Assembly (NCBI GenBank): GCA_045535075.1
Contig: JAZSKX010000017.1
Location: 64,001-128,000 of the forward strand
Length of the DNA: 64,000 nt
Origin: Candidatus Spyradenecus sp.
GTDB lineage: Bacteria; Verrucomicrobiota; Verrucomicrobiia; Opitutales; UBA953
Reading direction: 5' to 3'
Part shown: piece after piece, positions 1 through 64,000 of the stretch
Layout of the letters: each line of letters starts with the position of its first letter
How positions within the stretch are numbered: position 1 is the first letter of the stretch
Notes under the pieces: generated by a model
What the model was told of the DNA's origin: nothing
Database searches by the model: none
The model's input: only the letters and a program-made list of their open reading frames with translations
Position numbers and translations under genes: made by a program

Positions 1-463
1 AATCCGGCGCCGGTTTGCAGTTGGCAACGTCTTCCGACGTGATGACCACCGGGAAAAGCTCCGCCACGCCGATAGTTTTTAAAATCTCGTGAACCTCCTT
101 ACGAAAACCTCCCGAGGCGACAGCGAGCTTTGCGCCGCGCGCGGCAAGTTTTCTCGCGTAGGCACAAACATCCGGAATCGGCTCCACTTCACAAATATGC
201 TCGGCAAGATACGCGTGATAATCCGGAAGCAGTTTTTCGATGCTGATTTTAAAACCGTAACGATTTTCCAAAATCGCAATCGTGTCCGCCGTGTTCATGC
301 CGCCAAGCGTGCAGAAAAAATCCCACGGGAACGCCCAGTTCTCGCCGACTTGGCGGCGCACGGAATATTCCCACGCAGCGTGGTGCAACTTCATCGATGC
401 GGCAAGCGTGCCGTCGCAATCAAAAACGTACGCAGAAAAAGGTTCTTTAAATTCGGAACTCAT
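1..463 (-). CDS. HAD-family phosphatase (YqaB/beta-phosphoglucomutase-like), partial; runs off the window start
   Basis: Not in the ORF track; manual translation from ATG at 463 gives MSSEFKEPFSAYVFDCDGTLAASMKLHHAAW...AVASGG...TSEDVANCKPAPD, containing HAD motif I (DxDGT), motif II (AS) and KPxP. Confidence 0.85.
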   Translation of the reverse strand, partial: MSSEFKEPFSAYVFDCDGTLAASMKLHHAAWEYSVRRQVGENWAFPWDFFCTLGGMNTADTIAILENRYGFKISIEKLLPDYHAYLAEHICEVEPIPDVCAYARKLAARGAKLAVASGGFRKEVHEILKTIGVAELFPVVITSEDVANCKPAPD

Positions 464-547
464 TGGAGAATGAATTTACGACGTTCCCGTTTCCGGCGCA
501 AGCTCGCCCTCCAAAGCCGGCGGTCTTGCAGGGGCATTTTTATTCGC

Positions 548-574
548 AAAAAAAGGCTTCCGTCGGGAAGCCTT
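548..574 (-). terminator. Rho-independent terminator after tRNA-Thr
   Basis: Minus strand reads AAGGCTTCC-CGAC-GGAAGCCTT followed by a T-run. Confidence 0.8.
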
Positions 575-579
575 AAAAA

Positions 580-655
580 TGGAGCCACTTGTCAGACTTG
601 AACTGACGACCCTCTCATTACGAATGAGATGCTCTACCAACTGAGCTAAAGTGGC
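580..655 (-). tRNA. tRNA-Thr(CGT)
   Basis: Reverse complement folds as a cloverleaf: GCCACTT acceptor stem, TCTCA-TTCGTAA-TGAGA anticodon arm, TTCAAGT T-loop, encoded CCA. Confidence 0.95.
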
Positions 656-840
656 TAATGGAAGAATGAAGCTTCAACTCTACACTTTTTATTTTTTTGT
701 GCAAGCAAAAATTAAAAATCCCGATTTACCGAATTTCACGGGAACGGGGATTGTTACGGACTTTCTTTTAAAAAAAATTCAAACCTCGGGCTGTGATTGC
801 ATTTGCGCCGCGGAAAGATTTCGCGCACAATGGTCGCGAA

Positions 841-3666
841 ATGAATTCGGCGGTAAAAAGATGCGGACATAAGCTCCTGAAAAAAATTGCATTAAACATT
901 TTTTTCGCGGGAACGCTACTGAGTACGGGAGTGCTTCCCGCGACTGCGGGAACCGTCACGCCGGACTTGGCGCCGCTTGCCGAAGCCGCCGAGCAAAAAG
1001 CGCGTTCCCGCACGCAGACGATCCTTGCGCGCAATGCGCTCGGAAGCGGACTTACAAGCTTGGCAATCAATTTTACGGAAGATGTTCTCGCGGGTTCTTC
1101 GATTTCCGACGACGAACGCGACGACGCGTTGCTGACCCGTGCGTCGGCATTGATCGCCCGCGGAGATTTTGCCGAAGCGGAGAAATCGCTTAGAGCAGTC
1201 AAAAAATCCTCTGCGGCAAAAACGCTTCGTGAAGTTTGGATAAAAATCGGGAATTCGGATTTTTGGAATGCCGGCGAAATTATCAAAACGATTGCACCCG
1301 AGGCTCTGTCGACAAGCGATCGCGTCTGGCTGGAGCTGGCGCAAGCTATTTTGGCAAAGCAATCCGGGAGCGCCGACGAATCTGTCCTCCGAAAAAATTT
1401 TGAAGAAGTCATCAAAAAAGGCATCAATCCGGCTCAGCGCTCTCAGTTTGAATATGTTCAAAGTTGGGCGAATGCCACTTTCGTTCCCGAGCCTTCAGAA
1501 GAGGAATTGACTGAGTTACGGGAACACGCGATTCGCGCCAGAGGCACGCGGGAAGGCGCACAGCTTGCAAAATTGCTTGCGATTACGCTCAACCGCAAAG
1601 CCCACGGGAACGAGGGCGAAGAAATGCGCGCCGCCGCACGCAAAGCGCTTGCCGATGCGGGAACGGTTCCGCCGGACTTGCGCCCGGAATTCGATTTTCT
1701 TGAAGGAATTTTTCAGGATTCGCCGAGTTCCGTCGCTGCAAGGCGAGCGTTTATGCGAGTCATTCGCCAGCGCCCGGACACCGCGCTTCAGGAAGCCGCC
1801 ATTGCCGGGCTTTACCGCCATGTCAGCAAGCTTGTTGAAGAAAAAAAACGCGATGCCGCCATCATCGCCGTAAGCGAAATCAATGCATTTTTTGAAAGCG
1901 CCCAAACCGGCAATCCCGCTCTTCCCTCAGACGGGAACAAGCTCGCGCCCGATCCGAGAATGCTTGATCTTGAGCTCTTCCTGCGCGCGCGCATCTCCAA
2001 GCTTGTCAACGATACTCTCCGCGTGGAAAAAGCGGCAAGCGAGCTACTCGAAAAATGTCCGACAAGCGCACTTGTTCCCGACACGCTTCGCCTGCTCACA
2101 ATTGAAGCAATGAGCCGCCGGGAATACCGCCGAGCAGTCCCTTATTTGGAAAAATTGCGCGATGCCGAACCCTCGGAACCGGAAAAAGCGAAAATCAACA
2201 TCATCCTCGCGGACTGCCATTTCTTAAGCGGCGACTACGATCTTGCCAACGACGTTTACTCGCGCACCGAGCTTAAGGAATACGCGGGTGTTATTTTTTC
2301 CCAGCGCGTTCTTTGCGAGATTCGTTCAGATAAATTCCAAGCGGCGGAAGATTTAATCGAAGCCTACAAAAACGCCCCCGAAACCTTTAATCGCGACTGG
2401 ATTTTCCGCGCCGAATGCAATCTCATCGAGCGCCTTCGCAAAACCGGAAACTTGGATAAAGCGGCGGGACAATGCACACGCTTTCTTGAACAGGAAAACA
2501 TTCCCGACGCCTATCGCCTTCGCGTTTTGTGGGCTCAGGCACAACTTGCAATCGAACAAAATATTCCCGAAATCGCCGTAAGCGCCGCCGATGAAATTTC
2601 CAAAATTTTAGCAAGACAGGAAAAATCCGAAACCTTCCTGCTCCCGAAAACACTTGAAACGCTGAAATCCGACGCCATCCTCCTCAAGGCACGAGCGTTG
2701 TTGCGCAACGGGAACTTGGAAGAAGCGCGCAAGCAACTTACCCGGCTGCGGGAAGCGTTTCCGGACAGCAATGCCGCCGTGATTTCTTACCTCGACGAAG
2801 GACGTGCGCTTGCAGAAAAAAGTTTTCAATTTGAAGCGCTAAGTTGCTTCGAACGCCTCATCGAGCTTTGCGAAAACAATCCGAAGTTTTCTAATTATGC
2901 CCCGGTTGCATATACCGAGGCTGCGCAACAGGAAGTCTCGCTCGGGCGTCCCCGCGAAGCGATTGACCGGTTGGCGACCCTGCTTCGAAAGCACGGGAAC
3001 GACCGTCTTAAGGAAACAATCCGTATGCGCCAGGCGGATCTTTTCCGTATGCTCAACGACTTTGAGTCGGCGCTCGCAATTTACGACCAGCTTTATTCCC
3101 TCTACAAGCAGGCAGCCAACGTTCCGGAACACGTCAACCTCGAACGTATCGAAACGGCTCGGGCGGACTGTCTGCTCGCGCTCGCTTCCGGCATTCGGAA
3201 GTCCGACGACGCAGAAACCCGAGTCGCCTTGCGGGAAGCGATGCGCAAGGCGATTGCCGGTTATGAGCGTATTTGCACGTCTCCGGAAGCATCCATCGAA
3301 ATCTGCGCAGAAGCCGGGAACAAGTGGGGCTACGCGACGGCGGAATTTATCCGTCTTCTTGAAAATCCTTCCGAGAGTGCGAAATTCCAAGCCAATCTTG
3401 ATGCCCGAAAAATTTACTGGAACGTCATCAACCTTGTGATTAATCGTGCGTCAAAAGGCGGCGTCGATCCTTCGGAGAACTGGGGAGTTTCGACCGGCTA
3501 TTGGTTGGCTCGCAGTCTTTTTGCGATTGCGGATCTCTGCGAAGAAGCCGGCGATTACGCCGAAGCCCGCAAAGCCTACGAGCAAGTAAAGAACTGGTCT
3601 GCCCGCGGCTGGATGCCCGGCTCCGAATACGCGCGTTCCCGCGAAGAAGCGATTCGCGACAAATAA
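841..3666 (+). CDS. Large exported TPR-repeat protein
   Basis: Helical TPR-like repeats (e.g. ILADCHFLSGDYDLANDVY, LFAIADLCEEAGDYAEARKAY) and a hydrophobic N-terminal signal. ATG 841 chosen over TTG 793. Confidence 0.75.
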   Translation: MNSAVKRCGHKLLKKIALNIFFAGTLLSTGVLPATAGTVTPDLAPLAEAAEQKARSRTQTILARNALGSGLTSLAINFTEDVLAGSSISDDERDDALLTRASALIARGDFAEAEKSLRAVKKSSAAKTLREVWIKIGNSDFWNAGEIIKTIAPEALSTSDRVWLELAQAILAKQSGSADESVLRKNFEEVIKKGINPAQRSQFEYVQSWANATFVPEPSEEELTELREHAIRARGTREGAQLAKLLAITLNRKAHGNEGEEMRAAARKALADAGTVPPDLRPEFDFLEGIFQDSPSSVAARRAFMRVIRQRPDTALQEAAIAGLYRHVSKLVEEKKRDAAIIAVSEINAFFESAQTGNPALPSDGNKLAPDPRMLDLELFLRARISKLVNDTLRVEKAASELLEKCPTSALVPDTLRLLTIEAMSRREYRRAVPYLEKLRDAEPSEPEKAKINIILADCHFLSGDYDLANDVYSRTELKEYAGVIFSQRVLCEIRSDKFQAAEDLIEAYKNAPETFNRDWIFRAECNLIERLRKTGNLDKAAGQCTRFLEQENIPDAYRLRVLWAQAQLAIEQNIPEIAVSAADEISKILARQEKSETFLLPKTLETLKSDAILLKARALLRNGNLEEARKQLTRLREAFPDSNAAVISYLDEGRALAEKSFQFEALSCFERLIELCENNPKFSNYAPVAYTEAAQQEVSLGRPREAIDRLATLLRKHGNDRLKETIRMRQADLFRMLNDFESALAIYDQLYSLYKQAANVPEHVNLERIETARADCLLALASGIRKSDDAETRVALREAMRKAIAGYERICTSPEASIEICAEAGNKWGYATAEFIRLLENPSESAKFQANLDARKIYWNVINLVINRASKGGVDPSENWGVSTGYWLARSLFAIADLCEEAGDYAEARKAYEQVKNWSARGWMPGSEYARSREEAIRDK

Positions 3667-3686
3667 ATCTTCCAATCCGATAATTT

Positions 3687-4352
3687 ATGAACACTGAACC
3701 CTATCAATTTTATTTTTTGAGCGACGGCGGTCCGTTTGTTTGGACACTTCTCGGCATCGCGCTTTTCGGTCTCGTTTTTCTGATTGAACGCGGACTTTAC
3801 CTGCATCGCCGTCAAATTCCTTCCCGCGAATTTCTAAGCGGCATTTTCAACAACCTCCGCAAGGGGCGCTACATTGAAGCGTTGACGGTTTGCGAAAACA
3901 CCGAAGGTCCCGTTGCTCGCGTCGTAAAAGCAATTCTGCTCCATCGCACGGAAAGCGAAGAACGTATGCGACTCGCAGCGGAAGAAGCCGCCATCGCAGA
4001 AATTCCCGCACTTGAGCGTCGCGCGGGAACGATTAACGCCTTTGCCAAAATCGCCCCGCTCGTCGGTTTGGCGGGAACGGTTTTTGCCCTGCTTCGCGCA
4101 TTTTTGCACATGACCGCCGCCGGGCACTACGCAACAGCAGATCTTTTTTCCGCCGACATTGCGCAGGCTCTCGCCGCCACCGGGCTCGGGCTCGTCATCG
4201 CAATCGTGCTTCACCTCGGGCACCACTTCATCGTCGGGCGCATCCGCGCATTAACTTACGACATCGACAAAACGGCAATCGCCGTCATCCTTTTCCTAAA
4301 CTACGAAATCCACCTTCCGGAAACGGACGAAAGCGCGGAGTCCGGAAAATAA
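3687..4352 (+). CDS. MotA/TolQ/ExbB proton channel family protein
   Basis: GG-x-x-W N-terminus, IERGLYL, IAPLVGLAGTV and IAQALAATGLGLVIAI transmembrane segments. Confidence 0.88.
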   Translation: MNTEPYQFYFLSDGGPFVWTLLGIALFGLVFLIERGLYLHRRQIPSREFLSGIFNNLRKGRYIEALTVCENTEGPVARVVKAILLHRTESEERMRLAAEEAAIAEIPALERRAGTINAFAKIAPLVGLAGTVFALLRAFLHMTAAGHYATADLFSADIAQALAATGLGLVIAIVLHLGHHFIVGRIRALTYDIDKTAIAVILFLNYEIHLPETDESAESGK

Positions 4353-4370
4353 CGCTTCGGAATTTTCCGC

Positions 4371-6311
4371 GTGTTTACGCTCAAGGACATTCGCTTGCGC
4401 TTCGGTCCGCGCGAGCTTTTTAGGGGAATCAACGTTGCCGTCAACGCGCGGGAACGCATCGGGCTTGTCGGCTCAAACGGTGCAGGAAAATCCACTTTTC
4501 TCAAGATTCTTGCCGGGCTTCACGATTACGATTCCGGTGAAATTTCGGCAGCCAAAAGCGCAACGGTCGGCTATCTCCCGCAAGACGGTTTGGAGCTTCA
4601 CGGGAAGACGCTTTACAATGAAGTGGAGTCCGCCTGTGAAAACATTGTTGCATTGCGCGAAAAAATCCGTGAAGCCGATGCAGAGCTTGCAGGATTCCGA
4701 CCGGATTCTCCGGAATATCGCGAACGGCTCGAACTCATCGCCGAATGGGAACGCCGCCTCGACGACGCGGATGCCGAGAAATTGCGTTCCCGCATCGAGC
4801 GGGTTTTACTCGGCCTCGGTTTCTCCCAAAGCGATATGGAACGCCCGACGGAAGAATTTTCCGGCGGTTGGCAAATGCGCATCGCTTTGGCAAAGTTGCT
4901 TCTGCGGGAACCGACATTGCTTCTGCTGGACGAACCGACCAATCACCTCGACATCGAATCGCAAAATTGGCTTGAAAACTGGCTGAAATCCTATGCCGGT
5001 GCCGTCATTATCGTTTCTCACGATCGTGCGTTTCTGGACACGCTTTGCACGCGGATTTTCGCGCTTAATTTCGGCTTGCTCGAAGTTTATAACGGGAATT
5101 TTTCCTATTTTGAAAAAACGTCACGGGAACGTCGGGAAGCCCTGCGTCGCGCGGCTCAAAATCAGGCGCGTGAAATTGAGAAAACAGAGGCGTTTATCGA
5201 ACGCTTTCGTGCAAAGGCGACAAAAGCCGCGCAAGTGCAGTCTCGCATAAAATCGCTCGAAAAGATAGAGCGTATCGAGTTCGAAGAAGAAGATGATTCG
5301 GAAATCGATTTCGAATTCCCGCCGGCGCCGCCGACCGGGCAACGCGTCCTCACGCTTGAATCTGCGGGGAAAAGCTACGGAACGCACGAGGTTCTGCGTA
5401 ATTTAAACCTGAAAATCGAACGCGGGGAACGCATCGCCGTCGTTGGAGTAAACGGAGCCGGGAAATCGACGCTTATCCGTATGCTTGCGGGAACGGAAGC
5501 GCTTACGGCGGGAACGCGGGAAGAAGGCCTTCACGTTGCCGTTTCCTACTTTGCACAACATCAGGCAAAAGAGCTTGATCCGGGGAAAACGGTTTTGGAG
5601 ACGGTTAACGACGTCGCCGCCGGCTTAGGGACAACACGCCTGCGTTCGTTGCTCGGCGCTTTCCTTTTTCGCGGCGAAGATGTTTTCAAGCCGGTTTCGG
5701 TGCTTTCAGGCGGCGAACGCAATCGACTCGCTCTCGCCCGCATGTTGTTAAGACCGTTTAATTTTTTGATTTTAGACGAACCGACTAACCACCTTGATAT
5801 GCGCTCCAAAGCGGTGCTCGCGCATGCGATCCGTCGCTTTACGGGAACGGTTGTCGTTGTTTCGCACGATCGGGCTTTCCTGGATCCTCTTGTGAGCAAG
5901 GTTCTTGAAGTCAAGGACGGCAGCATTCGTGTTTTTCACGGGAACGTCTCCGATTACCTCACGGCAACGGACGCCGAGCGTCAGGCGGCACGGGAGCGGT
6001 TTTCCGGGAAAGTCGCCGAAAAGCCTAAACCGGCTTCCGCGAATTCAAGCGATCCGCGGGAACGCCGCCGCGCCAATGCCGAACGCGCAAAGCAACTGGC
6101 ACCCTTACGAAGGGAATTGGAAAAACTCGAATCCGCAATTTCAGCGCTTGAGGCAGAACAACAGGACCTTGAAACCCAAATGGCAGAGCCGGATTTCTTT
6201 TCTCGCGGCGAAGCAACTAAAGCGGCACTTGTCCGCTACGAAGCCGTAAAAACCGAAATCTCCGCGAGCTATGCGCGCTGGGAAGAACTCTCGCTTCTTC
6301 TTGAATCCTAA
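4371..6311 (+). CDS. ABC-F family ATPase (YheS/Uup-like)
   Basis: Two ABC cassettes (GSNGAGKST/FSGGW/LLDEPTNHLD; GVNGAGKST/LSGGE/ILDEPTNHLD), inter-domain linker, C-terminal coiled coil, no TM segments. Confidence 0.92.
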   Translation: MFTLKDIRLRFGPRELFRGINVAVNARERIGLVGSNGAGKSTFLKILAGLHDYDSGEISAAKSATVGYLPQDGLELHGKTLYNEVESACENIVALREKIREADAELAGFRPDSPEYRERLELIAEWERRLDDADAEKLRSRIERVLLGLGFSQSDMERPTEEFSGGWQMRIALAKLLLREPTLLLLDEPTNHLDIESQNWLENWLKSYAGAVIIVSHDRAFLDTLCTRIFALNFGLLEVYNGNFSYFEKTSRERREALRRAAQNQAREIEKTEAFIERFRAKATKAAQVQSRIKSLEKIERIEFEEEDDSEIDFEFPPAPPTGQRVLTLESAGKSYGTHEVLRNLNLKIERGERIAVVGVNGAGKSTLIRMLAGTEALTAGTREEGLHVAVSYFAQHQAKELDPGKTVLETVNDVAAGLGTTRLRSLLGAFLFRGEDVFKPVSVLSGGERNRLALARMLLRPFNFLILDEPTNHLDMRSKAVLAHAIRRFTGTVVVVSHDRAFLDPLVSKVLEVKDGSIRVFHGNVSDYLTATDAERQAARERFSGKVAEKPKPASANSSDPRERRRANAERAKQLAPLRRELEKLESAISALEAEQQDLETQMAEPDFFSRGEATKAALVRYEAVKTEISASYARWEELSLLLES

Positions 6312-6340
6312 GCAAAACCGGGTTCTGCCCTGAGCATAAC

Positions 6341-6372
6341 AAAAAAACTCCCGCGGGAACGGGAGTTTTTTT
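6341..6372. terminator. Bidirectional terminator with the GCGGGAACG motif spanning the loop
   Basis: AAAAAAACTCCCG-CGGGAA-CGGGAGTTTTTTT between convergent genes. Confidence 0.85.
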
Positions 6373-6384
6373 GATTTACGTTGT

Positions 6385-9300
6385 TTAGAAGCGGCAACGC
6401 ACCATCAAGTTGATGTTGTGCTCCGGATCGGAATCTTCGCGCAGGAAGTTCAAGTCGTAATCCAAGGAAATCGTCGTTGATTCCGCGAGCAGAACCGTAA
6501 CGCCGAGCCCTGCGGTAACATAGTCGGAGCCTTCCTTGTTCATCGTCGTCGAGAACGGCGTTGAGCCCGGAATCGCAAGCGCGGCATCAATATCTTCGTC
6601 CCCGTCGAGGAATTCATGTTGCCACGAGATACGTGCTTCGGGAACGAAAGTGATCGTTTCCTTCACATTGAATCGTACCGTCGTGCGCCATCCGACGCTG
6701 GTTTGCAAAGAGTCGTAGCTGTAGTCATCCACGTCGAGCGCATCTGCACCGTTTCCTTCTTCGGAATAGCCGTCCACGCTGTTGTAAACGTAGCGCAAGG
6801 AAACCATCGGTCCGGTCGTCCATTGGTAAGAAAGCGCCTGCGAACCCGCATCCCATTCCCAGCCGGCGGCGAGATAGCCGATCGCCTGAGAGCCGTCCGG
6901 AGACGCACTCGCCTTGGAGCTGTAGTCGCCGATTTTCGTAGAACGCGTAAAATCGTATTCTCCGACACCGTAAGATGCCATGCCCATGTAGTAAAGGCTG
7001 CCTTCTTTGTTATTTTTGGACCCGGCAAAATAAATTCCGAGAGAACGCATGGAAGCGTCCGTTTCCGAACCGGTTGCCTTCATTTCCGTTGTTCCGCCGG
7101 AATATGTCGCGAAAATACCGACAGAAAGGCGATCGCTGACTGCGTAGTCAAACCCGATCGATGCGTTCATCATGTCGGTTTCGGTTTTTGAGGTGTGCGA
7201 CGTCGCATCCCCGTCGGAGAACGAATAACCGCCGTTTGCCCAAAGCATTGCCCGATCGTCATTCAAATCGTAGCCGGCAAATTGGCGCATTCCGTTAGCG
7301 GCAACGGCATTCGGGTTCGCAGAGAACGAGAATCCGTAGGAATTGAACAGCGGAACGGACCACAAGTCCGCCACCGGATAGCCGGAACGCAACTCGCGGG
7401 AACGACGTTCGAGCGCCCCCGTAACAGCCGCCGCCTGCTTGTTGTTTAGCGAATTAATCGTAATCAGATTAACCGGCAAAAGTTGATCATACGCTCCGAG
7501 CAATCCGTCGAGAGATTCGAAACGGTTAAGTTCTTCGAGCAACTTGGAAGAAACATTCGCATTTTCGCCGTCGGAAAGACAGGTTCGCAACGACTGAGCA
7601 ATGGCTTTTTGCTCGGATGTCATCTGAGAATAGGTCAAACGCACGGGAACGAGCTCTGCGCCGTCCGGAAGCTGAGCTTCGATTGTTCCGCTTGCGTTAA
7701 TTCCGTAAACGAGAGGGATTTCTTCCTTCCCGTCCCACAGCAACGGAGCATTGGAATCGATCACAACCGAAACCGTATCGTCAACAGTAACCGTTTTCCC
7801 TTCCGCCAAGTCGATAAATTCGATGGTGTCTCGCGGCAATTTATTTTGGAACGCGAGCTCGATGACCGAGTTCCCGCGAATCTCAACATTCTGGTTTACA
7901 GCCAAGGAGTCGCCGAAAACAACGCCGAGTCTGCTGTCTTGGCAGAGAACGCCAAGATCGACTCCGGCTTCCACCGTCGTAACGCCGTTACCGACTCCGC
8001 CGCCAACTTGGAAAAATGACCCGCCCAATAATTCAAGAGAAGATTGGGTCAACTTCAGAACGGCTCCGTCTCCGGCAAAGAGTTCGGAATCCGTAAGGGA
8101 GAGTCCGGTCAAGCCTTCAATCTGCGTCGTCCCTTTCAGGACAAGAGACGATTTTTCCTGAAGCGTGACTCCGCATTCGAAGACAGCTCCGTCCATTTGA
8201 ATCGCTCCGTAGGAGACATTCATCGCTCCCGCGCGAATGCGTCCGTTTATCACAGCCGAGGAGCGTGTCGTTACCTCCGGAGAAGTTTCCGTACCGTCTT
8301 CCGCGATAACAGCGTTCTTATGAAAACCTTTAACCGTGAGCACGCCGATGCCGTCAAAATCCGTTCCGACATAAAGCGTTGAGTTTGCGGGAACGAGCAA
8401 AGACGCGGCAGTCGTTTCCGTCGCACCGATATTTGCCGCCTGAACCGTCGCCTGAGCGACGACATTTATCTGCCCGCCGGTTGCATCTACGGCAAGCTCA
8501 TTTTTTCCGCCCATATTGAACGTTCCGCCCGACATATTGAAAACCGTCGCGCGGAGCGTCCCGTTCGGATTGGTCGTCAAAACGCCGTTCCCGCTCAAAT
8601 CAATGCGGCTCGCCTGAGAGTTTGCCGTGTTTACCTCGACAACCCCGCCATGGATATTAAGCGAACCGCCGGAAATAGAACCGCCGTTGAGATTGAGCTT
8701 CCCGCCGGCAATCTCAATGCCGCGCGTCGCTTCAATCGTTCCGTACTCGTTCAAATTGATTACGCCGCCGGAAAGAAGGACTTTCAACCCCTTCCAATTG
8801 ACTCCGTCAAAGCTGGTAATTTTCCCGCCGTCGGAAACATTGAGCACGCCATTGTTAACGATGACGGAATCTTCCACGTATAGCACCGCCTGATTGCCGA
8901 CGACGGAAAGATTGGTCGAAGAACGGTCAATCGCCACAGCGTGGACTTCCCGCCAATCGGAAATTTGCATGTTATCGCTTTCCATGACAACCGCTCCCGT
9001 GTTGAACTTCAGCGAAACATCGCTAACGATTGCCGTTCCCGTGCCCTTGTTGACAAATTCAACCGTCCAGTCCCCGGCTTCGGTTACACCCCAGAATGCG
9101 TTAGAAATATAAGTCCAGGTTAACGCCGTTGTTCCCTTTTCATTAACGACTAAATTGTAAACCGTCTCATAGGCATTGTCTTCCTTGTTATCGGAAAGCG
9201 ACGCCTTATCCAAAAGCACGCTACGCGTTCCCGAGGGAGAAACAAGCGCGACTTGGGCATCTTCAAAATAGTTAATATTGTCGATTGTAAAGGTTACTTC

Positions 9301-10653
9301 GACGGATTCAATCGGTTGAGCAAGGGAGTCCACGCCCGCGACCGCGACCACCGCGTCGCTCGAAGTCCAAGCGTCCTTGTTTCCGCTCAAATTCGCATCG
9401 ACCGTCTTTGAAGTACGAATCGTTTCGTAAGCAATATTTTCCGCAACTTCGATGAATTTCGGCGCGTTGACCAACCCGAACCCGTAGTCGTTGGAGAATT
9501 CAAAACCGGCGGAATTAACCGTCCAAACCGTTCCCGCGGATTGTTCGCCGCGCATCGCTTCGAGAATGTCGCAAGAGCGCGCGAGCGCGTGTTTCGCCCA
9601 ACGCGCATCCATCGCCGGGTTGGCAGCGGCGGCAAGCGCAATGACACCAGAGACAATCGGAGTCGAGAAAGACGTTCCGGAGCTGTAAGTATAGTGCGTG
9701 CGATTGTCGGAATCGGAAGATGTATTGTCGTCTCCGGCTCGGAATCCGAATGATGTTCCGGTGTTGTTGTCGCCGCCCTTTTCATCGTCGCCGAGCATTG
9801 TCAATCCGTAACGGGAGGTTGAGAAAACGGATTCGCCCGGAGCCGTCACAAAAAGGTTCGCCCCGTAACAGGAAAAACCGCTGTAAAATCCGCCGCGGGA
9901 AGTCGATCCGACAACAATTCCGCCTTCATAATTGGCAACGGCATCTCCGTTGGCGTCTGCGGGCTGAAGGGCCGTGTTCAGGTTTGTTTTGCTACGAGAA
10001 TTCCCTGCCGCGATGACGTAAATCGTGTTGTTGCGCGTCGTTTTTTCGAGAGCGGCAACCATTTCGTCCGGATTTTTAAAAATGTAATACGGCGGATAGC
10101 CGAAAGAACAGTTTTTGATATGAATGGCGGCATCGCCTTCAACTGCTCCGTTTGCCGAATTAATGCCGGAACCCCAATAATACGCTTGGATAAGTTGCGC
10201 GTCGGAAAGATCCACGTGCAATCCTGCAAGTTGCGCCTTCGGAGCCGCGCCGATAATCCCGATATTGTTTTGCCCGACGGCAGCCGCCATCCCGGCAACG
10301 AAGGTGCCGTGAGTTTCCCCGTCATATTTTACGGTATCGTTCGGGTTTGCAGTATTGACAAAATCTTTACTCCACTCCGTGTTGTAATTTTCCGCTAAGT
10401 CCGGATGTTCCGGATCCACCCATTCGTCAATAATTCCGATAATAACACCCTCTCCCATGTATCCGGCCATCCACGCCGGAGAGATATTAATTCCGTTAAG
10501 AGAAGGATTCCACTGCCATTGAGAATTATAGAGCGGATCATAAAGAGCCCCGTCATAAGTTTCCTGAACCGATTGGGCGTTTATCGTAAGAGCGGAAAGC
10601 GCCGTCGCGCCGGCAAACAAAAGTGTTAAAGGTAAGCGGAGAGGGGAATTCAT
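6385..10653 (-). CDS. Autotransporter with kexin/furin-like S8 serine protease and P domain
   Basis: Signal peptide MNSPLRLPLTLL; catalytic D (IIDEWVD), H (THGTFVAG), oxyanion N (AAGNS), S (GTSFSTP); P-domain-like VALVSPSGTRS...GDWTVEF; beta-helix; C-terminal barrel ending in F. Confidence 0.88.
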   Translation of the reverse strand: MNSPLRLPLTLLFAGATALSALTINAQSVQETYDGALYDPLYNSQWQWNPSLNGINISPAWMAGYMGEGVIIGIIDEWVDPEHPDLAENYNTEWSKDFVNTANPNDTVKYDGETHGTFVAGMAAAVGQNNIGIIGAAPKAQLAGLHVDLSDAQLIQAYYWGSGINSANGAVEGDAAIHIKNCSFGYPPYYIFKNPDEMVAALEKTTRNNTIYVIAAGNSRSKTNLNTALQPADANGDAVANYEGGIVVGSTSRGGFYSGFSCYGANLFVTAPGESVFSTSRYGLTMLGDDEKGGDNNTGTSFGFRAGDDNTSSDSDNRTHYTYSSGTSFSTPIVSGVIALAAAANPAMDARWAKHALARSCDILEAMRGEQSAGTVWTVNSAGFEFSNDYGFGLVNAPKFIEVAENIAYETIRTSKTVDANLSGNKDAWTSSDAVVAVAGVDSLAQPIESVEVTFTIDNINYFEDAQVALVSPSGTRSVLLDKASLSDNKEDNAYETVYNLVVNEKGTTALTWTYISNAFWGVTEAGDWTVEFVNKGTGTAIVSDVSLKFNTGAVVMESDNMQISDWREVHAVAIDRSSTNLSVVGNQAVLYVEDSVIVNNGVLNVSDGGKITSFDGVNWKGLKVLLSGGVINLNEYGTIEATRGIEIAGGKLNLNGGSISGGSLNIHGGVVEVNTANSQASRIDLSGNGVLTTNPNGTLRATVFNMSGGTFNMGGKNELAVDATGGQINVVAQATVQAANIGATETTAASLLVPANSTLYVGTDFDGIGVLTVKGFHKNAVIAEDGTETSPEVTTRSSAVINGRIRAGAMNVSYGAIQMDGAVFECGVTLQEKSSLVLKGTTQIEGLTGLSLTDSELFAGDGAVLKLTQSSLELLGGSFFQVGGGVGNGVTTVEAGVDLGVLCQDSRLGVVFGDSLAVNQNVEIRGNSVIELAFQNKLPRDTIEFIDLAEGKTVTVDDTVSVVIDSNAPLLWDGKEEIPLVYGINASGTIEAQLPDGAELVPVRLTYSQMTSEQKAIAQSLRTCLSDGENANVSSKLLEELNRFESLDGLLGAYDQLLPVNLITINSLNNKQAAAVTGALERRSRELRSGYPVADLWSVPLFNSYGFSFSANPNAVAANGMRQFAGYDLNDDRAMLWANGGYSFSDGDATSHTSKTETDMMNASIGFDYAVSDRLSVGIFATYSGGTTEMKATGSETDASMRSLGIYFAGSKNNKEGSLYYMGMASYGVGEYDFTRSTKIGDYSSKASASPDGSQAIGYLAAGWEWDAGSQALSYQWTTGPMVSLRYVYNSVDGYSEEGNGADALDVDDYSYDSLQTSVGWRTTVRFNVKETITFVPEARISWQHEFLDGDEDIDAALAIPGSTPFSTTMNKEGSDYVTAGLGVTVLLAESTTISLDYDLNFLREDSDPEHNINLMVRCRF

Positions 10654-10800
10654 AAAGATAAGATTTGGAAAATAAAAAGCAAGGGGCGAGACAATACTCG
10701 CATTCTTGGCGTAGATGAAACTCCTTTCTTGTTGTTCCCGCAAGGAAAAACACGCAAAAGAGCGCGGAAAACAGGAGTCCCGAACCCGGAGAATCGACAC

Positions 10801-10832
10801 AAAAAAACGTTCCCGCCGATTTGACGGGAACG
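10801..10832 (-). terminator. Terminator formed by an inverted motif pair (after ptsH)
   Basis: A7-CGTTCCCG-ccgatttga-CGGGAACG. Confidence 0.75.
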
Positions 10833-10848
10833 CTCGGAAGAAAAGAAA

Positions 10849-11148
10849 TTAAACTTCGTCAAAACGCCGCTCGAAAAGCCCGGTAAGCTCATCCAAAAGA
10901 TGCTGAGCCATCGTCGTGTCCGCCCCGGATGCGAAAAATTCCAATTTCGATCCGTTGCCCGCCGCGAGCATCATCAAGCCCATAATACTTTTACCGTTAA
11001 CCCGTTCGTCGTCTTTGGCGACTTCGAGTTCCACGCCGGGATATTTATTGGCGATTCGAACAATCATCGCCGCCGGACGCGCATGGATTCCCATCTTGTT
11101 TTGTACAACAAGTTCACGTGTAAGTATGTCTTGAGAGTCTTCTGGCAT
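10849..11148 (-). CDS. ptsH: Phosphocarrier protein HPr
   Basis: GIHARPAA (His15 motif) and NGKSIMGLMML (Ser46 motif); start MPEDSQ at 11148. Confidence 0.93.
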   Translation of the reverse strand: MPEDSQDILTRELVVQNKMGIHARPAAMIVRIANKYPGVELEVAKDDERVNGKSIMGLMMLAAGNGSKLEFFASGADTTMAQHLLDELTGLFERRFDEV

Positions 11149-11199
11149 AGATTTGAAAAGGGATATTTGAACATTGACGGCAAATCCCGTCAATCCTAC

Positions 11200-11241
11200 A
11201 AAAAAAATGCGTTCCCGCAAACCGAAGCCTACGGGAACGCA
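11200..11241 (-). terminator. Terminator formed by an inverted motif pair (after autotransporter)
   Basis: A-run-TGCGTTCCCG...CGGGAACGCA, about 10 bp past the stop codon. Confidence 0.75.
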
Positions 11242-11250
11242 AAAGACCGC

Positions 11251-14200
11251 TTAGAAGCGATAGCGGAAGCCGAGATTTGCGCGATGAGCGACTTCGGATT
11301 CCGTTCCGACTCGGAACTCGTAATTGAGATAGAGCGACGTTTTGGCATCCAAGTCAAACGAAACACTCGGAGCAACGGAAAGCGAAGTTCCGGAAAGCGC
11401 ACGAGCATCCGTCGTAAACGTGGAGTTGGCGAGGGACGATTCGATTTCCACCTCATCATCAAGGAATTCATGAATGAGGGAAAGATCCAACCCGACACGC
11501 GTCGCATGACCTCCGAGTTCAAACACGCAGTTCAATGCGGCACCGAGGCGCGCTTGGAGACTGAGAGCGTCAAACGAATCCGTTGCCAATGCCGTTCCGG
11601 AATCAATTGCGGAAGAAGAGTTTTCTTCAAACTTATCAACGCGATAATAGGAAAGCGCCAATCCGGCGTGCGGGAAGAAATCGAGATGTGCGGTTTCGCC
11701 CCATTCCGCAACCGTGCAGGCTCCGACGAAATCAGCGAAGATCCCGCCGTGCCATCCGTCCGTATCTCCGTCGTTTTTCCCGTAGAGCGTGCGGCGTTCC
11801 ACATCATAACTTGCGTATCCGATTTGTACGCCCGTGTTCAACGAAAGATAATCGTTAATCAGATGGCCGGCAAAGAACGTTGCACGAATATCGTCAGACT
11901 CGATTTCGCCGCCGTTCCCGTGAATATCCGCCTTCCCGTGATCATACGCAACGGCAAACCCGGCAGTTGTCTCCTTGTTAAACTTGATGTCCGCTCCCGC
12001 AAGCGCCCCGTAAGTGTTGTAGTCGTAGACCATGGAATCGGAATCGCTCCCGCCGTCTACGGTAGAACCTTGCGCTTGAGCAAAAAATTCCACATCGCGC
12101 TCATAAACCCAAACTGCGCTGTTGGAATCATAAAGACGTTGTTCGAGACGACCCGAAACGGCACGAATGTCCGACGTGAATCCGGCATGCGGCATCGACA
12201 CCATCGATGCATAGGCAAGCGGCGAAAGGTTCGCAATCGCGTCGCCCAATTGTGAAAGGGAAGTTTTATTCAGAGCATCGGCGATTGCCGCTTCTTCCGA
12301 CGTCAGTGTTGATTTCAGATAACCGTTTTCCGGAGTCGCCCAGTCGTTAAGAATGCCGACCAGCTCATCAAGACCGTCGTGCAAATCGGCTCCCGTTTTA
12401 CGGAAGTCAGACTGCGCAACATAGACCTTAAGGTTTCCGTCCGCCAAGCCGGCTTCGTCAATGTAAAGCGGCTCGCCGGAAGACGTAAGGCTGAAGCTGT
12501 TTTTGTCGATTGCGGTCGCCGTTCCCGTGCCCACGTATTCGAAAACGGACAAGGCTTTCCCGCGTTCGTTTTGGCTCATCGCAACATCGAGAGTAACCTG
12601 CCCGCGAACCGCGACATTGCCGGAATAACGGAGTGCTTCCCCCGCAGAAATATCAAGCTTGTAGGTGGAACCGTCTTCGAAATCGACGCTCGCGTTTTCT
12701 GCGGTCAGGACGATCCCGCCGCTGAGGACGGCGCCGTCTTTAACCAAAATTCCGGAGCTCGCCAGCTTCGTTCCCGAAGCGAACGCAAGCGTCCCTTGAG
12801 AAACAACGGTTTTTCCGGTGTAGCTTTGCGTTGCCGAATCAAGAAGCAAAGCACCGCTTCCGGTCTTTTCGAGATTTCCCGCACCGCCGATATCCTTCGA
12901 ATAACGCGCATAAGTGTAGGCGCCCGAATCCGCCGCCAACGTTAGCGTTCCTCCGGCGTTAGTCGCCAAGGCGATTCCTTTATTCGAGAAATCGTAAACC
13001 CCTCGCGAAGAAGTCGCCTTCGTCAAAATCGATCCGATCCAATCGTTGCCGACAAGATTTAAGGTCAGCCCCGCACCGTTGCGATTCGCAAGCGTCACAA
13101 GGACATCATCTGCAATTTGGATATTCGGGAAGAGGGAACCAAACGCGGTTTCCGACAAATCAATCATTCCTTCGAGAGCAATTCCGACCTCGGAAACGCC
13201 GTCCGCAACAGAAATCTTTCCGCCGTAAACCTGTCCGGCGACATCTCCGACAAGTCCGAGCGCACTTCCGTTGGTCGCAAGCGTAATATCGGCAGTATTT
13301 GCCAGCCCGACACTCAACGCGCCGGATTCGGAACCCGCGCCGACCCGGAATGTCGTTCCCGTAGCAAGCGTCGCATCCTTCGTTCCGTCAGAAAGAGCAA
13401 GTTCGCCGCTTCCCGCAACCGTAATTACGGCATTTTCCGCCGTATCAAGGGTTCCCGTGAAAACAACGTTGCGGTTCGGAGCAAGCGAAATCGTCGTTGC
13501 CGATGCGTCAAACGCAAGCGTTCCCGTTCCGGAAACACCGCCGATTGCGTTAATTCCCGCGCCCAAGCTGAGCTTCGAAGCCGTTCCGAGATCAAAAGTT
13601 CCGGTAAATCCGGCAATCGAAGCTCCGGAAGAAACCGTCGTAGCACCTCCGCCCAAGGCAAGCGTTCCCGCACCGGAGAGCCCGTTTTTAACCGTCGCCA
13701 AATCGAGTCCGTTCTTTGCCGGATCCACTTCAAACGTCGCTCCCGCCGCAATCGTAATTGAGTCGGGCGTATTGTTGCTGAGATTAACTCCGTTAACCGA
13801 AAGAGTTCCGGATTCAACGGAAAGCGCAACGCCGTTAAAATCAACCTCTTTCCCGAGGATTGCAACACCGACGCCTTTCTTAATCAAATCCGTTCCCGCA
13901 GCAGCCGAAAGCTCGAAATTCAACAATTTTTCGAGAGCAACACCGTTTTCGTCAGCTCCGATATCAAGAATCAAATCGCCTTCTTTAAGCGCAACAACGC
14001 CTTCGAAATCGACATCCGAAAGAGTCAACGCTCCGGAGCCGATCTTTTCGATTGTTCCCGTTCCCGTGATTGCTCCCGCGAACGCGCTGTCGCCGGCACC
14101 GGAAACCGTCAATGTCCCGTCCACGTCAAAAACCGTTCCCGCAGACATTGTAACCTGCTTGAACTGATAATTTGCGCCGGCGGCAATCGAAACCGTTCCC

Positions 14201-17200
14201 GCTTCAACAAGGAAAGAATCCACGTTCCAGTCCCCGTTCGTACGAGTAAGCGACAAGGTTCCGGCTCCGCTTTTCACAAAGCTTGCCTTTGCATCGGCAG
14301 TCGCGGAGAGAATGTTTCCGCCAAATGCGGTCTCGGTATTCTCTGCAATATCGAACCGGAGCACCGCCCCGTCGCCGAGAATCGTTTCCACGGATTCACT
14401 GCCGCCGCGGAAATCGCAATTTTCGTTAAACCGCAATTCCATTTCCCCGGCTTCCACGACAAATGCATATTCATTTTCGTAGTGAGCCAATGCCTCGCCT
14501 TGAGTAAAGATAAGCTTCCCTTCGCCGGATTTAACCAAGCGCGAAGCCGTTCCCGCAAGCGGAGCGCCACCGGAAATCTTCCCGTTGAACGTCAGCTCTT
14601 TTTCCGCACCGACGTCCAGCGTAAATGCCGTTCCTTCGTTCAAATAAACGTTAACGCTTTCGGCAAAAGCCTTACGTTCTCCGGCGTTGACCACCAAAGA
14701 TCCTTTCCCGACTACAATTTCGCCGGTGAAATCCGCTCCCGCGGCTTGTCCCAAAGCAGAGCCGATAACCAATGTCCCTTCGCCGTCCTTGAGAATCGTT
14801 CCCGCGCCGGAAATAACGCCGTCGCCTGCGATTTCAAAAACACACGGTTCCGTTCCTTCCGAAACGACGGTAAACAGCGCTCCCGCGTTGACATAAACGC
14901 CGGAGGTACGGCGAATCGCATCCCAATCGACACGCAATTCTCCGCCCTGAACAAGCGTTGCTCCGGTATAATCGCTCTTTCCGGTAAGGCGCAAGGTTTC
15001 GCTTCCGATCTTTTTCAAGACCACACCGTCGCCGGTAATCGTTCCCGCGAAGGCAGGCAATTCCCCGTCGGCATAGCGAACGCCGATAATCTTTTCGAAT
15101 TCCGCGTACTTCGCGTCATCCGTGGCGGCTTTGCGAATTGCTTCGACGTTGAAGCCGTACAAGCCGCTAAGGATATTAACGTTTTCCGTCGTAAGGCGGA
15201 ATTTATAATCGTCGACAAAAAGAGAGATAAATCCGTAAAGCGTCTGAGACTGGGTTACCTGTTCCGCCGTCAGACCGTTCCCGTAAGTAGAGAGATATTT
15301 GATGACGTTCGCATCCAAGAGGTTCCGATAACTTGCACGCGTCAGCGTCACGGCACCGGTTTTCGCTTCGTAAGCGAAGAGCGTCGCCGGATTCGCCTCG
15401 TAGCGTTCCGCGTAAGTAAGCAAATCGTTGAGTTCCCGTGCGGTCCAGCCGGTCGGGTTTGAGGCGACAAAGCTACGAATCGTCTTGAGGTCGAGAATCT
15501 GATTGAACGCACGATCCAAGCGGGTTTCGTTGATTCCGAAGCCGCTCCAAACGGACGAATTCAGCATGGCGCCGAACGTTCCCGAGTCAATTGTCGCATA
15601 AATATGCGAAAACGTATTCGCCAACTTCGCCGGATCTTTGAGATAGTTAATTGTATCTTGAGCGGTAATCGTGTCACGCGAAGCAACTCCGGAAGCGTCT
15701 TCCCGCATGTAATCCGGACGAAGCGCGCCGAGCGAAGCAATCGTCTCTGCCGCCTCCGAACCGGCAAATCCGCCGACTGAACTCAAGTCCAAACCGAAAC
15801 TTCCAAGGTAGGAATCCGCATCCGCCGTAGCAAAGAAGTAGCCGTCGTTGGCAATTTTCTTCGCCCCGGAATCGTAATATTCACGAATTCCGTTAACGGT
15901 TTTCGCCAACGCTTCGTCCGTCAATCCGATTGTCAGCGTTGAGCCGCCGGAGAGGGCGACCGTCGAATTTTCGGATCCGATGAGCGCCGCAAGGTGTTGG
16001 CTTTTTTCGGAAGAAAGGCGTCCGGAGTTTGCTAAAACCGTTCCCGAAGATGACAAAAGTGCACCTTCGTCGCCGAGTCCGATCGCTCCCGAGAGTCCGA
16101 TTGTCGCCAATGAATGCGAAGACGACTTGAGCGACAATCCGCGCGTTCCGGCTTTAACTAAACTTCCGGTTCCGGAAATCGTTCCCGCGAATTCACCCGC
16201 TCCCGTCAAAACGGCTACCGCATCGTAATGAGAATTGTCAGAGAAGACAAGAGACGTACTCGCGTCGCCGACGAGTGTCGGGAGAATCTGGTACGACTGC
16301 ACCGTAATACGTGCATTTTCTTCCAATGTAATTGACGACGCGTTTGAGAATACGCTTGCCAACTCATCGTCTCCGAATTTCCCGAGTGTCAGCGTCATGC
16401 CGTCAGCAACGGTAACAACGCCGTAAAAATCTTCTTGAGCCGCTGCGACTTGAATGTTCCCGCGATACGGATTGATATCGTCATACGATTCCGCGCGGTA
16501 ATACCATGTTGTCGAATTAACGAGAAACTCGCGCCCGTCGTTGATGAGACCTCCGTGTTTAACGCCGTTTTCGTCGACATATGAAGAGTCATATGTGAAA
16601 AGCAAAGTCGAAAGTCCGGCGCCTTCCAAGCGCGCATTCAAGGATTCTGTACGGTTGGAAATCACCCGCAGCGTTCCTTCGTTTCCGACATAGATTCTTC
16701 CGGCTCCGAGCGAGCCGACATCCGCAAGCCATGCGCCTTCGTAGATGAAGAGACGATTGATGACTGCGTCCACTTCACCTTCATAGATGGCAGTTGTATT
16801 TGCAAATGTTCCCTTCCCGGTTTTGATAATGTAGCCGTCATTGGCTTCGGCATTTTTTACATCCGTCGAATCCGTTGTAAAAAAGCGGCCGCAGAAAAAT
16901 CCGTCGCGATCCTCCTGCTGATTGATAATCATCGTTGCTCCGCTACGGACAAAAACCGATGTTTCGTATGCAGTCTCAACGACATTGCCTCCCGGAGTAA
17001 AATACGGAGTCAGTTCATAGAAACCTTCGCCGCCTTCCAAATATTCGTTGTGAAGCGTTTCGCGCTCAAAGAAAAGCGACTGCACATTGTTCAACACTTG
17101 TGTGCCGTAAATTGAAACCGCCGTCGCACTATGTCTCCCGACATCGACGTAGCGACCGCGGGTTTCCCAAACGGCACCGTCAACTTGACCGAACTCGGCA

Positions 17201-18486
17201 ATTTCAGCGAAATACGCCGAAAATTGAACCGCCGTTGCCGTCTCCAAAACATTGTCTACGACATTTTTCCCCGTAGAATCCGAGCCGATATTCGTATCCG
17301 TCAGCAAGAATACGTCAGCCAAGACTCCGGAGACAAGCATCTCGCCTTCGTCCGTTGTCTGGCGAACATTCCCCGTCAGATCGTAAGACGCGGCAAGATT
17401 GTGGACATAATTAAGAACAGAAGCTTCACTGCTCGGATTTAAATCGAGCGACGGCACGGAAGATGCGTTTTCGGAGAGCGTCGCAAATTCGGCACGATTC
17501 GTAATAGAAACAATCCGATTTCCCGCAGGCACTCCCGCTTGGGTCGGCGCACCTACGAAATAGACACGTCCCGTTCCCGCGAGCTTTCCGATCTTGGATT
17601 CACCGTCCCACCCGAAGTCGCGCCCGGTCGCAGCGTCGGTTGTCGCGATTATGATACGGGAAGACGATGCGCGATCGCCGCCCAACTCAATTGTGGTATT
17701 AATATCCGCCTTGACGTTCTGAAGGAAATTCAATGCGCGAACTCCGACCGCTTCCTCCGTCGGTCCGGTGTTCCCGTCGCCCAAATCAAAGCCTTTTGAA
17801 AGCAGATTTTTCTCGGCGGAGGCGAAAGAAACAACGGAAGTATCCTTCAAAACCAAATTGGAAATCCCGACATAGCCCAATTCGTCTGCAACCGGCCAAT
17901 CTGCGCCCGAAATTGCAAATTCAGCACGCGGTCTCCCGTAGGCAACGTACTGAGAAAGGTAACCCGACGCGATCAGCGTCGTTCCGCCGGAAACCGTCAA
18001 CTGTCCGGAAAATGCAGTATTTCTGACATCAACGTTCCCGCGATTATCAATTCCGACGAGCGAATGAGTGTAAGCCTGTTCGTAAACACCGCGTGCCTCA
18101 CCGTTCGTCGTCAGATACGTTCCCGAGTAATAATTGATATCCTTAAATCCCTGGTACTCCAAGGTTCCGCCGCCGGTAACCTCAATCTTTCCGCCGGTCC
18201 CGCCGATATCATAGTATCCCGTCCGGAAGTAATCAGCGCCCAAGGTTCGGGGAACGCCGCCTTCGGAGGCACTGGAAGAAGAACCGTAGAAATGTCCTTT
18301 TACCGCATGCGACTCGGAAATTTCCAGGGTGAGCGTTCCGTTCTCCGTAACGTAGTAGTCTTCCGTCAATTGCTTATCGACGGAAACCTTCATATTGCGA
18401 TCAACATTGATTGTCGCTGCGGAGGCGAGACAAGCACCGCCGAGGAAAATCGCCGCAGAGAGGAAAAGGTTTTTGGAAAATTTCAT
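11251..18486 (-). CDS. Large autotransporter (2411 aa) with passenger-associated repeats
   Basis: Signal peptide, many L-x-K-x-G-x-G-x-L-x-L repeats, C-terminal barrel ending LGFRYRF. Confidence 0.9.
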   Translation of the reverse strand: MKFSKNLFLSAAIFLGGACLASAATINVDRNMKVSVDKQLTEDYYVTENGTLTLEISESHAVKGHFYGSSSSASEGGVPRTLGADYFRTGYYDIGGTGGKIEVTGGGTLEYQGFKDINYYSGTYLTTNGEARGVYEQAYTHSLVGIDNRGNVDVRNTAFSGQLTVSGGTTLIASGYLSQYVAYGRPRAEFAISGADWPVADELGYVGISNLVLKDTSVVSFASAEKNLLSKGFDLGDGNTGPTEEAVGVRALNFLQNVKADINTTIELGGDRASSSRIIIATTDAATGRDFGWDGESKIGKLAGTGRVYFVGAPTQAGVPAGNRIVSITNRAEFATLSENASSVPSLDLNPSSEASVLNYVHNLAASYDLTGNVRQTTDEGEMLVSGVLADVFLLTDTNIGSDSTGKNVVDNVLETATAVQFSAYFAEIAEFGQVDGAVWETRGRYVDVGRHSATAVSIYGTQVLNNVQSLFFERETLHNEYLEGGEGFYELTPYFTPGGNVVETAYETSVFVRSGATMIINQQEDRDGFFCGRFFTTDSTDVKNAEANDGYIIKTGKGTFANTTAIYEGEVDAVINRLFIYEGAWLADVGSLGAGRIYVGNEGTLRVISNRTESLNARLEGAGLSTLLFTYDSSYVDENGVKHGGLINDGREFLVNSTTWYYRAESYDDINPYRGNIQVAAAQEDFYGVVTVADGMTLTLGKFGDDELASVFSNASSITLEENARITVQSYQILPTLVGDASTSLVFSDNSHYDAVAVLTGAGEFAGTISGTGSLVKAGTRGLSLKSSSHSLATIGLSGAIGLGDEGALLSSSGTVLANSGRLSSEKSQHLAALIGSENSTVALSGGSTLTIGLTDEALAKTVNGIREYYDSGAKKIANDGYFFATADADSYLGSFGLDLSSVGGFAGSEAAETIASLGALRPDYMREDASGVASRDTITAQDTINYLKDPAKLANTFSHIYATIDSGTFGAMLNSSVWSGFGINETRLDRAFNQILDLKTIRSFVASNPTGWTARELNDLLTYAERYEANPATLFAYEAKTGAVTLTRASYRNLLDANVIKYLSTYGNGLTAEQVTQSQTLYGFISLFVDDYKFRLTTENVNILSGLYGFNVEAIRKAATDDAKYAEFEKIIGVRYADGELPAFAGTITGDGVVLKKIGSETLRLTGKSDYTGATLVQGGELRVDWDAIRRTSGVYVNAGALFTVVSEGTEPCVFEIAGDGVISGAGTILKDGEGTLVIGSALGQAAGADFTGEIVVGKGSLVVNAGERKAFAESVNVYLNEGTAFTLDVGAEKELTFNGKISGGAPLAGTASRLVKSGEGKLIFTQGEALAHYENEYAFVVEAGEMELRFNENCDFRGGSESVETILGDGAVLRFDIAENTETAFGGNILSATADAKASFVKSGAGTLSLTRTNGDWNVDSFLVEAGTVSIAAGANYQFKQVTMSAGTVFDVDGTLTVSGAGDSAFAGAITGTGTIEKIGSGALTLSDVDFEGVVALKEGDLILDIGADENGVALEKLLNFELSAAAGTDLIKKGVGVAILGKEVDFNGVALSVESGTLSVNGVNLSNNTPDSITIAAGATFEVDPAKNGLDLATVKNGLSGAGTLALGGGATTVSSGASIAGFTGTFDLGTASKLSLGAGINAIGGVSGTGTLAFDASATTISLAPNRNVVFTGTLDTAENAVITVAGSGELALSDGTKDATLATGTTFRVGAGSESGALSVGLANTADITLATNGSALGLVGDVAGQVYGGKISVADGVSEVGIALEGMIDLSETAFGSLFPNIQIADDVLVTLANRNGAGLTLNLVGNDWIGSILTKATSSRGVYDFSNKGIALATNAGGTLTLAADSGAYTYARYSKDIGGAGNLEKTGSGALLLDSATQSYTGKTVVSQGTLAFASGTKLASSGILVKDGAVLSGGIVLTAENASVDFEDGSTYKLDISAGEALRYSGNVAVRGQVTLDVAMSQNERGKALSVFEYVGTGTATAIDKNSFSLTSSGEPLYIDEAGLADGNLKVYVAQSDFRKTGADLHDGLDELVGILNDWATPENGYLKSTLTSEEAAIADALNKTSLSQLGDAIANLSPLAYASMVSMPHAGFTSDIRAVSGRLEQRLYDSNSAVWVYERDVEFFAQAQGSTVDGGSDSDSMVYDYNTYGALAGADIKFNKETTAGFAVAYDHGKADIHGNGGEIESDDIRATFFAGHLINDYLSLNTGVQIGYASYDVERRTLYGKNDGDTDGWHGGIFADFVGACTVAEWGETAHLDFFPHAGLALSYYRVDKFEENSSSAIDSGTALATDSFDALSLQARLGAALNCVFELGGHATRVGLDLSLIHEFLDDEVEIESSLANSTFTTDARALSGTSLSVAPSVSFDLDAKTSLYLNYEFRVGTESEVAHRANLGFRYRF

Positions 18487-18511
18487 AGAATTAAGTCTTT
18501 CCTAAAGAAGA

Positions 18512-21500
18512 TTAGAAGCAGTGGCGGAAGCCCGCGTTGAAATTGTGATTAATCTGTTCGTCCGTGCCGTATTGAAGCATGTAGCCCAAAGAAAGCGAGT
18601 CGCGTTCCGAAAGATCCACCGTCATCGAAGGCGCGATTGAGAATGCGTCCGACGAACCGATTGCCGCCGAAACATCAAACGCCGTGTCGCGGTATTGCTT
18701 AAACCGAGCATCGATGTCGGCGTCATCATCAACGAATTCATGGTGATAGGCGAGATCCAGGGAAACGCGAGCCTCCCAATCGCCGAGCGGGAACTTCCAG
18801 TCAAACGTAGCGCCGAGGCGCCCGCGAACGCTGTGAGCGTCGAAGGAATCGACGTCCAATCCGGCGATTCCGGACTCGTCAAACGATCCGACTTTCGAGA
18901 AGAGATACGAGAGCCCGATATACGGAGTAACCACGACAAGCTTGTTTTTGTCCTTGCTCAGCATGAAGCCTTTGCCGAGCGTTACCGCCGCACCGGCATT
19001 CCAACCGTCAGTATCGCCTTCCGATTTACCGACAAGCGTATTGCGTTCAATGTCGTAGCTGTTGAGTCCGAGGTGAAGCGCCCCGTCGAGGAAAATACTT
19101 CCGTCCCCAAGCAATCCGCTTGCAAAAGCCGTTGCCCGGAAGCCGTCGGAACGAATTTTCCCTCCGCTATTGTGCAAACTTGCACTCCCGTAATCGTAGC
19201 CCAGCGTAAATCCGTAAAGAGAGAAATCGTCCGGCTTAACGTCAAATCCGACGAGCGCTCCGTAGGAATTGAAATCAAAGTTCGCAGCGTCGCTTCCCGA
19301 GCCGTTTTCGACGACGCTCGTCTGAGCACGCGCGAAAAATTCAAGCCCGTTGTCATAAAGCTCATTCGTCGAATCGTAGCGACGATGCGATGCTCGCTCG
19401 GCAATTGCACGCCAATCATTTTCAAAGGAATTGCGCGACATCGCAATCATCGATGCATAGCCGATCGGAGAAAGCTTTGCGATTTCATCTGCAAGAGCGG
19501 ATGCCGAAACCTGATTCAGGGCAACGCCGATCGGGCCCCAGTTTGCCAGCAATTCGGACTCGAAAATAATTCCCGTGGCAATGCCGGCATCAACGCCGCT
19601 CATTTCATCAAGAACGTCCGTAAAGCTTCCCGCCAATCCGTCTCTCAAACCGCCGACTTCCGCTAAGGATGTACCGACCGCATATGCGGAAATCACGCCG
19701 GTGTCGCTTTGAGAAAGCATCAGCGAGGTTGCGCCGTTGGTCAGCTTCCCGTAGCCGAAAAGCGCAGTCAGTTCTTCCTTGGAATAGGTCGTTCCCGAGA
19801 GCGAATTGAAAAGAACCAACTCGTTCCCGCGCGTCGCTGCCGCCGTTCCCGTGAGGCGAATTACGCCGTTGTTTTCAAAGGTTCCCGCGTAATCAATAGA
19901 ATCTCCGTTGTTTACATCGAGAACAACCGTGCCGTCGTTTACAAAATTTCCGCCGACCGTCGCGTCTGCCGTTGTTGCCGCCGACGTTGTCTTGGCGATG
20001 GCGGGAACTTTGACTCCGGTCAGCTTAACGCCGCCTTTCATTGTTCCGCCGTTTTCGACTTTCAAAATTGAAGTCGCCAGAGAAACATTTTTGAATTCGG
20101 CTGTTGTCCCGTTCTCGACAGTCGTCGTTCCCGTGTAAGTCTGATTCGCCGAAACCGAAGTCGTCTTGGACCCGCGGAACGCAACATTGCCGGTACCGGA
20201 AATTGAGCGATCGAGCACTTCGTTCGCTTCTCCTGCGCGGATAACGAAAGTTCCCGCAGAATTTTTGGCATCACTCGCCAAAGTCGTAAACCCGACGGCA
20301 GAATCAATTGCACTCAACCCGGAAACAATCAATTCTCCCTGGTCCACACCCAAAACCAAACGCGTGTTTGCAGAAGTCGTTGCTGCAGCCCAAAGCGCGT
20401 CCGAAGCAAAAAGAAGGCTCTTCCCGCCGTCCGCGACTCCGTCAAAAGCAAGAGAGGAAGTCCCGTTCCCGCTTTTAATCAGCGAAACGGTTCCGACCTT
20501 TGCTCCTTCATCCATGCGCACTTCGACATCGGAAAGGCGATTGCTACGATCCGAATTCGTCGTGAAATAGATTGTTGCATCGTTCTTTACGCGCAAGCCT
20601 CCGGTCGGCGTGTTGTTCAACTTCGAAGCTTCCGCACTGACCTGAACCTTACCGTTATCGACAAGGATCGTTCCCGTCGCCTGGACATCTTCAATGTTCA
20701 AGCAACCTTTTCCGGAAACAACGACATTGGCATTAAAGCTTCCTCCGATCGTCGTGTCATGATTTTGAGCAAGGAAAACCTGTTTTGACGTTTCGAGACC
20801 GCCGGTTGTTTGCAATGATGCCAGTTTGACTCCGGTTCCCGTCACGACGATTTTAAAGCTTCCGGCATCCAAAACGCCGTTAAAGTACCTACCGCCGTCA
20901 ACCGCCGTCGAAGTAAGCATCGACGTTCCCGTCAATTCAAGCGTTTCGGAAGAGGAGCTCGCAGTTTCAAGCAACGCAATCGTTCCGGAGCCTTCGATTT
21001 TCGAAAGATCCGGGGTTACGTCGTAGGCGCACTCGAGGGAAAGCGTTGCTCCCGCGACCACAACCGCCGAGTTAAATTTGAACGCATCCGAGCCTTCAAG
21101 ACGAAGTTCTCCTTCCAAAACCTGCAAATCCGAGCCGAGCCAAGAAGCGGCATTGGACGATTCAATCGTAAGGCTTCCCGTGCCGATTTTTCCGAGCTTT
21201 CGGTTTCCTGCGGGAACGCTCGCGTCGAACAACACTTTCCCGTCCAAGCGGGCGTCCGCAGAATCCGTTGCGAAAATCACGCGGGCATTTTCTCCCGTAA
21301 GCGCGACATCGTGATCAAGAATTGTCGTAATCAGCGTTGCCGAATCCGAGACGGAAAGCGCAACCTGAGACTCAAGCTCTCCGTTGAAAACGAAGGTTCC
21401 CGTTCCTCCGACTTTGAATTCCGTTGCCGTCGCATTCGTCCCGTACACGCCGACGGAACCCGTATATGCGCCAAACGCGGAATAATCCGTCGAAACAACA

Positions 21501-24500
21501 CGGTTTACGGTTGTCGCGTAAGATGCAGCGTTATTTGTAAAGGCAACGCCGTTCGTGTTTTTGAGTGCGAGGGTCAGCGCCGTCGGAGCATCCGTGTTAA
21601 TGAAAACATTTCCGCCTCCGGCGAGCTCTTTAAATGCCTGATTCGTCGCGATGTAAAGAGAACCGTTCCCGCCGATATTTGCCGACGCAGAATCGGAAAG
21701 CAGGTTTTCCGTAGCCAAGTAAAGATTGCCTTCCGTAACCGACAGAGTTCCGACGAAATCCTTTCCGGCGCTCCCCGTGTTTCGGAGAGTCAAATCTCCC
21801 GTTCCCGATTTTTCGATCGTTCCCGCCCCGGCAAACGCGCGATCAACCGTCGCCGCCTTCGTCGCACTTAATTCAAGTGTCGCGCCCGCAGCCACGGAAA
21901 CGGATTTTCCGGCTCCGACAAAATCGGCATCGACCAAAGCGAGCTCACCGGCTTCAACAGCGAGATTTCCGCTCAAAGTCGTCGAGCCGTTCAAAGTCAA
22001 AACACCCGTTCCCGCCTTAACTAAATTCCCTTTGTTATCCATCGTTCCCGCCCACGTAACGACACCATCCGCTTGATTGAGCGTCAAAGTCGAATTCGCA
22101 TTGCTGACGAAAATATCGCCCTGCGCTTTTACGTCGGACTCCGAGCGGGAATACAGGCTCATGGTCAAATTACCGCCGGCGACAATGGTTTTTCCGAAAT
22201 AATTTACTTCCGAACCGAAAGTGAGCGAGCCTTCGCCTTTCTTTTCGAAATTTCCGTCGCCCGTTAGAGCCTTATCAAACGTGTATTCCTTAGAAGCGTC
22301 CGTTCCCGTGTTAACGGAAAGCGTTGCTCCCGCCGCGACAGAGATCCCGTCGGCAAACGTTCCTTCGGTGTAGGCATCGACATCCATTTCGACTGCGCCG
22401 CCGAGGACTTTGAGCGATTTCGCCTCAACCGTTCCCGCGATGGTAACGCGTTCGTCTCCGACCTTAATAATATTGTTTGCCGCCAGTCTTCCGTTAAAGG
22501 AAAGACGGTCGATCATTTCATTCAAGTCGGCAGAATCGGTTCCCGCATTCTGCCCAAGCAACTTAACGTAGAGGCGCGTCACGTCGGCAACCGTTACGGT
22601 GTTCGGTTCCACGTCACGACCGAAAAGCTCTTTCAACGCTTTGCGTTCCGACGAGCCGAACTGTTCGTTTTTGAAGTAAGCCACTAACGCTTCTGCCTGA
22701 TTTTCCGTGAGCCCAGAGCCCCGGAAATCCAAAATCGGCTTGAGATAAGTTTTAACAAGCTTATCGGAATCGTTCCCGCTCGTGCTCGGGTAGGTTTGCA
22801 GAATTCTGTCGCTGTTGCCGAGATCGTCGGTTACGATTACGCCGAGCGCGTTTCCGACGGACGCCTGATATGCGGAATTAAGGACGGAGCGGCGGGAAGC
22901 GTCTGCTCCCAACTGCAAATCTCCGTTTTCAAGCGAGAGTTCCGTATTGGTTCCGCCGACGAGAGAAACCAGATTCTGCGCTCCCGCAAACGTTACCGTC
23001 GTTCCCGCATTCATCCAAACCATGGACGAATTCCAAAGCGATTGCGATTTTGTCGCATTGATTGCGCCTTCCTCAATCACCGTCGCGCCCATGTAAGAAA
23101 TCATGGAGCCGCCGTCGAGAGTTAAAGTCTTTGCTCCGGTTTTTACGAGATTCCCGGTCCCTGTAATTGCTCCGGAGAATCGGCTGTATTCCAGCTCGTC
23201 CCCATTCCCGGTTTTGCCCGAGATTCCAAGAACGTCGTCCGTCGCATCAAGGGTTGTACAGACGGTCAGAGTCGAGCGTCCCAAATCCACCTTGGAATAA
23301 TAATCACCCGTGAGATTATTGATTTTTTGGTTGGTGTTATTAAACGAAAGAGTCGAAATCTGCGAACCGGCATAAAGGTCCGTTTCCGTTCCGACTTTCC
23401 CCGCAAGAACGACGGCTTTTGCATTGCCGACGGACCCGCCCGAGAATTCAACGCTGTCCGTGTAGGAAAGACGTTCCAAATCGGCACCGGAAATTACCTG
23501 TTCTTTGCCGGCTGCATCCGTGTAGTAATAAACGCGTTCCCCGAGAGCATTTTTGTAGTACGCAACGTTATCGAAGGTTTCTCCGAGCTCGGTCGTGTAA
23601 GTTCCGAATCCGTTCACGTCATAATAGCGATAATTGCCTTCGGCGTCCGTGTAGCCCGCCAAATCCTGTGCGGTGAGAACGAGCGTCAGCCCGCGTTCCA
23701 CAAAAACTTCGCCCGTAATAAAACGCTGTTCGACACCGAGCTCAATCGTTCCCGGGTTGCGGCTATCGCTGACGTCAATCGGCCCGCCCAAAGTGTCGAT
23801 AAGAGCAAACGTACTAAAATGAACATCCTGCAGGTTAATGCGTGTTTTCAACGTTTCCGTTGCATTTTCGACAAGCGTAAAGTTCACGCCGTCCGCCGCA
23901 TAAAGCCCGGGTTCTTTCACCCAGTTTGCCGCATTGTATGCCTCGCCTTTGGTCCAGTCGTAGCTTCCCGGATCCAAATCGATTGCCGTAATGTTGACAA
24001 CGACATTGCCGGCTTCAAGCAATGCGAGCTTTTCATAATTTGCGCCTTCAAGCATCAGCGCAAGATCCCCGGCTCCGTACTTAACGACGGTTCCGCCCTT
24101 AATAAGCGAGCCGTCCGCATTTACGCCGGCGGCATCTCCGGCCTCGTTCACACCGCAAATCGTTCCTTTGTAAATCCCGCCCTTGCCGGCTTCCTGATAA
24201 AGCGCAAGCACGGAACCTTCTTTAACCGCCAAGTAAGAACCGCTTCCCGTTCCCGCGACAATCGGAGCATCTTTGTCTGCGGAATCCGCGGCGTTTTGGA
24301 CTGCGCTCGCCGCAGAAAGATTCGTATCGAGCGCTCCGACTCCGTTCGCAAACATCGCTTGGAAATTGCGAATCGCCTCGTTGTTGTTCACGACGAGCGT
24401 TCCCGCAGAAGAATCCGTGAAAAATGCCTCTTTGTAATAAGTAACCTGAACTGTGTTTTGATCTCGGCGTTCCGTGCGGTCAAACAGAACACGCACATCC

Positions 24501-25585
24501 GCACCCAAGCGCGACGCTTCCGAAAGGGAAGACGTTACCGCACCGTTCCCGCTGGAGTTTTGGGGATCGATCGTTCCCGCAATCGTCAGCGAACCGGCAT
24601 TCCAAAGCGTACGCCCGTATTCCAAATCACCGTAGCCGTACTTTGCCAACGCTCCCGTGACATCCACGGAAATCGCATCATTGACGGCGGCATTCAAAAC
24701 AACGCTTCCGCCTGCGACGAAGAACTTCCCGCTGAAATCGCGGTTCTCGCTCAGCATCGTAAGCTTGCCTTCGCCGGTTTTATAAATATCCGCATCCCCG
24801 ATGATATAACCGACGGATCCTCCGTCCTGCAAAGTCCCGTTCGGATTTGTGCTATCCCACGCATCAATATGAATATTGACGTGATAAATATCGTCTGCCG
24901 ACTTCGTCGTGTTCCCGTTGTTGCGCCCGACATCCAAAAATGAGCCTGCCTGGTCGTTATTTTCCCCGGCTCGGAGATTGTGGAGGAAAACAAAAACATT
25001 TTTCCCCGCCATCGGTTTTTCCCCGCCGTTCGAAAAATTGTAAAGAAAGCGGCTTTGCCCGACATTTAAATAGGCTCCGTTCCAAAGCGTGATCTTGTCA
25101 ACACCCGCCATCTCGCCTTCCCGCGGCAATCCGGCAACCATGCTGTTCACCTGAGGACCATAGTCTTTCCACAAATTCACATAGCCGCTGAGCAAAAGCG
25201 TTCCGGATCGGACGACCAGCTCTCCCGCATTCCAAGAGGGATATTGGATATCCTTTGGCCACGTTTCTACGATTGAACCGGCTTCACTTACGCTAATTGA
25301 GGCCTTCTCGGAGAGATTGGACTGATAAACGGCATAAACATCCGTTCCGTCCGAACGCCCGAAAATTTCAAGCGTTCCGTCGCCGGATTTGACTAGCGTT
25401 CCCGAGCCGGAGAAATTGGAGGAAATCGTCAAATTGGTATCGTTATCAACCTCGATTGTTCGATCTGCGTAGTTGGTAAAATTGGTTCCGTCCGCCCGGT
25501 CGTACGGTGCTGCGCCGGAAAGAACGGCACCGGCAATGAGACCCGCGGCCAATAAAGTTGTTTTCGTAAGAATCGGGAAACGCAT
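18512..25585 (-). CDS. Large autotransporter (2357 aa) with passenger-associated repeats
   Basis: Signal peptide, LVKSGDGTL-type repeats, C-terminal barrel ending AGFRHCF; clearly paralogous to 11251..18486. Confidence 0.9.
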   Translation of the reverse strand: MRFPILTKTTLLAAGLIAGAVLSGAAPYDRADGTNFTNYADRTIEVDNDTNLTISSNFSGSGTLVKSGDGTLEIFGRSDGTDVYAVYQSNLSEKASISVSEAGSIVETWPKDIQYPSWNAGELVVRSGTLLLSGYVNLWKDYGPQVNSMVAGLPREGEMAGVDKITLWNGAYLNVGQSRFLYNFSNGGEKPMAGKNVFVFLHNLRAGENNDQAGSFLDVGRNNGNTTKSADDIYHVNIHIDAWDSTNPNGTLQDGGSVGYIIGDADIYKTGEGKLTMLSENRDFSGKFFVAGGSVVLNAAVNDAISVDVTGALAKYGYGDLEYGRTLWNAGSLTIAGTIDPQNSSGNGAVTSSLSEASRLGADVRVLFDRTERRDQNTVQVTYYKEAFFTDSSAGTLVVNNNEAIRNFQAMFANGVGALDTNLSAASAVQNAADSADKDAPIVAGTGSGSYLAVKEGSVLALYQEAGKGGIYKGTICGVNEAGDAAGVNADGSLIKGGTVVKYGAGDLALMLEGANYEKLALLEAGNVVVNITAIDLDPGSYDWTKGEAYNAANWVKEPGLYAADGVNFTLVENATETLKTRINLQDVHFSTFALIDTLGGPIDVSDSRNPGTIELGVEQRFITGEVFVERGLTLVLTAQDLAGYTDAEGNYRYYDVNGFGTYTTELGETFDNVAYYKNALGERVYYYTDAAGKEQVISGADLERLSYTDSVEFSGGSVGNAKAVVLAGKVGTETDLYAGSQISTLSFNNTNQKINNLTGDYYSKVDLGRSTLTVCTTLDATDDVLGISGKTGNGDELEYSRFSGAITGTGNLVKTGAKTLTLDGGSMISYMGATVIEEGAINATKSQSLWNSSMVWMNAGTTVTFAGAQNLVSLVGGTNTELSLENGDLQLGADASRRSVLNSAYQASVGNALGVIVTDDLGNSDRILQTYPSTSGNDSDKLVKTYLKPILDFRGSGLTENQAEALVAYFKNEQFGSSERKALKELFGRDVEPNTVTVADVTRLYVKLLGQNAGTDSADLNEMIDRLSFNGRLAANNIIKVGDERVTIAGTVEAKSLKVLGGAVEMDVDAYTEGTFADGISVAAGATLSVNTGTDASKEYTFDKALTGDGNFEKKGEGSLTFGSEVNYFGKTIVAGGNLTMSLYSRSESDVKAQGDIFVSNANSTLTLNQADGVVTWAGTMDNKGNLVKAGTGVLTLNGSTTLSGNLAVEAGELALVDADFVGAGKSVSVAAGATLELSATKAATVDRAFAGAGTIEKSGTGDLTLRNTGSAGKDFVGTLSVTEGNLYLATENLLSDSASANIGGNGSLYIATNQAFKELAGGGNVFINTDAPTALTLALKNTNGVAFTNNAASYATTVNRVVSTDYSAFGAYTGSVGVYGTNATATEFKVGGTGTFVFNGELESQVALSVSDSATLITTILDHDVALTGENARVIFATDSADARLDGKVLFDASVPAGNRKLGKIGTGSLTIESSNAASWLGSDLQVLEGELRLEGSDAFKFNSAVVVAGATLSLECAYDVTPDLSKIEGSGTIALLETASSSSETLELTGTSMLTSTAVDGGRYFNGVLDAGSFKIVVTGTGVKLASLQTTGGLETSKQVFLAQNHDTTIGGSFNANVVVSGKGCLNIEDVQATGTILVDNGKVQVSAEASKLNNTPTGGLRVKNDATIYFTTNSDRSNRLSDVEVRMDEGAKVGTVSLIKSGNGTSSLAFDGVADGGKSLLFASDALWAAATTSANTRLVLGVDQGELIVSGLSAIDSAVGFTTLASDAKNSAGTFVIRAGEANEVLDRSISGTGNVAFRGSKTTSVSANQTYTGTTTVENGTTAEFKNVSLATSILKVENGGTMKGGVKLTGVKVPAIAKTTSAATTADATVGGNFVNDGTVVLDVNNGDSIDYAGTFENNGVIRLTGTAAATRGNELVLFNSLSGTTYSKEELTALFGYGKLTNGATSLMLSQSDTGVISAYAVGTSLAEVGGLRDGLAGSFTDVLDEMSGVDAGIATGIIFESELLANWGPIGVALNQVSASALADEIAKLSPIGYASMIAMSRNSFENDWRAIAERASHRRYDSTNELYDNGLEFFARAQTSVVENGSGSDAANFDFNSYGALVGFDVKPDDFSLYGFTLGYDYGSASLHNSGGKIRSDGFRATAFASGLLGDGSIFLDGALHLGLNSYDIERNTLVGKSEGDTDGWNAGAAVTLGKGFMLSKDKNKLVVVTPYIGLSYLFSKVGSFDESGIAGLDVDSFDAHSVRGRLGATFDWKFPLGDWEARVSLDLAYHHEFVDDDADIDARFKQYRDTAFDVSAAIGSSDAFSIAPSMTVDLSERDSLSLGYMLQYGTDEQINHNFNAGFRHCF

Positions 25586-25602
25586 AGGAAAAAAGATTAA
25601 AA

Positions 25603-26760
25603 TTATTCGTTGGGTTCGAGAACAAAGGTCGTACCTTCTTTAAGAATGTAGCCTTCGGGGGATTTTTCTAAAATGGCTAACGCTCCGGAGCCGGTTACCG
25701 CCGCCAAGCGGACAAGAATCGGCTCGCCGTCCAACGCAACGACGAGGCGGCATTTCGCTCCCTCCTTCAATCCTTGCGTATTGCTGACGGCAATCTGGAA
25801 ACGCGTATTGCTGAAAAGCATACTGATTTTTCCGGTGATTTTCGCGGGAACGGCGGGAGCGGCTTTTTCTTCCGCAGGTTTTTCCGCCGGAGCTGCTTCG
25901 GAAGCAACTTCCACCGGAATATCCGTTGCGACTGCCGGCGCGTCCGAACCGGGCATAATCGCAGAGCGAGCCGCAAATGCACCGCTCCAAACCTTAATCA
26001 TTCGCCCTTTGAGCGGGAGCAAAATTTCAACTACGCGAGAGCCGACGGGAAGCTCCGTCAGCGCACCGTCCGTCAGCGTCGCGGGAGCGCCGTCAACCTT
26101 GACAACCGCGCCTTGCTGAAGCGCCAACACCAAGGGAACGTCCGGCAAAACAATTTTACCGTCGGGTTTTTGCGCCGGAATGTTCCCGCGCAAATCAAAA
26201 TTCAGTTTTGTCATTTCTCCGGCTCGGATTTTTACGCGTCGCGTCTGCACGCCGTAGCGGGAAGAACGCGCCTCCACGGTTACTTCCTGCCCGAGCGGCA
26301 ATCCGCCCATCATCAGAGAACCGTGCCCTTTGAGTTCTCCGTCAACAAACAGCGCGACATCTCCCGGAAGGCACGAAACCATCAATTCTCCCGTGCGCAT
26401 TTTAAGCTCCGGAGCCAATTTCGTAATTTCTCCGCCGCGCAACAAAACATTTTCAATGCGGCAGGGAGCCTGCGCGTCCCGATGCTCAAAAATAAAAACA
26501 TGCGTTCCCGCGGGGACATTTACGGAATCAAAAACGCCGTCGCTCCCGACGGTGCCGACGGGAAGTTTTTCTTCTCCGGCTAAGCGAAAAATTTGAGTTC
26601 CGGGTTCTGCCCTGACAATGAAAAACGGACGTGCGACCGCCGCAGAAGCCGCTTCCGCAAAGGCTCCGACGGGAACGACGATCCATGCGGCGAATACGGC
26701 AATCACCCAAAAAAACCAAGGAACAAACGAAATATTCTGTAAGCGAGTGAGAAAAGACAT
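25603..26760 (-). CDS. PEGA-domain-like exported protein
   Basis: N-terminal hydrophobic segment; GELMVSCLPGDVALFVDGELKG...GLPLGQ...VKIRAGE matches the PEGA pattern; Ala/Pro/Glu linker. Confidence 0.65.
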   Translation of the reverse strand: MSFLTRLQNISFVPWFFWVIAVFAAWIVVPVGAFAEAASAAVARPFFIVRAEPGTQIFRLAGEEKLPVGTVGSDGVFDSVNVPAGTHVFIFEHRDAQAPCRIENVLLRGGEITKLAPELKMRTGELMVSCLPGDVALFVDGELKGHGSLMMGGLPLGQEVTVEARSSRYGVQTRRVKIRAGEMTKLNFDLRGNIPAQKPDGKIVLPDVPLVLALQQGAVVKVDGAPATLTDGALTELPVGSRVVEILLPLKGRMIKVWSGAFAARSAIMPGSDAPAVATDIPVEVASEAAPAEKPAEEKAAPAVPAKITGKISMLFSNTRFQIAVSNTQGLKEGAKCRLVVALDGEPILVRLAAVTGSGALAILEKSPEGYILKEGTTFVLEPNE

Positions 26761-26897
26761 CTAGGAAAAGGGGAAATATGAGCAGGGTTTGTTTCCTGCC
26801 ATAACACAGCTTTTGACGCGGGAAGTCAAGCACGCTATTAGAGAGAATTCCGCTTAAAATACTCGCGTAAACACCGAAAAGTCCGCCCTCGCATGCA

Positions 26898-26932
26898 CAA
26901 AAAAAATCCGAAAGGCGAAAACCTTTCGGATT
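26898..26932 (-). terminator. Terminator after ferredoxin
   Basis: A-run-ATCCGAAAGG-cgaaaa-CCTTTCGGAT. Confidence 0.8.
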
Positions 26933-26949
26933 AAAGAAGAGACGGAAAA

Positions 26950-27183
26950 TTATTCCCCGTCGTCGCCGATTGCATCAACCGGGCAAGAACCCTTTGCTTC
27001 TTCGCAAAGAGCAATTTCTTCGTCCGTCGTCGGTTGCTTGATGACGATCGTCACGCCGTTGTCGTCGTCACGCGCGAAGAAATCGGGTGCCATTTCGCGA
27101 CAGACGTCGCAATCGATGCACTGGTTGTCAACGTAGAACTTACCGGGAACGCATCCCTCATTTTTATCATCAATGTTTGCCAT
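26950..27183 (-). CDS. Ferredoxin (single Fe-S cluster, 77 aa)
   Basis: FYVDNQCIDCDVC...CPVDAI; start MANIDDK at 27183. Confidence 0.9.
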   Translation of the reverse strand: MANIDDKNEGCVPGKFYVDNQCIDCDVCREMAPDFFARDDDNGVTIVIKQPTTDEEIALCEEAKGSCPVDAIGDDGE

Positions 27184-27193
27184 AGAACTCCCC

Positions 27194-27221
27194 AGTATGC
27201 GACTCTTCCCTTCGTTGTCAA
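27194..27221 (-). promoter_or_regulatory. Putative sigma70 promoter of ferredoxin
   Basis: TTGACA-16 bp-CATACT on the minus strand, ending 10 nt before the ATG. Confidence 0.45.
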
Positions 27222-27327
27222 AGGTAAAGCCGAAATTATCTGTTGTTGATCGGATGCTCCCGCACGAAAAGCGGAAGCTGAAACTTGGAGCTTTCTTAAT
27301 TTCGCCGCTTGCGTTAGTCTTTCGGGC

Positions 27328-28533
27328 ATGGCTTGCAATAATATTTCCGGTTCTCAAGGTCGCTACGCCGCCCGCGGCGTTTCTTCGTCCAAAGATGAAG
27401 TTCACGCCGTCGTCGATAAAATCGACAAAGGGCTTTTCCCGGGCGCGTTTTGCAAAATCACGGAAGATTTTCTCACCGGGAATCCGGAATTGTGTAACTG
27501 CACGCACTCCGACGGCTCGGGAACGAAATCATTGCTCGCCTATATGTATTGGAAAGAAACCGGCGACGCCTCCGTTTACCGCGGGATCGCACAAGACAGC
27601 ATTGTCATGAACATCGACGATCTGCTCTGCATCGGCGTTACCGGCAACACGATTATTTCCTCGACCATCAATCGCAACGCCAAGTCCATCCCCGGCGAAG
27701 TTCTTGCCCAACTCATCGGCGGGACCGAAGAATTTTTGCAAATGCTCCGCGACTATGGCGTCGATATTCGCTCCGGCGGCGGCGAGACCGCCGATGTCGG
27801 CGACCTTACGCCCACCTGCACCGTCGATTCCTGCGCAACTTCCGTGCTCCCGCGTTCCCGCGTTGTCGATGCCGCCCGCATTCGCCCCGGACTTTCCATC
27901 GTCTCGCTCGCGTCTTCGGGAACTTGTGCTTACGAACCCGTTGAAAACTCCGGCATCGCCTCCAACGGGCTCACCTCCGCGCGCCACGAAATGCTTTCTA
28001 AATACTACGCAGAAAAATATCCGGAAACTTTCGACAAGCGCATCGACCCGGAATTTGTTTACTGCGGCCCCTACAAAATGACCGACGCGCTCCCGGGATC
28101 AACGCTCACCGTCGGGAAAGCCCTGCTCTCGCCGACACGCACCTACGCGCCGTTTGTTCTGCGTTTGCTCAAGGAGCTTCCCGTTGAGCGCGTCTATGGG
28201 CTCATTCATTGTTCGGGCGGCGCGATGACGAAGTGCATCCGCTTCGGCTCCAACGTTCATTTCATTAAGGACAATCTGCTTCCGGTCCCGCCGATTTTCA
28301 AAGCTATTCGCGACGCAAGCAAAACCGATGCCGCCGAAATGCACCGCGTTTACAACATGGGGCAACGTCTCGAAATTTACGTCGAAGAAAAAGACGTTCC
28401 CGCAGTTCGGCAAATTGCGGATTCGCTCGGAATTGTCTCACAGGTTACGGGACGCACCGAAGCCTCCCAAAAAGCTGACGGCTCCAACCACATCACGCTC
28501 ACGAGCGCCGACGGCGAAATCGTCGAATATTAA
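27328..28533 (+). CDS. purM: Phosphoribosylformylglycinamidine cyclo-ligase (AIR synthase)
   Basis: [50 protein letters not shown] motifs. Confidence 0.9.
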
Positions 28534-28630
28534 TTCGAACTCTAAAAACCGGAATCGGCAATTCCCTCGCTTTCGTCGAACAAAACAGGGGTTTGCCGAT
28601 TTTCCTTTCTCCGGATAAATCGATTTCCCA

Positions 28631-29251
28631 ATGAACACGCTTCAAACTCTCGGCATCGCCGTCGCGCTGGCATCGGACGCAATGATTGTCGCCTTTTCCT
28701 ACGGCGCAATCATCCGCTCCGGACGCCGAGCCGCCGCTCTAAAACTCGCGGGAACGACGGCGTTTTTTCAGGCGCTCATGCCGATTTTGGGCTTCATGGC
28801 GGCAAACAGCGTTCTCCGCTACTGCACAAGCTGGGAACCTTGGATCGCCTTTGCCGTTTTCGGAACTCTCGGCGGAACAATTATTTACAACGCAATTTTT
28901 AACCACGAAAATAAAAACGCCGCAATGCAGGACGACGGATGCGCCTGCGGGAAATGCGTATTGGGCGGCAAACGCCTGATCGCCGTCGGCATCGCAACGA
29001 GTATCGACGCGCTTTTTGTCGGCGCCGGAATGCACTGCCTCGCGGGAGCGCACGTCGAGCTCGCAGACGTTTTTCCGGCGGCGACAATTATCGGCGGCAT
29101 AACTTTCTTCGGGGTTTTAAGCGCATTCGGTGTTTCTCGGATTTTCAGAAAACTGCCGCAGCGAATCATGGAAATCGCGGCAGGATTAATTCTGCTTTCT
29201 CTCGGCGTCATCGCGCTCGCCCAACACCTTTGCGCGGAGGCGGGAAAATGA
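28631..29251 (+). CDS. mntP: Manganese efflux pump MntP family
   Basis: ALASDAMIVAFSYG, FFQALMP, GIATSIDALFVG, EIAAGLILL. Confidence 0.85.
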   Translation: MNTLQTLGIAVALASDAMIVAFSYGAIIRSGRRAAALKLAGTTAFFQALMPILGFMAANSVLRYCTSWEPWIAFAVFGTLGGTIIYNAIFNHENKNAAMQDDGCACGKCVLGGKRLIAVGIATSIDALFVGAGMHCLAGAHVELADVFPAATIIGGITFFGVLSAFGVSRIFRKLPQRIMEIAAGLILLSLGVIALAQHLCAEAGK

Positions 29252-30234
29252 AATCCGAAAACATCCCTTTCTCTCAAAACCGCGAAGCAAGTATCGGCGC
29301 ACTCGGCGAAATCGCGCTCCTGAAAAAAATTGCCGCATGGCTTGCTCCGTTCCCGCAAGTTGCCCGCCCCTCCCCGCGCGGCATCGGCGACGATTGCGCT
29401 GTTTTCCCGAACGAACACGGGAACGCCCGACGCCTCGTAACCACCGACAGCGTTATTTTTTCCAAGCATTTTGACGCAAGCGTTTCCCCGCAAGCCGCCG
29501 GAGCCAAACTAATCAAACGCAACGCAAGCGACATTGCGGCAATGGGCGGCGTTCCCGCGGATGCCGTGCTTTCACTGGTCATGAGCCGCGACATCAAAAT
29601 CGAGTGGTTAGAAAAATTTTACGCGGGAATGGCGCAAGCCTGCGCCGGGCTCAGCATCGAACTCGCCGGCGGCGATGTTGCCTCCGCACCGGCGGGAACG
29701 CAAATTTTCATTGCAACGCTCACGCTCACCGGATTCTGCGAAAACGAACCGCTCTTACGGGCAGGCGCACAAGTAGGCGATGTCGTTTTCGTCACGGGAA
29801 CACTCGGCGGCAGCATCGAAAAAAAACACTTTGCGTTTACCCCGCGCCTGAAAGAGGGGGAATTTTTGGCAAGTTTCCCGCGAGAGAAAATTCGCGCCTG
29901 CATGGATATTACGGACGGCTTGGCAAAAGACCTGCGGGAAATCGTTCCCGCAAACGCGCATATTGAATTCGATTTTTCCGCAATTCCGATTTCCGACGAA
30001 GCGGAAAAACTTTCCGGCGGCAACCGCGAACTCGCGCTCGAACACGCATTTTGCGACGGCGAAGACTACGAACTTGTTTTTTGCGTCGCAGCGGAATTCG
30101 AATCAACGCTTAAGGCTCTTTGGCGGGAACGCTTTCCGCAAACGCCCTTGGCAAGAATCGGGCAAATTGCCTCCGGAGCCGCATCGTTCCCGCAACTCGG
30201 GAAATCCGGCTCCGGCTACGAACATTTTCGTTAA
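29248..30234 (+). CDS. thiL: Thiamine-monophosphate kinase
   Basis: GIGDDCAV, NASDIAAMGG, GGD, DITDGL, GEDYELVF; start overlaps the mntP stop (ATGA). Confidence 0.92.
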   Translation: MKSENIPFSQNREASIGALGEIALLKKIAAWLAPFPQVARPSPRGIGDDCAVFPNEHGNARRLVTTDSVIFSKHFDASVSPQAAGAKLIKRNASDIAAMGGVPADAVLSLVMSRDIKIEWLEKFYAGMAQACAGLSIELAGGDVASAPAGTQIFIATLTLTGFCENEPLLRAGAQVGDVVFVTGTLGGSIEKKHFAFTPRLKEGEFLASFPREKIRACMDITDGLAKDLREIVPANAHIEFDFSAIPISDEAEKLSGGNRELALEHAFCDGEDYELVFCVAAEFESTLKALWRERFPQTPLARIGQIASGAASFPQLGKSGSGYEHFR

Positions 30235-30445
30235 AAATTTCGCGCCTCAGGCGAAAGCGCTTTTATCGCCCGGCAAACACAATTTTCCTCTCTCATCACG
30301 GAAACCTTAAGAAATGAGAGAGCGTTGATCCTACCCGTTCCGAATTACCGAACCCCGGTTGCTGATTTTCACGGTTGATTTTTCCTACTCTGCGGCTATA
30401 TTTTCGCCATCTCTAAAAAACCAATCACTACGATAGGATATAAAA

Positions 30446-33187
30446 ATGAAAAAATCCGCTCTCTCCGGGATCTCCGTATTCACACTTTTCGCTGCCGCTA
30501 CACTCTGCGCAGAGGAAACCGACACAAGCACCGCGCCGGAATTGGGCGGCGCGACGTCTGCAGCGGTTAGAGCCTTAATTCATATCATCGGGGACGCAGT
30601 GAAGATTGAGGCAAAGCTCATAAAGATTCTGATTAATGCTACGGACGGCGTTGACGAGGAAGTTCTGATTTACGGGCATAATAATGAGGAGCAAAAAGGC
30701 GACGGGATTACTTTTACGGATGGAGGAGGATACTCGGGAGATGACATTGTTACCGGCTATCATATTAAAGACCTTTATCCGGAGGCATCGAATAGCGGAC
30801 AAATCGACGTAAAAGGAATTGAAGTCTATTCGCCGTATTCCGGGAAAGAGGCGGTTTGCGGGATTTACCACGAACAAGCCGGGAACGGTGCAAGACAAGG
30901 GCTTGGCAAGATCGCAGTCTCGGAAAAGGTGGACGTTTCGTATTTCGAAGACAACGCAAGCGTCGCCGGGATTTGGCAAAAAGGCTCAGACACAAGCGAA
31001 CCGCCGTATTTTTACGAGAGCGTGAAATTAAACGGCGTTAATATTTCGGCAACGGGAAGCGGCGCAACGGCTTACGGAATTGTTCAGGACGGGAACGCGC
31101 ACATAGACAAGAACCTTGAGCTTCACGGAAGCGTTTCAAGCTCACGCGGGAACGCGTTCGGTGTTAAGGGCGGCGTTTACGGTGGAAACATCTTGGCGGA
31201 CCTGACCGTCTCGGCGGGCGAAAGCGGAGTCGCCGCCGGAATTTATTTAGCCAAAACCGCGGGAAGCATCGACGGTTCAATCGACGCAGACGGAAACAGG
31301 ATAATGAATTCTGACGGGAGCGTCAAAAAAGCAAAGCTCACCGTAACATCTAACACAGCCTCGGTCGGCATCCTCTTGGGCGGGGAAAGCACATTCGACT
31401 CAGACGGGAACGTAACCGGCGAAACCAAAGGCGGGAACGTTTCCGGCGCACTCGCGAATTACGATATTTCGGTGGAGAGCAAATCTCAGAATCCGGAAAA
31501 CATGGCGATTGGCGTTTACATGCACAACGGCGCTTCGGTCGACTCGATGAGCGATTTGAAGATTTCCGCCATTTCTTACTACGGTCCCGCCGCCGGATTC
31601 GTTTACGACAACACGGGAACGGAAACAATGTCCGCAGGGACAACGATAAGCCGTTTGGATATTACGGCGGAAACGTTTACCTCCGTGTTTGAAGAGTCCG
31701 ACTGCGGACGCACCGCCGGGATTCTCATCGGAAAAGATGTCGATTTTAAAGTCGATGATTCGTCAATCACCGTCACGCCGGGGAACGGGCGGGACAGTTA
31801 CGGTTTGGCTTACGGGAAGAACGTTTCCGGCGATGCGGAAAACGGCGGGAGCGCAGACGACGGCGGGGTCGGGATCTTCAATCACACAAACAAAGATTCG
31901 TCCGGCTTGGAGATTACGAATTCGCAAATTGTCGCTTACGCCTGTAACACGGCTACGAAAGATGCGAATGCTTACGGGCTTTTTGTAGGCTATGACAAGA
32001 CTTACGATTACGAAGGAAATGAATTTACGGCGATTAGCCCGAGCGCGAACGCTTACGGGCTGTATGCTGCGGGAGCCGCCAAGGTGAGCAATCTTACAAC
32101 GCTCACGGCGAAAGATTCTTACAACGCCTACGGCGTCTATTTGTTCAATGCGGCGGAAGTGGACGCTACAAGCCTGAAGAAAGTCGTAGCACACTCAAAC
32201 TCTGTCGGCGGGAGCGCATACGGTATTTTTGTCGATAATAGCGCGAATGGAGAATTCAGCAATTTCACGGGAGATGTCGACGTTCTTTCATTTTGCGGAA
32301 CGGCTTACGGTGCGTATGTCAACGGCTTGTCGGAGTGGGATTTGAGTTCTGCGACAATCAAGGTTAAGAGAACGGAAAGCGCTGCCGATTTTGAGAGCGT
32401 CAAAAACGAGAATAATATCGGGAGCACGGATAGCTCCGACGAAAGCGGAACTGCCTACGGCGTGTATGTAACGAGAGAGGCGAGCGTCTCCGTGAAAAAC
32501 GTAAGCGTTTCCGGAACCGGGAACCTCGTCGGAATTTGGGCGGGAACGGGAACGTCCGTTTCGCTGGCAGACGGCGCGACAATTGACGCAACGGGAGGCG
32601 ACGCGCTTGCGTCCGACGGCGATATGACGATCGCTTCGCTCGGCTCGGCGCAACTTGCGGGGAATGCTTCAGTCGCGGGAACGCTTCATTTCACACAGGG
32701 CGAGTTTTTGCTCAACGCGGGAACGATTGCCGCCGAAACGTGGAAAATCGGAAGCGAGGATGCAAACGGAATCGTAACGACGGCAAAAGTTGAGCTTGCG
32801 GGAAACACCGTATTTGAAGGGAACGAGCTGACGTTCTACATCAAAAAACCGGAGACGCGTGCAATGCAGGATGCCGTGATTTCCGTCGCCGAAGCCACAA
32901 CGTTTACCGCCGAAGCCGCAACGTTTACCGCCTTGGCGACAACGATTAACGTCGTTCTCGATCACAACGGCGAATACGGTGTCGGCGACGTGATTACGCT
33001 TATCGGTGGAAACTACGATTTGGGGAATGTGTCGGACGTCGTTGTCCGGGGAAGTGATTTGGGTTACACCTACGGGAACGTCGCGGGCGGCTGGGGCATT
33101 ACGTTTATTCCGGAGCCGTCGGCATTCGGCTTGCTTGCGGGCTTGGGCATGCTCACGCTTGCCGCTTCGCGCCGCCGCCGAAAGTAA
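30446..33187 (+). CDS. PEP-CTERM surface protein, 913 aa, with beta-helix-like AYG-x-Y repeats
   Basis: Signal peptide MKKSALSG...TLCA; repeated A(Y/F)G(I/L/V)(Y/F); C-terminus IPEPSAFGLLAGLGMLTLAASRRRRK. Confidence 0.88.
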   Translation: MKKSALSGISVFTLFAAATLCAEETDTSTAPELGGATSAAVRALIHIIGDAVKIEAKLIKILINATDGVDEEVLIYGHNNEEQKGDGITFTDGGGYSGDDIVTGYHIKDLYPEASNSGQIDVKGIEVYSPYSGKEAVCGIYHEQAGNGARQGLGKIAVSEKVDVSYFEDNASVAGIWQKGSDTSEPPYFYESVKLNGVNISATGSGATAYGIVQDGNAHIDKNLELHGSVSSSRGNAFGVKGGVYGGNILADLTVSAGESGVAAGIYLAKTAGSIDGSIDADGNRIMNSDGSVKKAKLTVTSNTASVGILLGGESTFDSDGNVTGETKGGNVSGALANYDISVESKSQNPENMAIGVYMHNGASVDSMSDLKISAISYYGPAAGFVYDNTGTETMSAGTTISRLDITAETFTSVFEESDCGRTAGILIGKDVDFKVDDSSITVTPGNGRDSYGLAYGKNVSGDAENGGSADDGGVGIFNHTNKDSSGLEITNSQIVAYACNTATKDANAYGLFVGYDKTYDYEGNEFTAISPSANAYGLYAAGAAKVSNLTTLTAKDSYNAYGVYLFNAAEVDATSLKKVVAHSNSVGGSAYGIFVDNSANGEFSNFTGDVDVLSFCGTAYGAYVNGLSEWDLSSATIKVKRTESAADFESVKNENNIGSTDSSDESGTAYGVYVTREASVSVKNVSVSGTGNLVGIWAGTGTSVSLADGATIDATGGDALASDGDMTIASLGSAQLAGNASVAGTLHFTQGEFLLNAGTIAAETWKIGSEDANGIVTTAKVELAGNTVFEGNELTFYIKKPETRAMQDAVISVAEATTFTAEAATFTALATTINVVLDHNGEYGVGDVITLIGGNYDLGNVSDVVVRGSDLGYTYGNVAGGWGITFIPEPSAFGLLAGLGMLTLAASRRRRK
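32887..32932 (+). repeat. 21-bp in-frame tandem repeat (2.2 copies)
   Basis: CGCCGAAGCCACAACGTTTAC CGCCGAAGCCGCAACGTTTAC CGCC, one mismatch; encodes AEATTFT-AEAATFT. Confidence 0.85.
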
Positions 33188-33199
33188 TTTCTCAAACGC

Positions 33200-33233
33200 G
33201 TTCCCGCAGTTAATTTTTCATAATTGCGGGAAC
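33200..33233. terminator. Hairpin from an inverted motif pair after the PEP-CTERM gene
   Basis: GTTCCCGCAGTTA...TAATTGCGGGAAC; no clear U-tract. Confidence 0.6.
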
Positions 33234-33271
33234 TTCAGAATCGTGGCATCGTTTTCGGAAATTTTTACGCT

Positions 33272-33724
33272 ATGAAAATCAGCATCGGCAGCGATCACGC
33301 AGGTTTTGAACTTAAACAGGAACTCGCCGAATACCTTCGTTCCCGCGGGCACGAGGTTACGGATTACGGAGCCGCCTCAAAAGCATCCGTGGATTACCCG
33401 CTTTTTGCGCATTCGGTTGCGCAGGATGTCGCTTGCGGGAACGCGGATTTCGGAGTCTTAGTTTGTTGGACCGGCGTCGGAATTTCCATTGCGGCAAACA
33501 AAGTTCCCGGCGTGCGCGCAGTGAATTGCTTCAACGTCGAAATGGCAAAGCTTTGCCGCCAACACAACAACGGGAACGTCATCGCCTTCGGACAAAAATT
33601 CATCGCGCCCGGCTACGCAAAAGACATGCTTGACGTATTTCTCAGCACCGAATTTGAGGGCGGGCGCCACGCACGCCGCGTCGGACAACTCGAAGACATG
33701 AACGCCTGTGCCGTAAAAGATTAA
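33272..33724 (+). CDS. rpiB: Ribose-5-phosphate isomerase B
   Basis: MKISIGSDHAG, SVDYP, CWTGVG, ANKVPGVRA, HNNGN, FEGGRHARRV. Confidence 0.95.
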   Translation: MKISIGSDHAGFELKQELAEYLRSRGHEVTDYGAASKASVDYPLFAHSVAQDVACGNADFGVLVCWTGVGISIAANKVPGVRAVNCFNVEMAKLCRQHNNGNVIAFGQKFIAPGYAKDMLDVFLSTEFEGGRHARRVGQLEDMNACAVKD

Positions 33725-33787
33725 GCAAAGGGAAAAGGAGCTTTCCTCAAACTTTCTTCGTTAGTAATTTTTCACTATTTTCAAACC

Positions 33788-35035
33788 ATGATTAATTCCA
33801 CTCCGCTTGAACAAATCGATCCGGAACTTGCCGGATACATCAACGGCGAGCTCTCCCGCCAGCAATCGCACATTGAGCTGATTGCCTCCGAAAACTTTAC
33901 GCTTCCCGCCGTCATGCAGGCGCAAGGGAGCATTCTCACGAACAAATACGCCGAAGGCTATCCGAACAAACGCTGGTACGGCGGTTGCGAATGGGTCGAC
34001 AAAGTCGAGCAGCTCGCCATCGATCGCGCCAAACAGCTTTTCGGAGCCGAGCACGCCAACGTTCAGCCGCATTCCGGTTCGCAGACGAATATGGCGGTTT
34101 ACTTCGCAGCTCTGAAGCCCGGCGACAAAATTTTGACGATGAATCTCGCGCACGGCGGGCACCTGACGCACGGCGCTCCCGTGAATTTCTCCGGAAAGCT
34201 TTACGAAGTCGTCCATTACGGCGTCGGCGAAGACGGTTATATTAACTACGATGAAATCGCCGAAATGGCGGCGCGGGAAAAGCCGAAGCTGATTACGGTC
34301 GGTGCATCGGCGTACGCACGCATCATTGATTTCAAACGCATGGCGGACATTGCGCATTCCAACGGCGCGCTCTTGCTCGCCGATATCGCACACATCGCCG
34401 GGCTCGTCGCAGGCGGCGCGCATCCGTCGCCGGTCGGACACGCTGATTTCGTCACGACGACGACTCACAAGACACTTCGCGGACCACGCGGCGGCTTGAT
34501 TCTCTGCAACGCAGAATGGGCAAAAGCAATTGATGCCGCTGTGTTCCCGGGAATGCAGGGCGGACCGCTCGAACACATCATTGCCGCAAAAGCAGTTTGC
34601 TTCGGCGAAGCGCTTAAGCCGGAGTTCAAAGCCTACGCGCAACAAATCGTCTCGAACTGCAAAGTCCTTGCGGCGGATTTGATGGCTGCCGGATTCAAAC
34701 TCGTTTCCGGCGGAACGGACAATCACCTTTGCCTCATCGACCTGCGCGGAAGCCATCCGGATGTTTCCGGAAAAGACGCTCAACTCGCGCTCGATGCCGC
34801 CAACATCACGACGAACAAGAATACCGTTCCCGGCGAAACACGCTCACCGTTCCAAGCAAGCGGCATTCGCCTCGGCACGGCGGCTTGCACGTCGCGCGGA
34901 ATGCGCGAACCCGAAATGAAGCTCATCGCCAAGGCGATTACGCTTGTTATTAACAACATTCACGACGAAAGCAAGATTGCCGAAGCCCGCGAAATCGCAC
35001 GCACGCTTTGCCAGAAATTCCCGCTTCCGTATTAA
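33788..35035 (+). CDS. glyA: Serine hydroxymethyltransferase
   Basis: [37 protein letters not shown]. Confidence 0.97.
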
Positions 35036-35042
35036 AATTCGT

Positions 35043-35090
35043 CGCGGGAACGCTTCTGCACAAAAATTTGTTTGCCAAAGCGTTCCCGCG
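35043..35090. repeat. Inverted motif pair between glyA and the pilin-like gene
   Basis: CGCGGGAACGCTT...AAGCGTTCCCGCG, 13-bp perfect arms. Confidence 0.8.
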
Positions 35091-35150
35091 GTGCATTATT
35101 TCCTACAATTATCACAAACCCATTTAACCCCATTAACTCAGCAAAAGCTT

Positions 35151-35864
35151 ATGAAAAAATCCCAGAATAACCGCAAAGGTTTTACTCTCATTGAACTCCT
35201 GACCGTTATTGCAATTATCGGTATTCTTGCGGCACTCGCCGTCCCGACAATCGGCATCGGTATGGACAAGGTTCGTCAGCTCGTCGCCAGCAACAACCTC
35301 AGCCAAATCGCCAAGTGCTATACCGCTTACATGCAGGAAGGCACAAACGGTCGCACAATCAAGAACACGGGCGACGAACCGGAAAAAGGCACTGCCTCGA
35401 CGGTCGCCGGTGTCGCTGAAATTCTCGCGCGCCGAGCCGGTTTGGTCGACGCGGAAGTTTGGTACATCGCTTCCGACGACAATATCACCGACACGATCCC
35501 GAAGACCGTTCTTGAAGAAGGCGACGACGGAGCCAACCAACTCCGCGAAGTAAAGCCGATTTCCTGGGCAGTTGTCGTCAACACGAAGAAAAACCCGAAA
35601 GCCGGCAAATCCGCTTATCCGATCGCATGGCTCCGCGGGCTCCAAACCTCCGGCGAATGGGATGAAAACGCGCCTTTCGGAAAAGGCACGGGCTTCGTTG
35701 CGTTCGCAGACGGTTCCGTTCGCAAATATGCCAACCTTCTGAACGAAGAAGATCAATTCCGCTCGGCAGACGGAAAACGCGACTCCGAAAACTATTTGGA
35801 CGCAATCGGAGCCAACGGCTCGAACTCCGGTCTCGTTCCGACGGTTCTCGAAGACACGATTTAA
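35151..35864 (+). CDS. Type IV prepilin-like protein (N-terminal cleavage/methylation; H-X9-DG-like)
   Basis: RKG|FTLIELLTVIAIIGILAALAVP; SNNLSQIA; GFVAFADGSV. Confidence 0.88.
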   Translation: MKKSQNNRKGFTLIELLTVIAIIGILAALAVPTIGIGMDKVRQLVASNNLSQIAKCYTAYMQEGTNGRTIKNTGDEPEKGTASTVAGVAEILARRAGLVDAEVWYIASDDNITDTIPKTVLEEGDDGANQLREVKPISWAVVVNTKKNPKAGKSAYPIAWLRGLQTSGEWDENAPFGKGTGFVAFADGSVRKYANLLNEEDQFRSADGKRDSENYLDAIGANGSNSGLVPTVLEDTI

Positions 35865-35886
35865 TCGCAATCGTCATTTACCGAAG

Positions 35887-35920
35887 ACGTTCCCGCAAAA
35901 TTCTGCGGGAACGTTTTTTT
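35887..35920 (+). terminator. Terminator formed by an inverted motif pair
   Basis: ACGTTCCCGCA-aaattc-TGCGGGAACGT followed by a T-run. Confidence 0.88.
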
Positions 35921-36172
35921 GTCGCCGGATCAATCGAAAGCAAGTTCTTTTCCCCTTGCCAAACGAACGTTTTTCTCCGAACTCCAACGCGATACTCGTT
36001 CCGCTCATTTTTCCTTAAAGCAAAAATTCGGGCCTGAAAAAATCGTTGCGCCGGAGCGTTCACAGGCGAATCGGAGAAATTAAATTCTCCGGAACGGGAA
36101 ATATTTACAGACAAAAAAACCGGGCAAATCGGAAGGGAAATCAACCCGACCTGCCCGGCTTTATAAATCCGT

Positions 36173-36763
36173 TTATTTGTTAAGCGTTTCTTCCTCGTTA
36201 AAACGCTTAGACCGCGGATGGTTGTAGCCAAACAGCGGAATAATGTTGATAAACAGGTAGAAAAACACGCCGATAACAATCCCGCAGTCTGCGATATTAA
36301 ACGCCGGCCAGCGCCCGTAAATCGGGAGATGAACGTCGAGAAAATCGATAACGTGATTGTGCCAAAGGCGATCGAAAAGATTTCCCGCAATTCCGCCGGC
36401 AAGCAATCCGAGCGCGATTTGCGACGGCAGGCGCTCCAGCTCCAAGTGGCGACGGAAAAAGAAAATACCGGCGAGCGCGGCAAATGCAAAAAGGCTCAAA
36501 AGAACCTGATGTCCCGCGAAAAGGCTCCACGCCGCGCCGGGATTGTCGATGTGCACGAGATAGAAAAAATTATCAATAATGCAGATCGGCTCAAAATTCG
36601 CGTTGTAGCCGTATTCCCCGGGCAGCGAATAAGTCGGCTGCCCCGGCTCCCACGGAATCAGAGCAATAACAAGCCATTTCGTAATTTGGTCGAAAAGAAA
36701 TACGGCTATCGCGAGACGCCAAAAAACAGTGTATTTCCGCCAGCGGTTAAATCTCAGTTTCAT
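36173..36763 (-). CDS. lspA: Lipoprotein signal peptidase II
   Basis: DQITK, NPGAAWS, GIAGNLFDRL, VIDFL, WPAFNIADC. Confidence 0.95.
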   Translation of the reverse strand: MKLRFNRWRKYTVFWRLAIAVFLFDQITKWLVIALIPWEPGQPTYSLPGEYGYNANFEPICIIDNFFYLVHIDNPGAAWSLFAGHQVLLSLFAFAALAGIFFFRRHLELERLPSQIALGLLAGGIAGNLFDRLWHNHVIDFLDVHLPIYGRWPAFNIADCGIVIGVFFYLFINIIPLFGYNHPRSKRFNEEETLNK

Positions 36764-37836
36764 TAGGGTTCTTCGTGCTCTTCCGGAAGGGAAATCGGCG
36801 AGTCATTTTCGATATCGATAACCTCCGAAATATCACCGGTTGTATTTGCCTGGCGGCGGCGAGCTTCCGCCCGACGCTGTTTTTCCGCCTCGATTTTTCC
36901 TTCGAGCGAATAGCGCGTAAAAGGAACTTTATTAAGACGTTCCGCGGGAATCGGCTTTCCCGTAATCTCGCAAATTCCGTAAGTACCTTTTTTCATGCGT
37001 TCGACGGCGATGGAAATCTCGGCGAGTTCCTCCTGCTCGGCGCTCAGGCGGCTAATCGCGAAATCACGGTCAAACGCTTCGTTGTCAATATCCGCCGTGT
37101 GCTGGCTGTATGCGGAAACATCGCCTGTTTCTTCCTTCCCTTCTTTGCGGAACGCGCTCTCGGAATGGCGGGAAATATTTGTCTGCAATTCGGTCTTCCG
37201 AGCCATCAGCTTGCGGTAATATTTGAGCCATTTTTCGGGAATCATTTTTTCCTCCTGCGAAACCGCATCCTTGGCAAACGGATTGAAGCCGAAAAGCTCG
37301 TCGAGCGAAACCGCACCGATCGTACGCTTTTCTTTACTTTTCGGAAGCGTATTAAGAATAATACGCTTTGCCTCCGTTTTCTTTACGGGAACGATATCTG
37401 CGTTCGGGTTGAAAATATTGATGTTCGTGACTCCGCGTTGAAAAAGCAATTGTTCCAACTCGAACGGATTGTACGCACGAGCGCGGGAACGAAGCGAACG
37501 CGACGCATTCATCGCCTTGACATCACGCGGGACGGAGATTCCGGCATTCACGCTCACGGGAGCCGGCGGCGTTTTTGCCTTACGCCCGCGTTTGGCGGGA
37601 GCAATCAAAGAACGCTTCACCGTTTCCTTCACCGGCGCAAGCTCCGCCGCCGGAGAAGATTTCTTCCCGGATTTCACGGGAACGGATTTTTTCTCATTCG
37701 CTTTTTTCGCCGGAACCGACTTCGCCGCTACACTTTTTTTTGTAGCCACGGGCTTTTTCGATGCGGCGGATTTTGCCGAAGCCTTAGCGGCGGAACGTGC
37801 AGGGGCTTGTTTTTTAGAAGTTTTTTTGACACTCAT
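36763..37836 (-). CDS. DksA/TraR-family protein with Lys/Ala-rich histone-H1-like N-terminal extension
   Basis: C-terminal coiled coil with QHTAD tip and GTYGICEITGKPIPAERLNKVPFTRYS; N-terminus rich in AKK/SKK/PAKK. Confidence 0.82.
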   Translation of the reverse strand: MSVKKTSKKQAPARSAAKASAKSAASKKPVATKKSVAAKSVPAKKANEKKSVPVKSGKKSSPAAELAPVKETVKRSLIAPAKRGRKAKTPPAPVSVNAGISVPRDVKAMNASRSLRSRARAYNPFELEQLLFQRGVTNINIFNPNADIVPVKKTEAKRIILNTLPKSKEKRTIGAVSLDELFGFNPFAKDAVSQEEKMIPEKWLKYYRKLMARKTELQTNISRHSESAFRKEGKEETGDVSAYSQHTADIDNEAFDRDFAISRLSAEQEELAEISIAVERMKKGTYGICEITGKPIPAERLNKVPFTRYSLEGKIEAEKQRRAEARRRQANTTGDISEVIDIENDSPISLPEEHEEP

Positions 37837-37949
37837 AATGCGGGATGTCGATAGATTCTAAGAAATGTACGTTGCAGGAAGCATGTTGATTTCCGTGAAC
37901 TAGTCAACGGAACTTCGCACGGAATCAATGAATTTTCTGCGGGAACGCT

Positions 37950-39326
37950 CTATTTCAAAAGCGAGACCGTGAAAATCACGATAATTCCGAGCGGCGCGAC
38001 ATATCGCAAAAGGAAAATGTAAGTCCGGAAAAAGCGAATGGCGATCGCGTCATTGTTGCTGAGTTGAGCACGGACGAATTTGCGATCCAAATACCATCCC
38101 GTAAACCACGAAACAAAAAGCCCGCCAAGCGGCATCATCCAAGTTGCCGTAATCGTATCGAGCCAATCGAAAAAGGATTTCCCCGCGAACACGAGCGACG
38201 AACCGTTCCCGAGGGAACTTGCCGCAAAATAGCCGGCAACAAGCGTAAACGCGGAAGTCAAAATTACCGCCTTAACCCGAGAAACATTAAATTCCTCATG
38301 TAAAAACGCCGTCGCAATCTCATACATCGAAATCGCGGAAGTAATCGTCGCCAAAATTAACAAAAGGAAAAACAGAACCGCCCAAAGCTGACCGAGCGGA
38401 AGCGCTTGGAAAAGCTGCGGAAGCGTTTCGAAAATCAGCCCCGGCCCGCCGTTTTTCAGCGCTTCGGTAATCTGCGCAGAGTTCGTTCCCGCGACCGCAA
38501 ACGCAGTCGAAAAAATCGTAACCCCGGAAAGAATCGCCATCAGCGTATCAACCGCCGCGAGCTGACCGGCAGTCTTTCCCAAGCGCACGTCCGAACCGAA
38601 ATACGACGCGTAAGTAATCAGGCAGCCCATCCCGAGCGAAAGCGAGAAAAACGCCTGCCCCAGCGCAGAAACAAAAACCTGCGGAGTAACATGCGAAATA
38701 TCCGGACGGAAAAGATAAAGCAAGCCCTCCGACGCATTCGGAAGCGTAACCGCTCGCACGCACATCACAATCAAAATGACAAACAACAACGGCATCATCA
38801 GCTTGCTCGCAAATTCAATGCCTTTTTTGACACCGAATCCGACAATCACCGCCGTACCGATAACGGAAACTCCCAACCAAAAAGTTTGCCGCCAAGGGCT
38901 GTTTGCCAAATCCGCAAAAATAGCGCTAAACGCCGCCGGCTCCGAAACACTCGAAAGCTTCCCCGTCAACGCAAGTACGAAATAATCAAACGTCCATCCC
39001 GCGACAACCATGTAAAAGCTCAAAATGAGCATGACCGCGACGACCGCAAAAATTCCGAAATAATGAAACGGTTTGCCCGGCGCAAGATTCCGATACGCGC
39101 CCGCCGGATTCGCCTTCCCCGCGCGCCCGACGATAAATTCCGCCAAGACCAACGGGATCCCGAAAAAGAGAACGCAGGCAAGATAAATAAAAACAAAAAT
39201 CGCGCCGCCGCCGTTCGCCGTCTCGCTCGGGAAACGCCAAACGTTTCCAAGCCCGACCGCCGAACCGGCCGTCGCCGCAAGAATTCCTAATTTTGTCCCG
39301 AAGGTAACACGTTTCGATACACTCAT
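37950..39326 (-). CDS. Sodium-dependent transporter, NSS/SNF family
   Basis: AGSAVGLGNVWRFP, NGGGAIF, GQAFFSLSLG, GPGLIF. Confidence 0.93.
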   Translation of the reverse strand: MSVSKRVTFGTKLGILAATAGSAVGLGNVWRFPSETANGGGAIFVFIYLACVLFFGIPLVLAEFIVGRAGKANPAGAYRNLAPGKPFHYFGIFAVVAVMLILSFYMVVAGWTFDYFVLALTGKLSSVSEPAAFSAIFADLANSPWRQTFWLGVSVIGTAVIVGFGVKKGIEFASKLMMPLLFVILIVMCVRAVTLPNASEGLLYLFRPDISHVTPQVFVSALGQAFFSLSLGMGCLITYASYFGSDVRLGKTAGQLAAVDTLMAILSGVTIFSTAFAVAGTNSAQITEALKNGGPGLIFETLPQLFQALPLGQLWAVLFFLLLILATITSAISMYEIATAFLHEEFNVSRVKAVILTSAFTLVAGYFAASSLGNGSSLVFAGKSFFDWLDTITATWMMPLGGLFVSWFTGWYLDRKFVRAQLSNNDAIAIRFFRTYIFLLRYVAPLGIIVIFTVSLLK

Positions 39327-39467
39327 CTCAAAATTTTCTCATGTTAAAGCGTCGCGTTAAAGCCCAAAACCAAAATAAAACGCCGACGCGTTCCCGTGAT
39401 TCTTAACCCCGAATTTAAACCGCCCCCGCGCGCACAAAACACGCCCTAAAACAGGCGCAAAAGTCGC

Positions 39468-39494
39468 TTGACAAATTTTAGGGGGGGGTAGAAT
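39468..39494 (+). promoter_or_regulatory. sigma70-type promoter with G8 homopolymer spacer (candidate phase-variable)
   Basis: TTGACA-AATTTTA-GGGGGGGG-TAGAAT, 15-bp spacer. Confidence 0.8.
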
Positions 39495-39588
39495 GACATT
39501 TCTTTAAAAATAGGAATTGTGTTCAACTTAACAGCCTTTCCTATTCTTTTCGAAAACCTATAAATCCAAACAACAACTACATAAAAAA

Positions 39589-40482
39589 ATGAAAAAATAC
39601 ATCATTACGACCTCTGCTCTTATCGCAGCTACCGTTGCCGCAAATGCTTGGACGGCATCGGTAGCGAACCGAATTTGGGAGCAGGACACGGAAACGACTG
39701 ATTATCAGTACAAAGAAGTTATTCGTTCGTCGTTTACGCTTGCAAACATAGGGTCAGCCTCAAACAGCACGGACACTCAAATTCACGGGAACAACATGGT
39801 GGTGAATTTTGACGAAGATGCGCGTTATGAGATTACCTTTGAAATGAAGCACTACAAAGGCTTGGGAGATACAAGCCCCGCTTCCGGAATGCTTTCCATG
39901 GTAAGCAAGGGAAATGATGTTTGCATTCTCTTTGGTAATTCTCCGACGCAGATGGGACAATTAGGCGTTCTCTTGGGAGATCGTGCGGATGTTCCGAATA
40001 GTTCCGCACTGGAATCTCTTGCCTTTGGTTCCGCAGGAAATCAGGTTTGGACGATTTTTCCTAACAATCCTCCCTGGGCGACAGGAGATTATCAGTACAC
40101 GCTTATTTTTGAAACGTTTAAAGACCGTTCGATTAACGACAAAATATATTACGGCGTGAAGAATGAGAGCACGGGTTCGTATGGATATCGCCTGGATCTT
40201 CATGCAGGACATCTTGGCGCGGGCGGCGCGACAAGTAAGGTTTTTGACGATATCGGATTCCACCTTACGGGCGACCCCACGTCTGTAGGAGGCAACACCT
40301 CAAGCATGGGTGATGTTACCTTCATCGGAAACGAAGGCGGTGTCCCGCAAAACTCTTTTGTAAAATGGACGCGGACGGCAGTGCCGATTGAGCAACCTGC
40401 CGTTCCGGAACCGTCGGCATTTGGTTTATTGGCTGGCTTGGGGGCGCTTGCACTTGTCGGCACGCGCCGCCGACGCCGCTAA
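39589..40482 (+). CDS. PEP-CTERM surface protein, 297 aa
   Basis: Signal MKKYIITTSALIAATVAANA; C-terminus VPEPSAFGLLAGLGALALVGTRRRRR. Confidence 0.9.
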   Translation: MKKYIITTSALIAATVAANAWTASVANRIWEQDTETTDYQYKEVIRSSFTLANIGSASNSTDTQIHGNNMVVNFDEDARYEITFEMKHYKGLGDTSPASGMLSMVSKGNDVCILFGNSPTQMGQLGVLLGDRADVPNSSALESLAFGSAGNQVWTIFPNNPPWATGDYQYTLIFETFKDRSINDKIYYGVKNESTGSYGYRLDLHAGHLGAGGATSKVFDDIGFHLTGDPTSVGGNTSSMGDVTFIGNEGGVPQNSFVKWTRTAVPIEQPAVPEPSAFGLLAGLGALALVGTRRRRR

Positions 40483-40522
40483 GGGAAAATAACGCCTCGC
40501 GCGTTCGATTTCCCTTTTAGTC

Positions 40523-40558
40523 GCGTTCCCGTGATTGATTTCACGGGAACGCTTTTTT
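40523..40558 (+). terminator. Terminator formed by an inverted motif pair
   Basis: GCGTTCCCGTGA-ttgatt-TCACGGGAACGC-TTTTTT. Confidence 0.88.
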
Positions 40559-40571
40559 GTATATGATTTCC

Positions 40572-41825
40572 TTAGCGTTCGATTTCGTGGAGGAAAAGGC
40601 CGCTGCGCAGCTTCGGTTCAAACCACGTTGATTTCGGCGGCATGATTTCGCCCGCGTCGGCGACGCTGAACAAATCCGCCATCGTTACGGGATAAAGCGC
40701 AAACGCAACGGCGTTCCCGTCTTCCTTGCAACGGCGTTCCAATTCCGCTATCCCGCGAATCCCTCCGACGAAATCAATGCGCGAATCCGTACGCGGGTCG
40801 GCAATGCCGAGAACCGGCGCGAGCAAATTCGCCTGCAAAATCGCACAATCGAGCGATTCAATCGGGTGGGCTTCGTCAAACGTTCCCGCCTTTGCCGTCA
40901 CGGAATACCAATTTCCGCCAAGGAACATTCCAAATTCATGCTTCTTTTTCGGAGCGTATCCGTTTTCTGAATACGCCACGGGAACGACGTCGAATTTTTC
41001 GGAAATTTTCGCAAGAAAATCCGCTTCGCTCAATCCGTTCAAATCGCGAACGACACGATTGTAATCCATGATGAACAAATCTTCGTCGCAGAAGATCACC
41101 GCCATGAGAAAGTTAAATTCCTCTTCACCCGTGAAATCCGGATGCGCGGCGCGGCGGCGCGCGGAAACGGCCGCGGAAGAAGCGGTGCGGTGATGCCCGT
41201 CGGCAATGTAAAGCGCGGGAACTTCAGCAAAACCTTGTCGGATAGCGGCAATCGCCGTGTCGTCGTCAACCTTCCAAAGAATGTGGGAAACGCCGTCGTC
41301 GGTTTTGAAATCGTAATCCGGCTTGTGGAATTTAATCCATTCGCGCATCACGGTCGCAATGCCTTCGTGCTTGCGGTATGCGAGGAACACGGGCTCGGTT
41401 TGCGTGGAGCATGTATCGAAATGACGGATACGATCGAGCTCTTTTTCCTTACGCGTCAATTCGTGTTTCTTGATCGTGTTGTCGAGATATTCGTCGACAC
41501 TTGCACAGGCGACGATTCCGGTTTGCACGCGCCCCCACATCATTTGACGATAAATGTAGTAACAGGGTTTTTCGTCACGGACGAGCGTGCCTTCCGCGAT
41601 AAATTTTTCCAGATTTTCCCGCGATTTTTCATAAGTGATGTCGTCGTGGATTTGCGCTTCGGACGTATCAATGTCCGCGCGGCAAATGTGGAGAAACGAC
41701 TGTGCGTTCCCGCGAGCCATTGCAGCGGCTTCGGTGTGATTCATCACGTCGTACGGGAGCGACGAAACTTTTTCGACGAGATTTTTCGGGGGCCGCAATG
41801 CGGCGAAAGGACGAATGTTTGCCAT
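40572..41825 (-). CDS. DUF1015 family protein
   Basis: IRPFAALRP, SLPYDV, IKKHELT, YIADGHHR, MPPKSTWFEPKLRSGL. Confidence 0.9.
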   Translation of the reverse strand: MANIRPFAALRPPKNLVEKVSSLPYDVMNHTEAAAMARGNAQSFLHICRADIDTSEAQIHDDITYEKSRENLEKFIAEGTLVRDEKPCYYIYRQMMWGRVQTGIVACASVDEYLDNTIKKHELTRKEKELDRIRHFDTCSTQTEPVFLAYRKHEGIATVMREWIKFHKPDYDFKTDDGVSHILWKVDDDTAIAAIRQGFAEVPALYIADGHHRTASSAAVSARRRAAHPDFTGEEEFNFLMAVIFCDEDLFIMDYNRVVRDLNGLSEADFLAKISEKFDVVPVAYSENGYAPKKKHEFGMFLGGNWYSVTAKAGTFDEAHPIESLDCAILQANLLAPVLGIADPRTDSRIDFVGGIRGIAELERRCKEDGNAVAFALYPVTMADLFSVADAGEIMPPKSTWFEPKLRSGLFLHEIER

Positions 41826-41842
41826 GATTTTTCCGTAAAAAT

Positions 41843-43105
41843 TTATTGCGCGAGTGCTTGAGTAAGATCGGCAATGATGTCGTCAACATTTTCGAGCCCG
41901 ACGGAAATGCGGACGAGCCCTTGCGGGATTCCCGCCGCCGCGAGTTGTTCGTCGGTAAGCTGGCGATGCGTCGAACTTGCCGGATGCAACGCACAAGTAC
42001 GAATATCGGCAACGTGGACGCATTGCGTGGCAAGCTTAAGCGAATCGAGGAATTTTGCGGCACCTTCACGCCCGCCTTTGACAACAACGCTCATCACGCC
42101 GGCACAACCGTTCGGCAGATATTTTTGCGCGAGCGCGTGATATTTGTCGCCCGGAAGTCCCGGATAAGCGACGGATTCGATTTGCGGGTGCGCCGCAAGG
42201 AATTCCGCCACTTTCTGCGCATTGCGACTGTATTGCGGCATACGAACCGCGAGTGTTTCCAAGCCGATATTCAGTAAAAACGCCGAATTTGCGGACGGGG
42301 TAACGCCAAGATCACGCATCAGTTGGACACGCGCTTTGACGATGTAGGCGAGATTCCCGAATGTTTCCGTGTAAATAATTCCGTGATACGAATCGTCCGG
42401 CTCGGTGAATTCCGGGAACTTCCCGTTCGCCCAATTAAATTTTCCGGAATCGACGATGACGCCGCCGACGCAAAGCGCGTGCCCGTCCATGTATTTTGTC
42501 GTCGAATGCGTAACAATATCGGCGCCGAAGTCAATCGGGCGGCAAAGCACCGGCGTCGGGAACGTGTTGTCGATAATGAGCGGAATCCCGTTATCGTGCG
42601 CGATTTTTGCGAGTTTTTCGATGTCGCAAACGGCGAGCGCCGGATTCGCGAGCGTTTCGCCGAAAATTGCTTTGGTGTTCGGACGAATCGCTTTTTGAAT
42701 TTCTTCAGCGGGAGCGTCGGCATCGACAAAGGTGCAATCAATCCCGAAGCGCTTCATCGTCACGGCAAAGAGATTAACGGTCCCGCCGTAAATCGCGGCA
42801 GCGGAAACGAAATGGTCTCCCGCTTTGAGAATCGTCATCAGCGCGACGAACGACGCGGCTTGTCCGGACGACGTGCACATCGCGGCGACACCGCCTTCGA
42901 GCGCGGCGATTTTCTGTTCGACGGCATCGACGGTCGGGTTCGACAGGCGGGAATAAAAATGCCCGGCGGCGGAGAGGTCAAAAAGCTTGCCGATGTGATT
43001 CGTGGAATCGTATTTAAACGTCGTGCTTTGGTAAATCGGGAGGGCGCGCGGTTCGCCGTTTTTCGGCGCATAGCCGGCGTGAAGGCATAGAGTTTCTTTT
43101 TGCAT
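41843..43105 (-). CDS. metY: O-acetylhomoserine aminocarboxypropyltransferase (sulfhydrylase)
   Basis: PIYQSTTF, YSRLSNPT, IDNTF, HSTTKYMDGH, HPASSTHRQL; start MQKETL at 43105. Confidence 0.9.
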   Translation of the reverse strand: MQKETLCLHAGYAPKNGEPRALPIYQSTTFKYDSTNHIGKLFDLSAAGHFYSRLSNPTVDAVEQKIAALEGGVAAMCTSSGQAASFVALMTILKAGDHFVSAAAIYGGTVNLFAVTMKRFGIDCTFVDADAPAEEIQKAIRPNTKAIFGETLANPALAVCDIEKLAKIAHDNGIPLIIDNTFPTPVLCRPIDFGADIVTHSTTKYMDGHALCVGGVIVDSGKFNWANGKFPEFTEPDDSYHGIIYTETFGNLAYIVKARVQLMRDLGVTPSANSAFLLNIGLETLAVRMPQYSRNAQKVAEFLAAHPQIESVAYPGLPGDKYHALAQKYLPNGCAGVMSVVVKGGREGAAKFLDSLKLATQCVHVADIRTCALHPASSTHRQLTDEQLAAAGIPQGLVRISVGLENVDDIIADLTQALAQ

Positions 43106-43198
43106 AGGTTTTTGAATTTTTGCGGGAACGATTCGATTTCTCAATAATGAATTGGAAGAACGGGCGTTCCCGCGAGGTTTAAGGAATTTGAAAGAAGA

Positions 43199-44332
43199 TT
43201 ACGCTTGTTCGGTTTTGAGGGCGCGTTTTTCGCCTGTCGCATAGCGTTCAAGGTCGCTGACCATATTGCTCCAATCGAATTCGCGCGACATTTTTTCGAT
43301 ATTCAAACGCAGTTCGCCGAGAAGCCGATCGTCGGAAATCAGCGATAGAGTTTCACTCGTGAGCGTTGCGATTTCGGTTTGCGGAATCATAAGTCCGGCA
43401 CCTTTTTCCCGGAAAAATTTTGCATTCGCTTCCTGGTGATTATCCGCTGCGAACGGATAAGGAACGAGAATCGCGGGAACGCCGCAAGCAACGAATTCGG
43501 CGAGAGAGCCGGCACCAGAGCGCGAAACGACGAGATCTGCAGCGGAAAGAGCTGCAGACATATCGTCGCAAAACGACGTAAAGCGAACAAAAACCGCATC
43601 TCCGCTACGGGAACGATATTCGGCGGTTGTTTCCGCTGCTGCCGCGTTTTTATTCGGACCGGTTACACAGAAAACGGAAACTCCATTGTCGATAAAACGC
43701 TGTAAATCCTGCGTGATCCAATCGTTTAGCGGCTTAGCACCTTGGCTTCCGCCGAAAATCGCGAGAAGTTTTCCGCTTGCGGGAACGGCGATTTTTTGCC
43801 GCGACTCCGCCTTATCCTGCGGGAACATTTCTTTGCGCACGGGAAATCCGGTCGAACGCACGGCAAGCGGAGTAATTCCCTTAAGTCGTACTCCGGGCGG
43901 AAGATAAACGCGCGTCGCAATCCGGCTCATCCAACGAACAGCCTTCCCGGGAACGCGATTCGCCTCGTGAAGCACGACGGGAATGAAAAGCAGGCGACTG
44001 GCAATCGCAAGCCCGACCGTAAGAAAGCCGCCGAAGCTGACGAATGCCGCCGGACGTCTCCTCAAAAAGAGCGAAAAGCCAAACGCAAGCGACTGGAAAA
44101 GATTGAAAAGAAATTTGAAAAATCCCTTAGGCGAAAGCGAAAAAGCACAACCCGGCGCCTGCATAAATTCAAGCGATGCATACTTTCCCGCAAGCCGCGT
44201 GTCGATTTTCTTTTTACTGACGAGCAACGTGCAGTGAAACCCTTTTTCGGTAAGACGTTCGGCGAGCGCAATTCCCGGCGAGAGGTGTCCGCCGGTGCCG
44301 CCGCAGGCAATGATGAAGCTTTTCTTTTTCAT
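43199..44332 (-). CDS. murG: Lipid II GlcNAc transferase MurG
   Basis: GGTGGHLSPG, HEAN, GGSQGA, SRSGAGS, DNHQEANA. Confidence 0.95.
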   Translation of the reverse strand: MKKKSFIIACGGTGGHLSPGIALAERLTEKGFHCTLLVSKKKIDTRLAGKYASLEFMQAPGCAFSLSPKGFFKFLFNLFQSLAFGFSLFLRRRPAAFVSFGGFLTVGLAIASRLLFIPVVLHEANRVPGKAVRWMSRIATRVYLPPGVRLKGITPLAVRSTGFPVRKEMFPQDKAESRQKIAVPASGKLLAIFGGSQGAKPLNDWITQDLQRFIDNGVSVFCVTGPNKNAAAAETTAEYRSRSGDAVFVRFTSFCDDMSAALSAADLVVSRSGAGSLAEFVACGVPAILVPYPFAADNHQEANAKFFREKGAGLMIPQTEIATLTSETLSLISDDRLLGELRLNIEKMSREFDWSNMVSDLERYATGEKRALKTEQA

Positions 44333-45607
44333 TTAAAATTCCGAAGGCCGCGGGAGTACCGACGCCGGCCAATTGCGAATCGCATTACAAATCAATCCGA
44401 CAAAAACAAACATTACGACAAGATTACTTCCCCCGTAACTGATAAACGGGAGCGACATCCCTTTCGTCGGAAGCAATCCGAGATTAACAAGCATGTTGAT
44501 AAGCGCTTGTAAAAAAATAAAGAGCGACGCCCCCAAACAAATGTTGAAGTAAAACACGTCAGCGATTTTCCGAAGTTGCACGAGGATAAGCCCGAAAAGC
44601 ACCAAAAACAGAACGGGAATAAGGACGGTCCCGCAGAAGCCGAGCTCTTCACCGATAACGGCAAAAACACAATCGGTATGCGCTTCGGGAAGAAAACCGC
44701 GATAAATCATACCGTTGCCGAGGCCTTCGCCGTAAAGCCTCCCGTTGGCAAAGCCCGTAAGCGCTTGCCAAAGCTGATAGCTGTCATCCGCCTTGAGTTC
44801 TTCGGTGTATAAAAAAGAAAGAAACCGCCGCCAACGATTTTCCGAAAACACTTCGATTTTCTGCTCTATTTCCGGAAACCATTTCATCAGAAAAAGCATC
44901 ACCGGAATCGCCGCCGCGCCGAACGCAAGCGTAGGAATGACGGACCAAATGAAATAACAGAGGCGCGCTCCCGCCAAAAAAAGCATCGTCAATCCGACAG
45001 CCGCGCAAAGCGCCGTCGTTCCCAAATCCGGCTCGATGACAATTCCCGCACAAACCGCACCGATAATGCTACAGGGAATCAAAAAACCTCGAAAAAAATC
45101 ATTCATCGCGTCGCGCGTCGGAAGCGGAATTTTCCTGCGGGAACGCTTAAACCATTTAAACTGTGCCGGAAGAAAATAGCGGCGGGAACCCGCAAGACAA
45201 TGCGCCAAAACAAAAACAAGAGCGACTTTCGCGGGATCGCTGACTTGGAGATTGAACGGGCCCAAATCAACCCAACGGCGGGAACCGTTGACAACCTTCC
45301 CGAAGCCGGGAATATAAATCGAAAGAAGTAGCAAAAGCGCCGCGCCGAAAATCCACCAAACGTATTTGCGGAAATATTCGAGGTTTATTCGCGAAAAAAC
45401 AAAATAAGCGACGACCGCGGGAACAAGGTACATCGCCTGCATGTAAGCCGTGTAAAGCGGCTCTTTGCTATTATGGTATTGCCCGGCGCTTGTTTGGATA
45501 ATTATCCCGAGAAGAGAAAGCAACAGGGCGATAAAAAAGATTAACCCCGCTTCAAAAGAGATGCGGGGAAATCTTGAATCATCCGACTTGCCTAAATATT
45601 CCGGCAT
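44333..45607 (-). CDS. ftsW: Cell division protein FtsW (SEDS family)
   Basis: NGSRRW, EPDLGT, LPEAHTDCVFAVIGEELG, LPTKGMSLPFISYGGS; located upstream of murG. Confidence 0.9.
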   Translation of the reverse strand: MPEYLGKSDDSRFPRISFEAGLIFFIALLLSLLGIIIQTSAGQYHNSKEPLYTAYMQAMYLVPAVVAYFVFSRINLEYFRKYVWWIFGAALLLLLSIYIPGFGKVVNGSRRWVDLGPFNLQVSDPAKVALVFVLAHCLAGSRRYFLPAQFKWFKRSRRKIPLPTRDAMNDFFRGFLIPCSIIGAVCAGIVIEPDLGTTALCAAVGLTMLFLAGARLCYFIWSVIPTLAFGAAAIPVMLFLMKWFPEIEQKIEVFSENRWRRFLSFLYTEELKADDSYQLWQALTGFANGRLYGEGLGNGMIYRGFLPEAHTDCVFAVIGEELGFCGTVLIPVLFLVLFGLILVQLRKIADVFYFNICLGASLFIFLQALINMLVNLGLLPTKGMSLPFISYGGSNLVVMFVFVGLICNAIRNWPASVLPRPSEF

Positions 45608-45616
45608 GTCGTCGGT

Positions 45617-46366
45617 TTACTCGAGCGGTTCGACCGGCATTTCGTCGACTTCGGGCTCTTCCGGAACAACCGGCTCTTCGACCGGTGCCGGATCGGCGAC
45701 AACCGGTTCTTCTGCCTTCGGTGCCGGCTTCGGAGCTTCTTCTTTCTTTGCGGGAGCGTCTTTCGCCGGAATAATCAGCTTTTGTCCGATACGAATATTG
45801 TCGCTCGTCAGGTTGTTCGCCTGCTTAATCGCTTTGACCGTCGTTCCGTTGCGGCGGGCAATCGTCCCGAGAAAATCGCCTTTCTTAACGATGTAAACCG
45901 TTCCGTCTGCCGTCGTTTCCGGAGCCGCCGCGGCGCTTTCCGCTTGCCCGGCAGGAACCTTAAGCTTCATGCCGACGCGCAAAATCGCATTTTTGTTGAT
46001 CCCGTTTTCGCGGCAAATCGCGTCAATCGTCGTCTTATGTTTCTTTGCAATAAGCCAAAGGCTGTCGTTGCGCTTAACGACGTAAACCGTCGCATCTTCG
46101 TCTGCCGGAGCGGGTTTCGTTTCCTCTGCGGACGCCGGGGTCGGCTCAACCGGAATCGGCTCTGCGGGAACGTCTTCAACGGCACTTCCGGATACCGGCG
46201 GCTCACTCATGCCGACACTCGGCTCGGTGGACTGCACACCGCTTACCGGCGCATATTGCTGATCATTGCGGGCGCGGGCGGCGCGCGTGCTACAGCCGTT
46301 TACGAGGACGACAAACGCCAGAACGTGCAGGAAAACGACGCTGGAAACGATGGTTAAGGCTTTCAT
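45617..46366 (-). CDS. LysM-domain protein (two LysM), probable lipoprotein
   Basis: YVVKRNDSLWLIAKKH and YIVKKGDFLGTIARRN; lipobox-like LVNGC. Confidence 0.88.
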   Translation of the reverse strand: MKALTIVSSVVFLHVLAFVVLVNGCSTRAARARNDQQYAPVSGVQSTEPSVGMSEPPVSGSAVEDVPAEPIPVEPTPASAEETKPAPADEDATVYVVKRNDSLWLIAKKHKTTIDAICRENGINKNAILRVGMKLKVPAGQAESAAAAPETTADGTVYIVKKGDFLGTIARRNGTTVKAIKQANNLTSDNIRIGQKLIIPAKDAPAKKEEAPKPAPKAEEPVVADPAPVEEPVVPEEPEVDEMPVEPLE

Positions 46367-46407
46367 TTAATTCGATTTTTATTCAGTTTTAAAAGGGAAA
46401 TTTGAAA

Positions 46408-47778
46408 TTATTTTGGCAGAAATTCTGTCCGAGTTTTTGCGTTTGTCGAAACTTTTTTCGAGAAATTGTTTTTTTGAACCTCGCGGTGCGCAACGGACTC
46501 AAAACACTTTCCGCGATCGGCATAGCTTTTAAACATGTCGAAACTGGCAAAACCCGGGCTGAAAAGCACAATTGCACGCGGAGCATTTGAGCGGCAAGCC
46601 GCAGAAAACGCCGCGCAGACGGCGGCATCGAGCGACTCCGAGCGCGTTGCGGGCGTTCCCGTCCCGTCAAAATGCCTGAGTAATTCCGGAGCCGTTTCGC
46701 CGATTAGATAAGCTCCGGAAATTTTCGGTGCAAGCCGCCTGCAAAATGCCGCGAGATCGCCGCCCTTCCCCAGCCCTCCGCCGATCCAAAAAACGGGAAC
46801 TTGCGGGAACGTTTCCAAGGCTGCGTAAACGGCATGAAAATTCGTTCCTTTCGAATCATTCCAAAATTCGATTTGTGTCCCCGCAGACTCGGTGCTTGCA
46901 CAGCAGGCAAGGCGATGAGCCTTCGGAGTAAATCGCCGCGCCGCCGCGTCCAATTCCTCAAGCGGATACCCGTTAGCAAGCCAATACCGCCGCGCAATCG
47001 CATAATTTTCCGCCTGAGGGAACGTGTTGAAAATGCAATTCTCCGGAATTTTTCCGCGTACCTCTTCCCGTGTCGCGACTTGAGTAAACGCGGGGAGCGC
47101 AATCCCGAAGCGCCGCGCCGCCGACGCAACGGACTCGCCGACAATACACGCGCCCGGCGCGTTCCCGCGCATTTGCAACTCCGCGAGCCGGAGTTTCGCG
47201 CGAAAATAACGTTCCTCCGTCCCGTGCCGATCGAGATGATCTTCATCAAAATTCGTCCACAAAAGGTGCTTCGGGCAAAGAGAATTCATACATTCCGCCT
47301 GAAACGAACTGATTTCACAAATCGGGAAATCGACTTTCGGCGCATCGTCAAAAAGTAAAGTCGTAAACGGAATTCCGTTATTGCCGACGGCAACGGAAGT
47401 TCTTCCCGCCTCGTGATGAGCAAACGCGAGAAATTCCGTCAGCGTCGTTTTCCCGTTCGTTCCCGTAACGGCAGTAAGATTTTTCGCCCCGGGACAATGC
47501 CTCGCGTGCCAATATTTTGCCGCATAATCCGGCTCAATGATGCACGGAAGATTTTCCTCGCGAGCGGTTTTCAGCCAAGGATGCTCCGGCGGGAAACCCG
47601 GGCTGTAGACGACGCATCCGTGTTCCCGCGCATATTCCCGCGTGAAATCCGTACGCGCACCGCCGATGCCGGATTTGTCATAAACGATGAACGCTTTTTT
47701 CGCTTCCGTAAGCCATTTCCCGACAGCATTTCCGCTCACGCCTGCGCCGAAAATCGCACAAGTTTTTTCCGAACTCAT
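46408..47778 (-). CDS. murD: UDP-MurNAc-L-Ala:D-Glu ligase
   Basis: VTGTNGKTT, EISSFQ, DHLDRH, NDSKGTN, FSPGFASFDMF. Confidence 0.93.
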   Translation of the reverse strand: MSSEKTCAIFGAGVSGNAVGKWLTEAKKAFIVYDKSGIGGARTDFTREYAREHGCVVYSPGFPPEHPWLKTAREENLPCIIEPDYAAKYWHARHCPGAKNLTAVTGTNGKTTLTEFLAFAHHEAGRTSVAVGNNGIPFTTLLFDDAPKVDFPICEISSFQAECMNSLCPKHLLWTNFDEDHLDRHGTEERYFRAKLRLAELQMRGNAPGACIVGESVASAARRFGIALPAFTQVATREEVRGKIPENCIFNTFPQAENYAIARRYWLANGYPLEELDAAARRFTPKAHRLACCASTESAGTQIEFWNDSKGTNFHAVYAALETFPQVPVFWIGGGLGKGGDLAAFCRRLAPKISGAYLIGETAPELLRHFDGTGTPATRSESLDAAVCAAFSAACRSNAPRAIVLFSPGFASFDMFKSYADRGKCFESVAHREVQKNNFSKKVSTNAKTRTEFLPK

Positions 47779-50681
47779 TACTTTTCCTCGGTTTTACGGG
47801 AACTCGGTGCCTCTCCGTGATTTTCCCGGTTGGGGTTAAAATTGCTAAACGGCTTCAGCTTCCACTTGACATCGTCAAGCGTTCCCGAAAGCTCCACGGG
47901 AACAAGCGAAGTCGTCTCCGACGCCCAATCGACGAATTTTCCGAGAATCGGAATTTGCGTGAAGCGGCGATTTTTAAAAACGGCATCGCCTTCCAGCGCC
48001 TGCGTTTCAATGTCCACGTTACATCGGACATTCAGCTCGCCGCTTTCGCCGTAAATTTGGAGATTCGGCAAATACACCCTTCCGCCTTCAACCGTAAAAT
48101 CCGTATGCGCATCCGTAAGCGCGAACGAGGTAAGCGGAATTTTCAAAGTCTCCAGAAAACGAGAAAATCCGCCGAAAATCTGCAAATCGAACAGCTTCGG
48201 ATCGTAGAAATCAATCTGCCCGCTCACTGCCAAACTCTTGATATCGGGCAAGGTTAATTCGCCCTTAAACGCAGCCGTGATTTTGGAAAAATCTTCCGTT
48301 TTTTCCGTCGAAACGGCTTCGGAAGAATCCGCGGGAACCTCCGCCTCTTCCTTCCCGAGCGCCGCCAATTTCTCCAAAGCCGTAGAAAAATCGGATTTCG
48401 GCATTTCGGAAATTTTCAAATCAAACGCAATGTGCGTTCCCGCCGTGCCGCCTTCCGGCGGAAACAAAACAAGAATCTCTCCGCCGACATTGCCGCTCCC
48501 GCACCGGGACTCAAACGGCGCAACACGAATATTGCCGCTGTCGTAATTAATTTTTCCGACAAAATCCGAGCCCTCGATGTCAAAAATCTTAAACGCTCCC
48601 GGAGCCGAACGCACATCAACTTCCACAAGAATGCGTTCCCGAGGATAAAAAAATTCGTCTCCGCTCACAAACCCGCGCACAACGGCGCTCCCCGAAGCTT
48701 CGCGCTCCAGCACGCCGCCAAAAATCTCCGGCAGCCCCTCGCCGACAATATTAAAAACATCCGCCGGCGGCATCGATCCGGCAAACCCGAACCGAAAATC
48801 GCGAAAATGATATTCCGGCGCAACCGCATAATGCCATTGCAACGTTCCCGCGACGTGGTCGTTCCCGCGCTTAAAATGCATATCAAACGCCGCAATGACG
48901 GACGGTTCTTCGGCAACGCGCAAGCTGACTTTGTCCACAATCACGCCGCCGCTTTCGGCATTTTCTCCGGCAATTGCGCCGTAGATATATTCCCAACGGG
49001 AACGCGGATCAAGCGTCCCGTAAACATCAATATCCGCCCGCGGCGCGCGCCCCGTCGACGGGATCGAAAGATTGTTCCAAATACGCCACCAAAACCATCC
49101 GAGATAATCGTCGAGAACTTCCGGATTCACCGTTGAGCCGAACGCCTGAACGCGGTATTTCCCTGCCGGCTTCAACTCAAAAAACATCCGCACATTCGAG
49201 CAATAGCGCTCGCCGCTTGCCCGCACAAGCCCGATATCGAGTTCGTCTTTCGTAACCGAACCGTAGCTGAAAAATGTATTTGCTTTTAACGTATCCCAAC
49301 GGACAGCATCGGCATCCAACACATAATCGGCACGGACAAAATCGAATTCGGGAGAAATCACAACATCCGCCCGCAAATTCGGATTTTCCCCGAATTCAAG
49401 TTTATGAATATCCTCGGGAAGCACGGCGGCGACGCGGGGAATCTTGATTAATTTCGGGAAGTCAATTTCGGAATTAACGACCACGCGCGTTCCCGCAACG
49501 GCGGAAAAATCAATTTCCGCAGCCAGCGACGTTCCGAACGCCGCCATATTTACCGTCGCATTCACCGTTTTTTCCTGCAGATCGAAATCACGACTTTCCG
49601 CAAAAAACAACGCAATCGGGAATTTCCCGTTGAGAAAATTTTCGGCTTCCGCGCTCAAAGCGGAAACCGCAATCTGTCGGGGAACAATGCCGAAATCGTC
49701 GCCAAGATCAACGCGAACGGCACAATCAACTTCCTCCGCGGCAACCGTCCACGCATCAAAAAGTTCGCCCTCGTTAATCCCGCAGGCGACGCGCTCGGCT
49801 GAAGCGCGAATCGGCTTAAGCAACGATATTTCTTGCGTTTCCGAGTCTAAATTCAACTCTCCGTGTATGTGCAATTTATTTACGGATAAATTTGCGGCGT
49901 CGAGCCTCAGGGCTTCGCAAAAAAGATCTGCGTGCAACTCGGCATTGTCGTCTTCATCCGGCTCGATAACTAATTGCAGGCAGGTGTTTTTATCCGCATC
50001 CAACGCATCCAGCCGACGGTTTACCGACGAAAGCGTTCCCGCAAACCCGAAAACCGGCGCAAGAAATCCGGATTCCGCAGAACCGCCTTCCCCTCGCTCC
50101 GTCGTTCCCGCATCTTCACCCCCCGCATTGCCGCGTCCGAACAGTGAAAAATTAAACGCCCCGGAAGCGTAAAACGGTATTTTCCCGACACGTGCAACCG
50201 CGTCTTTCAGGTTAATTTCTCCGAAAGAATACGACGCATTAATGCGCCCATCGGAAAGGACAATCTCGGGTTTTCCCGTTTGCGAAAGGCTCCCCGGGCA
50301 ACGCAATTCAAGCCCGTCGAAAAAGAAAGTTTGAACGTTCTTATCGGGCTTGATGACGTTTTTCCAATTAAAATAAACTCCCGCCGTGCGCAAAGAAATC
50401 GTCGGCTCAAGGCTCGCGGAATGCGCAATTGAAATCCGGCGCAACTCAAGAAATGCAAGACGCCGCAAAACGCCGCCGCCGATTTCAAGACGCGTTCCCG
50501 CCGGCGCAAATTTTTCCGACATCCACTTGCAGACGAAATCCGGGAGCTCGACATCGCGTTGCGCCAAATAAAGCAAAGTCGCCTGAACTCCGAAAAGTCC
50601 CACTAAAATGATATGCAACGCTCTGGAAAGCTTTGCGGTGCGGGAAGACTTTTTTTTCGGATTCATCGTACGCGCTATCAT
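47778..50681 (-). CDS. AsmA-like / TamB-like membrane-anchored beta-rich protein
   Basis: One N-terminal TM, long beta-rich body, C-terminal IPILGK...VELSGTLDDVKW typical of AsmA_2 ends. Confidence 0.65.
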   Translation of the reverse strand: MIARTMNPKKKSSRTAKLSRALHIILVGLFGVQATLLYLAQRDVELPDFVCKWMSEKFAPAGTRLEIGGGVLRRLAFLELRRISIAHSASLEPTISLRTAGVYFNWKNVIKPDKNVQTFFFDGLELRCPGSLSQTGKPEIVLSDGRINASYSFGEINLKDAVARVGKIPFYASGAFNFSLFGRGNAGGEDAGTTERGEGGSAESGFLAPVFGFAGTLSSVNRRLDALDADKNTCLQLVIEPDEDDNAELHADLFCEALRLDAANLSVNKLHIHGELNLDSETQEISLLKPIRASAERVACGINEGELFDAWTVAAEEVDCAVRVDLGDDFGIVPRQIAVSALSAEAENFLNGKFPIALFFAESRDFDLQEKTVNATVNMAAFGTSLAAEIDFSAVAGTRVVVNSEIDFPKLIKIPRVAAVLPEDIHKLEFGENPNLRADVVISPEFDFVRADYVLDADAVRWDTLKANTFFSYGSVTKDELDIGLVRASGERYCSNVRMFFELKPAGKYRVQAFGSTVNPEVLDDYLGWFWWRIWNNLSIPSTGRAPRADIDVYGTLDPRSRWEYIYGAIAGENAESGGVIVDKVSLRVAEEPSVIAAFDMHFKRGNDHVAGTLQWHYAVAPEYHFRDFRFGFAGSMPPADVFNIVGEGLPEIFGGVLEREASGSAVVRGFVSGDEFFYPRERILVEVDVRSAPGAFKIFDIEGSDFVGKINYDSGNIRVAPFESRCGSGNVGGEILVLFPPEGGTAGTHIAFDLKISEMPKSDFSTALEKLAALGKEEAEVPADSSEAVSTEKTEDFSKITAAFKGELTLPDIKSLAVSGQIDFYDPKLFDLQIFGGFSRFLETLKIPLTSFALTDAHTDFTVEGGRVYLPNLQIYGESGELNVRCNVDIETQALEGDAVFKNRRFTQIPILGKFVDWASETTSLVPVELSGTLDDVKWKLKPFSNFNPNRENHGEAPSSRKTEEK

Positions 50682-50877
50682 GATTTTTTCTTCCGCCGTT
50701 TTCGACGTTTATTTTCCGAAAGAAAATCCCCGCGTTCCCGCAAGAATCATACTTTTTGCGCGGAAAACAAAAATGTCTTTCCTCTCCACAACCGCATTTA
50801 TACCAATCTTAAAAAAATCCCTGAAAAAACGGACATTCCCGGGCGCGTTTGGCATTCATGCGCAAGGGCAGAAAGAC

Positions 50878-50928
50878 ACGAAAAAGCCCGCAATCCTTTT
50901 GTTTATGCGGATTTGCGGGCTTTTGAAA
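50878..50928 (-). terminator. Terminator hairpin after tRNA-Met (shared with the tRNA-Glu downstream element)
   Basis: Minus strand: TTTCAAAAGCCCGCAA...TTGCGGGCTTTTTCGT. Confidence 0.75.
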
Positions 50929-50929
50929 T

Positions 50930-51006
<77 letters not shown>

Positions 51007-51061
51007 ATAAAATGAAAGAGCCTTCATTAAGACCTTTTTATCGGGCAAATGCAAGCACTTT

Positions 51062-52360
51062 TTAAACGCGTTCCATCAGCGGAACAAAGTGCCGTTCGTT
51101 TTCGCCGATGTAAACCTGGCGCGGGCGATAAATTTTCCCGCCCGGGCGCTCCGCCATTTCCTTCCATTGCGCGATCCATCCGGGCATACGTCCCATCGCA
51201 AAAATAACGGGAAACATATTCACGGGAATGCCGAGTGCACGCAGAATGATGCCGCTATAGAAATCCACGTTCGGGTAAAGATTGCGCGCTTTGAAATATT
51301 CGTCGTTAAGAGCGATGTTTTCGAGGCGGTGAGCGATTTTCAAAAGCGGATCGTCCATACCGAGCGCGTCAAAGATTTTCAGGCATTGCTTGTGGAGAAT
51401 TTTTGCGCGCGGATCGTAATTTTTGTAAACGCGATGCCCGAATCCCATGAGGCGCACTTCGCCGGATTTGGCTCGTTGGACAAACTTAGATCCGTCGTCG
51501 CCACTTTCGCTGATTTCCGTAAGCATTTCGATAACCGCCTGATTCGCGCCGCCGTGCATCGGACCCCAAAGCGCACAGACGCCCGCGGAAACGGAGGCGA
51601 AGAGATTTGCGCCGCCGGAACCGACCATGCGCACCGTCGAGGTCGAGCAGTTTTGTTCGTGATCGATGTGCAAGAGCAAAAGTGTATCGAGGGCTTTTGC
51701 GACGTCGGGGTGAATCGGCGAATCTTCCCCCGGGTAGGAAAACATCATATGCAGGAAGTTTTCGCAGTAACTGTATCCGCGTTTCGGATACGTTACGGGA
51801 AGCCCGTTGCGGTAGCGGTAGCCCATTGCGGCGAGCGCGCGAACTTTGGAAATAAGGACGGTCGTCGTGCGGTCGAAGTTTTCCAAGTCCTGCTTGCGAT
51901 TATTCGACGAGAGTTCGGGATAATAGCACCCGAGAGCGTTGAGCATCGCGGAAAGTCCCGCCATCGGGTGTGCCGTCATCGGAAATCCGGCGACCATCGT
52001 CCGCAGCGCTTCGTGAATTCCCGCGTTCATGAGAATACGGTTGCGAAAATCTTCAAGATCGCGAGCCGTCGGCAGTTCGCCGTAAATGACGAGATACGCG
52101 CTTTCGATAAAATTGGAGCGAGCGGCGAGCTCCTCAATCGGATAGCCGCGATAGCGAAGAATTCCTTTTTCTCCGTCGATAAAAGTGATTGCGCTCTCGC
52201 ATGAGCCGGTGTTCCCGTAGCCTTCATCGTAAGTGATAAAGCCTGTTTCCGCGCGTAATTTTCGAATATCAACCGCGTGCTCGCCCTCCGTTCCGATAAT
52301 AACCGGCGCAATATAACCGCGATTTCCGAATCTGACCTTGATTTCTGATTTGTTCACCAT
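51062..52360 (-). CDS. gltA: Citrate synthase
   Basis: [44 protein letters not shown]. Confidence 0.97.
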
Positions 52361-52530
52361 TGCTAAGCTCAGGCGAGTATTCCTTATTTCCGCCGTTTTT
52401 TAAATGATTTTTTTCCCGTGGAGATGAAAACGAAGCAGGATTTTAAGCAATAAACGGAGGTGAATTATAAACAAAAATTTAAGATTCTCGGATTGATTTT
52501 CCGCAAAAATCGCCCCTAATCTTTGTTTAC

Positions 52531-53067
52531 ATGAATCTTTTCATCGAAAGAAGATTTGTTTTTTCGACACTTGCTCTCATCACGCTTTGTGCGGGAACAG
52601 GAACTTTTTCCGCTCTAAATGCGCTTGCACGGGAACGGGAATCTTCGGGAATGCTCGTTTTTTCGCAAGGACTATTTCGAAAACTTCCCGACGGGAACGC
52701 GCTTTTTTCTTCCGTGACAATTTCAAACAAAGGACGCCGAGCCGTATTGATGCTCGCTCGTGAACCGACCTGCGAAGCGGAATTGAAAACTCACGAAAAT
52801 CTGTTAACCCACTACTTGCAAACTCTTCCGCCGGGAGACTTTCTTTTCCTAATCGACGATTCAGGGAAAATCATACTTCAACGCGAAATTCCGAAGACTC
52901 GCAAAATATTTGAACTCGCCGACGAAATAAAAATCCTCTTTTCCCGACTACAGAGCGTTCCCGTGAATTATTTCCCGATAGACCGGTTGCGCGGAAAAGT
53001 TCGCACGGACATTTATGAAGGAAATGCAGCGTTTCCCGTTCCCGCAAGCAAAGGAGGCGCGCAATGA
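52531..53067 (+). CDS. Hypothetical exported/membrane protein, coupled to the sensor kinase
   Basis: 178-aa ORF with a hydrophobic N-terminus; ATGA overlap with the next gene. Confidence 0.55.
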   Translation: MNLFIERRFVFSTLALITLCAGTGTFSALNALARERESSGMLVFSQGLFRKLPDGNALFSSVTISNKGRRAVLMLAREPTCEAELKTHENLLTHYLQTLPPGDFLFLIDDSGKIILQREIPKTRKIFELADEIKILFSRLQSVPVNYFPIDRLRGKVRTDIYEGNAAFPVPASKGGAQ

Positions 53068-54437
53068 AACTCTCGCGTTGGGGGCTTTGCGCCGTTTTAC
53101 TCGCGTGCATATCCGTTACTTTGTCTGCCGTCGTTTGGCTCGGGAAAAACGTCTTTGAAACCTATTCAACCCGCGACACGGAGATTGCCGCCGCGCGAGT
53201 TATTGAACTTACGCACACTTGGGAAACGGCAATCTTTCACGATTGGAGCAATTGTATTGAAAAATTAAATACGATTTCCCCGAAAGATTTTTCCGAATCA
53301 AGCGTCCGGGCGATTACGGAAAAAACGCGCTTTCGCTTCCCGGCGCGCATCGAAGAAAAAGCGTCGGCCGATGCACCCGAAAGCGCCGACAACAAGTTTT
53401 CGGTTTTGCGGGAAAACGGTTTTTATATTTTGCAGCGAAAAACACGACAACACGGCATTCAACGCATTGTGTTTGAAGAAAATGCACTTTTTGAATCAAT
53501 CGGCAAGTACGCCGCGCAAACAATTTCCCGCCTCGAAAATGCATCTCTGAGCCTTGTTTCGGTTCCCGCCGAACGAGGATTCGGAATCGTTCGCGAGCTT
53601 CCCGGAGCAAAGCTGGAAATTAAACTCGGTGCGCGAAAGCATGCGGATTCCGTAGCGGCAAAGCACGCGGTTTGGCTCGCCGCTTTCGGAATTTGCGTGA
53701 TGCTCGGAGCTATTTTCTTTTTAGCAATGCGCGTTTTTTCGTTGAGCGAGAAGCGATATCTTTTTGCATTCGCCATCTCACATGAATTAAAAACGCCGCT
53801 TGCCGAATTGCGCGCCTGCGCGGAAACGGCAATCGAGCTTTCCCGCGAAAACGCTGTACGCAAAGAGCTCGCAACCATCGACCGCAGTTCACGGGAACTA
53901 AGCGCCATTGTCGAAAACCTCCTGATTTTTTCACGTATGAAAAACGGGAATCTGCATTTCTCATTGACGGAATTTACCGTCGAAGATGTCTTTTCCCGAA
54001 TTTTTGATCGCATTGCCGAACGCCTGATTTCCGTCGACGCCGACGCGTTTTTCGAAATTGCGCCGAGCGTACGGGAACGCCGCCTTCAAACATCCATCGA
54101 AATGCTCGGGCGCATCTTGTTTAACCTTGCCGACAATGCCGCGAAATACGGTTGCCGAGATCTCGAAGAAAACACCGTTACATTTCGAGTCCACGCAAAC
54201 GCGAACAAACTCTGCATTGATGTCGAAGATAAAGGATTCGGGATTCCGGAAAAATTTCGCTCCCGTATTTTTAGAGCGTTTGAGCGCGGGAACGCCAAAC
54301 ATGAGGCGCGCGGCCTCGGGCTCGGGCTGACGATTTCCGAGCAGTCGGCAAAATTGCTCGGCGGTAAACTCATTTTACTGAAATCCGACCGGACGGGAAC
54401 AACTTTCCGGCTCGAGCTTCCGCTTCTGAATTTCTAA
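53064..54437 (+). CDS. Sensor histidine kinase
   Basis: Two TM segments; H-box ISHELKTPL, N-box NLADNAAKY, G1 DKGFGI, G2 GLGLGL. Confidence 0.92.
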   Translation: MKLSRWGLCAVLLACISVTLSAVVWLGKNVFETYSTRDTEIAAARVIELTHTWETAIFHDWSNCIEKLNTISPKDFSESSVRAITEKTRFRFPARIEEKASADAPESADNKFSVLRENGFYILQRKTRQHGIQRIVFEENALFESIGKYAAQTISRLENASLSLVSVPAERGFGIVRELPGAKLEIKLGARKHADSVAAKHAVWLAAFGICVMLGAIFFLAMRVFSLSEKRYLFAFAISHELKTPLAELRACAETAIELSRENAVRKELATIDRSSRELSAIVENLLIFSRMKNGNLHFSLTEFTVEDVFSRIFDRIAERLISVDADAFFEIAPSVRERRLQTSIEMLGRILFNLADNAAKYGCRDLEENTVTFRVHANANKLCIDVEDKGFGIPEKFRSRIFRAFERGNAKHEARGLGLGLTISEQSAKLLGGKLILLKSDRTGTTFRLELPLLNF

Positions 54438-54454
54438 TCTGATTCTACCACTCC

Positions 54455-55141
54455 ATGCTTCACTTGCTCTATATCGAAGACAACGCCACAATTCGCAAGC
54501 GTGTCGCCAATACTCTTCGCGGGAACGACTTTACCGTTTCGGAAATCGCAACGGCGGCGGAGGCAATGTCTGCATTCGAAAAAAAAACGTTTGATCTGGT
54601 ACTGCTTGATTTGCTCTTGCCGGACGGGAACGGGATCGACCTGCTAAAAAAATTACGTCTCGGGAAAAACGCAAACGTTCCCGTCATTATCATTTCCGCA
54701 TTGGGCGAAAATATCGACGCGCGTGTTTCCGGGCTTGATGCCGGAGCAAATGATTATCTTTCCAAACCGTTCAGCGTGCGGGAGCTTATCGCGCGCATTC
54801 GCGCTGTCATGCGAAGTGCCACGCCGGCGAGCGAGAGCCTGATTCCGTCGTTCATACAGCTCAACGGCGGCAAACTGAATTTGCAACATCCCTGCATTCT
54901 GCGAGACGACGGCAGCCAAATCCAACTGAGCATGAAAGAATTTTGTCTGTTCCGTTATTTTGCGGAACATCCGAAACGAATCATTTCCATCGAGGAAATT
55001 TTAACTCAAGTTTGGAAATTAAACCCTCCGGCAACGGCAACCGCCAGCCCCGTTGTTCTGATTTCCCGCCTTCGAAAAAAGACGGAAGGGCTTTGCGTCA
55101 TCGAAGTCGTGCGCGGGAACGGCTATCGGTTTTCGTTTTAA
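54455..55141 (+). CDS. OmpR/PhoB-family response regulator
   Basis: IEDN, LLDLLLPDGNG, GANDYLSKPF, C-terminal ISRLRKK...VRGNGY. Confidence 0.92.
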   Translation: MLHLLYIEDNATIRKRVANTLRGNDFTVSEIATAAEAMSAFEKKTFDLVLLDLLLPDGNGIDLLKKLRLGKNANVPVIIISALGENIDARVSGLDAGANDYLSKPFSVRELIARIRAVMRSATPASESLIPSFIQLNGGKLNLQHPCILRDDGSQIQLSMKEFCLFRYFAEHPKRIISIEEILTQVWKLNPPATATASPVVLISRLRKKTEGLCVIEVVRGNGYRFSF

Positions 55142-55158
55142 CACTTCCGAGCAGCCGT

Positions 55159-55662
55159 CTAGATCCCAAGGTCCGCTCGCATGAAATCGACAACTTGCTT
55201 GAAGCGTGCGACATTTTCCGGATTCGCGCCCATCAGCGTCTCGTGCGCCTGCAGGATGGTATGATTTGTCGCCGGAGAAATGCCCTGCTCGCTTGAAGCC
55301 CCGTCCGCGAGAATCGTTTCCGTTCCCGCCGCCACAGCGTCGCCGGGAATATACGTCATTAGCGAGCAAAGCCCGAGATTTTCGACGACTTCGGCAATGC
55401 GCGCACTGCAACGTTGCATAATGAGCTCTGCTCCGCGGGCGCTCAGATCGCCGGCGGCTCCCGCGATTAATCCGAGCACGGTGCTGTCCACGCCATCGCA
55501 ATGTTTCATGTCGAGAATCAGGCGCTTAACGGCATCGTTTTTCCCGATTTTTTCGAGAAATTCTCCAAATTCTCTGCAAGTGGTATAGACGGCGCGTCCG
55601 TGAATGGAGACGACGACGGAATCGCCTAATGCGGCGACGAGGTATTGAGTATTTCCGGGCAT
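55159..55662 (-). CDS. STAS-domain anti-sigma-factor antagonist
   Basis: LILDMKHCDGVDSTVLG carries the phosphorylatable Ser motif; ILQAHETLM tail. Confidence 0.82.
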   Translation of the reverse strand: MPGNTQYLVAALGDSVVVSIHGRAVYTTCREFGEFLEKIGKNDAVKRLILDMKHCDGVDSTVLGLIAGAAGDLSARGAELIMQRCSARIAEVVENLGLCSLMTYIPGDAVAAGTETILADGASSEQGISPATNHTILQAHETLMGANPENVARFKQVVDFMRADLGI

Positions 55663-55682
55663 TTTAGAGTGAGGGGTAAAAT

Positions 55683-57845
55683 TTATTGAATCGGCGCGGG
55701 AACGGTTTGGACCGGCTCGTTTTCGACGGGAGCCGGAACCGGAATTTCGGGAATATCCTTCGAGAAATCACGCGCGAAAGTCAGTTTGTGAATTGCATCG
55801 ATAAAAGATTGCTTCATTCGGAAAACACAATTTTGCTCCGGGCTTCCGGCGAGCTGGAACGTCCCGCCGAGGCGCTTTGTTAAATAATATACATAAACTT
55901 CCGGTTTTTGCGATGTCGCGGGAAGTATTTCAATTTCGAGTTTCCACCGCCAAGTTTCGGCGCGACCGGAGTCGAGATAATCATATTTAAAATTCGGGGA
56001 AAACGCGTCGGGCAAAAACGCTTCCGCGTCAAGATGCGTCACGCATTTGGCGAGAGCCAATGTTTCCGCAGAAACGACATCGTTTTTAAGTGCGAGATGC
56101 GCCATCCAATCGGTAACATCCTTCGGGCATTCTTCGGCGTAAACGGTCTTTTCGGGGGAAACGGAAATATCGGTCAGCTTTATCGAAAGCAACTTCGCAT
56201 TTGCAGGCATGCGGTAAATCGTACGTTCGCGGAAATCGCAGGGCTGAATCGAAAGCGCTTCGACGATTTTAGAATCAATCGTATAAATCGCATTTTCGAG
56301 TTTCGCGTGATAGGGGAAACCGGGCGCAATCGGAGCAGCAATCGCAAGCTCGATAGTCCGCGCCGGTTCGGAATTTTTCGGAGACGCGTCCAGCTCCAAA
56401 TTGACGGTCCGCAAAGGCTCATCAAACCCGAGTTCCTTCCGGTCGCTGTCCGTTGCATTGTCCGTAACAAATGCTTGGAAAAGCTTCCTTTGGGCGGAAG
56501 AAGATTTTGCATTTGCGGGAACAGGCATGTTAACCGCCCGCAGGTTTCTCAGCTCTTCGACGAGCTGTTTGATCGCGGCGGGATCGACGGTTGTCGCGCT
56601 CGTTACAAGCGAACCGGTTGAAACCGGCATCTGCCAAGCGGCGTAAATTGCGTCTCCGTTTGCGGGAACAGCGGGAACGGGCGTCTCAACGGCTCCAAGC
56701 ATTCCGCTTGCGTCCGAACCGAGTTCAACCGCTCCGGTGTCAACGGCTTTGGGAGCTTCCGTTCCGCTTGCCGACGAATTCGTGCGATAGAGTTCAAGGG
56801 AATTTTCCCGGGCATGAATTTTTACGGCTCGAAGCAATTCCGGTTCGAATTTCAGGAAACGCGGTTCCCGCAGCTCTGCGACGGTCGCGCCCACATTGTT
56901 CCACGATTCCACGGCGGTAGCGGGAATCGTAAAAATTGCGTCGTTCCCGTCAAGCTTCGCGTAAAGTTCCGTTTTATCCGCAGGATTAACGTTCCCGACG
57001 AGCAAGCTTTGCGAGCGCATCGCTCCGTAAAAAGAAAATCGCATCGTCGGAGATTTGAGCCCGGAAGCTTCCAAAAGAGCAAGATCGCCGACGGGAAAGC
57101 TTTTAAATTTAAGCTCTGTCAAAGCTTTAAGCCGTTGTTCGACTTTTTGAGCTTCGGCATCGGCAGCGATCGGCGTTTCAAGGCGCCAGCCGTATTCGAT
57201 TTTTCCGTCGTTCCCGGATTCACGGCGCGTCCTCGCCAGCCCGATACGTTGCTCGTGACCGCCTTTTGCCTCAATGCGAACGGCAAAAGAGCGCACCTCG
57301 TAATTCGCCATGGAAAAAACTTCCGGAGAACGGAAATCATCAAGTTTTTTGGAAAGACTTTTCAGCAACGACGTTTTCGCAAGAATAATCTGCTTCCCGT
57401 CGGGAGAAAGCACGTAGACGCCGCGCGCGTCCGGCGTTTCCTTCCCGATTTTGAGGGTATGCGTTCCCGCGTCGTCGGAAACCGCGAGCGTCAACACCGG
57501 ATTTTCCAATCCGTAATCGGCAAGCGAGCTTCCGGCGGTTTTGGCTTCCTCAACGGAGAAGCTTCCTTCGTCGCCGAGAAATCGCAAATCGTTGAGTAGC
57601 GGATTCACGACAAAGGGATTTGCCGGCCATGTGTAAGGCTCGGTAATAAACCAATCCTTCTTACGAAGTTCCAATAGGAAGCCCTTGCCGAGAGTCGTTC
57701 CGGAAACTGCGATTTTTGAAATTCCTGCAGAAAAAAGCGAACGACTGACGCTTCCCGCAACCTCGGTTTTGCCGGATTCGTGTAAAATTAATCCGAAGGT
57801 CAGAATATTCGCGACGAGAAGAAAAACGGTAAGTTTAAAACGCAT
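55683..57845 (-). CDS. DUF4340 domain protein
   Basis: N-terminal TM; repeated YGLENP/SGLKSP/LGFDEP motifs; lies after gldG-like gene. Confidence 0.78.
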   Translation of the reverse strand: MRFKLTVFLLVANILTFGLILHESGKTEVAGSVSRSLFSAGISKIAVSGTTLGKGFLLELRKKDWFITEPYTWPANPFVVNPLLNDLRFLGDEGSFSVEEAKTAGSSLADYGLENPVLTLAVSDDAGTHTLKIGKETPDARGVYVLSPDGKQIILAKTSLLKSLSKKLDDFRSPEVFSMANYEVRSFAVRIEAKGGHEQRIGLARTRRESGNDGKIEYGWRLETPIAADAEAQKVEQRLKALTELKFKSFPVGDLALLEASGLKSPTMRFSFYGAMRSQSLLVGNVNPADKTELYAKLDGNDAIFTIPATAVESWNNVGATVAELREPRFLKFEPELLRAVKIHARENSLELYRTNSSASGTEAPKAVDTGAVELGSDASGMLGAVETPVPAVPANGDAIYAAWQMPVSTGSLVTSATTVDPAAIKQLVEELRNLRAVNMPVPANAKSSSAQRKLFQAFVTDNATDSDRKELGFDEPLRTVNLELDASPKNSEPARTIELAIAAPIAPGFPYHAKLENAIYTIDSKIVEALSIQPCDFRERTIYRMPANAKLLSIKLTDISVSPEKTVYAEECPKDVTDWMAHLALKNDVVSAETLALAKCVTHLDAEAFLPDAFSPNFKYDYLDSGRAETWRWKLEIEILPATSQKPEVYVYYLTKRLGGTFQLAGSPEQNCVFRMKQSFIDAIHKLTFARDFSKDIPEIPVPAPVENEPVQTVPAPIQ

Positions 57846-57857
57846 TTTATTAAAAAA

Positions 57858-59471
57858 TTAATTTCTACGACGCCAAATTGCGACAAGGAGCCCCAAGAAA
57901 ATCACTCCTGCGGGAACGGCGGCAAACGCCCACCCGACGCGCATTAAATCCGGCATCGAAACGTTGAGATTAAAATCGGAAATCGGACGCGGCGGAATGT
58001 TTAAGTAAACTTCCCGGTCGACGAGCCAATTGACAATATTGAGCAAAAACGCCTTGTTCCCGCCGTTTTCAAGCTGAGCATTGGAAGCCAAATCCGCCGC
58101 TCCGAGCACGACAAGACGCCCGCCCGGAATCGCAAAGCCCAAGCGCATTCCCGCAATCCGCTCCGACACGGCGGCGACGCAAACCGGACCGGGAATGTCG
58201 CCGCGGTTTTCGTTGTAGGTATAAGGCGGAAGGCGATAATCACGCTCGCCCCAACTCGACGGCGTATCCCCCGAAATGCCGTTGGAGGAAAATACAAGCT
58301 GTGTAACTTTGCGCGTCGCGTCTTCCTGAGAACCGATATCTTTGCGGACTTCACGGAACTGCGACGCGACAAGCGGGATTTTCTGATTGGCAAGGATTTC
58401 GGAAAGTTTGTGCGGCTCGGCGCCGATAAGACTCATCGCCACGTTCCCGTTGTACTGCAATTTCGACGCGTCCGTTTCGACAACGAAATTATCCATGAGC
58501 TGGATTCCCCAGTCGAAAAGCAAATCATCGAGCCCGGGATTTACGCCGGGGCCCGTCAGCAACAGCACGCGCCCGTTGCGTTCCCGCAGGTAACGCGCGA
58601 TTTTTTCTTCATTTCGCGGACTAATCGGAATACGGGGATTCGCGATTAGAAGCATTGACGCATCGGCGGGAACGTCTTCGTAGCGCGAAAGCTCCAAGGG
58701 GACGAGTTTAATTTGGCGCCCGCGCAGTTGGTCGGCAAACGCGGAAAGGCCGAATCGACGGTCCGTCCCGTCAATCGCGGCTTCGCCGTCGCCGACAAGC
58801 GAATAGACGACGGGAACGGTATTGTCGGCGACTTTAAGAATCGCAGACATCAGGGCTTCCTCGCCGCGAAACGCATCGACGTCGTTAGGGTTGTTTGCGG
58901 CGTCGCGTTTAATCTTAAGCAAATCTCCGGAACTAATCGTACTGCACCGCGTACGGGAAAGAACGACAATCGCCGTATTGTCGGCAATTCGCGTCGTTCC
59001 CGTCGTACTTTTCTTTTCAATCTCCGCCGCAAGCCGCGTATTTTTTTGCAAATCGGTCTCTTCGAAACGAATAAACCCCGGAACGTTGAACGAATTCGCC
59101 TTGTACTTAAAATTGTCCACCAATCCGATAATGCGGCGGCGCATCATATTTTTGACATAAGCTTCTTCTCGGGAATCACCGGCGCTAGCCTGCGGGAAGG
59201 TAACCACAACCCGAATCCACGGATTCCCTGCAGTTGTGTCGGCGGGAGCCTTTTTTACCAACGACTCCAAAAACATCCCCGTTTCAAGGGAAAGCGTGTG
59301 GCTTTTGTGTTCGTCGAGATCCCACCGCGCCTGAAACGCGGGAAGTGCCGCGAGATAATTGAGCCCTCCGACCAAAAGCACGGCGAGGATAATTTGCGCG
59401 AAGAGATTAAGCCCGCGGAAAAGGCGAACGGTTTTAAAATCTTCAAACTTAAAAAAACGAAACCGCTTCAT
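57858..59471 (-). CDS. GldG-family ABC transporter auxiliary/substrate-binding protein
   Basis: RWDL...TLS, FRGEEALMSAI, GDGE, NKAFLLNIVNWL, C-terminal TM-WRRR. Start may be 59501 instead. Confidence 0.8.
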   Translation of the reverse strand: MKRFRFFKFEDFKTVRLFRGLNLFAQIILAVLLVGGLNYLAALPAFQARWDLDEHKSHTLSLETGMFLESLVKKAPADTTAGNPWIRVVVTFPQASAGDSREEAYVKNMMRRRIIGLVDNFKYKANSFNVPGFIRFEETDLQKNTRLAAEIEKKSTTGTTRIADNTAIVVLSRTRCSTISSGDLLKIKRDAANNPNDVDAFRGEEALMSAILKVADNTVPVVYSLVGDGEAAIDGTDRRFGLSAFADQLRGRQIKLVPLELSRYEDVPADASMLLIANPRIPISPRNEEKIARYLRERNGRVLLLTGPGVNPGLDDLLFDWGIQLMDNFVVETDASKLQYNGNVAMSLIGAEPHKLSEILANQKIPLVASQFREVRKDIGSQEDATRKVTQLVFSSNGISGDTPSSWGERDYRLPPYTYNENRGDIPGPVCVAAVSERIAGMRLGFAIPGGRLVVLGAADLASNAQLENGGNKAFLLNIVNWLVDREVYLNIPPRPISDFNLNVSMPDLMRVGWAFAAVPAGVIFLGLLVAIWRRRN

Positions 59472-59481
59472 CAGAGCCCCT

Positions 59482-60249
59482 CTATGCTTTCGATTCGACA
59501 TTGATTACAGTCAGTCCAAGCGCCAACGCCGCGCCGCTCACAAACAGGAAAAACGGACGCGAATCAATCAACCCGCCGTAGAAATTTTCCAGATGCTTAA
59601 ACGTTCGCAGATACTCTGCGGGCGATTGCAACCAGGCAAGCGACTCATAAACATCCAGCGGGAGCATTTGCAAAAGCCCGCCCGCGACGATGAGGATGAA
59701 GAGCGCACACGACGTCAGCAGTCCCGCAACGAGCATACTGCGCGTAAGACTGCTTGCGAGAATTCCCGCCGCGATGTAAAGCAATCCGCTGAGAGCGACG
59801 AAAAGCGCCCCGCCTTTGAGCGAACTCAAGGCGAGCAAGCGCGGATCCGGGCAAAAATCCTTCAGCATCCACCATGCAATCACGGGAAAAAGCAAGGCAA
59901 GCGCCCACAAAACAATGTAGAGAAAATACGCGGCAGCGAATTTTCCCATGACAATGGCAAACGGGCTTGTCGGCGTCGTCATCAGAGCGCCGAGCGTTCC
60001 CGCGCGGCGTTCTTCCGCGAACGAACGCATCGTAATCAGCGGAACAAGAATGAAAAGCGGCACCCAAAACAGATAGAAATAGCTTTCGACGGGAAGCATT
60101 TCCAAGCCTTTTTGCATCGTCGCCTGCTGGAGCGCGAACCAATAAATCCCGCCCATCAGACAAAGAAACAGCGTTCCCGCAACATACGTTGACGGCGTGA
60201 TAAAAAGCAACCGAAGTTCGTGTCGGAAAAGTGTTAGAAAGTGCTTCAT
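59482..60249 (-). CDS. GldF-like ABC transporter permease
   Basis: PLITMRSFAEERRAGTLGALMTTP, multiple TM segments. Confidence 0.87.
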   Translation of the reverse strand: MKHFLTLFRHELRLLFITPSTYVAGTLFLCLMGGIYWFALQQATMQKGLEMLPVESYFYLFWVPLFILVPLITMRSFAEERRAGTLGALMTTPTSPFAIVMGKFAAAYFLYIVLWALALLFPVIAWWMLKDFCPDPRLLALSSLKGGALFVALSGLLYIAAGILASSLTRSMLVAGLLTSCALFILIVAGGLLQMLPLDVYESLAWLQSPAEYLRTFKHLENFYGGLIDSRPFFLFVSGAALALGLTVINVESKA

Positions 60250-61232
60250 GCCTTGTTCGGAATAGTGTCCACAATATCGTAAGTGCGCCGCGTCGCAGCG
60301 ATGAAAATATCTTCAAGACTCGGAATACATTCGTGAAATTCGAAAACCCGGATTCCCGACGCACGTATCTTCTCGAGAAAATCGCCGCCCGTGTTTTCCG
60401 CGGGAACTTGCGCAACAAAGCGTTGCGGCGTTCCCGTAGCCGGAAGCTCCTCGACGGAACCGATGCCGAACGCATCCTTCAACTGCTCCTTCGACGCCTC
60501 GGCAACAATTTCAAAACGCCGCGTCTTCACAAATTCCCGACGCAAATCTTCAGGCGTTCCCGAAGCAACAATGTGCCCTTGGTTGATGATGATGACGCGG
60601 TCGCAGACGTTCTCGATTTCGGGAAGGATGTGCGAAGAAATCAACACAGCTTTTTTCCCGCGTAAGCTACGGATGAGCGAACGGATTCCCAGAATCTGGT
60701 GCGGGTCAAGCCCGATAGTCGGTTCATCAAGAATGATAACATCCGGCTCGGAAAGTAACGCATCCGCGATTCCGACGCGTTGGCGAAATCCTTTCGAGAG
60801 CGAGCCGATTAACTTGCGCCGGGCGCTTCGTGCGAGGTCGCAAGCCGCCATCACGGATTCGACGCGGGAACGCAATTCCTTCTCGGGAACGTCTTTCAGG
60901 CGCGCGCGCCAACGCAGATACTCGATAACGCGCAATTCCTCCGGCAAAGGATTGTTTTCCGGCATATACCCGAGATGCGATTTCGTATGAAACGCGTCCC
61001 GCGAAACCGAAATGCCGCAAATGCGCGCAACCCCGGAATTCGCCGGCTGGAGCCCGGCAAGGATGCGCATCGTCGTCGATTTTCCCGCTCCGTTCGGACC
61101 GAGAAACCCGACGACTTCACCGCGTTTCACGGTAAAAGAAACATCGGAAATTGCCTTGTACGCGCCGTAATTTTTACAAAGCCCGCGAACATAAATGGCA
61201 TTTTCGGCAGCGCTTTTTTCGGGATCGCTCAT
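60246..61232 (-). CDS. GldA-like ABC transporter ATP-binding protein
   Basis: GPNGAGKSTT, LSKGFRQRVG, ILDEPTIGLDP, SSHILPE. Confidence 0.92.
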   Translation of the reverse strand: MSDPEKSAAENAIYVRGLCKNYGAYKAISDVSFTVKRGEVVGFLGPNGAGKSTTMRILAGLQPANSGVARICGISVSRDAFHTKSHLGYMPENNPLPEELRVIEYLRWRARLKDVPEKELRSRVESVMAACDLARSARRKLIGSLSKGFRQRVGIADALLSEPDVIILDEPTIGLDPHQILGIRSLIRSLRGKKAVLISSHILPEIENVCDRVIIINQGHIVASGTPEDLRREFVKTRRFEIVAEASKEQLKDAFGIGSVEELPATGTPQRFVAQVPAENTGGDFLEKIRASGIRVFEFHECIPSLEDIFIAATRRTYDIVDTIPNKA

Positions 61233-61244
61233 GATGCGGAAAAA

Positions 61245-61997
61245 TTATTGCCGGGTTTCGGGAGCGGACGGCTCCGAAGCGGCTTCGATGAGGCGCGGAT
61301 CAATGCGAAGAAGACTTTGCTTCTGCGCATGCCACATATTTTGCGGCGAAAGCGCGCGATCCATCTCGTTGAGCCAGGTGCGCGCGGTGTCTAAATCATC
61401 CTTGGCAAGCGCAGTTACGGCGAGATTATACATCGCCTGCCCTCGAATCGTTTCGTCCGTTTCGAGCGTTCCCGCGAGCGCCGCAAGTAGCGCAAGCGCT
61501 TCGTCCTGCTTGCCGAGTTTTTGAAGCGAGGCGGCTTCAGCGAGCTTTGCGCGATCACGCGGCATCGCGAATTCCGTTCCCGCAAGCGCCGCAAAAACAG
61601 TCGCAGCTGAGCGGTAATCTTCAGCGGCTTCGGCGTATTTTCCTTCACGGAAAAGATTGTTGCCGAGCGCAAAGAAAATCGTTCCCGCCATCGGATCCGC
61701 CGTATTCTCACACGCAAACGCACGCCGTTCGTCGTCGGTCTTCAAGGCGGCGTAATCGTTTTGCAAAGAAACCACATGCATCTTTTTTGCCTGCGTGTAA
61801 ACAATCACCGCAAGCGCCGCAAAGAAAATCAACGTTGCAATCGCAATCGTTTTCTTCCCGTGGCGACGCCAAAAGAGCCAAACTTTATCTTCAAAATCGG
61901 CATCCTGAAAATCGTCATCGACCAAAACCAAATTGCGGTCGTCGCCGGCAGAACCCTTAAATTTTTGTTTTTCGTTACGGATAGCTTTTTTTGCCAT
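61245..61997 (-). CDS. YfgM-like membrane-anchored TPR protein
   Basis: FEDKVWLFWRRHGK followed by a TM segment and TPR-like helices. Confidence 0.65.
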   Translation of the reverse strand: MAKKAIRNEKQKFKGSAGDDRNLVLVDDDFQDADFEDKVWLFWRRHGKKTIAIATLIFFAALAVIVYTQAKKMHVVSLQNDYAALKTDDERRAFACENTADPMAGTIFFALGNNLFREGKYAEAAEDYRSAATVFAALAGTEFAMPRDRAKLAEAASLQKLGKQDEALALLAALAGTLETDETIRGQAMYNLAVTALAKDDLDTARTWLNEMDRALSPQNMWHAQKQSLLRIDPRLIEAASEPSAPETRQ

Positions 61998-62248
61998 AAA
62001 AATAGAAACTTTCTGATTCCTAATAAAACATTCCAAAAGCCCGCTCCCGTCAATAGAACGTTTGCGGGAACGAAGTGTTTGCGGGCAAGCAGACTTCGCC
62101 TGTTGAAGCCGGCATAAGACGAGAAGAAGAGACGGCAGGTTTTGCGTGGCAAATTCTGTGAAAACAAAGACAAATCACGCATTTAGAAGAGCAACGCGTT
62201 ATCCGTTTTGGAGCGGTCTTTCCCGAAACGTTTCATTGCATTATGAAA

Positions 62249-62277
62249 CGTTCCCGCAGGAAGGTCCTACGGGAACG
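62249..62277. terminator. Hairpin from an inverted motif pair after the PEP-CTERM gene
   Basis: CGTTCCCGCAGGA-agg-TCCTACGGGAACG. Confidence 0.7.
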
Positions 62278-62309
62278 CACTTAATTATTACGAATTAATA
62301 CATCAAAAA

Positions 62310-62968
62310 TTATTTGCGGCGGCGTGTGCCGACGAACAGTAACGCGCTCAAGCCCGCAAGCAAACCGAACGCCGACGGCTCGGGAACGGCGGTAACGTTC
62401 AAGCGAATCCACGGGAGATAGTCTGAGGAGCCTCCGGTATAACCGACACCCGAATTATTGTCATCGACTTTTTTACTCCAAAGATAATACGCAGGATCTC
62501 CGCTCTCGGCGACAAATTTGAATGTGTAAGTTTTGTCGGTTTCGAGAATGAGACCGTCAAAACTAAACGTTGAGGCATATCCTCCGGCATTATTACTGTC
62601 ATTCGCCCCCGAAGCCGCTTGTGCCGTGAGAATCTCTTTTGACTTAGCGATTAATTCTTCTCCATCGAAAACCTCTATTTTTGTCGCGTTCGCCTCAGTG
62701 GAATCGTAGTAACCGCCAGATGCGGTCAAATTGAGCTGAATCCCGTTCAAATAGTAATCAAGAGAAGAATCAATTTTAAAATCTGCGGAACTATTGTCCG
62801 TGAATCCGCTCCAACCAAGGGAAAGCGTGAACGCATTTCCGGAATTTTTTATCCAAACATTGGTTCCGGAAGTACCGGATTCCGTTCGTCCGATATAGTC
62901 AACGGATTCCGCGTTCGCAAAAGCGGTTCCCGTTGCAAGGAGAGCCGCAAGTGTAATGATTTTTTCAT
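62310..62968 (-). pseudogene. PEP-CTERM surface protein, frameshifted in an A6 run after the start codon (219 aa if A7)
   Basis: ATG 62968 followed by AAAAAA is one base out of frame with IITLAALLATGTAFANA...VPEPSAFGLLAGLSALLFVGTRRRK. As written, the ATG frame stops after 39 aa. Confidence 0.78.
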
Positions 62969-63001
62969 AGTTTTCTGAGTTGTGTTATTAAAAAAGGTCT
63001 T

Positions 63002-63027
63002 ATTTTACCCCCCCTAAAAGTTGTCAA
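63002..63027 (-). promoter_or_regulatory. sigma70-type promoter with G7 homopolymer spacer (candidate phase-variable)
   Basis: Minus strand: TTGACA-ACTTTTA-GGGGGGG-TAAAAT, 14-bp spacer. Confidence 0.8.
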
Positions 63028-63150
63028 TTACCATTTTGAAGCGTTTCAAGGGACATTTTGCACGAGCGAATCAGGCTTCAATTTTCGAATAAAATCCGCG
63101 CGTTCCCGCGCGTTTCAAAGGCGAAAAATTTCCGCGTCCATGCGCAGGAA

Positions 63151-63192
63151 CACGAAAAAGCCCGCGAACCTTTGATTCGCGGGCTTTTGAAA
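63151..63192 (-). terminator. Terminator hairpin after tRNA-Glu
   Basis: Minus strand: AAAAGCCCGCGAA-tcaaagg-TTCGCGGGCTTTTT. Confidence 0.82.
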
Positions 63193-63193
63193 G

Positions 63194-63271
63194 TGGCGCC
63201 CCTTCAGGGATTCGAACCCTGGTCGCCTCAGTGAAAGCGAGGTGTCCTAGGCCGGGCTAGACGAAAGGGGC
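63194..63271 (-). tRNA. tRNA-Glu(TTC)
   Basis: GCCCCTT acceptor stem, CCTCG-CTTTCAC-TGAGG anticodon arm, TTCGAAT T-loop, encoded CCA. Confidence 0.95.
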
Positions 63272-63416
63272 GTTTTGTTCAAACGCGTTGTTTAAACTGT
63301 GAGAAAGAGCATCGCATAAAATTTATTTCTCGTCAACTAAAAATTAAAAAATATTTTTACATTAAAATTGTTGACAGTTTCGCGTATTTCAGTTCTGATG
63401 AGAAATACATTTTTGA

Positions 63417-63491
63417 TGCCCAGTAGCTCAGCGGAAGAGCAGTTGACTGTTAATCAATTGGTCGTAGGTTCGATCCCTACCTGGGCAGCCA
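63417..63491 (+). tRNA. tRNA-Asn(GTT)
   Basis: TGCCCAG acceptor stem, GTTGA-CTGTTAA-TCAAT anticodon arm, TTCGATC T-loop, encoded CCA. Confidence 0.95.
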
Positions 63492-63496
63492 CTTTT

Positions 63497-63521
63497 AAGC
63501 CTGCGTTTTGCAGGCTTTTTT
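63497..63521 (+). terminator. Terminator after tRNA-Asn
   Basis: AAGCCTGC-gtttt-GCAGGCTT followed by a T-run. Confidence 0.82.
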
Positions 63522-63575
63522 GTTTGCGATTTGCCTTTAAGCATTTCCCTTCTCGGCGTAGCGTTAACGGGTAGT

Positions 63576-64000
63576 ATGAATAGCCAAGATTTTAGAATTG
63601 TTGTGCTTTGCGGCGCGCGTTCGCCGGAGCGCGAAGTGTCGATTCGCTCGGGAACGGCGTGCGCGGAAGCTCTGTGCGAAAATTTTCCGGAGATTGAATT
63701 GCGAGTTCTCGAAGAAAACACGCTCCCTGCGGATTTAAATCCGCAGCGCGATGTGATTTTTCCGGTAATTCACGGCGACTACGGAGAAGACGGAGAGATT
63801 CAGCGAGATTTGGAAGCGCGCGGATTCGCCTATGCCGGATGCGATTCCTCAGCGAGCGAAATTTGTATTGATAAATCCATTACAAAAAAAGTGATGCGGG
63901 AACACGGCGTTCCCGTGACGGACGATATCTCATTTTCGGCAAATGCACGGCCGGACGCGGAATCCGTTGTTGCGAGCCTCGGAGAATCACTTGTCGTAAA
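63576..64000 (+). CDS. ddl: D-alanine--D-alanine ligase, partial; runs off the window end
   Basis: Manual translation: MNSQDFRIVVLCGARSPEREVSIRSG...FPVIHGDYGEDGEIQ...CIDK. Confidence 0.9.
   Translation, partial: MNSQDFRIVVLCGARSPEREVSIRSGTACAEALCENFPEIELRVLEENTLPADLNPQRDVIFPVIHGDYGEDGEIQRDLEARGFAYAGCDSSASEICIDKSITKKVMREHGVPVTDDISFSANARPDAESVVASLGESLVV

Follow-up and report, generated by a model that had tools for sequence, protein, structure and literature searches.

Our data demonstrate that a short non-palindromic word, RCGGGAACG, is actively maintained at its chromosomal sites in 15 species that belong to a deep Opitutales genus of the gut (Ca. Spyradosoma/Spyradenecus), and that this maintenance was lost independently in two further lineages, in which the motif decays neutrally. 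The explanation that fits best, judged from genome sequence and given a probability of roughly 45%, is that RCGGGAACG acts as a DNA uptake sequence and 'self' tag for a group of species, in a new phylum. A surface receptor, probably a type IV pilus component, would prefer DNA fragments bearing the word, ComEC would import these fragments, and DprA, ComM and RecA would recombine the imported DNA into the chromosome. Alleles carrying the word would be transmitted between cells more often, resulting in a molecular drive that would write the word where it is tolerated (variable surface proteins, permissive frames, intergenic DNA and terminator stems) and would also shield existing copies from decay. 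Both biased uptake as the force and a pilus component as the reader are what we infer from the evidence laid out below.

The window, that is, the whole 64,000-nucleotide stretch of DNA under analysis, holds 240 matches to the 7-mer CGGGAAC/GTTCCCG against 15.83 ± 4.05 expected from 100 dinucleotide shuffles, none of which reached 240 (maximum 25). The strong over-representation of the 7-mer reported in the initial annotation is thereby confirmed, and its figure of about 28 copies in bases 1–6400 proves to be exactly 28. The window also holds 187 copies of the 8-mer CGGGAACG, of which 161 read RCGGGAACG, with G at the first position in 106 and A in 55. Across the 1.95-Mb genome, CGGGAACG is present in 5159 copies, mostly as RCGGGAACG, which amounts to one per 378 bp and lies about 86-fold above the uniform expectation, the median 8-mer count being 34. 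Each of its single-mismatch variants has 26–857 copies and is 6–200 times rarer than the exact word, and information is limited to R-C-G-G-G-A-A-C-G, dropping to about zero beyond 9–10 positions, where the flanks are flat. The 8-mer differs from its own reverse complement and is balanced between strands over the whole genome (2527 forward, 2632 reverse). Markov models of orders 1–4 predict 183–1401 copies, so that the observed count is 28 to 3.7 times expectation; maximum-order Markov ratios lie near 1 and are uninformative as a test of enrichment, because the sub-words themselves consist of motif. Spacing is near random, with an approximately exponential gap distribution (CV 1.10, median 262 vs 259 expected).

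One could suspect that composition, whether of codons, dipeptides or bases, produces the pattern, or that the copies are those of a small mobile element, since certain frames are over-used (Ala-Gly-Thr, Gly-Asn and Val-Pro) and the word is dense in repetitive autotransporters, but our data already refute this. The genome has 2578 sense and 1720 antisense coding copies, while a shuffle preserving both protein and codon usage yields 299 ± 14 and 174 ± 14, respectively (20 shuffles; maxima 325 and 195), so that an enrichment of about 9-fold survives the codon-preserving null that the initial annotation had proposed. Frame and context counts are approximate because the gene model, a rough ORF/codon-score model of 1460 genes, misassigned the strand in at least one place (window 35133–35870); with this model, the presence of the word in all three frames, on both strands and between genes, as had been claimed, holds genome-wide. 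Preferred frames are nCG-GGA-ACG in sense (1459) and nnC-GTT-CCC-G in antisense (1163), and density is higher in intergenic (3.54/kb) than in coding DNA (2.52/kb). In 14 loci of the genus, with GC spanning 46–66%, the same word ranks first among 8-mers; it is absent from sister genera, and since its flanks carry no information it is not a mobile element of the REP or MITE type.

Within the window (Table 1), the contrast drawn in the initial annotation between conserved enzymes poor in the word, namely gltA and glyA, and dense autotransporters holds, the three of them carrying 2.3, 3.5 and 4.4 CGGGAAC copies per kb, and so does the absence of the word from the four tRNAs. In the two giant autotransporter genes, all but three of the 7-mer copies are sense-oriented. 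The window also encodes P1, one of seven prepilins of the genome, a protein class to which candidate motif receptors would belong; nothing ties P1 itself to the motif.

Table 1. Coordinates of the word and of associated features in the 64,000-nt window
Feature	Position	Strand	Remarks
Dispersed word copies	1..64000	both	within and between genes
Four tRNAs	580-655, 50930-51006, 63194-63271, 63417-63491		zero word copies
Inverted pair CGTTCCCG-N9-CGGGAACG	10808..10832	-	T-run on - strand; terminator-like hairpin; directly beyond 3' end of HPr gene (10849-11220, -)
Inverted motif pair	11210..11239	-	terminator-like hairpin; directly beyond 3' end of 2411-aa autotransporter
Two giant autotransporter genes	11251..25585	-	25 and 31 7-mer copies; top load in window
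Autotransporter, 2411 aa	11251-18486	-	gene 5' of the 11210..11239 motif pair
glyA, conserved enzyme gene	33788..35035	+	2 copies, 1.6 per kb; low load
Prepilin-type gene P1	34944..35864	+	N-terminal methylation motif at open-frame residues 75-99; N-terminal helix of type IV pilin kind
Inverted motif pair followed by TTTTTTT	35888..35913	+	terminator-like hairpin; directly beyond prepilin P1 3' end
Inverted motif pair followed by CTTTTTT	40524..40551	+	terminator-like hairpin; between convergent genes 39589-40482 (+) and 40572-41825 (-)
gltA, conserved enzyme gene	51062..52360	-	1 copy, 0.8 per kb
Inverted motif pair	62249..62277	-	beyond 3' end of gene 62310-62750 (-)

Bacteria of this genus are common in the guts of livestock, birds and people, yet little is known of them. 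Related genomes were retrieved with glyA as the anchor, and the 19 genomes of the genus comprise 15 motif-rich and 4 poor ones, the latter being a clade of three (G001, G002 and G013) and G014. All 19 carry the word, in 552–7777 copies, with relatives reaching one copy per 220 bp, and it is the top 8-mer in every one of the 15 motif-rich species. Outside the genus, none of 102 genomes from four sister genera rises above the reversed-word control, and a further 12 families in the order likewise remain at background, at or below that control. Dialects in related genomes, which the initial annotation had suggested looking for, did not appear: no alternative word was found in small samples of the four sister genera (25–60 kb each), and no replacement word in the similarly small 43–100 kb sampled from each poor genome. 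A seeming dialect of sister genus g14, CGGGTACG/CACGGGTA, apparently enriched in 60 kb of genome G031, was rejected as a repetitive giant gene because nearly all its copies are one-stranded, in frame and confined to the initial 11 kb of a single locus. The word is a near-perfect k-mer signature with which to bin or detect the genus and to reveal foreign DNA inside it.

The evidence for maintenance comes from orthologous positions. Between rich species, 46–58% of motif sites are kept, 5–6 fold over their neighbours (46 of 99 sites in G004 and 43 of 74 in G018, vs 9% of neighbouring 8-mers), and the exact word is conserved across species with 33–41% identity in fast-evolving proteins. In the poor genomes, 13–18% of motif sites are kept vs 11–12% of neighbouring 8-mers, and 61–86% of the motif copies that they contain align to a motif of genome G000. 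Whatever the mechanism, the genus is a rare natural experiment: the word is maintained in 15 species but left to decay neutrally in two separate lineages, so that a pan-genome contrast between them should identify the gene responsible.

The competence-gene search called for in the initial annotation recovered most of the genes. G000 encodes ComEC, DprA, ComM, a PilQ-type secretin, PilB, PilT, PilC, PilM and seven prepilins, including a PilM-secretin cluster, and all 19 genomes of the genus have ComEC, a secretin, DprA, ComM, two PilB-like ATPases, one PilT-like ATPase and at least seven prepilins. ComEA, which is required for uptake in Neisseria and Haemophilus, was not found: the PF12836 and TIGR00426 models hit nothing but a Tex-like frame of 805 aa, and the region upstream of comEC has no ComEA-like gene. 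The presence of ComEC, DprA and ComM is weak evidence because they are common in bacteria without known transformation; in 14 control genomes, ComEC and DprA were matched in 10–11 and the ComM model in all 14. Rich and poor genomes alike keep all seven prepilins, whose identity to the remotest members in the comparison is 46–57%; none of them is exceptionally conserved or lost, and no ComP-like receptor was identified.

Loss of an uptake gene in the poor lineages was considered and rejected: these lineages have ComEC and the secretin, the operon of four pilins and a full complement of prepilins, DprA, ComM and all three PilB/PilT ATPases, each free of internal stops. ComM of G013 is interrupted by a contig end only. 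Relaxed constraint on the poor branch was also rejected, a three-taxon relative-rate test on 15 genes revealing no acceleration in ComEC or pilins; ComEC is fast on both branches (0.281 for G000 vs 0.223 for the poor branch), and the pilins resemble their neighbours. P1 as a lost receptor was a weak lead, given its 55% identity in poor G014 vs 70–71% in rich G008 and G009, but path lengths are comparable and P1 of the poor trio is ordinary at 88%. That the decaying lineages retain all tested uptake genes uninterrupted counts against uptake, as do a density several times that of USS and DUS, the failure to find ComEA, the lack of dialects and the near-random spacing.

With a probability that we put well short of even, the word could instead be held by a dedicated and dispensable sequence-specific system, involving neither methylation nor the tested uptake genes, whose reader was lost twice; if so, comparing the four decaying with the fifteen maintaining genomes would pinpoint a new DNA-reading machinery. 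Also doubtful is a form of intracellular maintenance in which a genus-specific binding, nicking or repair activity, for which gene conversion or mismatch correction is proposed, would convert near-matches or protect exact copies independently of uptake and would apply to any DNA present inside the cell. It would accommodate a site conservation that stops abruptly in two lineages retaining every tested uptake gene, a density above what uptake should require, the failure to find ComEA and the enrichment of a prophage described below. However, no candidate enzyme was identified, and the enrichment over the uniform expectation far exceeds known biased-repair effects, very-short-patch repair and the like giving only modest enrichment. 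We know of no precedent for a reader of this kind acting on a contiguous asymmetric 9-mer.

Returning to the uptake sequence hypothesis, the placement of the word provides evidence on both sides. The genome contains 158 inverted pairs of the form CGTTCCCG-N2-20-CGGGAACG, 140 of them beyond the 3' ends of genes (convergent in 56 cases and tandem in 84) and the others divergent (1) or coding (17). Their typical context is AAAAAG-stem-loop-stem-CTTTTT, and pairs arranged the other way round show no enrichment (14 vs 142 at 15–24 bp); inverted word pairs are predicted terminators, the word forming the stems of terminator-like hairpins. The accessible part of a comparative survey places over 90% of the DUS/USS that form inverted repeats within terminators (10.1101/2025.10.24.684340). 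The same source, as far as accessible, gives about half of DUS/USS as lying in terminators (10.1101/2025.10.24.684340), whereas 316 of the 5159 copies sit in inverted pairs here, which argues against uptake.

The genome has 16 word-free gaps longer than 3.2 kb, where 1 is expected. The 13 longest are mostly low in GC (39–46% in 9 of 13), and several contain restriction-modification genes; the word is scarce in these low-GC islands, which are apparently recently acquired DNA. The prophage of a close relative bears the word at 1.7/kb. This enrichment is found in a true uptake system too, our control, the temperate Haemophilus phage HP1, having 17 USS cores in 32.4 kb vs 0.28 expected, and it therefore counts less in favor of intracellular maintenance. 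The 80 viral loci scanned gave mostly chance matches (median 0.25/kb), and two AT-rich phages have an unrelated (CGGGAA)n element. The uptake reading of the initial annotation is partly supported, the word being sharp, enriched, clade-specific and non-palindromic, present on both strands and in all frames, missing from tRNAs and apparently recent DNA and paired at predicted terminators; no dialects were found in the small samples.

Another explanation, which we find improbable, is that the word is the selected site of an abundant genus-specific chromosomal protein of the nucleoid, or a Chi-like 'self' signal against a nuclease or defence system. Conservation of the exact word across species whose fast-evolving proteins have diverged widely, its absence from foreign islands and its presence in a prophage, which would gain from a protective mark, are consistent with such a role. 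Against it, the word is not polarised with respect to replication: of 4919 copies, 54.8% lie on the locally G-rich strand (intergenic, 440 vs 394), with replication direction taken from local GC skew only. Moreover, it is dispensable, having been lost twice without replacement, and its placement tracks coding tolerance and not a spacing rule (CV 1.10). We know of no such genus-specific chromosomal protein.

We consider it very unlikely that the word is a methylase site, as in a HIP1-like restriction-modification motif under methylation-coupled selection or repair. MmeI-family type IIG enzymes read asymmetric 6–8 bp words, and type I enzymes read bipartite sites. A regex-based screen, which may miss some methylases, detected in G000 an MmeI-family type IIG enzyme, three HsdM, one C5 methylase and two tandem D12 methylases, and HIP1 is linked to methylases and transformation in the accessible part of a recent study (PMC13756078). 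Nevertheless, none of the MmeI-type, D12, C5 and N6_N4 families follows the rich/poor split, contrary to the methyltransferase-linked alternative raised in the initial annotation. The MmeI-like gene was found in 10 of 19 genomes, including poor G001 and G014, and was not found in rich G007, G016, G008, G009, G006, G003 and G012; the only close homologue of the D12 methylase outside G000 among the 19 genomes is a pseudogene in G007; C5 methylases, also found in 10 of 19, were not detected in 8 rich genomes but were in poor G014, G002 and G001; and G000 has no N6_N4 methylase. In addition, the C5 gene is located inside one of the word-free low-GC gaps; the MmeI-like gene borders such a gap, and so does one HsdM gene.

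To our knowledge, sequence-specific DNA uptake is established in only two proteobacterial families, and the word described here is denser than any described case. A literature search on the word itself returned primers only, and searches on 'DNA uptake sequence' with Verrucomicrobia and on the genus names gave no description of it in the titles and abstract starts of the papers listed. The accessible part of a 2025 comparative survey still has the same two families as the sole ones (10.1101/2025.10.24.684340). If an uptake system in Verrucomicrobiota is true, self-tags evolve repeatedly, gene exchange within the genus would be frequent in the gut, and adding the word to donor DNA would offer a practical genetics handle.

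Several known systems resemble this one in part. Chi and the FtsK-orienting KOPS are, like our word, G-rich asymmetric octamers over-represented in the core genome, but in them co-orientation with replication is strong and enrichment no more than a few-fold, whereas CGGGAACG reaches 3.7 to 28 times Markov expectations (orders 4 to 1); they are ruled out on polarity. Cyanobacterial HIP1 (GCGATCGC) is likewise an octamer found once per few hundred bases, with conserved orthologous sites, a wide phylogenetic spread and a debated function. The accessible part of a 2026 report proposes HIP1 as a broad uptake sequence and describes it as palindromic, quasi-periodic and the site of the conserved methylases DmtA and DmtC (PMC13756078). 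The present word is not HIP1-like in form, as one alternative in the initial annotation had it, because it is asymmetric and spaced almost at random, and no examined methylase tracks it.

The receptor of the Neisseriaceae DUS is the minor pilin ComP. The present system differs in having no dialects (one word genus-wide and none in four sister genera) and no identified ComP-like receptor, but shares with the DUS a clade-wide exact word, inverted pairs predicted to form terminators, scarcity in acquired islands and type IV pilus genes, several minor prepilins among them. With respect to the Pasteurellaceae USS, the phylum and the word are different, there are no AT-rich flanking segments, ComEA was not found, density is several times higher than the host USS density, and the uptake bias is here a predicted one. 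Common to both, nonetheless, are a short core of 9 bases that is not palindromic, exact copies that number in the thousands and lie on either strand and in permissive frames, inverted pairs at terminators (predicted ones here), a clade-wide distribution and presence in temperate phage, in HP1 for the USS and in the prophage here.

The abundance of the word RCGGGAACG is a solid and striking observation. The 64-kb window contains 240 copies of its 7-mer CGGGAAC/GTTCCCG, whereas dinucleotide shuffles contain 15.8 ± 4.1. The initial annotation had estimated about 28 copies in bases 1-6400, which is exactly the number present, and it was also right that gltA has one copy, glyA two and the four tRNAs none; the autotransporters that it called dense carry 2.3-4.4 copies per kb in all three. 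In the source genome (G000; 1.95 Mb, 52% GC, 18 contigs, 99.45% complete), where the median 8-mer count is 34, the motif family heads the k-mer ranking for all word lengths of 6-12, with 5159 copies of the 8-mer core CGGGAACG (one per 378 bp), 3244 of GCGGGAACG and 1266 of ACGGGAACG. The logo and single-mismatch spectrum suggested as checks describe a sharp word: single-mismatch variants of the core number 26-857, and a logo anchored on GGGAA holds information at R-C-G-G-G-A-A-C-G alone, plus a weak C after it, its flat flanks indicating that this is a word rather than a repeat element.

Markov models of orders 1-4 predict only 183-1401 copies of the core. A within-gene shuffle of synonymous codons, which leaves proteins and codon usage unchanged and had been proposed as the genome-wide null, yields 299 ± 14 sense and 174 ± 14 antisense copies, and the excess persists (2578 and 1720 observed). 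Density is even across contigs of at least 16 kb (2.0-3.2 per kb), and the probability that an artefact explains the word is practically negligible. By an approximate gene model of 1460 genes that makes 87.6% of the genome coding (it has at least one error, at window 35133-35870, where ORF scoring chose an antisense ORF over the prepilin gene P1), 4292 copies are coding (2574 sense, 1718 antisense) and 867 intergenic, or 2.52 per kb in coding sequence versus 3.54 per kb between genes. All six frame and orientation classes are occupied, in line with the claim of copies in every frame, on both strands and between genes; two dominate, sense nCG-GGA-ACG (1459) and antisense nnC-GTT-CCC-G (1163).

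The two orientations of the core are balanced (2527/2632) and replication polarity is nearly nil, with 54.8% of copies on the locally G-rich strand (intergenic 440 vs 394), which counts against a Chi- or KOPS-type signal. The copies are spaced almost at random (CV 1.10); intervals shorter than 10 bp are under-represented and long ones over-represented, 16 exceeding 3.2 kb where 1 was expected. Nine of the 13 longest motif-free gaps are low in GC (39-46%), and restriction-modification genes (for an MmeI-family enzyme, a C5 methylase and HsdM) lie within or next to several of them; these gaps look like recently acquired DNA. Four such islands, which hold or adjoin a type IIG enzyme of the MmeI family, a C5 methylase and a type I HsdM, are probably recently acquired defence islands (see table).

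Locations of the features discussed (C numbers are contigs of the source genome)
Feature	Location	Strand	Remarks
Window	C16:64001-128000		
Three consecutive autotransporters	window 6385-25585	-	1471, 2411 and 2357 aa; passenger of the first, subtilase S8 + P-domain; of the other two, PATR repeats
P1, prepilin-type gene	window 34944-35864	+	N-terminal methylation motif, type IV pilin helix; directly downstream of glyA
Motif-free island	C2:15779-22107		39-43% GC; outside window
Motif-free island	C12:44633-48943		39-43% GC; outside window
Motif-free island	C12:72737-77438		39-43% GC; outside window
Motif-free island	C9:58071-67770		39-43% GC; outside window
ATGAATTAATATATCAC... module, six copies	C5:51180, 53147, 63915, 106099, 153758; C9:57114		conserved over ~25 bases
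Counterpart of host gene beside L171 prophage	C5:190419-192116		protein 85% identical

A methylase-linked motif had been offered as an alternative. Genes for MmeI-like enzymes and for C5 methylases each occur in 10 of the 19 genomes of the genus, a D12 methylase is essentially confined to G000, and G000 has no N6_N4 methylase; none of these four families follows the division into motif-rich and motif-poor genomes described below, so that this explanation fits poorly and is very improbable.

Copies also form inverted pairs. At 15-24 bp, the arrangement CGTTCCCG-N-CGGGAACG is strongly favoured, with 142 cases in G000 versus 14 of the opposite one, and of 158 pairs with loops of 2-20, five of them in the window, 140 lie directly past gene 3' ends (56 convergent, 84 tandem), one is divergent and 17 are coding. 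With their usual AAAAAG...CTTTTT flanks, these pairs have the predicted form of intrinsic, often bidirectional, terminators. Separately, the ATGAATTAATATATCAC... module has a motif-pair hairpin on one side and, on the other, the 3' end of a small opposite-strand gene with an Arg- and Ala-rich C-terminus; paralogous genes appear to share it as their 3' region, and, as a guess, it may encode a C-terminal sorting signal.

By glyA neighbourhoods from species-representative genomes, the source organism belongs among gut Opitutales; its relatives there ('Candidatus Spyradosoma', 'Candidatus Spyradenecus', 'Opitutales bacterium') come from gut assemblies of chicken, ruminants and humans, and the core is the top 8-mer in 14 of these loci at GC contents from 46% to 66%. 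A survey of the family (121 genomes) gives 552-7777 copies in each of the 19 genomes of the genus and puts all 102 of four sister genera at or below the reversed-word control; 12 further families of the order are at background. The genus is deep (G000 and its most distant members share down to 41% identity in the secretin and 32-35% in ComEC), and the word is identical throughout. The search for presence or dialects in relatives that the initial annotation advised returned a genus-wide word, with no alternative word in samples of sister genera and of motif-poor genomes. An apparent CGGGTA dialect in one sister genus was rejected: it stems from one giant repetitive gene in one genome (G031, first 11 kb of locus L092), whose ~60 in-frame, single-strand CGGGTA copies mimicked a dialect in k-mer statistics.

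Fifteen genomes of the genus carry 2580-4503 copies per Mb. The other four are motif-poor: the count is about 1350-1385 in each of G001, G002 and G013, and 552 in G014. In a ComM+DprA tree (716 columns), G000 is sister to the G001/G002/G013 trio (100/100) within a clade that includes the rich G004 and G018 (99/98), and G014 falls on a separate branch, so density collapsed twice. Orthologous DNA of each genome (6-50 kb) was aligned to G000, a modest sample that covers between a few dozen and roughly 120 sites per genome. In the rich G004 and G018, which are about 73% identical to G000, 46/99 and 43/74 G000 sites, respectively, are exact motifs, against 9% for control 8-mers 16-40 bp away. The poor trio, although closer to G000 (and not independent of one another), keeps 13-18% versus 11-12% of controls, and G014 keeps 6/44 versus 11%. 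Among copies of the poor genomes in aligned blocks, 61-86% align to a G000 motif, and of 15 sites shared by G000 and the outgroup G004 and covered in G001, 12 are lost in G001. Conservation between rich pairs, together with near-control retention in poor lineages, indicates that the word is actively preserved in most of the genus; its maintenance was switched off twice, with neutral decay afterwards. A selected protein-binding or protective site is an improbable reason for such preservation. The contrast between rich and decaying genomes makes the mechanism directly testable.

The proposed search for competence genes recovered most of an uptake apparatus in G000: ComEC (570 aa, Competence domain only), DprA, ComM, a PilM-to-secretin cluster, two PilB-like and one PilT-like ATPases, PilC and seven prepilin-type genes, four of them in an operon beside RecJ and RuvX and another, P1, in the window; ComEA was not found. 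All of these genes are present without internal stops in the poor genomes. A second secretin with four extra prepilins, probably a type II secretion system, occurs in the four poor genomes and in rich G004, G018 and G012, is missing from G000 and most other members, and does not follow motif density. Relative-rate tests on 15 three-way-aligned genes revealed no acceleration of ComEC or pilins on the poor branch, and no prepilin is exceptionally conserved or divergent. One weak, unconfirmed exception is P1, which in poor G014 is 55% identical to G000 versus 70-71% in rich G008/G009, although, by the secretin and the remaining four pilins in the comparison, G014 is the nearer to G000. ComEC itself evolves unusually fast on both the G000 and trio branches (63% identity between G000 and the trio, against 91% for the secretin). 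The rich/poor natural experiment gives the uptake hypothesis no positive support and does not contradict it; uptake could possibly be reconciled with the poor lineages if the receptor changed by a point mutation, if a regulator was lost or if the receptor is one not yet recognised.

Phage bear on a further explanation, an intracellular maintenance system of a kind not yet described. L171, an IMG/VR contig of about 15 kb (14.6 kb), holds part of a prophage absent from G000, whose large-terminase, portal, head-closure, baseplate and tail genes carry the word at about 1.7 per kb beside a host-like flank 81% identical to G000. Taken by itself, this could favour intracellular maintenance; however, the temperate Haemophilus phage HP1 has 17 USS cores in 32.4 kb against 0.28 expected, so known uptake systems likewise have motif-carrying phage. 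Overall, we consider the intracellular explanation unlikely. Matches to the hairpin form in viral contigs were mostly chance. Two other IMG/VR contigs, the AT-rich phage contigs L205 and L224 (GC 32-33%), hold 8-12 copies of a tandem (CGGGAA)n element in a conserved context (...aaCGGGAACGGGAAC...), on the same strand bar one per contig and at intervals of roughly 80-970 bases; this repeat looks regulatory, is unrelated and just happens to include the word.

Our searches of openly accessible main texts turned up neither an account of the word nor one of competence in this genus. A 2025 preprint (10.1101/2025.10.24.684340) places uptake sequences only in Neisseriaceae and Pasteurellaceae, and a 2026 paper on HIP1 (PMC13756078) argues that this cyanobacterial octamer may act as one. 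A HIP1-like repeat, also raised initially, poorly describes the present word, which is asymmetric, unlinked to conserved methylases and non-periodic. From sequence comparison, we tentatively regard the word as a candidate DNA uptake sequence, with a probability of roughly 45%. It differs from the USS and DUS in phylum, in its much higher density, in its smaller terminator share and in the missing ComEA, and it matches them in every sequence-level feature tested other than dialects.

Follow-up and report, generated by a model that had tools for sequence, protein, structure and literature searches.

Two promoters with a G run in the spacer

We analyzed a window of 64,000 nucleotides, by which we mean the whole stretch of DNA under study (G000:C16:64001-128000). 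It belongs to G000, an Opitutales (Verrucomicrobiota) metagenome-assembled genome (MAG) from the ruminant hindgut, 1.95 Mb in 18 contigs with 52% G+C. Two small PEP-CTERM genes lie in the window, each behind a promoter in which an uninterrupted run of Gs separates the −35 from the −10 hexamer (Table 1). A preliminary description of this DNA had reported a 15-bp spacer at 39468-39494 and, 23.5 kb away on the other strand, a 14-bp spacer; both motifs were found in place, at 39468-39494 on the forward strand and at 63002-63027 on the reverse strand. It had further noted, correctly, that the window holds no G/C run this long (7 or more) besides the G8 and G7 tracts, that ten Gs would bring either spacer to 17 bp (7 + 10), and that no such tract precedes the large PEP-CTERM gene at 30446.

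Table 1. Coordinates of the genes, promoter parts and hairpins in the window
Feature	Position	Strand	Remarks
913-aa PEP-CTERM gene, tract-less contrast	30446..33187	+	PF07589 19.2 bits, just below the 20.7 cut-off
−35 hexamer TTGACA, promoter 1	39468..39473	+	Sequence read
Fixed spacer part AATTTTA, promoter 1	39474..39480	+	Aligns with ACTTTTA of paralogous promoters
G8 tract, variable spacer part, promoter 1 (spacer total 15 bp)	39481..39488	+	
−10 hexamer TAGAAT, promoter 1	39489..39494	+	TAAAAT/TAGAAT at −10 in all 12 paralogous promoters
94-nt leader, −10 to ATG, ending in an A run	39495..39588	+	Hairpin, 39509-39516 with 39538-39545
297-aa PEP-CTERM gene	39589..40482	+	Putative signal peptide, lectin-like β-sandwich ~42-265, PEP-CTERM tail 271-297
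Intrinsic-terminator-like hairpin, 12-bp stem + T6	40523..40558	+	Closes the one-gene unit
Second small PEP-CTERM gene, disrupted	62310..62984	−	ATG 62968-62966 out of frame with the 224-codon body
Promoter 2: TTGACA (63027-63022), ACTTTTA, G7 (63014-63008), TAAAAT (63007-63002)	63002..63027	−	Spacer 14 bp

The composite promoter pattern matched twice in the window and in none of 100 dinucleotide-preserving shuffles, whereas a bare G7 is not above chance there (shuffle mean 5.1; the 3 overlapping matches observed were equalled or exceeded in 81 of the 100 shuffles). The signal is therefore the composite motif and not the G run alone. Judged from the sequence, the key feature is the place of the G run between two near-consensus hexamers, of which TTGACA/TTGACG is also the −35 element of tRNA promoters in G000. 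A standard scan for promoters with 16-18-bp spacers upstream of both window genes returned no alternative promoter. We rejected a G-quadruplex, because the promoter holds a single G run, and a translational effect of the tract, because it lies upstream of the −10 hexamer.

The 297-aa gene and its lectin-like product

The 297-aa gene forms a one-gene unit, with a divergent SNF-family transporter gene on one side and a convergent DUF1015 gene on the other. In the three nearest species the transporter gene is kept and the PEP-CTERM gene is absent from the syntenic site, from which we conclude that the PEP-CTERM family turns over quickly. The leader of the 297-aa gene is about 60 nt longer than those of its paralogues and folds into a hairpin with an 8-bp stem (39509-39545; MFE −9.8 kcal/mol, z = −2.0); Rfam gave no match in 39300-39700. 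A similar inverted repeat occurs in the leader of a paralogue at C15:90371.

The hairpin downstream of the gene is one of many. Behind many G000 genes the same consensus returns, GCGTTCCCGYG ... CRCGGGAACGC and then a T run (e.g. 40523-40552). It explains most of the long A/T runs and resembles a genome-wide terminator or a REP-like element.

The predicted protein scores above the cut-offs of the general PEP-CTERM models (TIGR02595, 20.3 bits against 16; PF07589, 23.9 against 20.7) and below those of all the specific NCBIfam PEP-CTERM families (NF038129, for example, 24 bits against 65). It has about 20 full-length homologues with 38-63% identity, the named ones being annotated as PEP-CTERM sorting domain-containing protein [Opitutales bacterium]. 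An AlphaFold2 model built from 27 sequences is all-β, with a pLDDT of 81.9 and a pTM of 0.80. The top Foldseek matches in the PDB are all legume lectins, down to an E-value of 3e-8, and VIA superposition on legume lectins gave Z-scores of 12.3-13.0 and an rmsd of 3.0-3.7 Å over 165-179 residues, spanning 42-265. The protein thus models as a concanavalin A-like/legume-lectin-like β-sandwich, with sugar binding only putative.

A family of tract promoters across the genome

The genome-wide search for the motif and its downstream genes proposed in the preliminary description returned 12 promoters of the form TTGAY[AG]-N7/8-G7..G10-TA[AG]AAT in G000. Ten of these precede small PEP-CTERM genes, 8 intact and 2 broken. 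One drives a 74-aa TM2 protein (PF05154 match), and the last a 230-aa product that is probably a β-barrel, its match to the outer-membrane β-barrel family PF13505 being sub-threshold (22.8 against 28.7 bits). The idea of a dispersed family behind a common promoter cassette is thereby borne out, with 12 loci in G000 and the cassette also present in 7 of 18 congeneric species. The proposed cargo, a PEP-CTERM surface family, holds as the main class but not as the exclusive one, given the TM2 protein and the probable outer-membrane β-barrel.

When the 12 regions are aligned, the shared cassette runs from A-tract-rich DNA about 40 nt before the −35 through the signal-peptide codons, and its length varies solely in the G count and in the 1-2 bases preceding the tract. 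The ATG follows the −10 hexamer by 32-38 nt at 11 loci and by 94 nt at the 39468 locus. The 8 intact PEP-CTERM products are 207-297 aa long, start with MKK[YH]I..LAALLAAGSAFANA and end in IPEPSxFGLLAGLGALALVGxRRRRR. Using a strict tail pattern, we counted 40 PEP-CTERM frames of at least 150 aa in G000; 9 have a G run of 7 or more inside the 140 nt upstream, and all 9 encode 300 aa or less.

Long G/C runs are rare in this genome. Listing all runs of 6 or more with their context, we found that the tract promoters hold 12 of the 28 runs of at least 7. For lengths 5-10 the observed counts are 443/53/10/8/6/3, plus one run of 14, against 2515/653/169/44/11/3 expected from base composition. Runs of short and middling length thus fall 5- to 17-fold below expectation, and the deficit is gone at lengths of 9 and above, which is the picture expected if a few long runs were kept on purpose.

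The family members share their ends. All 21 aligned members match PF07589 at E ≤ 0.1 (best 1.1e-05), and in all of them the N terminus, MKKYI..LAALLAAGSAFANA, reads by eye as a signal peptide, with AFANA in the cleavage region and a Cys after the signal peptide in 0 of 21. Both ends are nearly invariant, whereas the mature parts are only 21-31% identical to that of the 297-aa member; Laminin_G_3 (Pfam) was found in 3 of 21 paralogues and a trans-sialidase lectin domain in 1 of 21. An exosortase is encoded in the same genome (PF09721, 118.6 bits at C1:131029-131976, in an open frame of 418 aa). Together with the PEP-CTERM tails of the cargo, it makes up a predicted exosortase-type anchoring set, in line with the preliminary description.

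Two members behind tract promoters are broken. The second window gene, described earlier as a second small PEP-CTERM gene with a tract promoter, keeps the promoter but is not intact: alignment with all paralogues shows one base missing in codon 4, and the only entry for this region in the ORF list is an internal frame of 146 aa. Its switch would therefore drive a broken gene. A short A run after the ATG was considered as the defect and rejected in favor of the codon 4 deletion seen in the alignment. The other broken gene (C9:34259; G000:C9:33504-34226) has an in-frame TGA where its paralogue has a Trp codon. C-terminal PEP-CTERM fragments also occur at C5:105757, C5:153513 and C5:265196.

Tract promoters depart from the 17-bp spacing of the genome

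To read the tract lengths against the habits of the host, we compared them with the spacing of other promoters in G000. Upstream regions of tRNA genes carry TTGAC[AG] or TTGCG, 17 bp, and then TTTATT, TTCAAT or TTCTAT; with a simple score that allowed nine spacings, 17 of the 35 regions scored (42 tRNAs) had their best −10 at 17 bp. Downstream of 225 intergenic, tract-less TTGACN sites, T[AT]NNNT occurs 23 times at 17 bp and 4-11 times at each other spacing from 10 to 24. The tract-less promoters of the same gene family in tandem arrays of three related species agree, with 5 of 7 at exactly 17 bp, one at 18 and one unclear. Indirectly, these data suggest that the spacer optimum of the host polymerase may be narrow and that a single base pair either way matters. 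TTGAC[AG]-N17-TA[ATG]AAT has zero occurrences in G000 beyond the tract set, so that the near-perfect hexamer pair would in effect be reserved for tract promoters.

The tract spacers in G000 measure 14, 14, 14, 15, 15, 16, 16, 16, 16, 17, 18 and 18 bp, that is, one at 17 bp, six at 16 or 18 and five at 14-15, including both window loci. Over 40 tract loci in four species (G000, G001, G002 and G013), counted from the matched strings with one doubly matching site in G013 taken as a single locus, 5 spacers are of 14 bp, 14 of 15, 11 of 16, 6 of 17, 3 of 18 and 1 of 19. Loci with a longer fixed part do not make up for it by having fewer Gs. The earlier view that the 15- and 14-bp window spacers lie off the optimum agrees with the 17-bp spacing of ordinary G000 promoters, and both window promoters are predicted to be off or low in this genome.

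Tract length differs between paralogues, species and strains

Across 41 genomes searched, the reversed control pattern had 0 matches. Of 18 other species in the genus, 7 carry the tract pattern with at least 7 Gs; 22 genomes from other genera of the family and order gave no match. Among 22 distinct loci from these relatives, 17 lie before PEP-CTERM genes, 2 before TM2-like genes and 2 before DUF1232 genes; in one the gene runs off the locus. In three species the TM2 tract promoter has spacers of 15, 14 and 15 bp. At a syntenic promoter in a tandem array the tract is G8 in G001, G9 in G002 and G10 in G013, the last two copies being identical in the upstream flank as printed and differing by two substitutions downstream. 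The only interrupted tract seen, GGGGAGGGG, belongs to a relative's array. The relatives' MAGs (Opitutales, Verrucomicrobia, Candidatus Spyradenecus) come from sources including goat, sheep, water-deer and buffalo rectum or colon, and the public runs that contain the 39468 locus are sheep, goat, gut or feces metagenomes.

For a comparison of strains, contigs from four runs of four studies, at depths of 7-48, were aligned to 38900-40500. Such contigs collapse minority lengths, so each gives one length per sample and within-sample mixtures are invisible: G9 in X1 (depth 7), G8 in X3, G8 in X4 and G6 in X5 (a 101-kb contig, depth 48). Outside indels the contigs match the window at 97-99% identity. 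All remaining indels in these 1.6 kb fall in the A run that precedes the ATG (39583-39589; +1 in X5, −1 in X4) and change the leader length alone. Homopolymers are therefore generally unstable here, and the strain differences show mutability and not function. Taken together, tract length varies between paralogues, between syntenic loci of three species (G8/G9/G10) and between strains at 39468 (G6/G8/G8/G9).

In metagenome contigs, the family-specific pattern TTGACRACTTTTA-G6+-TARAAT had no match. The generic pattern TTGACA-N6-9-G8+-TARAAT was present at at least 118 loci (L132-L249), with G8 to G12, in gut and other metagenomes; among the matches listed, 0 of 119 generic sites reach a complete PEP-CTERM gene (55 ORFs run off, 41 encode other proteins and 23 sites have no ORF). 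Many of these generic G8+ promoters, again among the matches listed, stand before lipoprotein-like or secreted genes, and some recur with differing G counts (for example GAATGC-G9/G10). They do not bear on strain differences within the G000 family.

A poly-T counterpart in sister species

The orthologue of the 297-aa gene in G010 (63% identity) has the promoter TTGACA-CTATGC-T11-GC-GAGAAT, in which a T run takes the place of the Gs. Searching the genus with TTGAC-N4-9-T9+-N0-5-RARAAT, we found 29 sites in 5 of 19 genomes (16 in G007, 8 in G016, 3 in G010 and 1 each in G012 and G017), with the common form TTGACA-N5/6-T10..12-GC-GAAAAT. The pattern had no match in the poly-G species, and its control pattern had 0. 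Of 12 poly-T loci retrieved (L256-L267), 10 precede PEP-CTERM genes of 225-322 aa, among them the G010 orthologue, with spacers of 16-19 bp.

Since either base occurs as a homopolymer at the same position before the same class of gene, this finding argues for selection acting on the instability or length of the tract rather than on a G-specific site. The TGC-GAAAAT end of the poly-T form resembles an extended −10, which might lessen the dependence on spacing.

Proposed mechanism and alternatives

We think it likely that the genes behind tract promoters undergo slipped-strand phase or volume variation of the porA and vlp kind. The G run would be the length-variable part of the spacer in a strong σ70-type promoter, and this promoter would belong to a cassette that was copied ahead of the members of a small-surface-protein family. 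During replication, slipped-strand mispairing would add or remove Gs and so shift the −35/−10 distance around the 17 bp that the host RNA polymerase appears to prefer. Transcription of each gene would then drift reversibly and independently of the others between strong (17 bp), weak (16 or 18 bp) and off (15 bp or less, 19 bp or more), and each tract-driven protein is probably switched on and off at random. The products, mostly of the lectin-like β-sandwich type, would be exported by their signal peptides and passed to the exosortase via the PEP-CTERM tail, so that the population would display a shifting combination of surface proteins. As for the benefit, the lectin-like fold of the model makes variable glycan adhesion at least as likely a purpose as evasion of phage or immunity, which the preliminary description had favored. 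G000 encodes MutS and MutL, as Neisseria does, and slippage rates may for this reason be moderate.

We also entertain, with somewhat less than even confidence, the broader idea that in this hindgut genus the spacer homopolymer is a selected, portable mutability module for PEP-CTERM lectin-like genes, poly-G in one clade and poly-T in its sister clade.

Several observations speak against switching. The spacer measures 17 bp at only 6 of the 40 loci, the commonest length being 15. Three species retain a TM2 tract promoter of 14-15 bp, which would be odd if such lengths were fully off. The G adjoining the −10 might serve as a partial extended −10 and make spacing less critical. Of the 12 genes behind these promoters, two are broken. 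In Mycoplasma agalactiae, the account of vpma reports that a homopolymer at the promoter −10 does not switch (PMC2268961), so the position of a tract alone does not prove the mechanism.

Much of this would suit an alternative that we regard as unlikely but worth weighing, namely that the tract has a fixed structural or regulatory role in a cassette under conventional regulation, for example as a rigid spacer, as a partial extended −10 or as the site of a regulator, and that its length polymorphism is tolerated noise with little effect on expression. The conserved TM2 promoter, the 40-locus mode of 15-16 bp rather than 17, and the T tract of vpma as reported (PMC2268961) all lean this way, as do the extended −10 that can be read in TGC-GAAAAT and the A run at the 39468 locus, a second homopolymer that is also strain-variable. 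A base-specific site is difficult to reconcile, however, with the interchange of G and T tracts at one position in sister clades. Tract-less family promoters and tRNA promoters hold 17 bp closely, whereas tract promoters span 14-19 bp, and uninterrupted tracts of G7-G10 are kept at about 40 loci despite the avoidance of G runs in the genome.

Decay is a less probable account still. It would have the family silenced, the spacers shrunk below working length and the genes on their way to becoming pseudogenes, which fits the two broken genes (the TGA for Trp on C9 and the 1-nt deletion in the window), the C-terminal gene fragments elsewhere in G000 and the missing 297-aa gene at the syntenic site of the three nearest species. 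Yet 8 downstream PEP-CTERM genes are intact and their signal and sorting ends conserved, both promoter hexamers are at or near consensus in all copies and across species, and the tracts are uninterrupted, with GGGGAGGGG in a relative's array as the single exception.

That the lengths are assembly or sequencing miscalls of one true length is very improbable: homopolymers are error-prone, the evidence comes entirely from assemblies and one G000 contig ends at a G8 run, but G7-G10 coexist inside one assembly, G6-G9 appear across four independent assemblies at depths of 7-48, the same design recurs in independent MAGs of eight species, and no systematic shortening is visible.

Relation to known phase-variable systems

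Most of what is understood about phase variation through homopolymers comes from pathogens such as Neisseria, Haemophilus, Campylobacter, Mycoplasma and Treponema, and to our knowledge the biology of PEP-CTERM/exosortase cargo is poorly known. The vlp genes of Mycoplasma hyorhinis share a 5' cassette and differ in their mature parts; their tract is poly-A and their products are lipoproteins with repeat regions.

In Neisseria meningitidis porA, as described, a poly-G tract lies in the spacer, one G more or less alters transcription, and the optimum is 17 bp (PMC3899988, PMC7864442). The slipped-strand reading of the G000 loci shares with it a G run inside the spacer of a σ70-type promoter of a surface-protein gene. 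The two differ in that porA is one locus for a porin in a pathogen, whereas here 12 paralogous loci, with PEP-CTERM lectin-like cargo, would switch in a gut commensal of the Verrucomicrobiota.

Spacer-length switching is likewise described for vlp, maa2 and vmm (PMC2268961), and vlp is presented there as a multigene surface family with a homopolymer in the spacer of each gene and combinatorial expression; the original study, by Rosengarten and Wise in 1991, appears in the reference list of PMC11868660. Like vlp, the present loci form a multigene family in which every gene has its own spacer homopolymer and a shared 5' cassette precedes variable mature parts. Unlike vlp, the tract is poly-G (poly-T in sister species), 0 of 21 members have a Cys after the signal peptide, and anchoring would be of the PEP-CTERM/exosortase type. 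By these sequence features the system works like vlp but is not a member of the Vlp-type lipoprotein family.

In Treponema pallidum, several outer-membrane-protein genes (tp0126 and tpr E, G, J and L) are reported to carry poly-G tracts of 7-11 in their promoters, with an effect of tract length on transcription; in tp0126 the tract is placed between −35 and −10 and acts by spacer length, whereas the tprL tract overlaps the −10 region, and the authors ruled out a spacing mechanism there (PMC7864442). As in T. pallidum, several surface genes in G000 each have a promoter poly-G. T. pallidum differs from G000 in being a pathogen, in its gene family and in the tprL tract over the −10. Where the Akkermansia genome paper takes up PEP-CTERM proteins and homopolymers, it treats them separately (PMC3048395), and in literature outside subscription journals we found no paper linking such switches to Verrucomicrobia or to PEP-CTERM proteins. 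The mechanism is thus already known in kind; what sets the present case apart is how large the family is, that its PEP-CTERM cargo is lectin-like, and that poly-G in one clade is paired with poly-T in its sister.

If slipped-strand switching is correct, a pathogen-type device would control a whole surface-protein family in an uncultured, ruminant-gut commensal lineage. PEP-CTERM/exosortase cargo would gain a testable role as variable lectin-like surface proteins, and metagenome-assembled consensus genomes would hide cell-to-cell expression states. The exchange of G for T in sister clades would provide a natural way to tell selection for mutability from selection for a particular sequence. On the broader idea of a portable mutability module, at least 10 independent switches would yield a randomly re-dealt "lectin coat" with on the order of a thousand combinations, serving glycan attachment or escape from phage and host; contingency loci would be a normal part of commensal Verrucomicrobiota, and PEP-CTERM cargo would have its first role at the population level.

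Other homopolymer runs in G000

Some runs outside the 12-locus pattern also lie near PEP-CTERM genes. At C11:15343-15351 a G9 run directly adjoins TTGC, a −35-like element, some 18 bp ahead of TAAAAT; the gene that follows encodes a PEP-CTERM protein of 327 aa, and this would be a thirteenth tract promoter of different layout. T9 (C16:44353) and T11 (C11:60743) runs sit in promoter-like spacers upstream of PEP-CTERM genes of 272 and 427 aa, respectively. Non-family runs of G8-G10 occur at C15:157554, C16:220339, C16:286852 and C17:54; several are followed by TAT, and one is at a contig end. Finally, a run of 14 Cs on the gene strand (C5:24047-24060, locus L253) is located close to the 3' end of an epimerase-like gene, whose product shows GxxGxxG at the N terminus by eye, and another such gene starts just downstream of the run; this is a candidate phase-variable glycan-synthesis locus.
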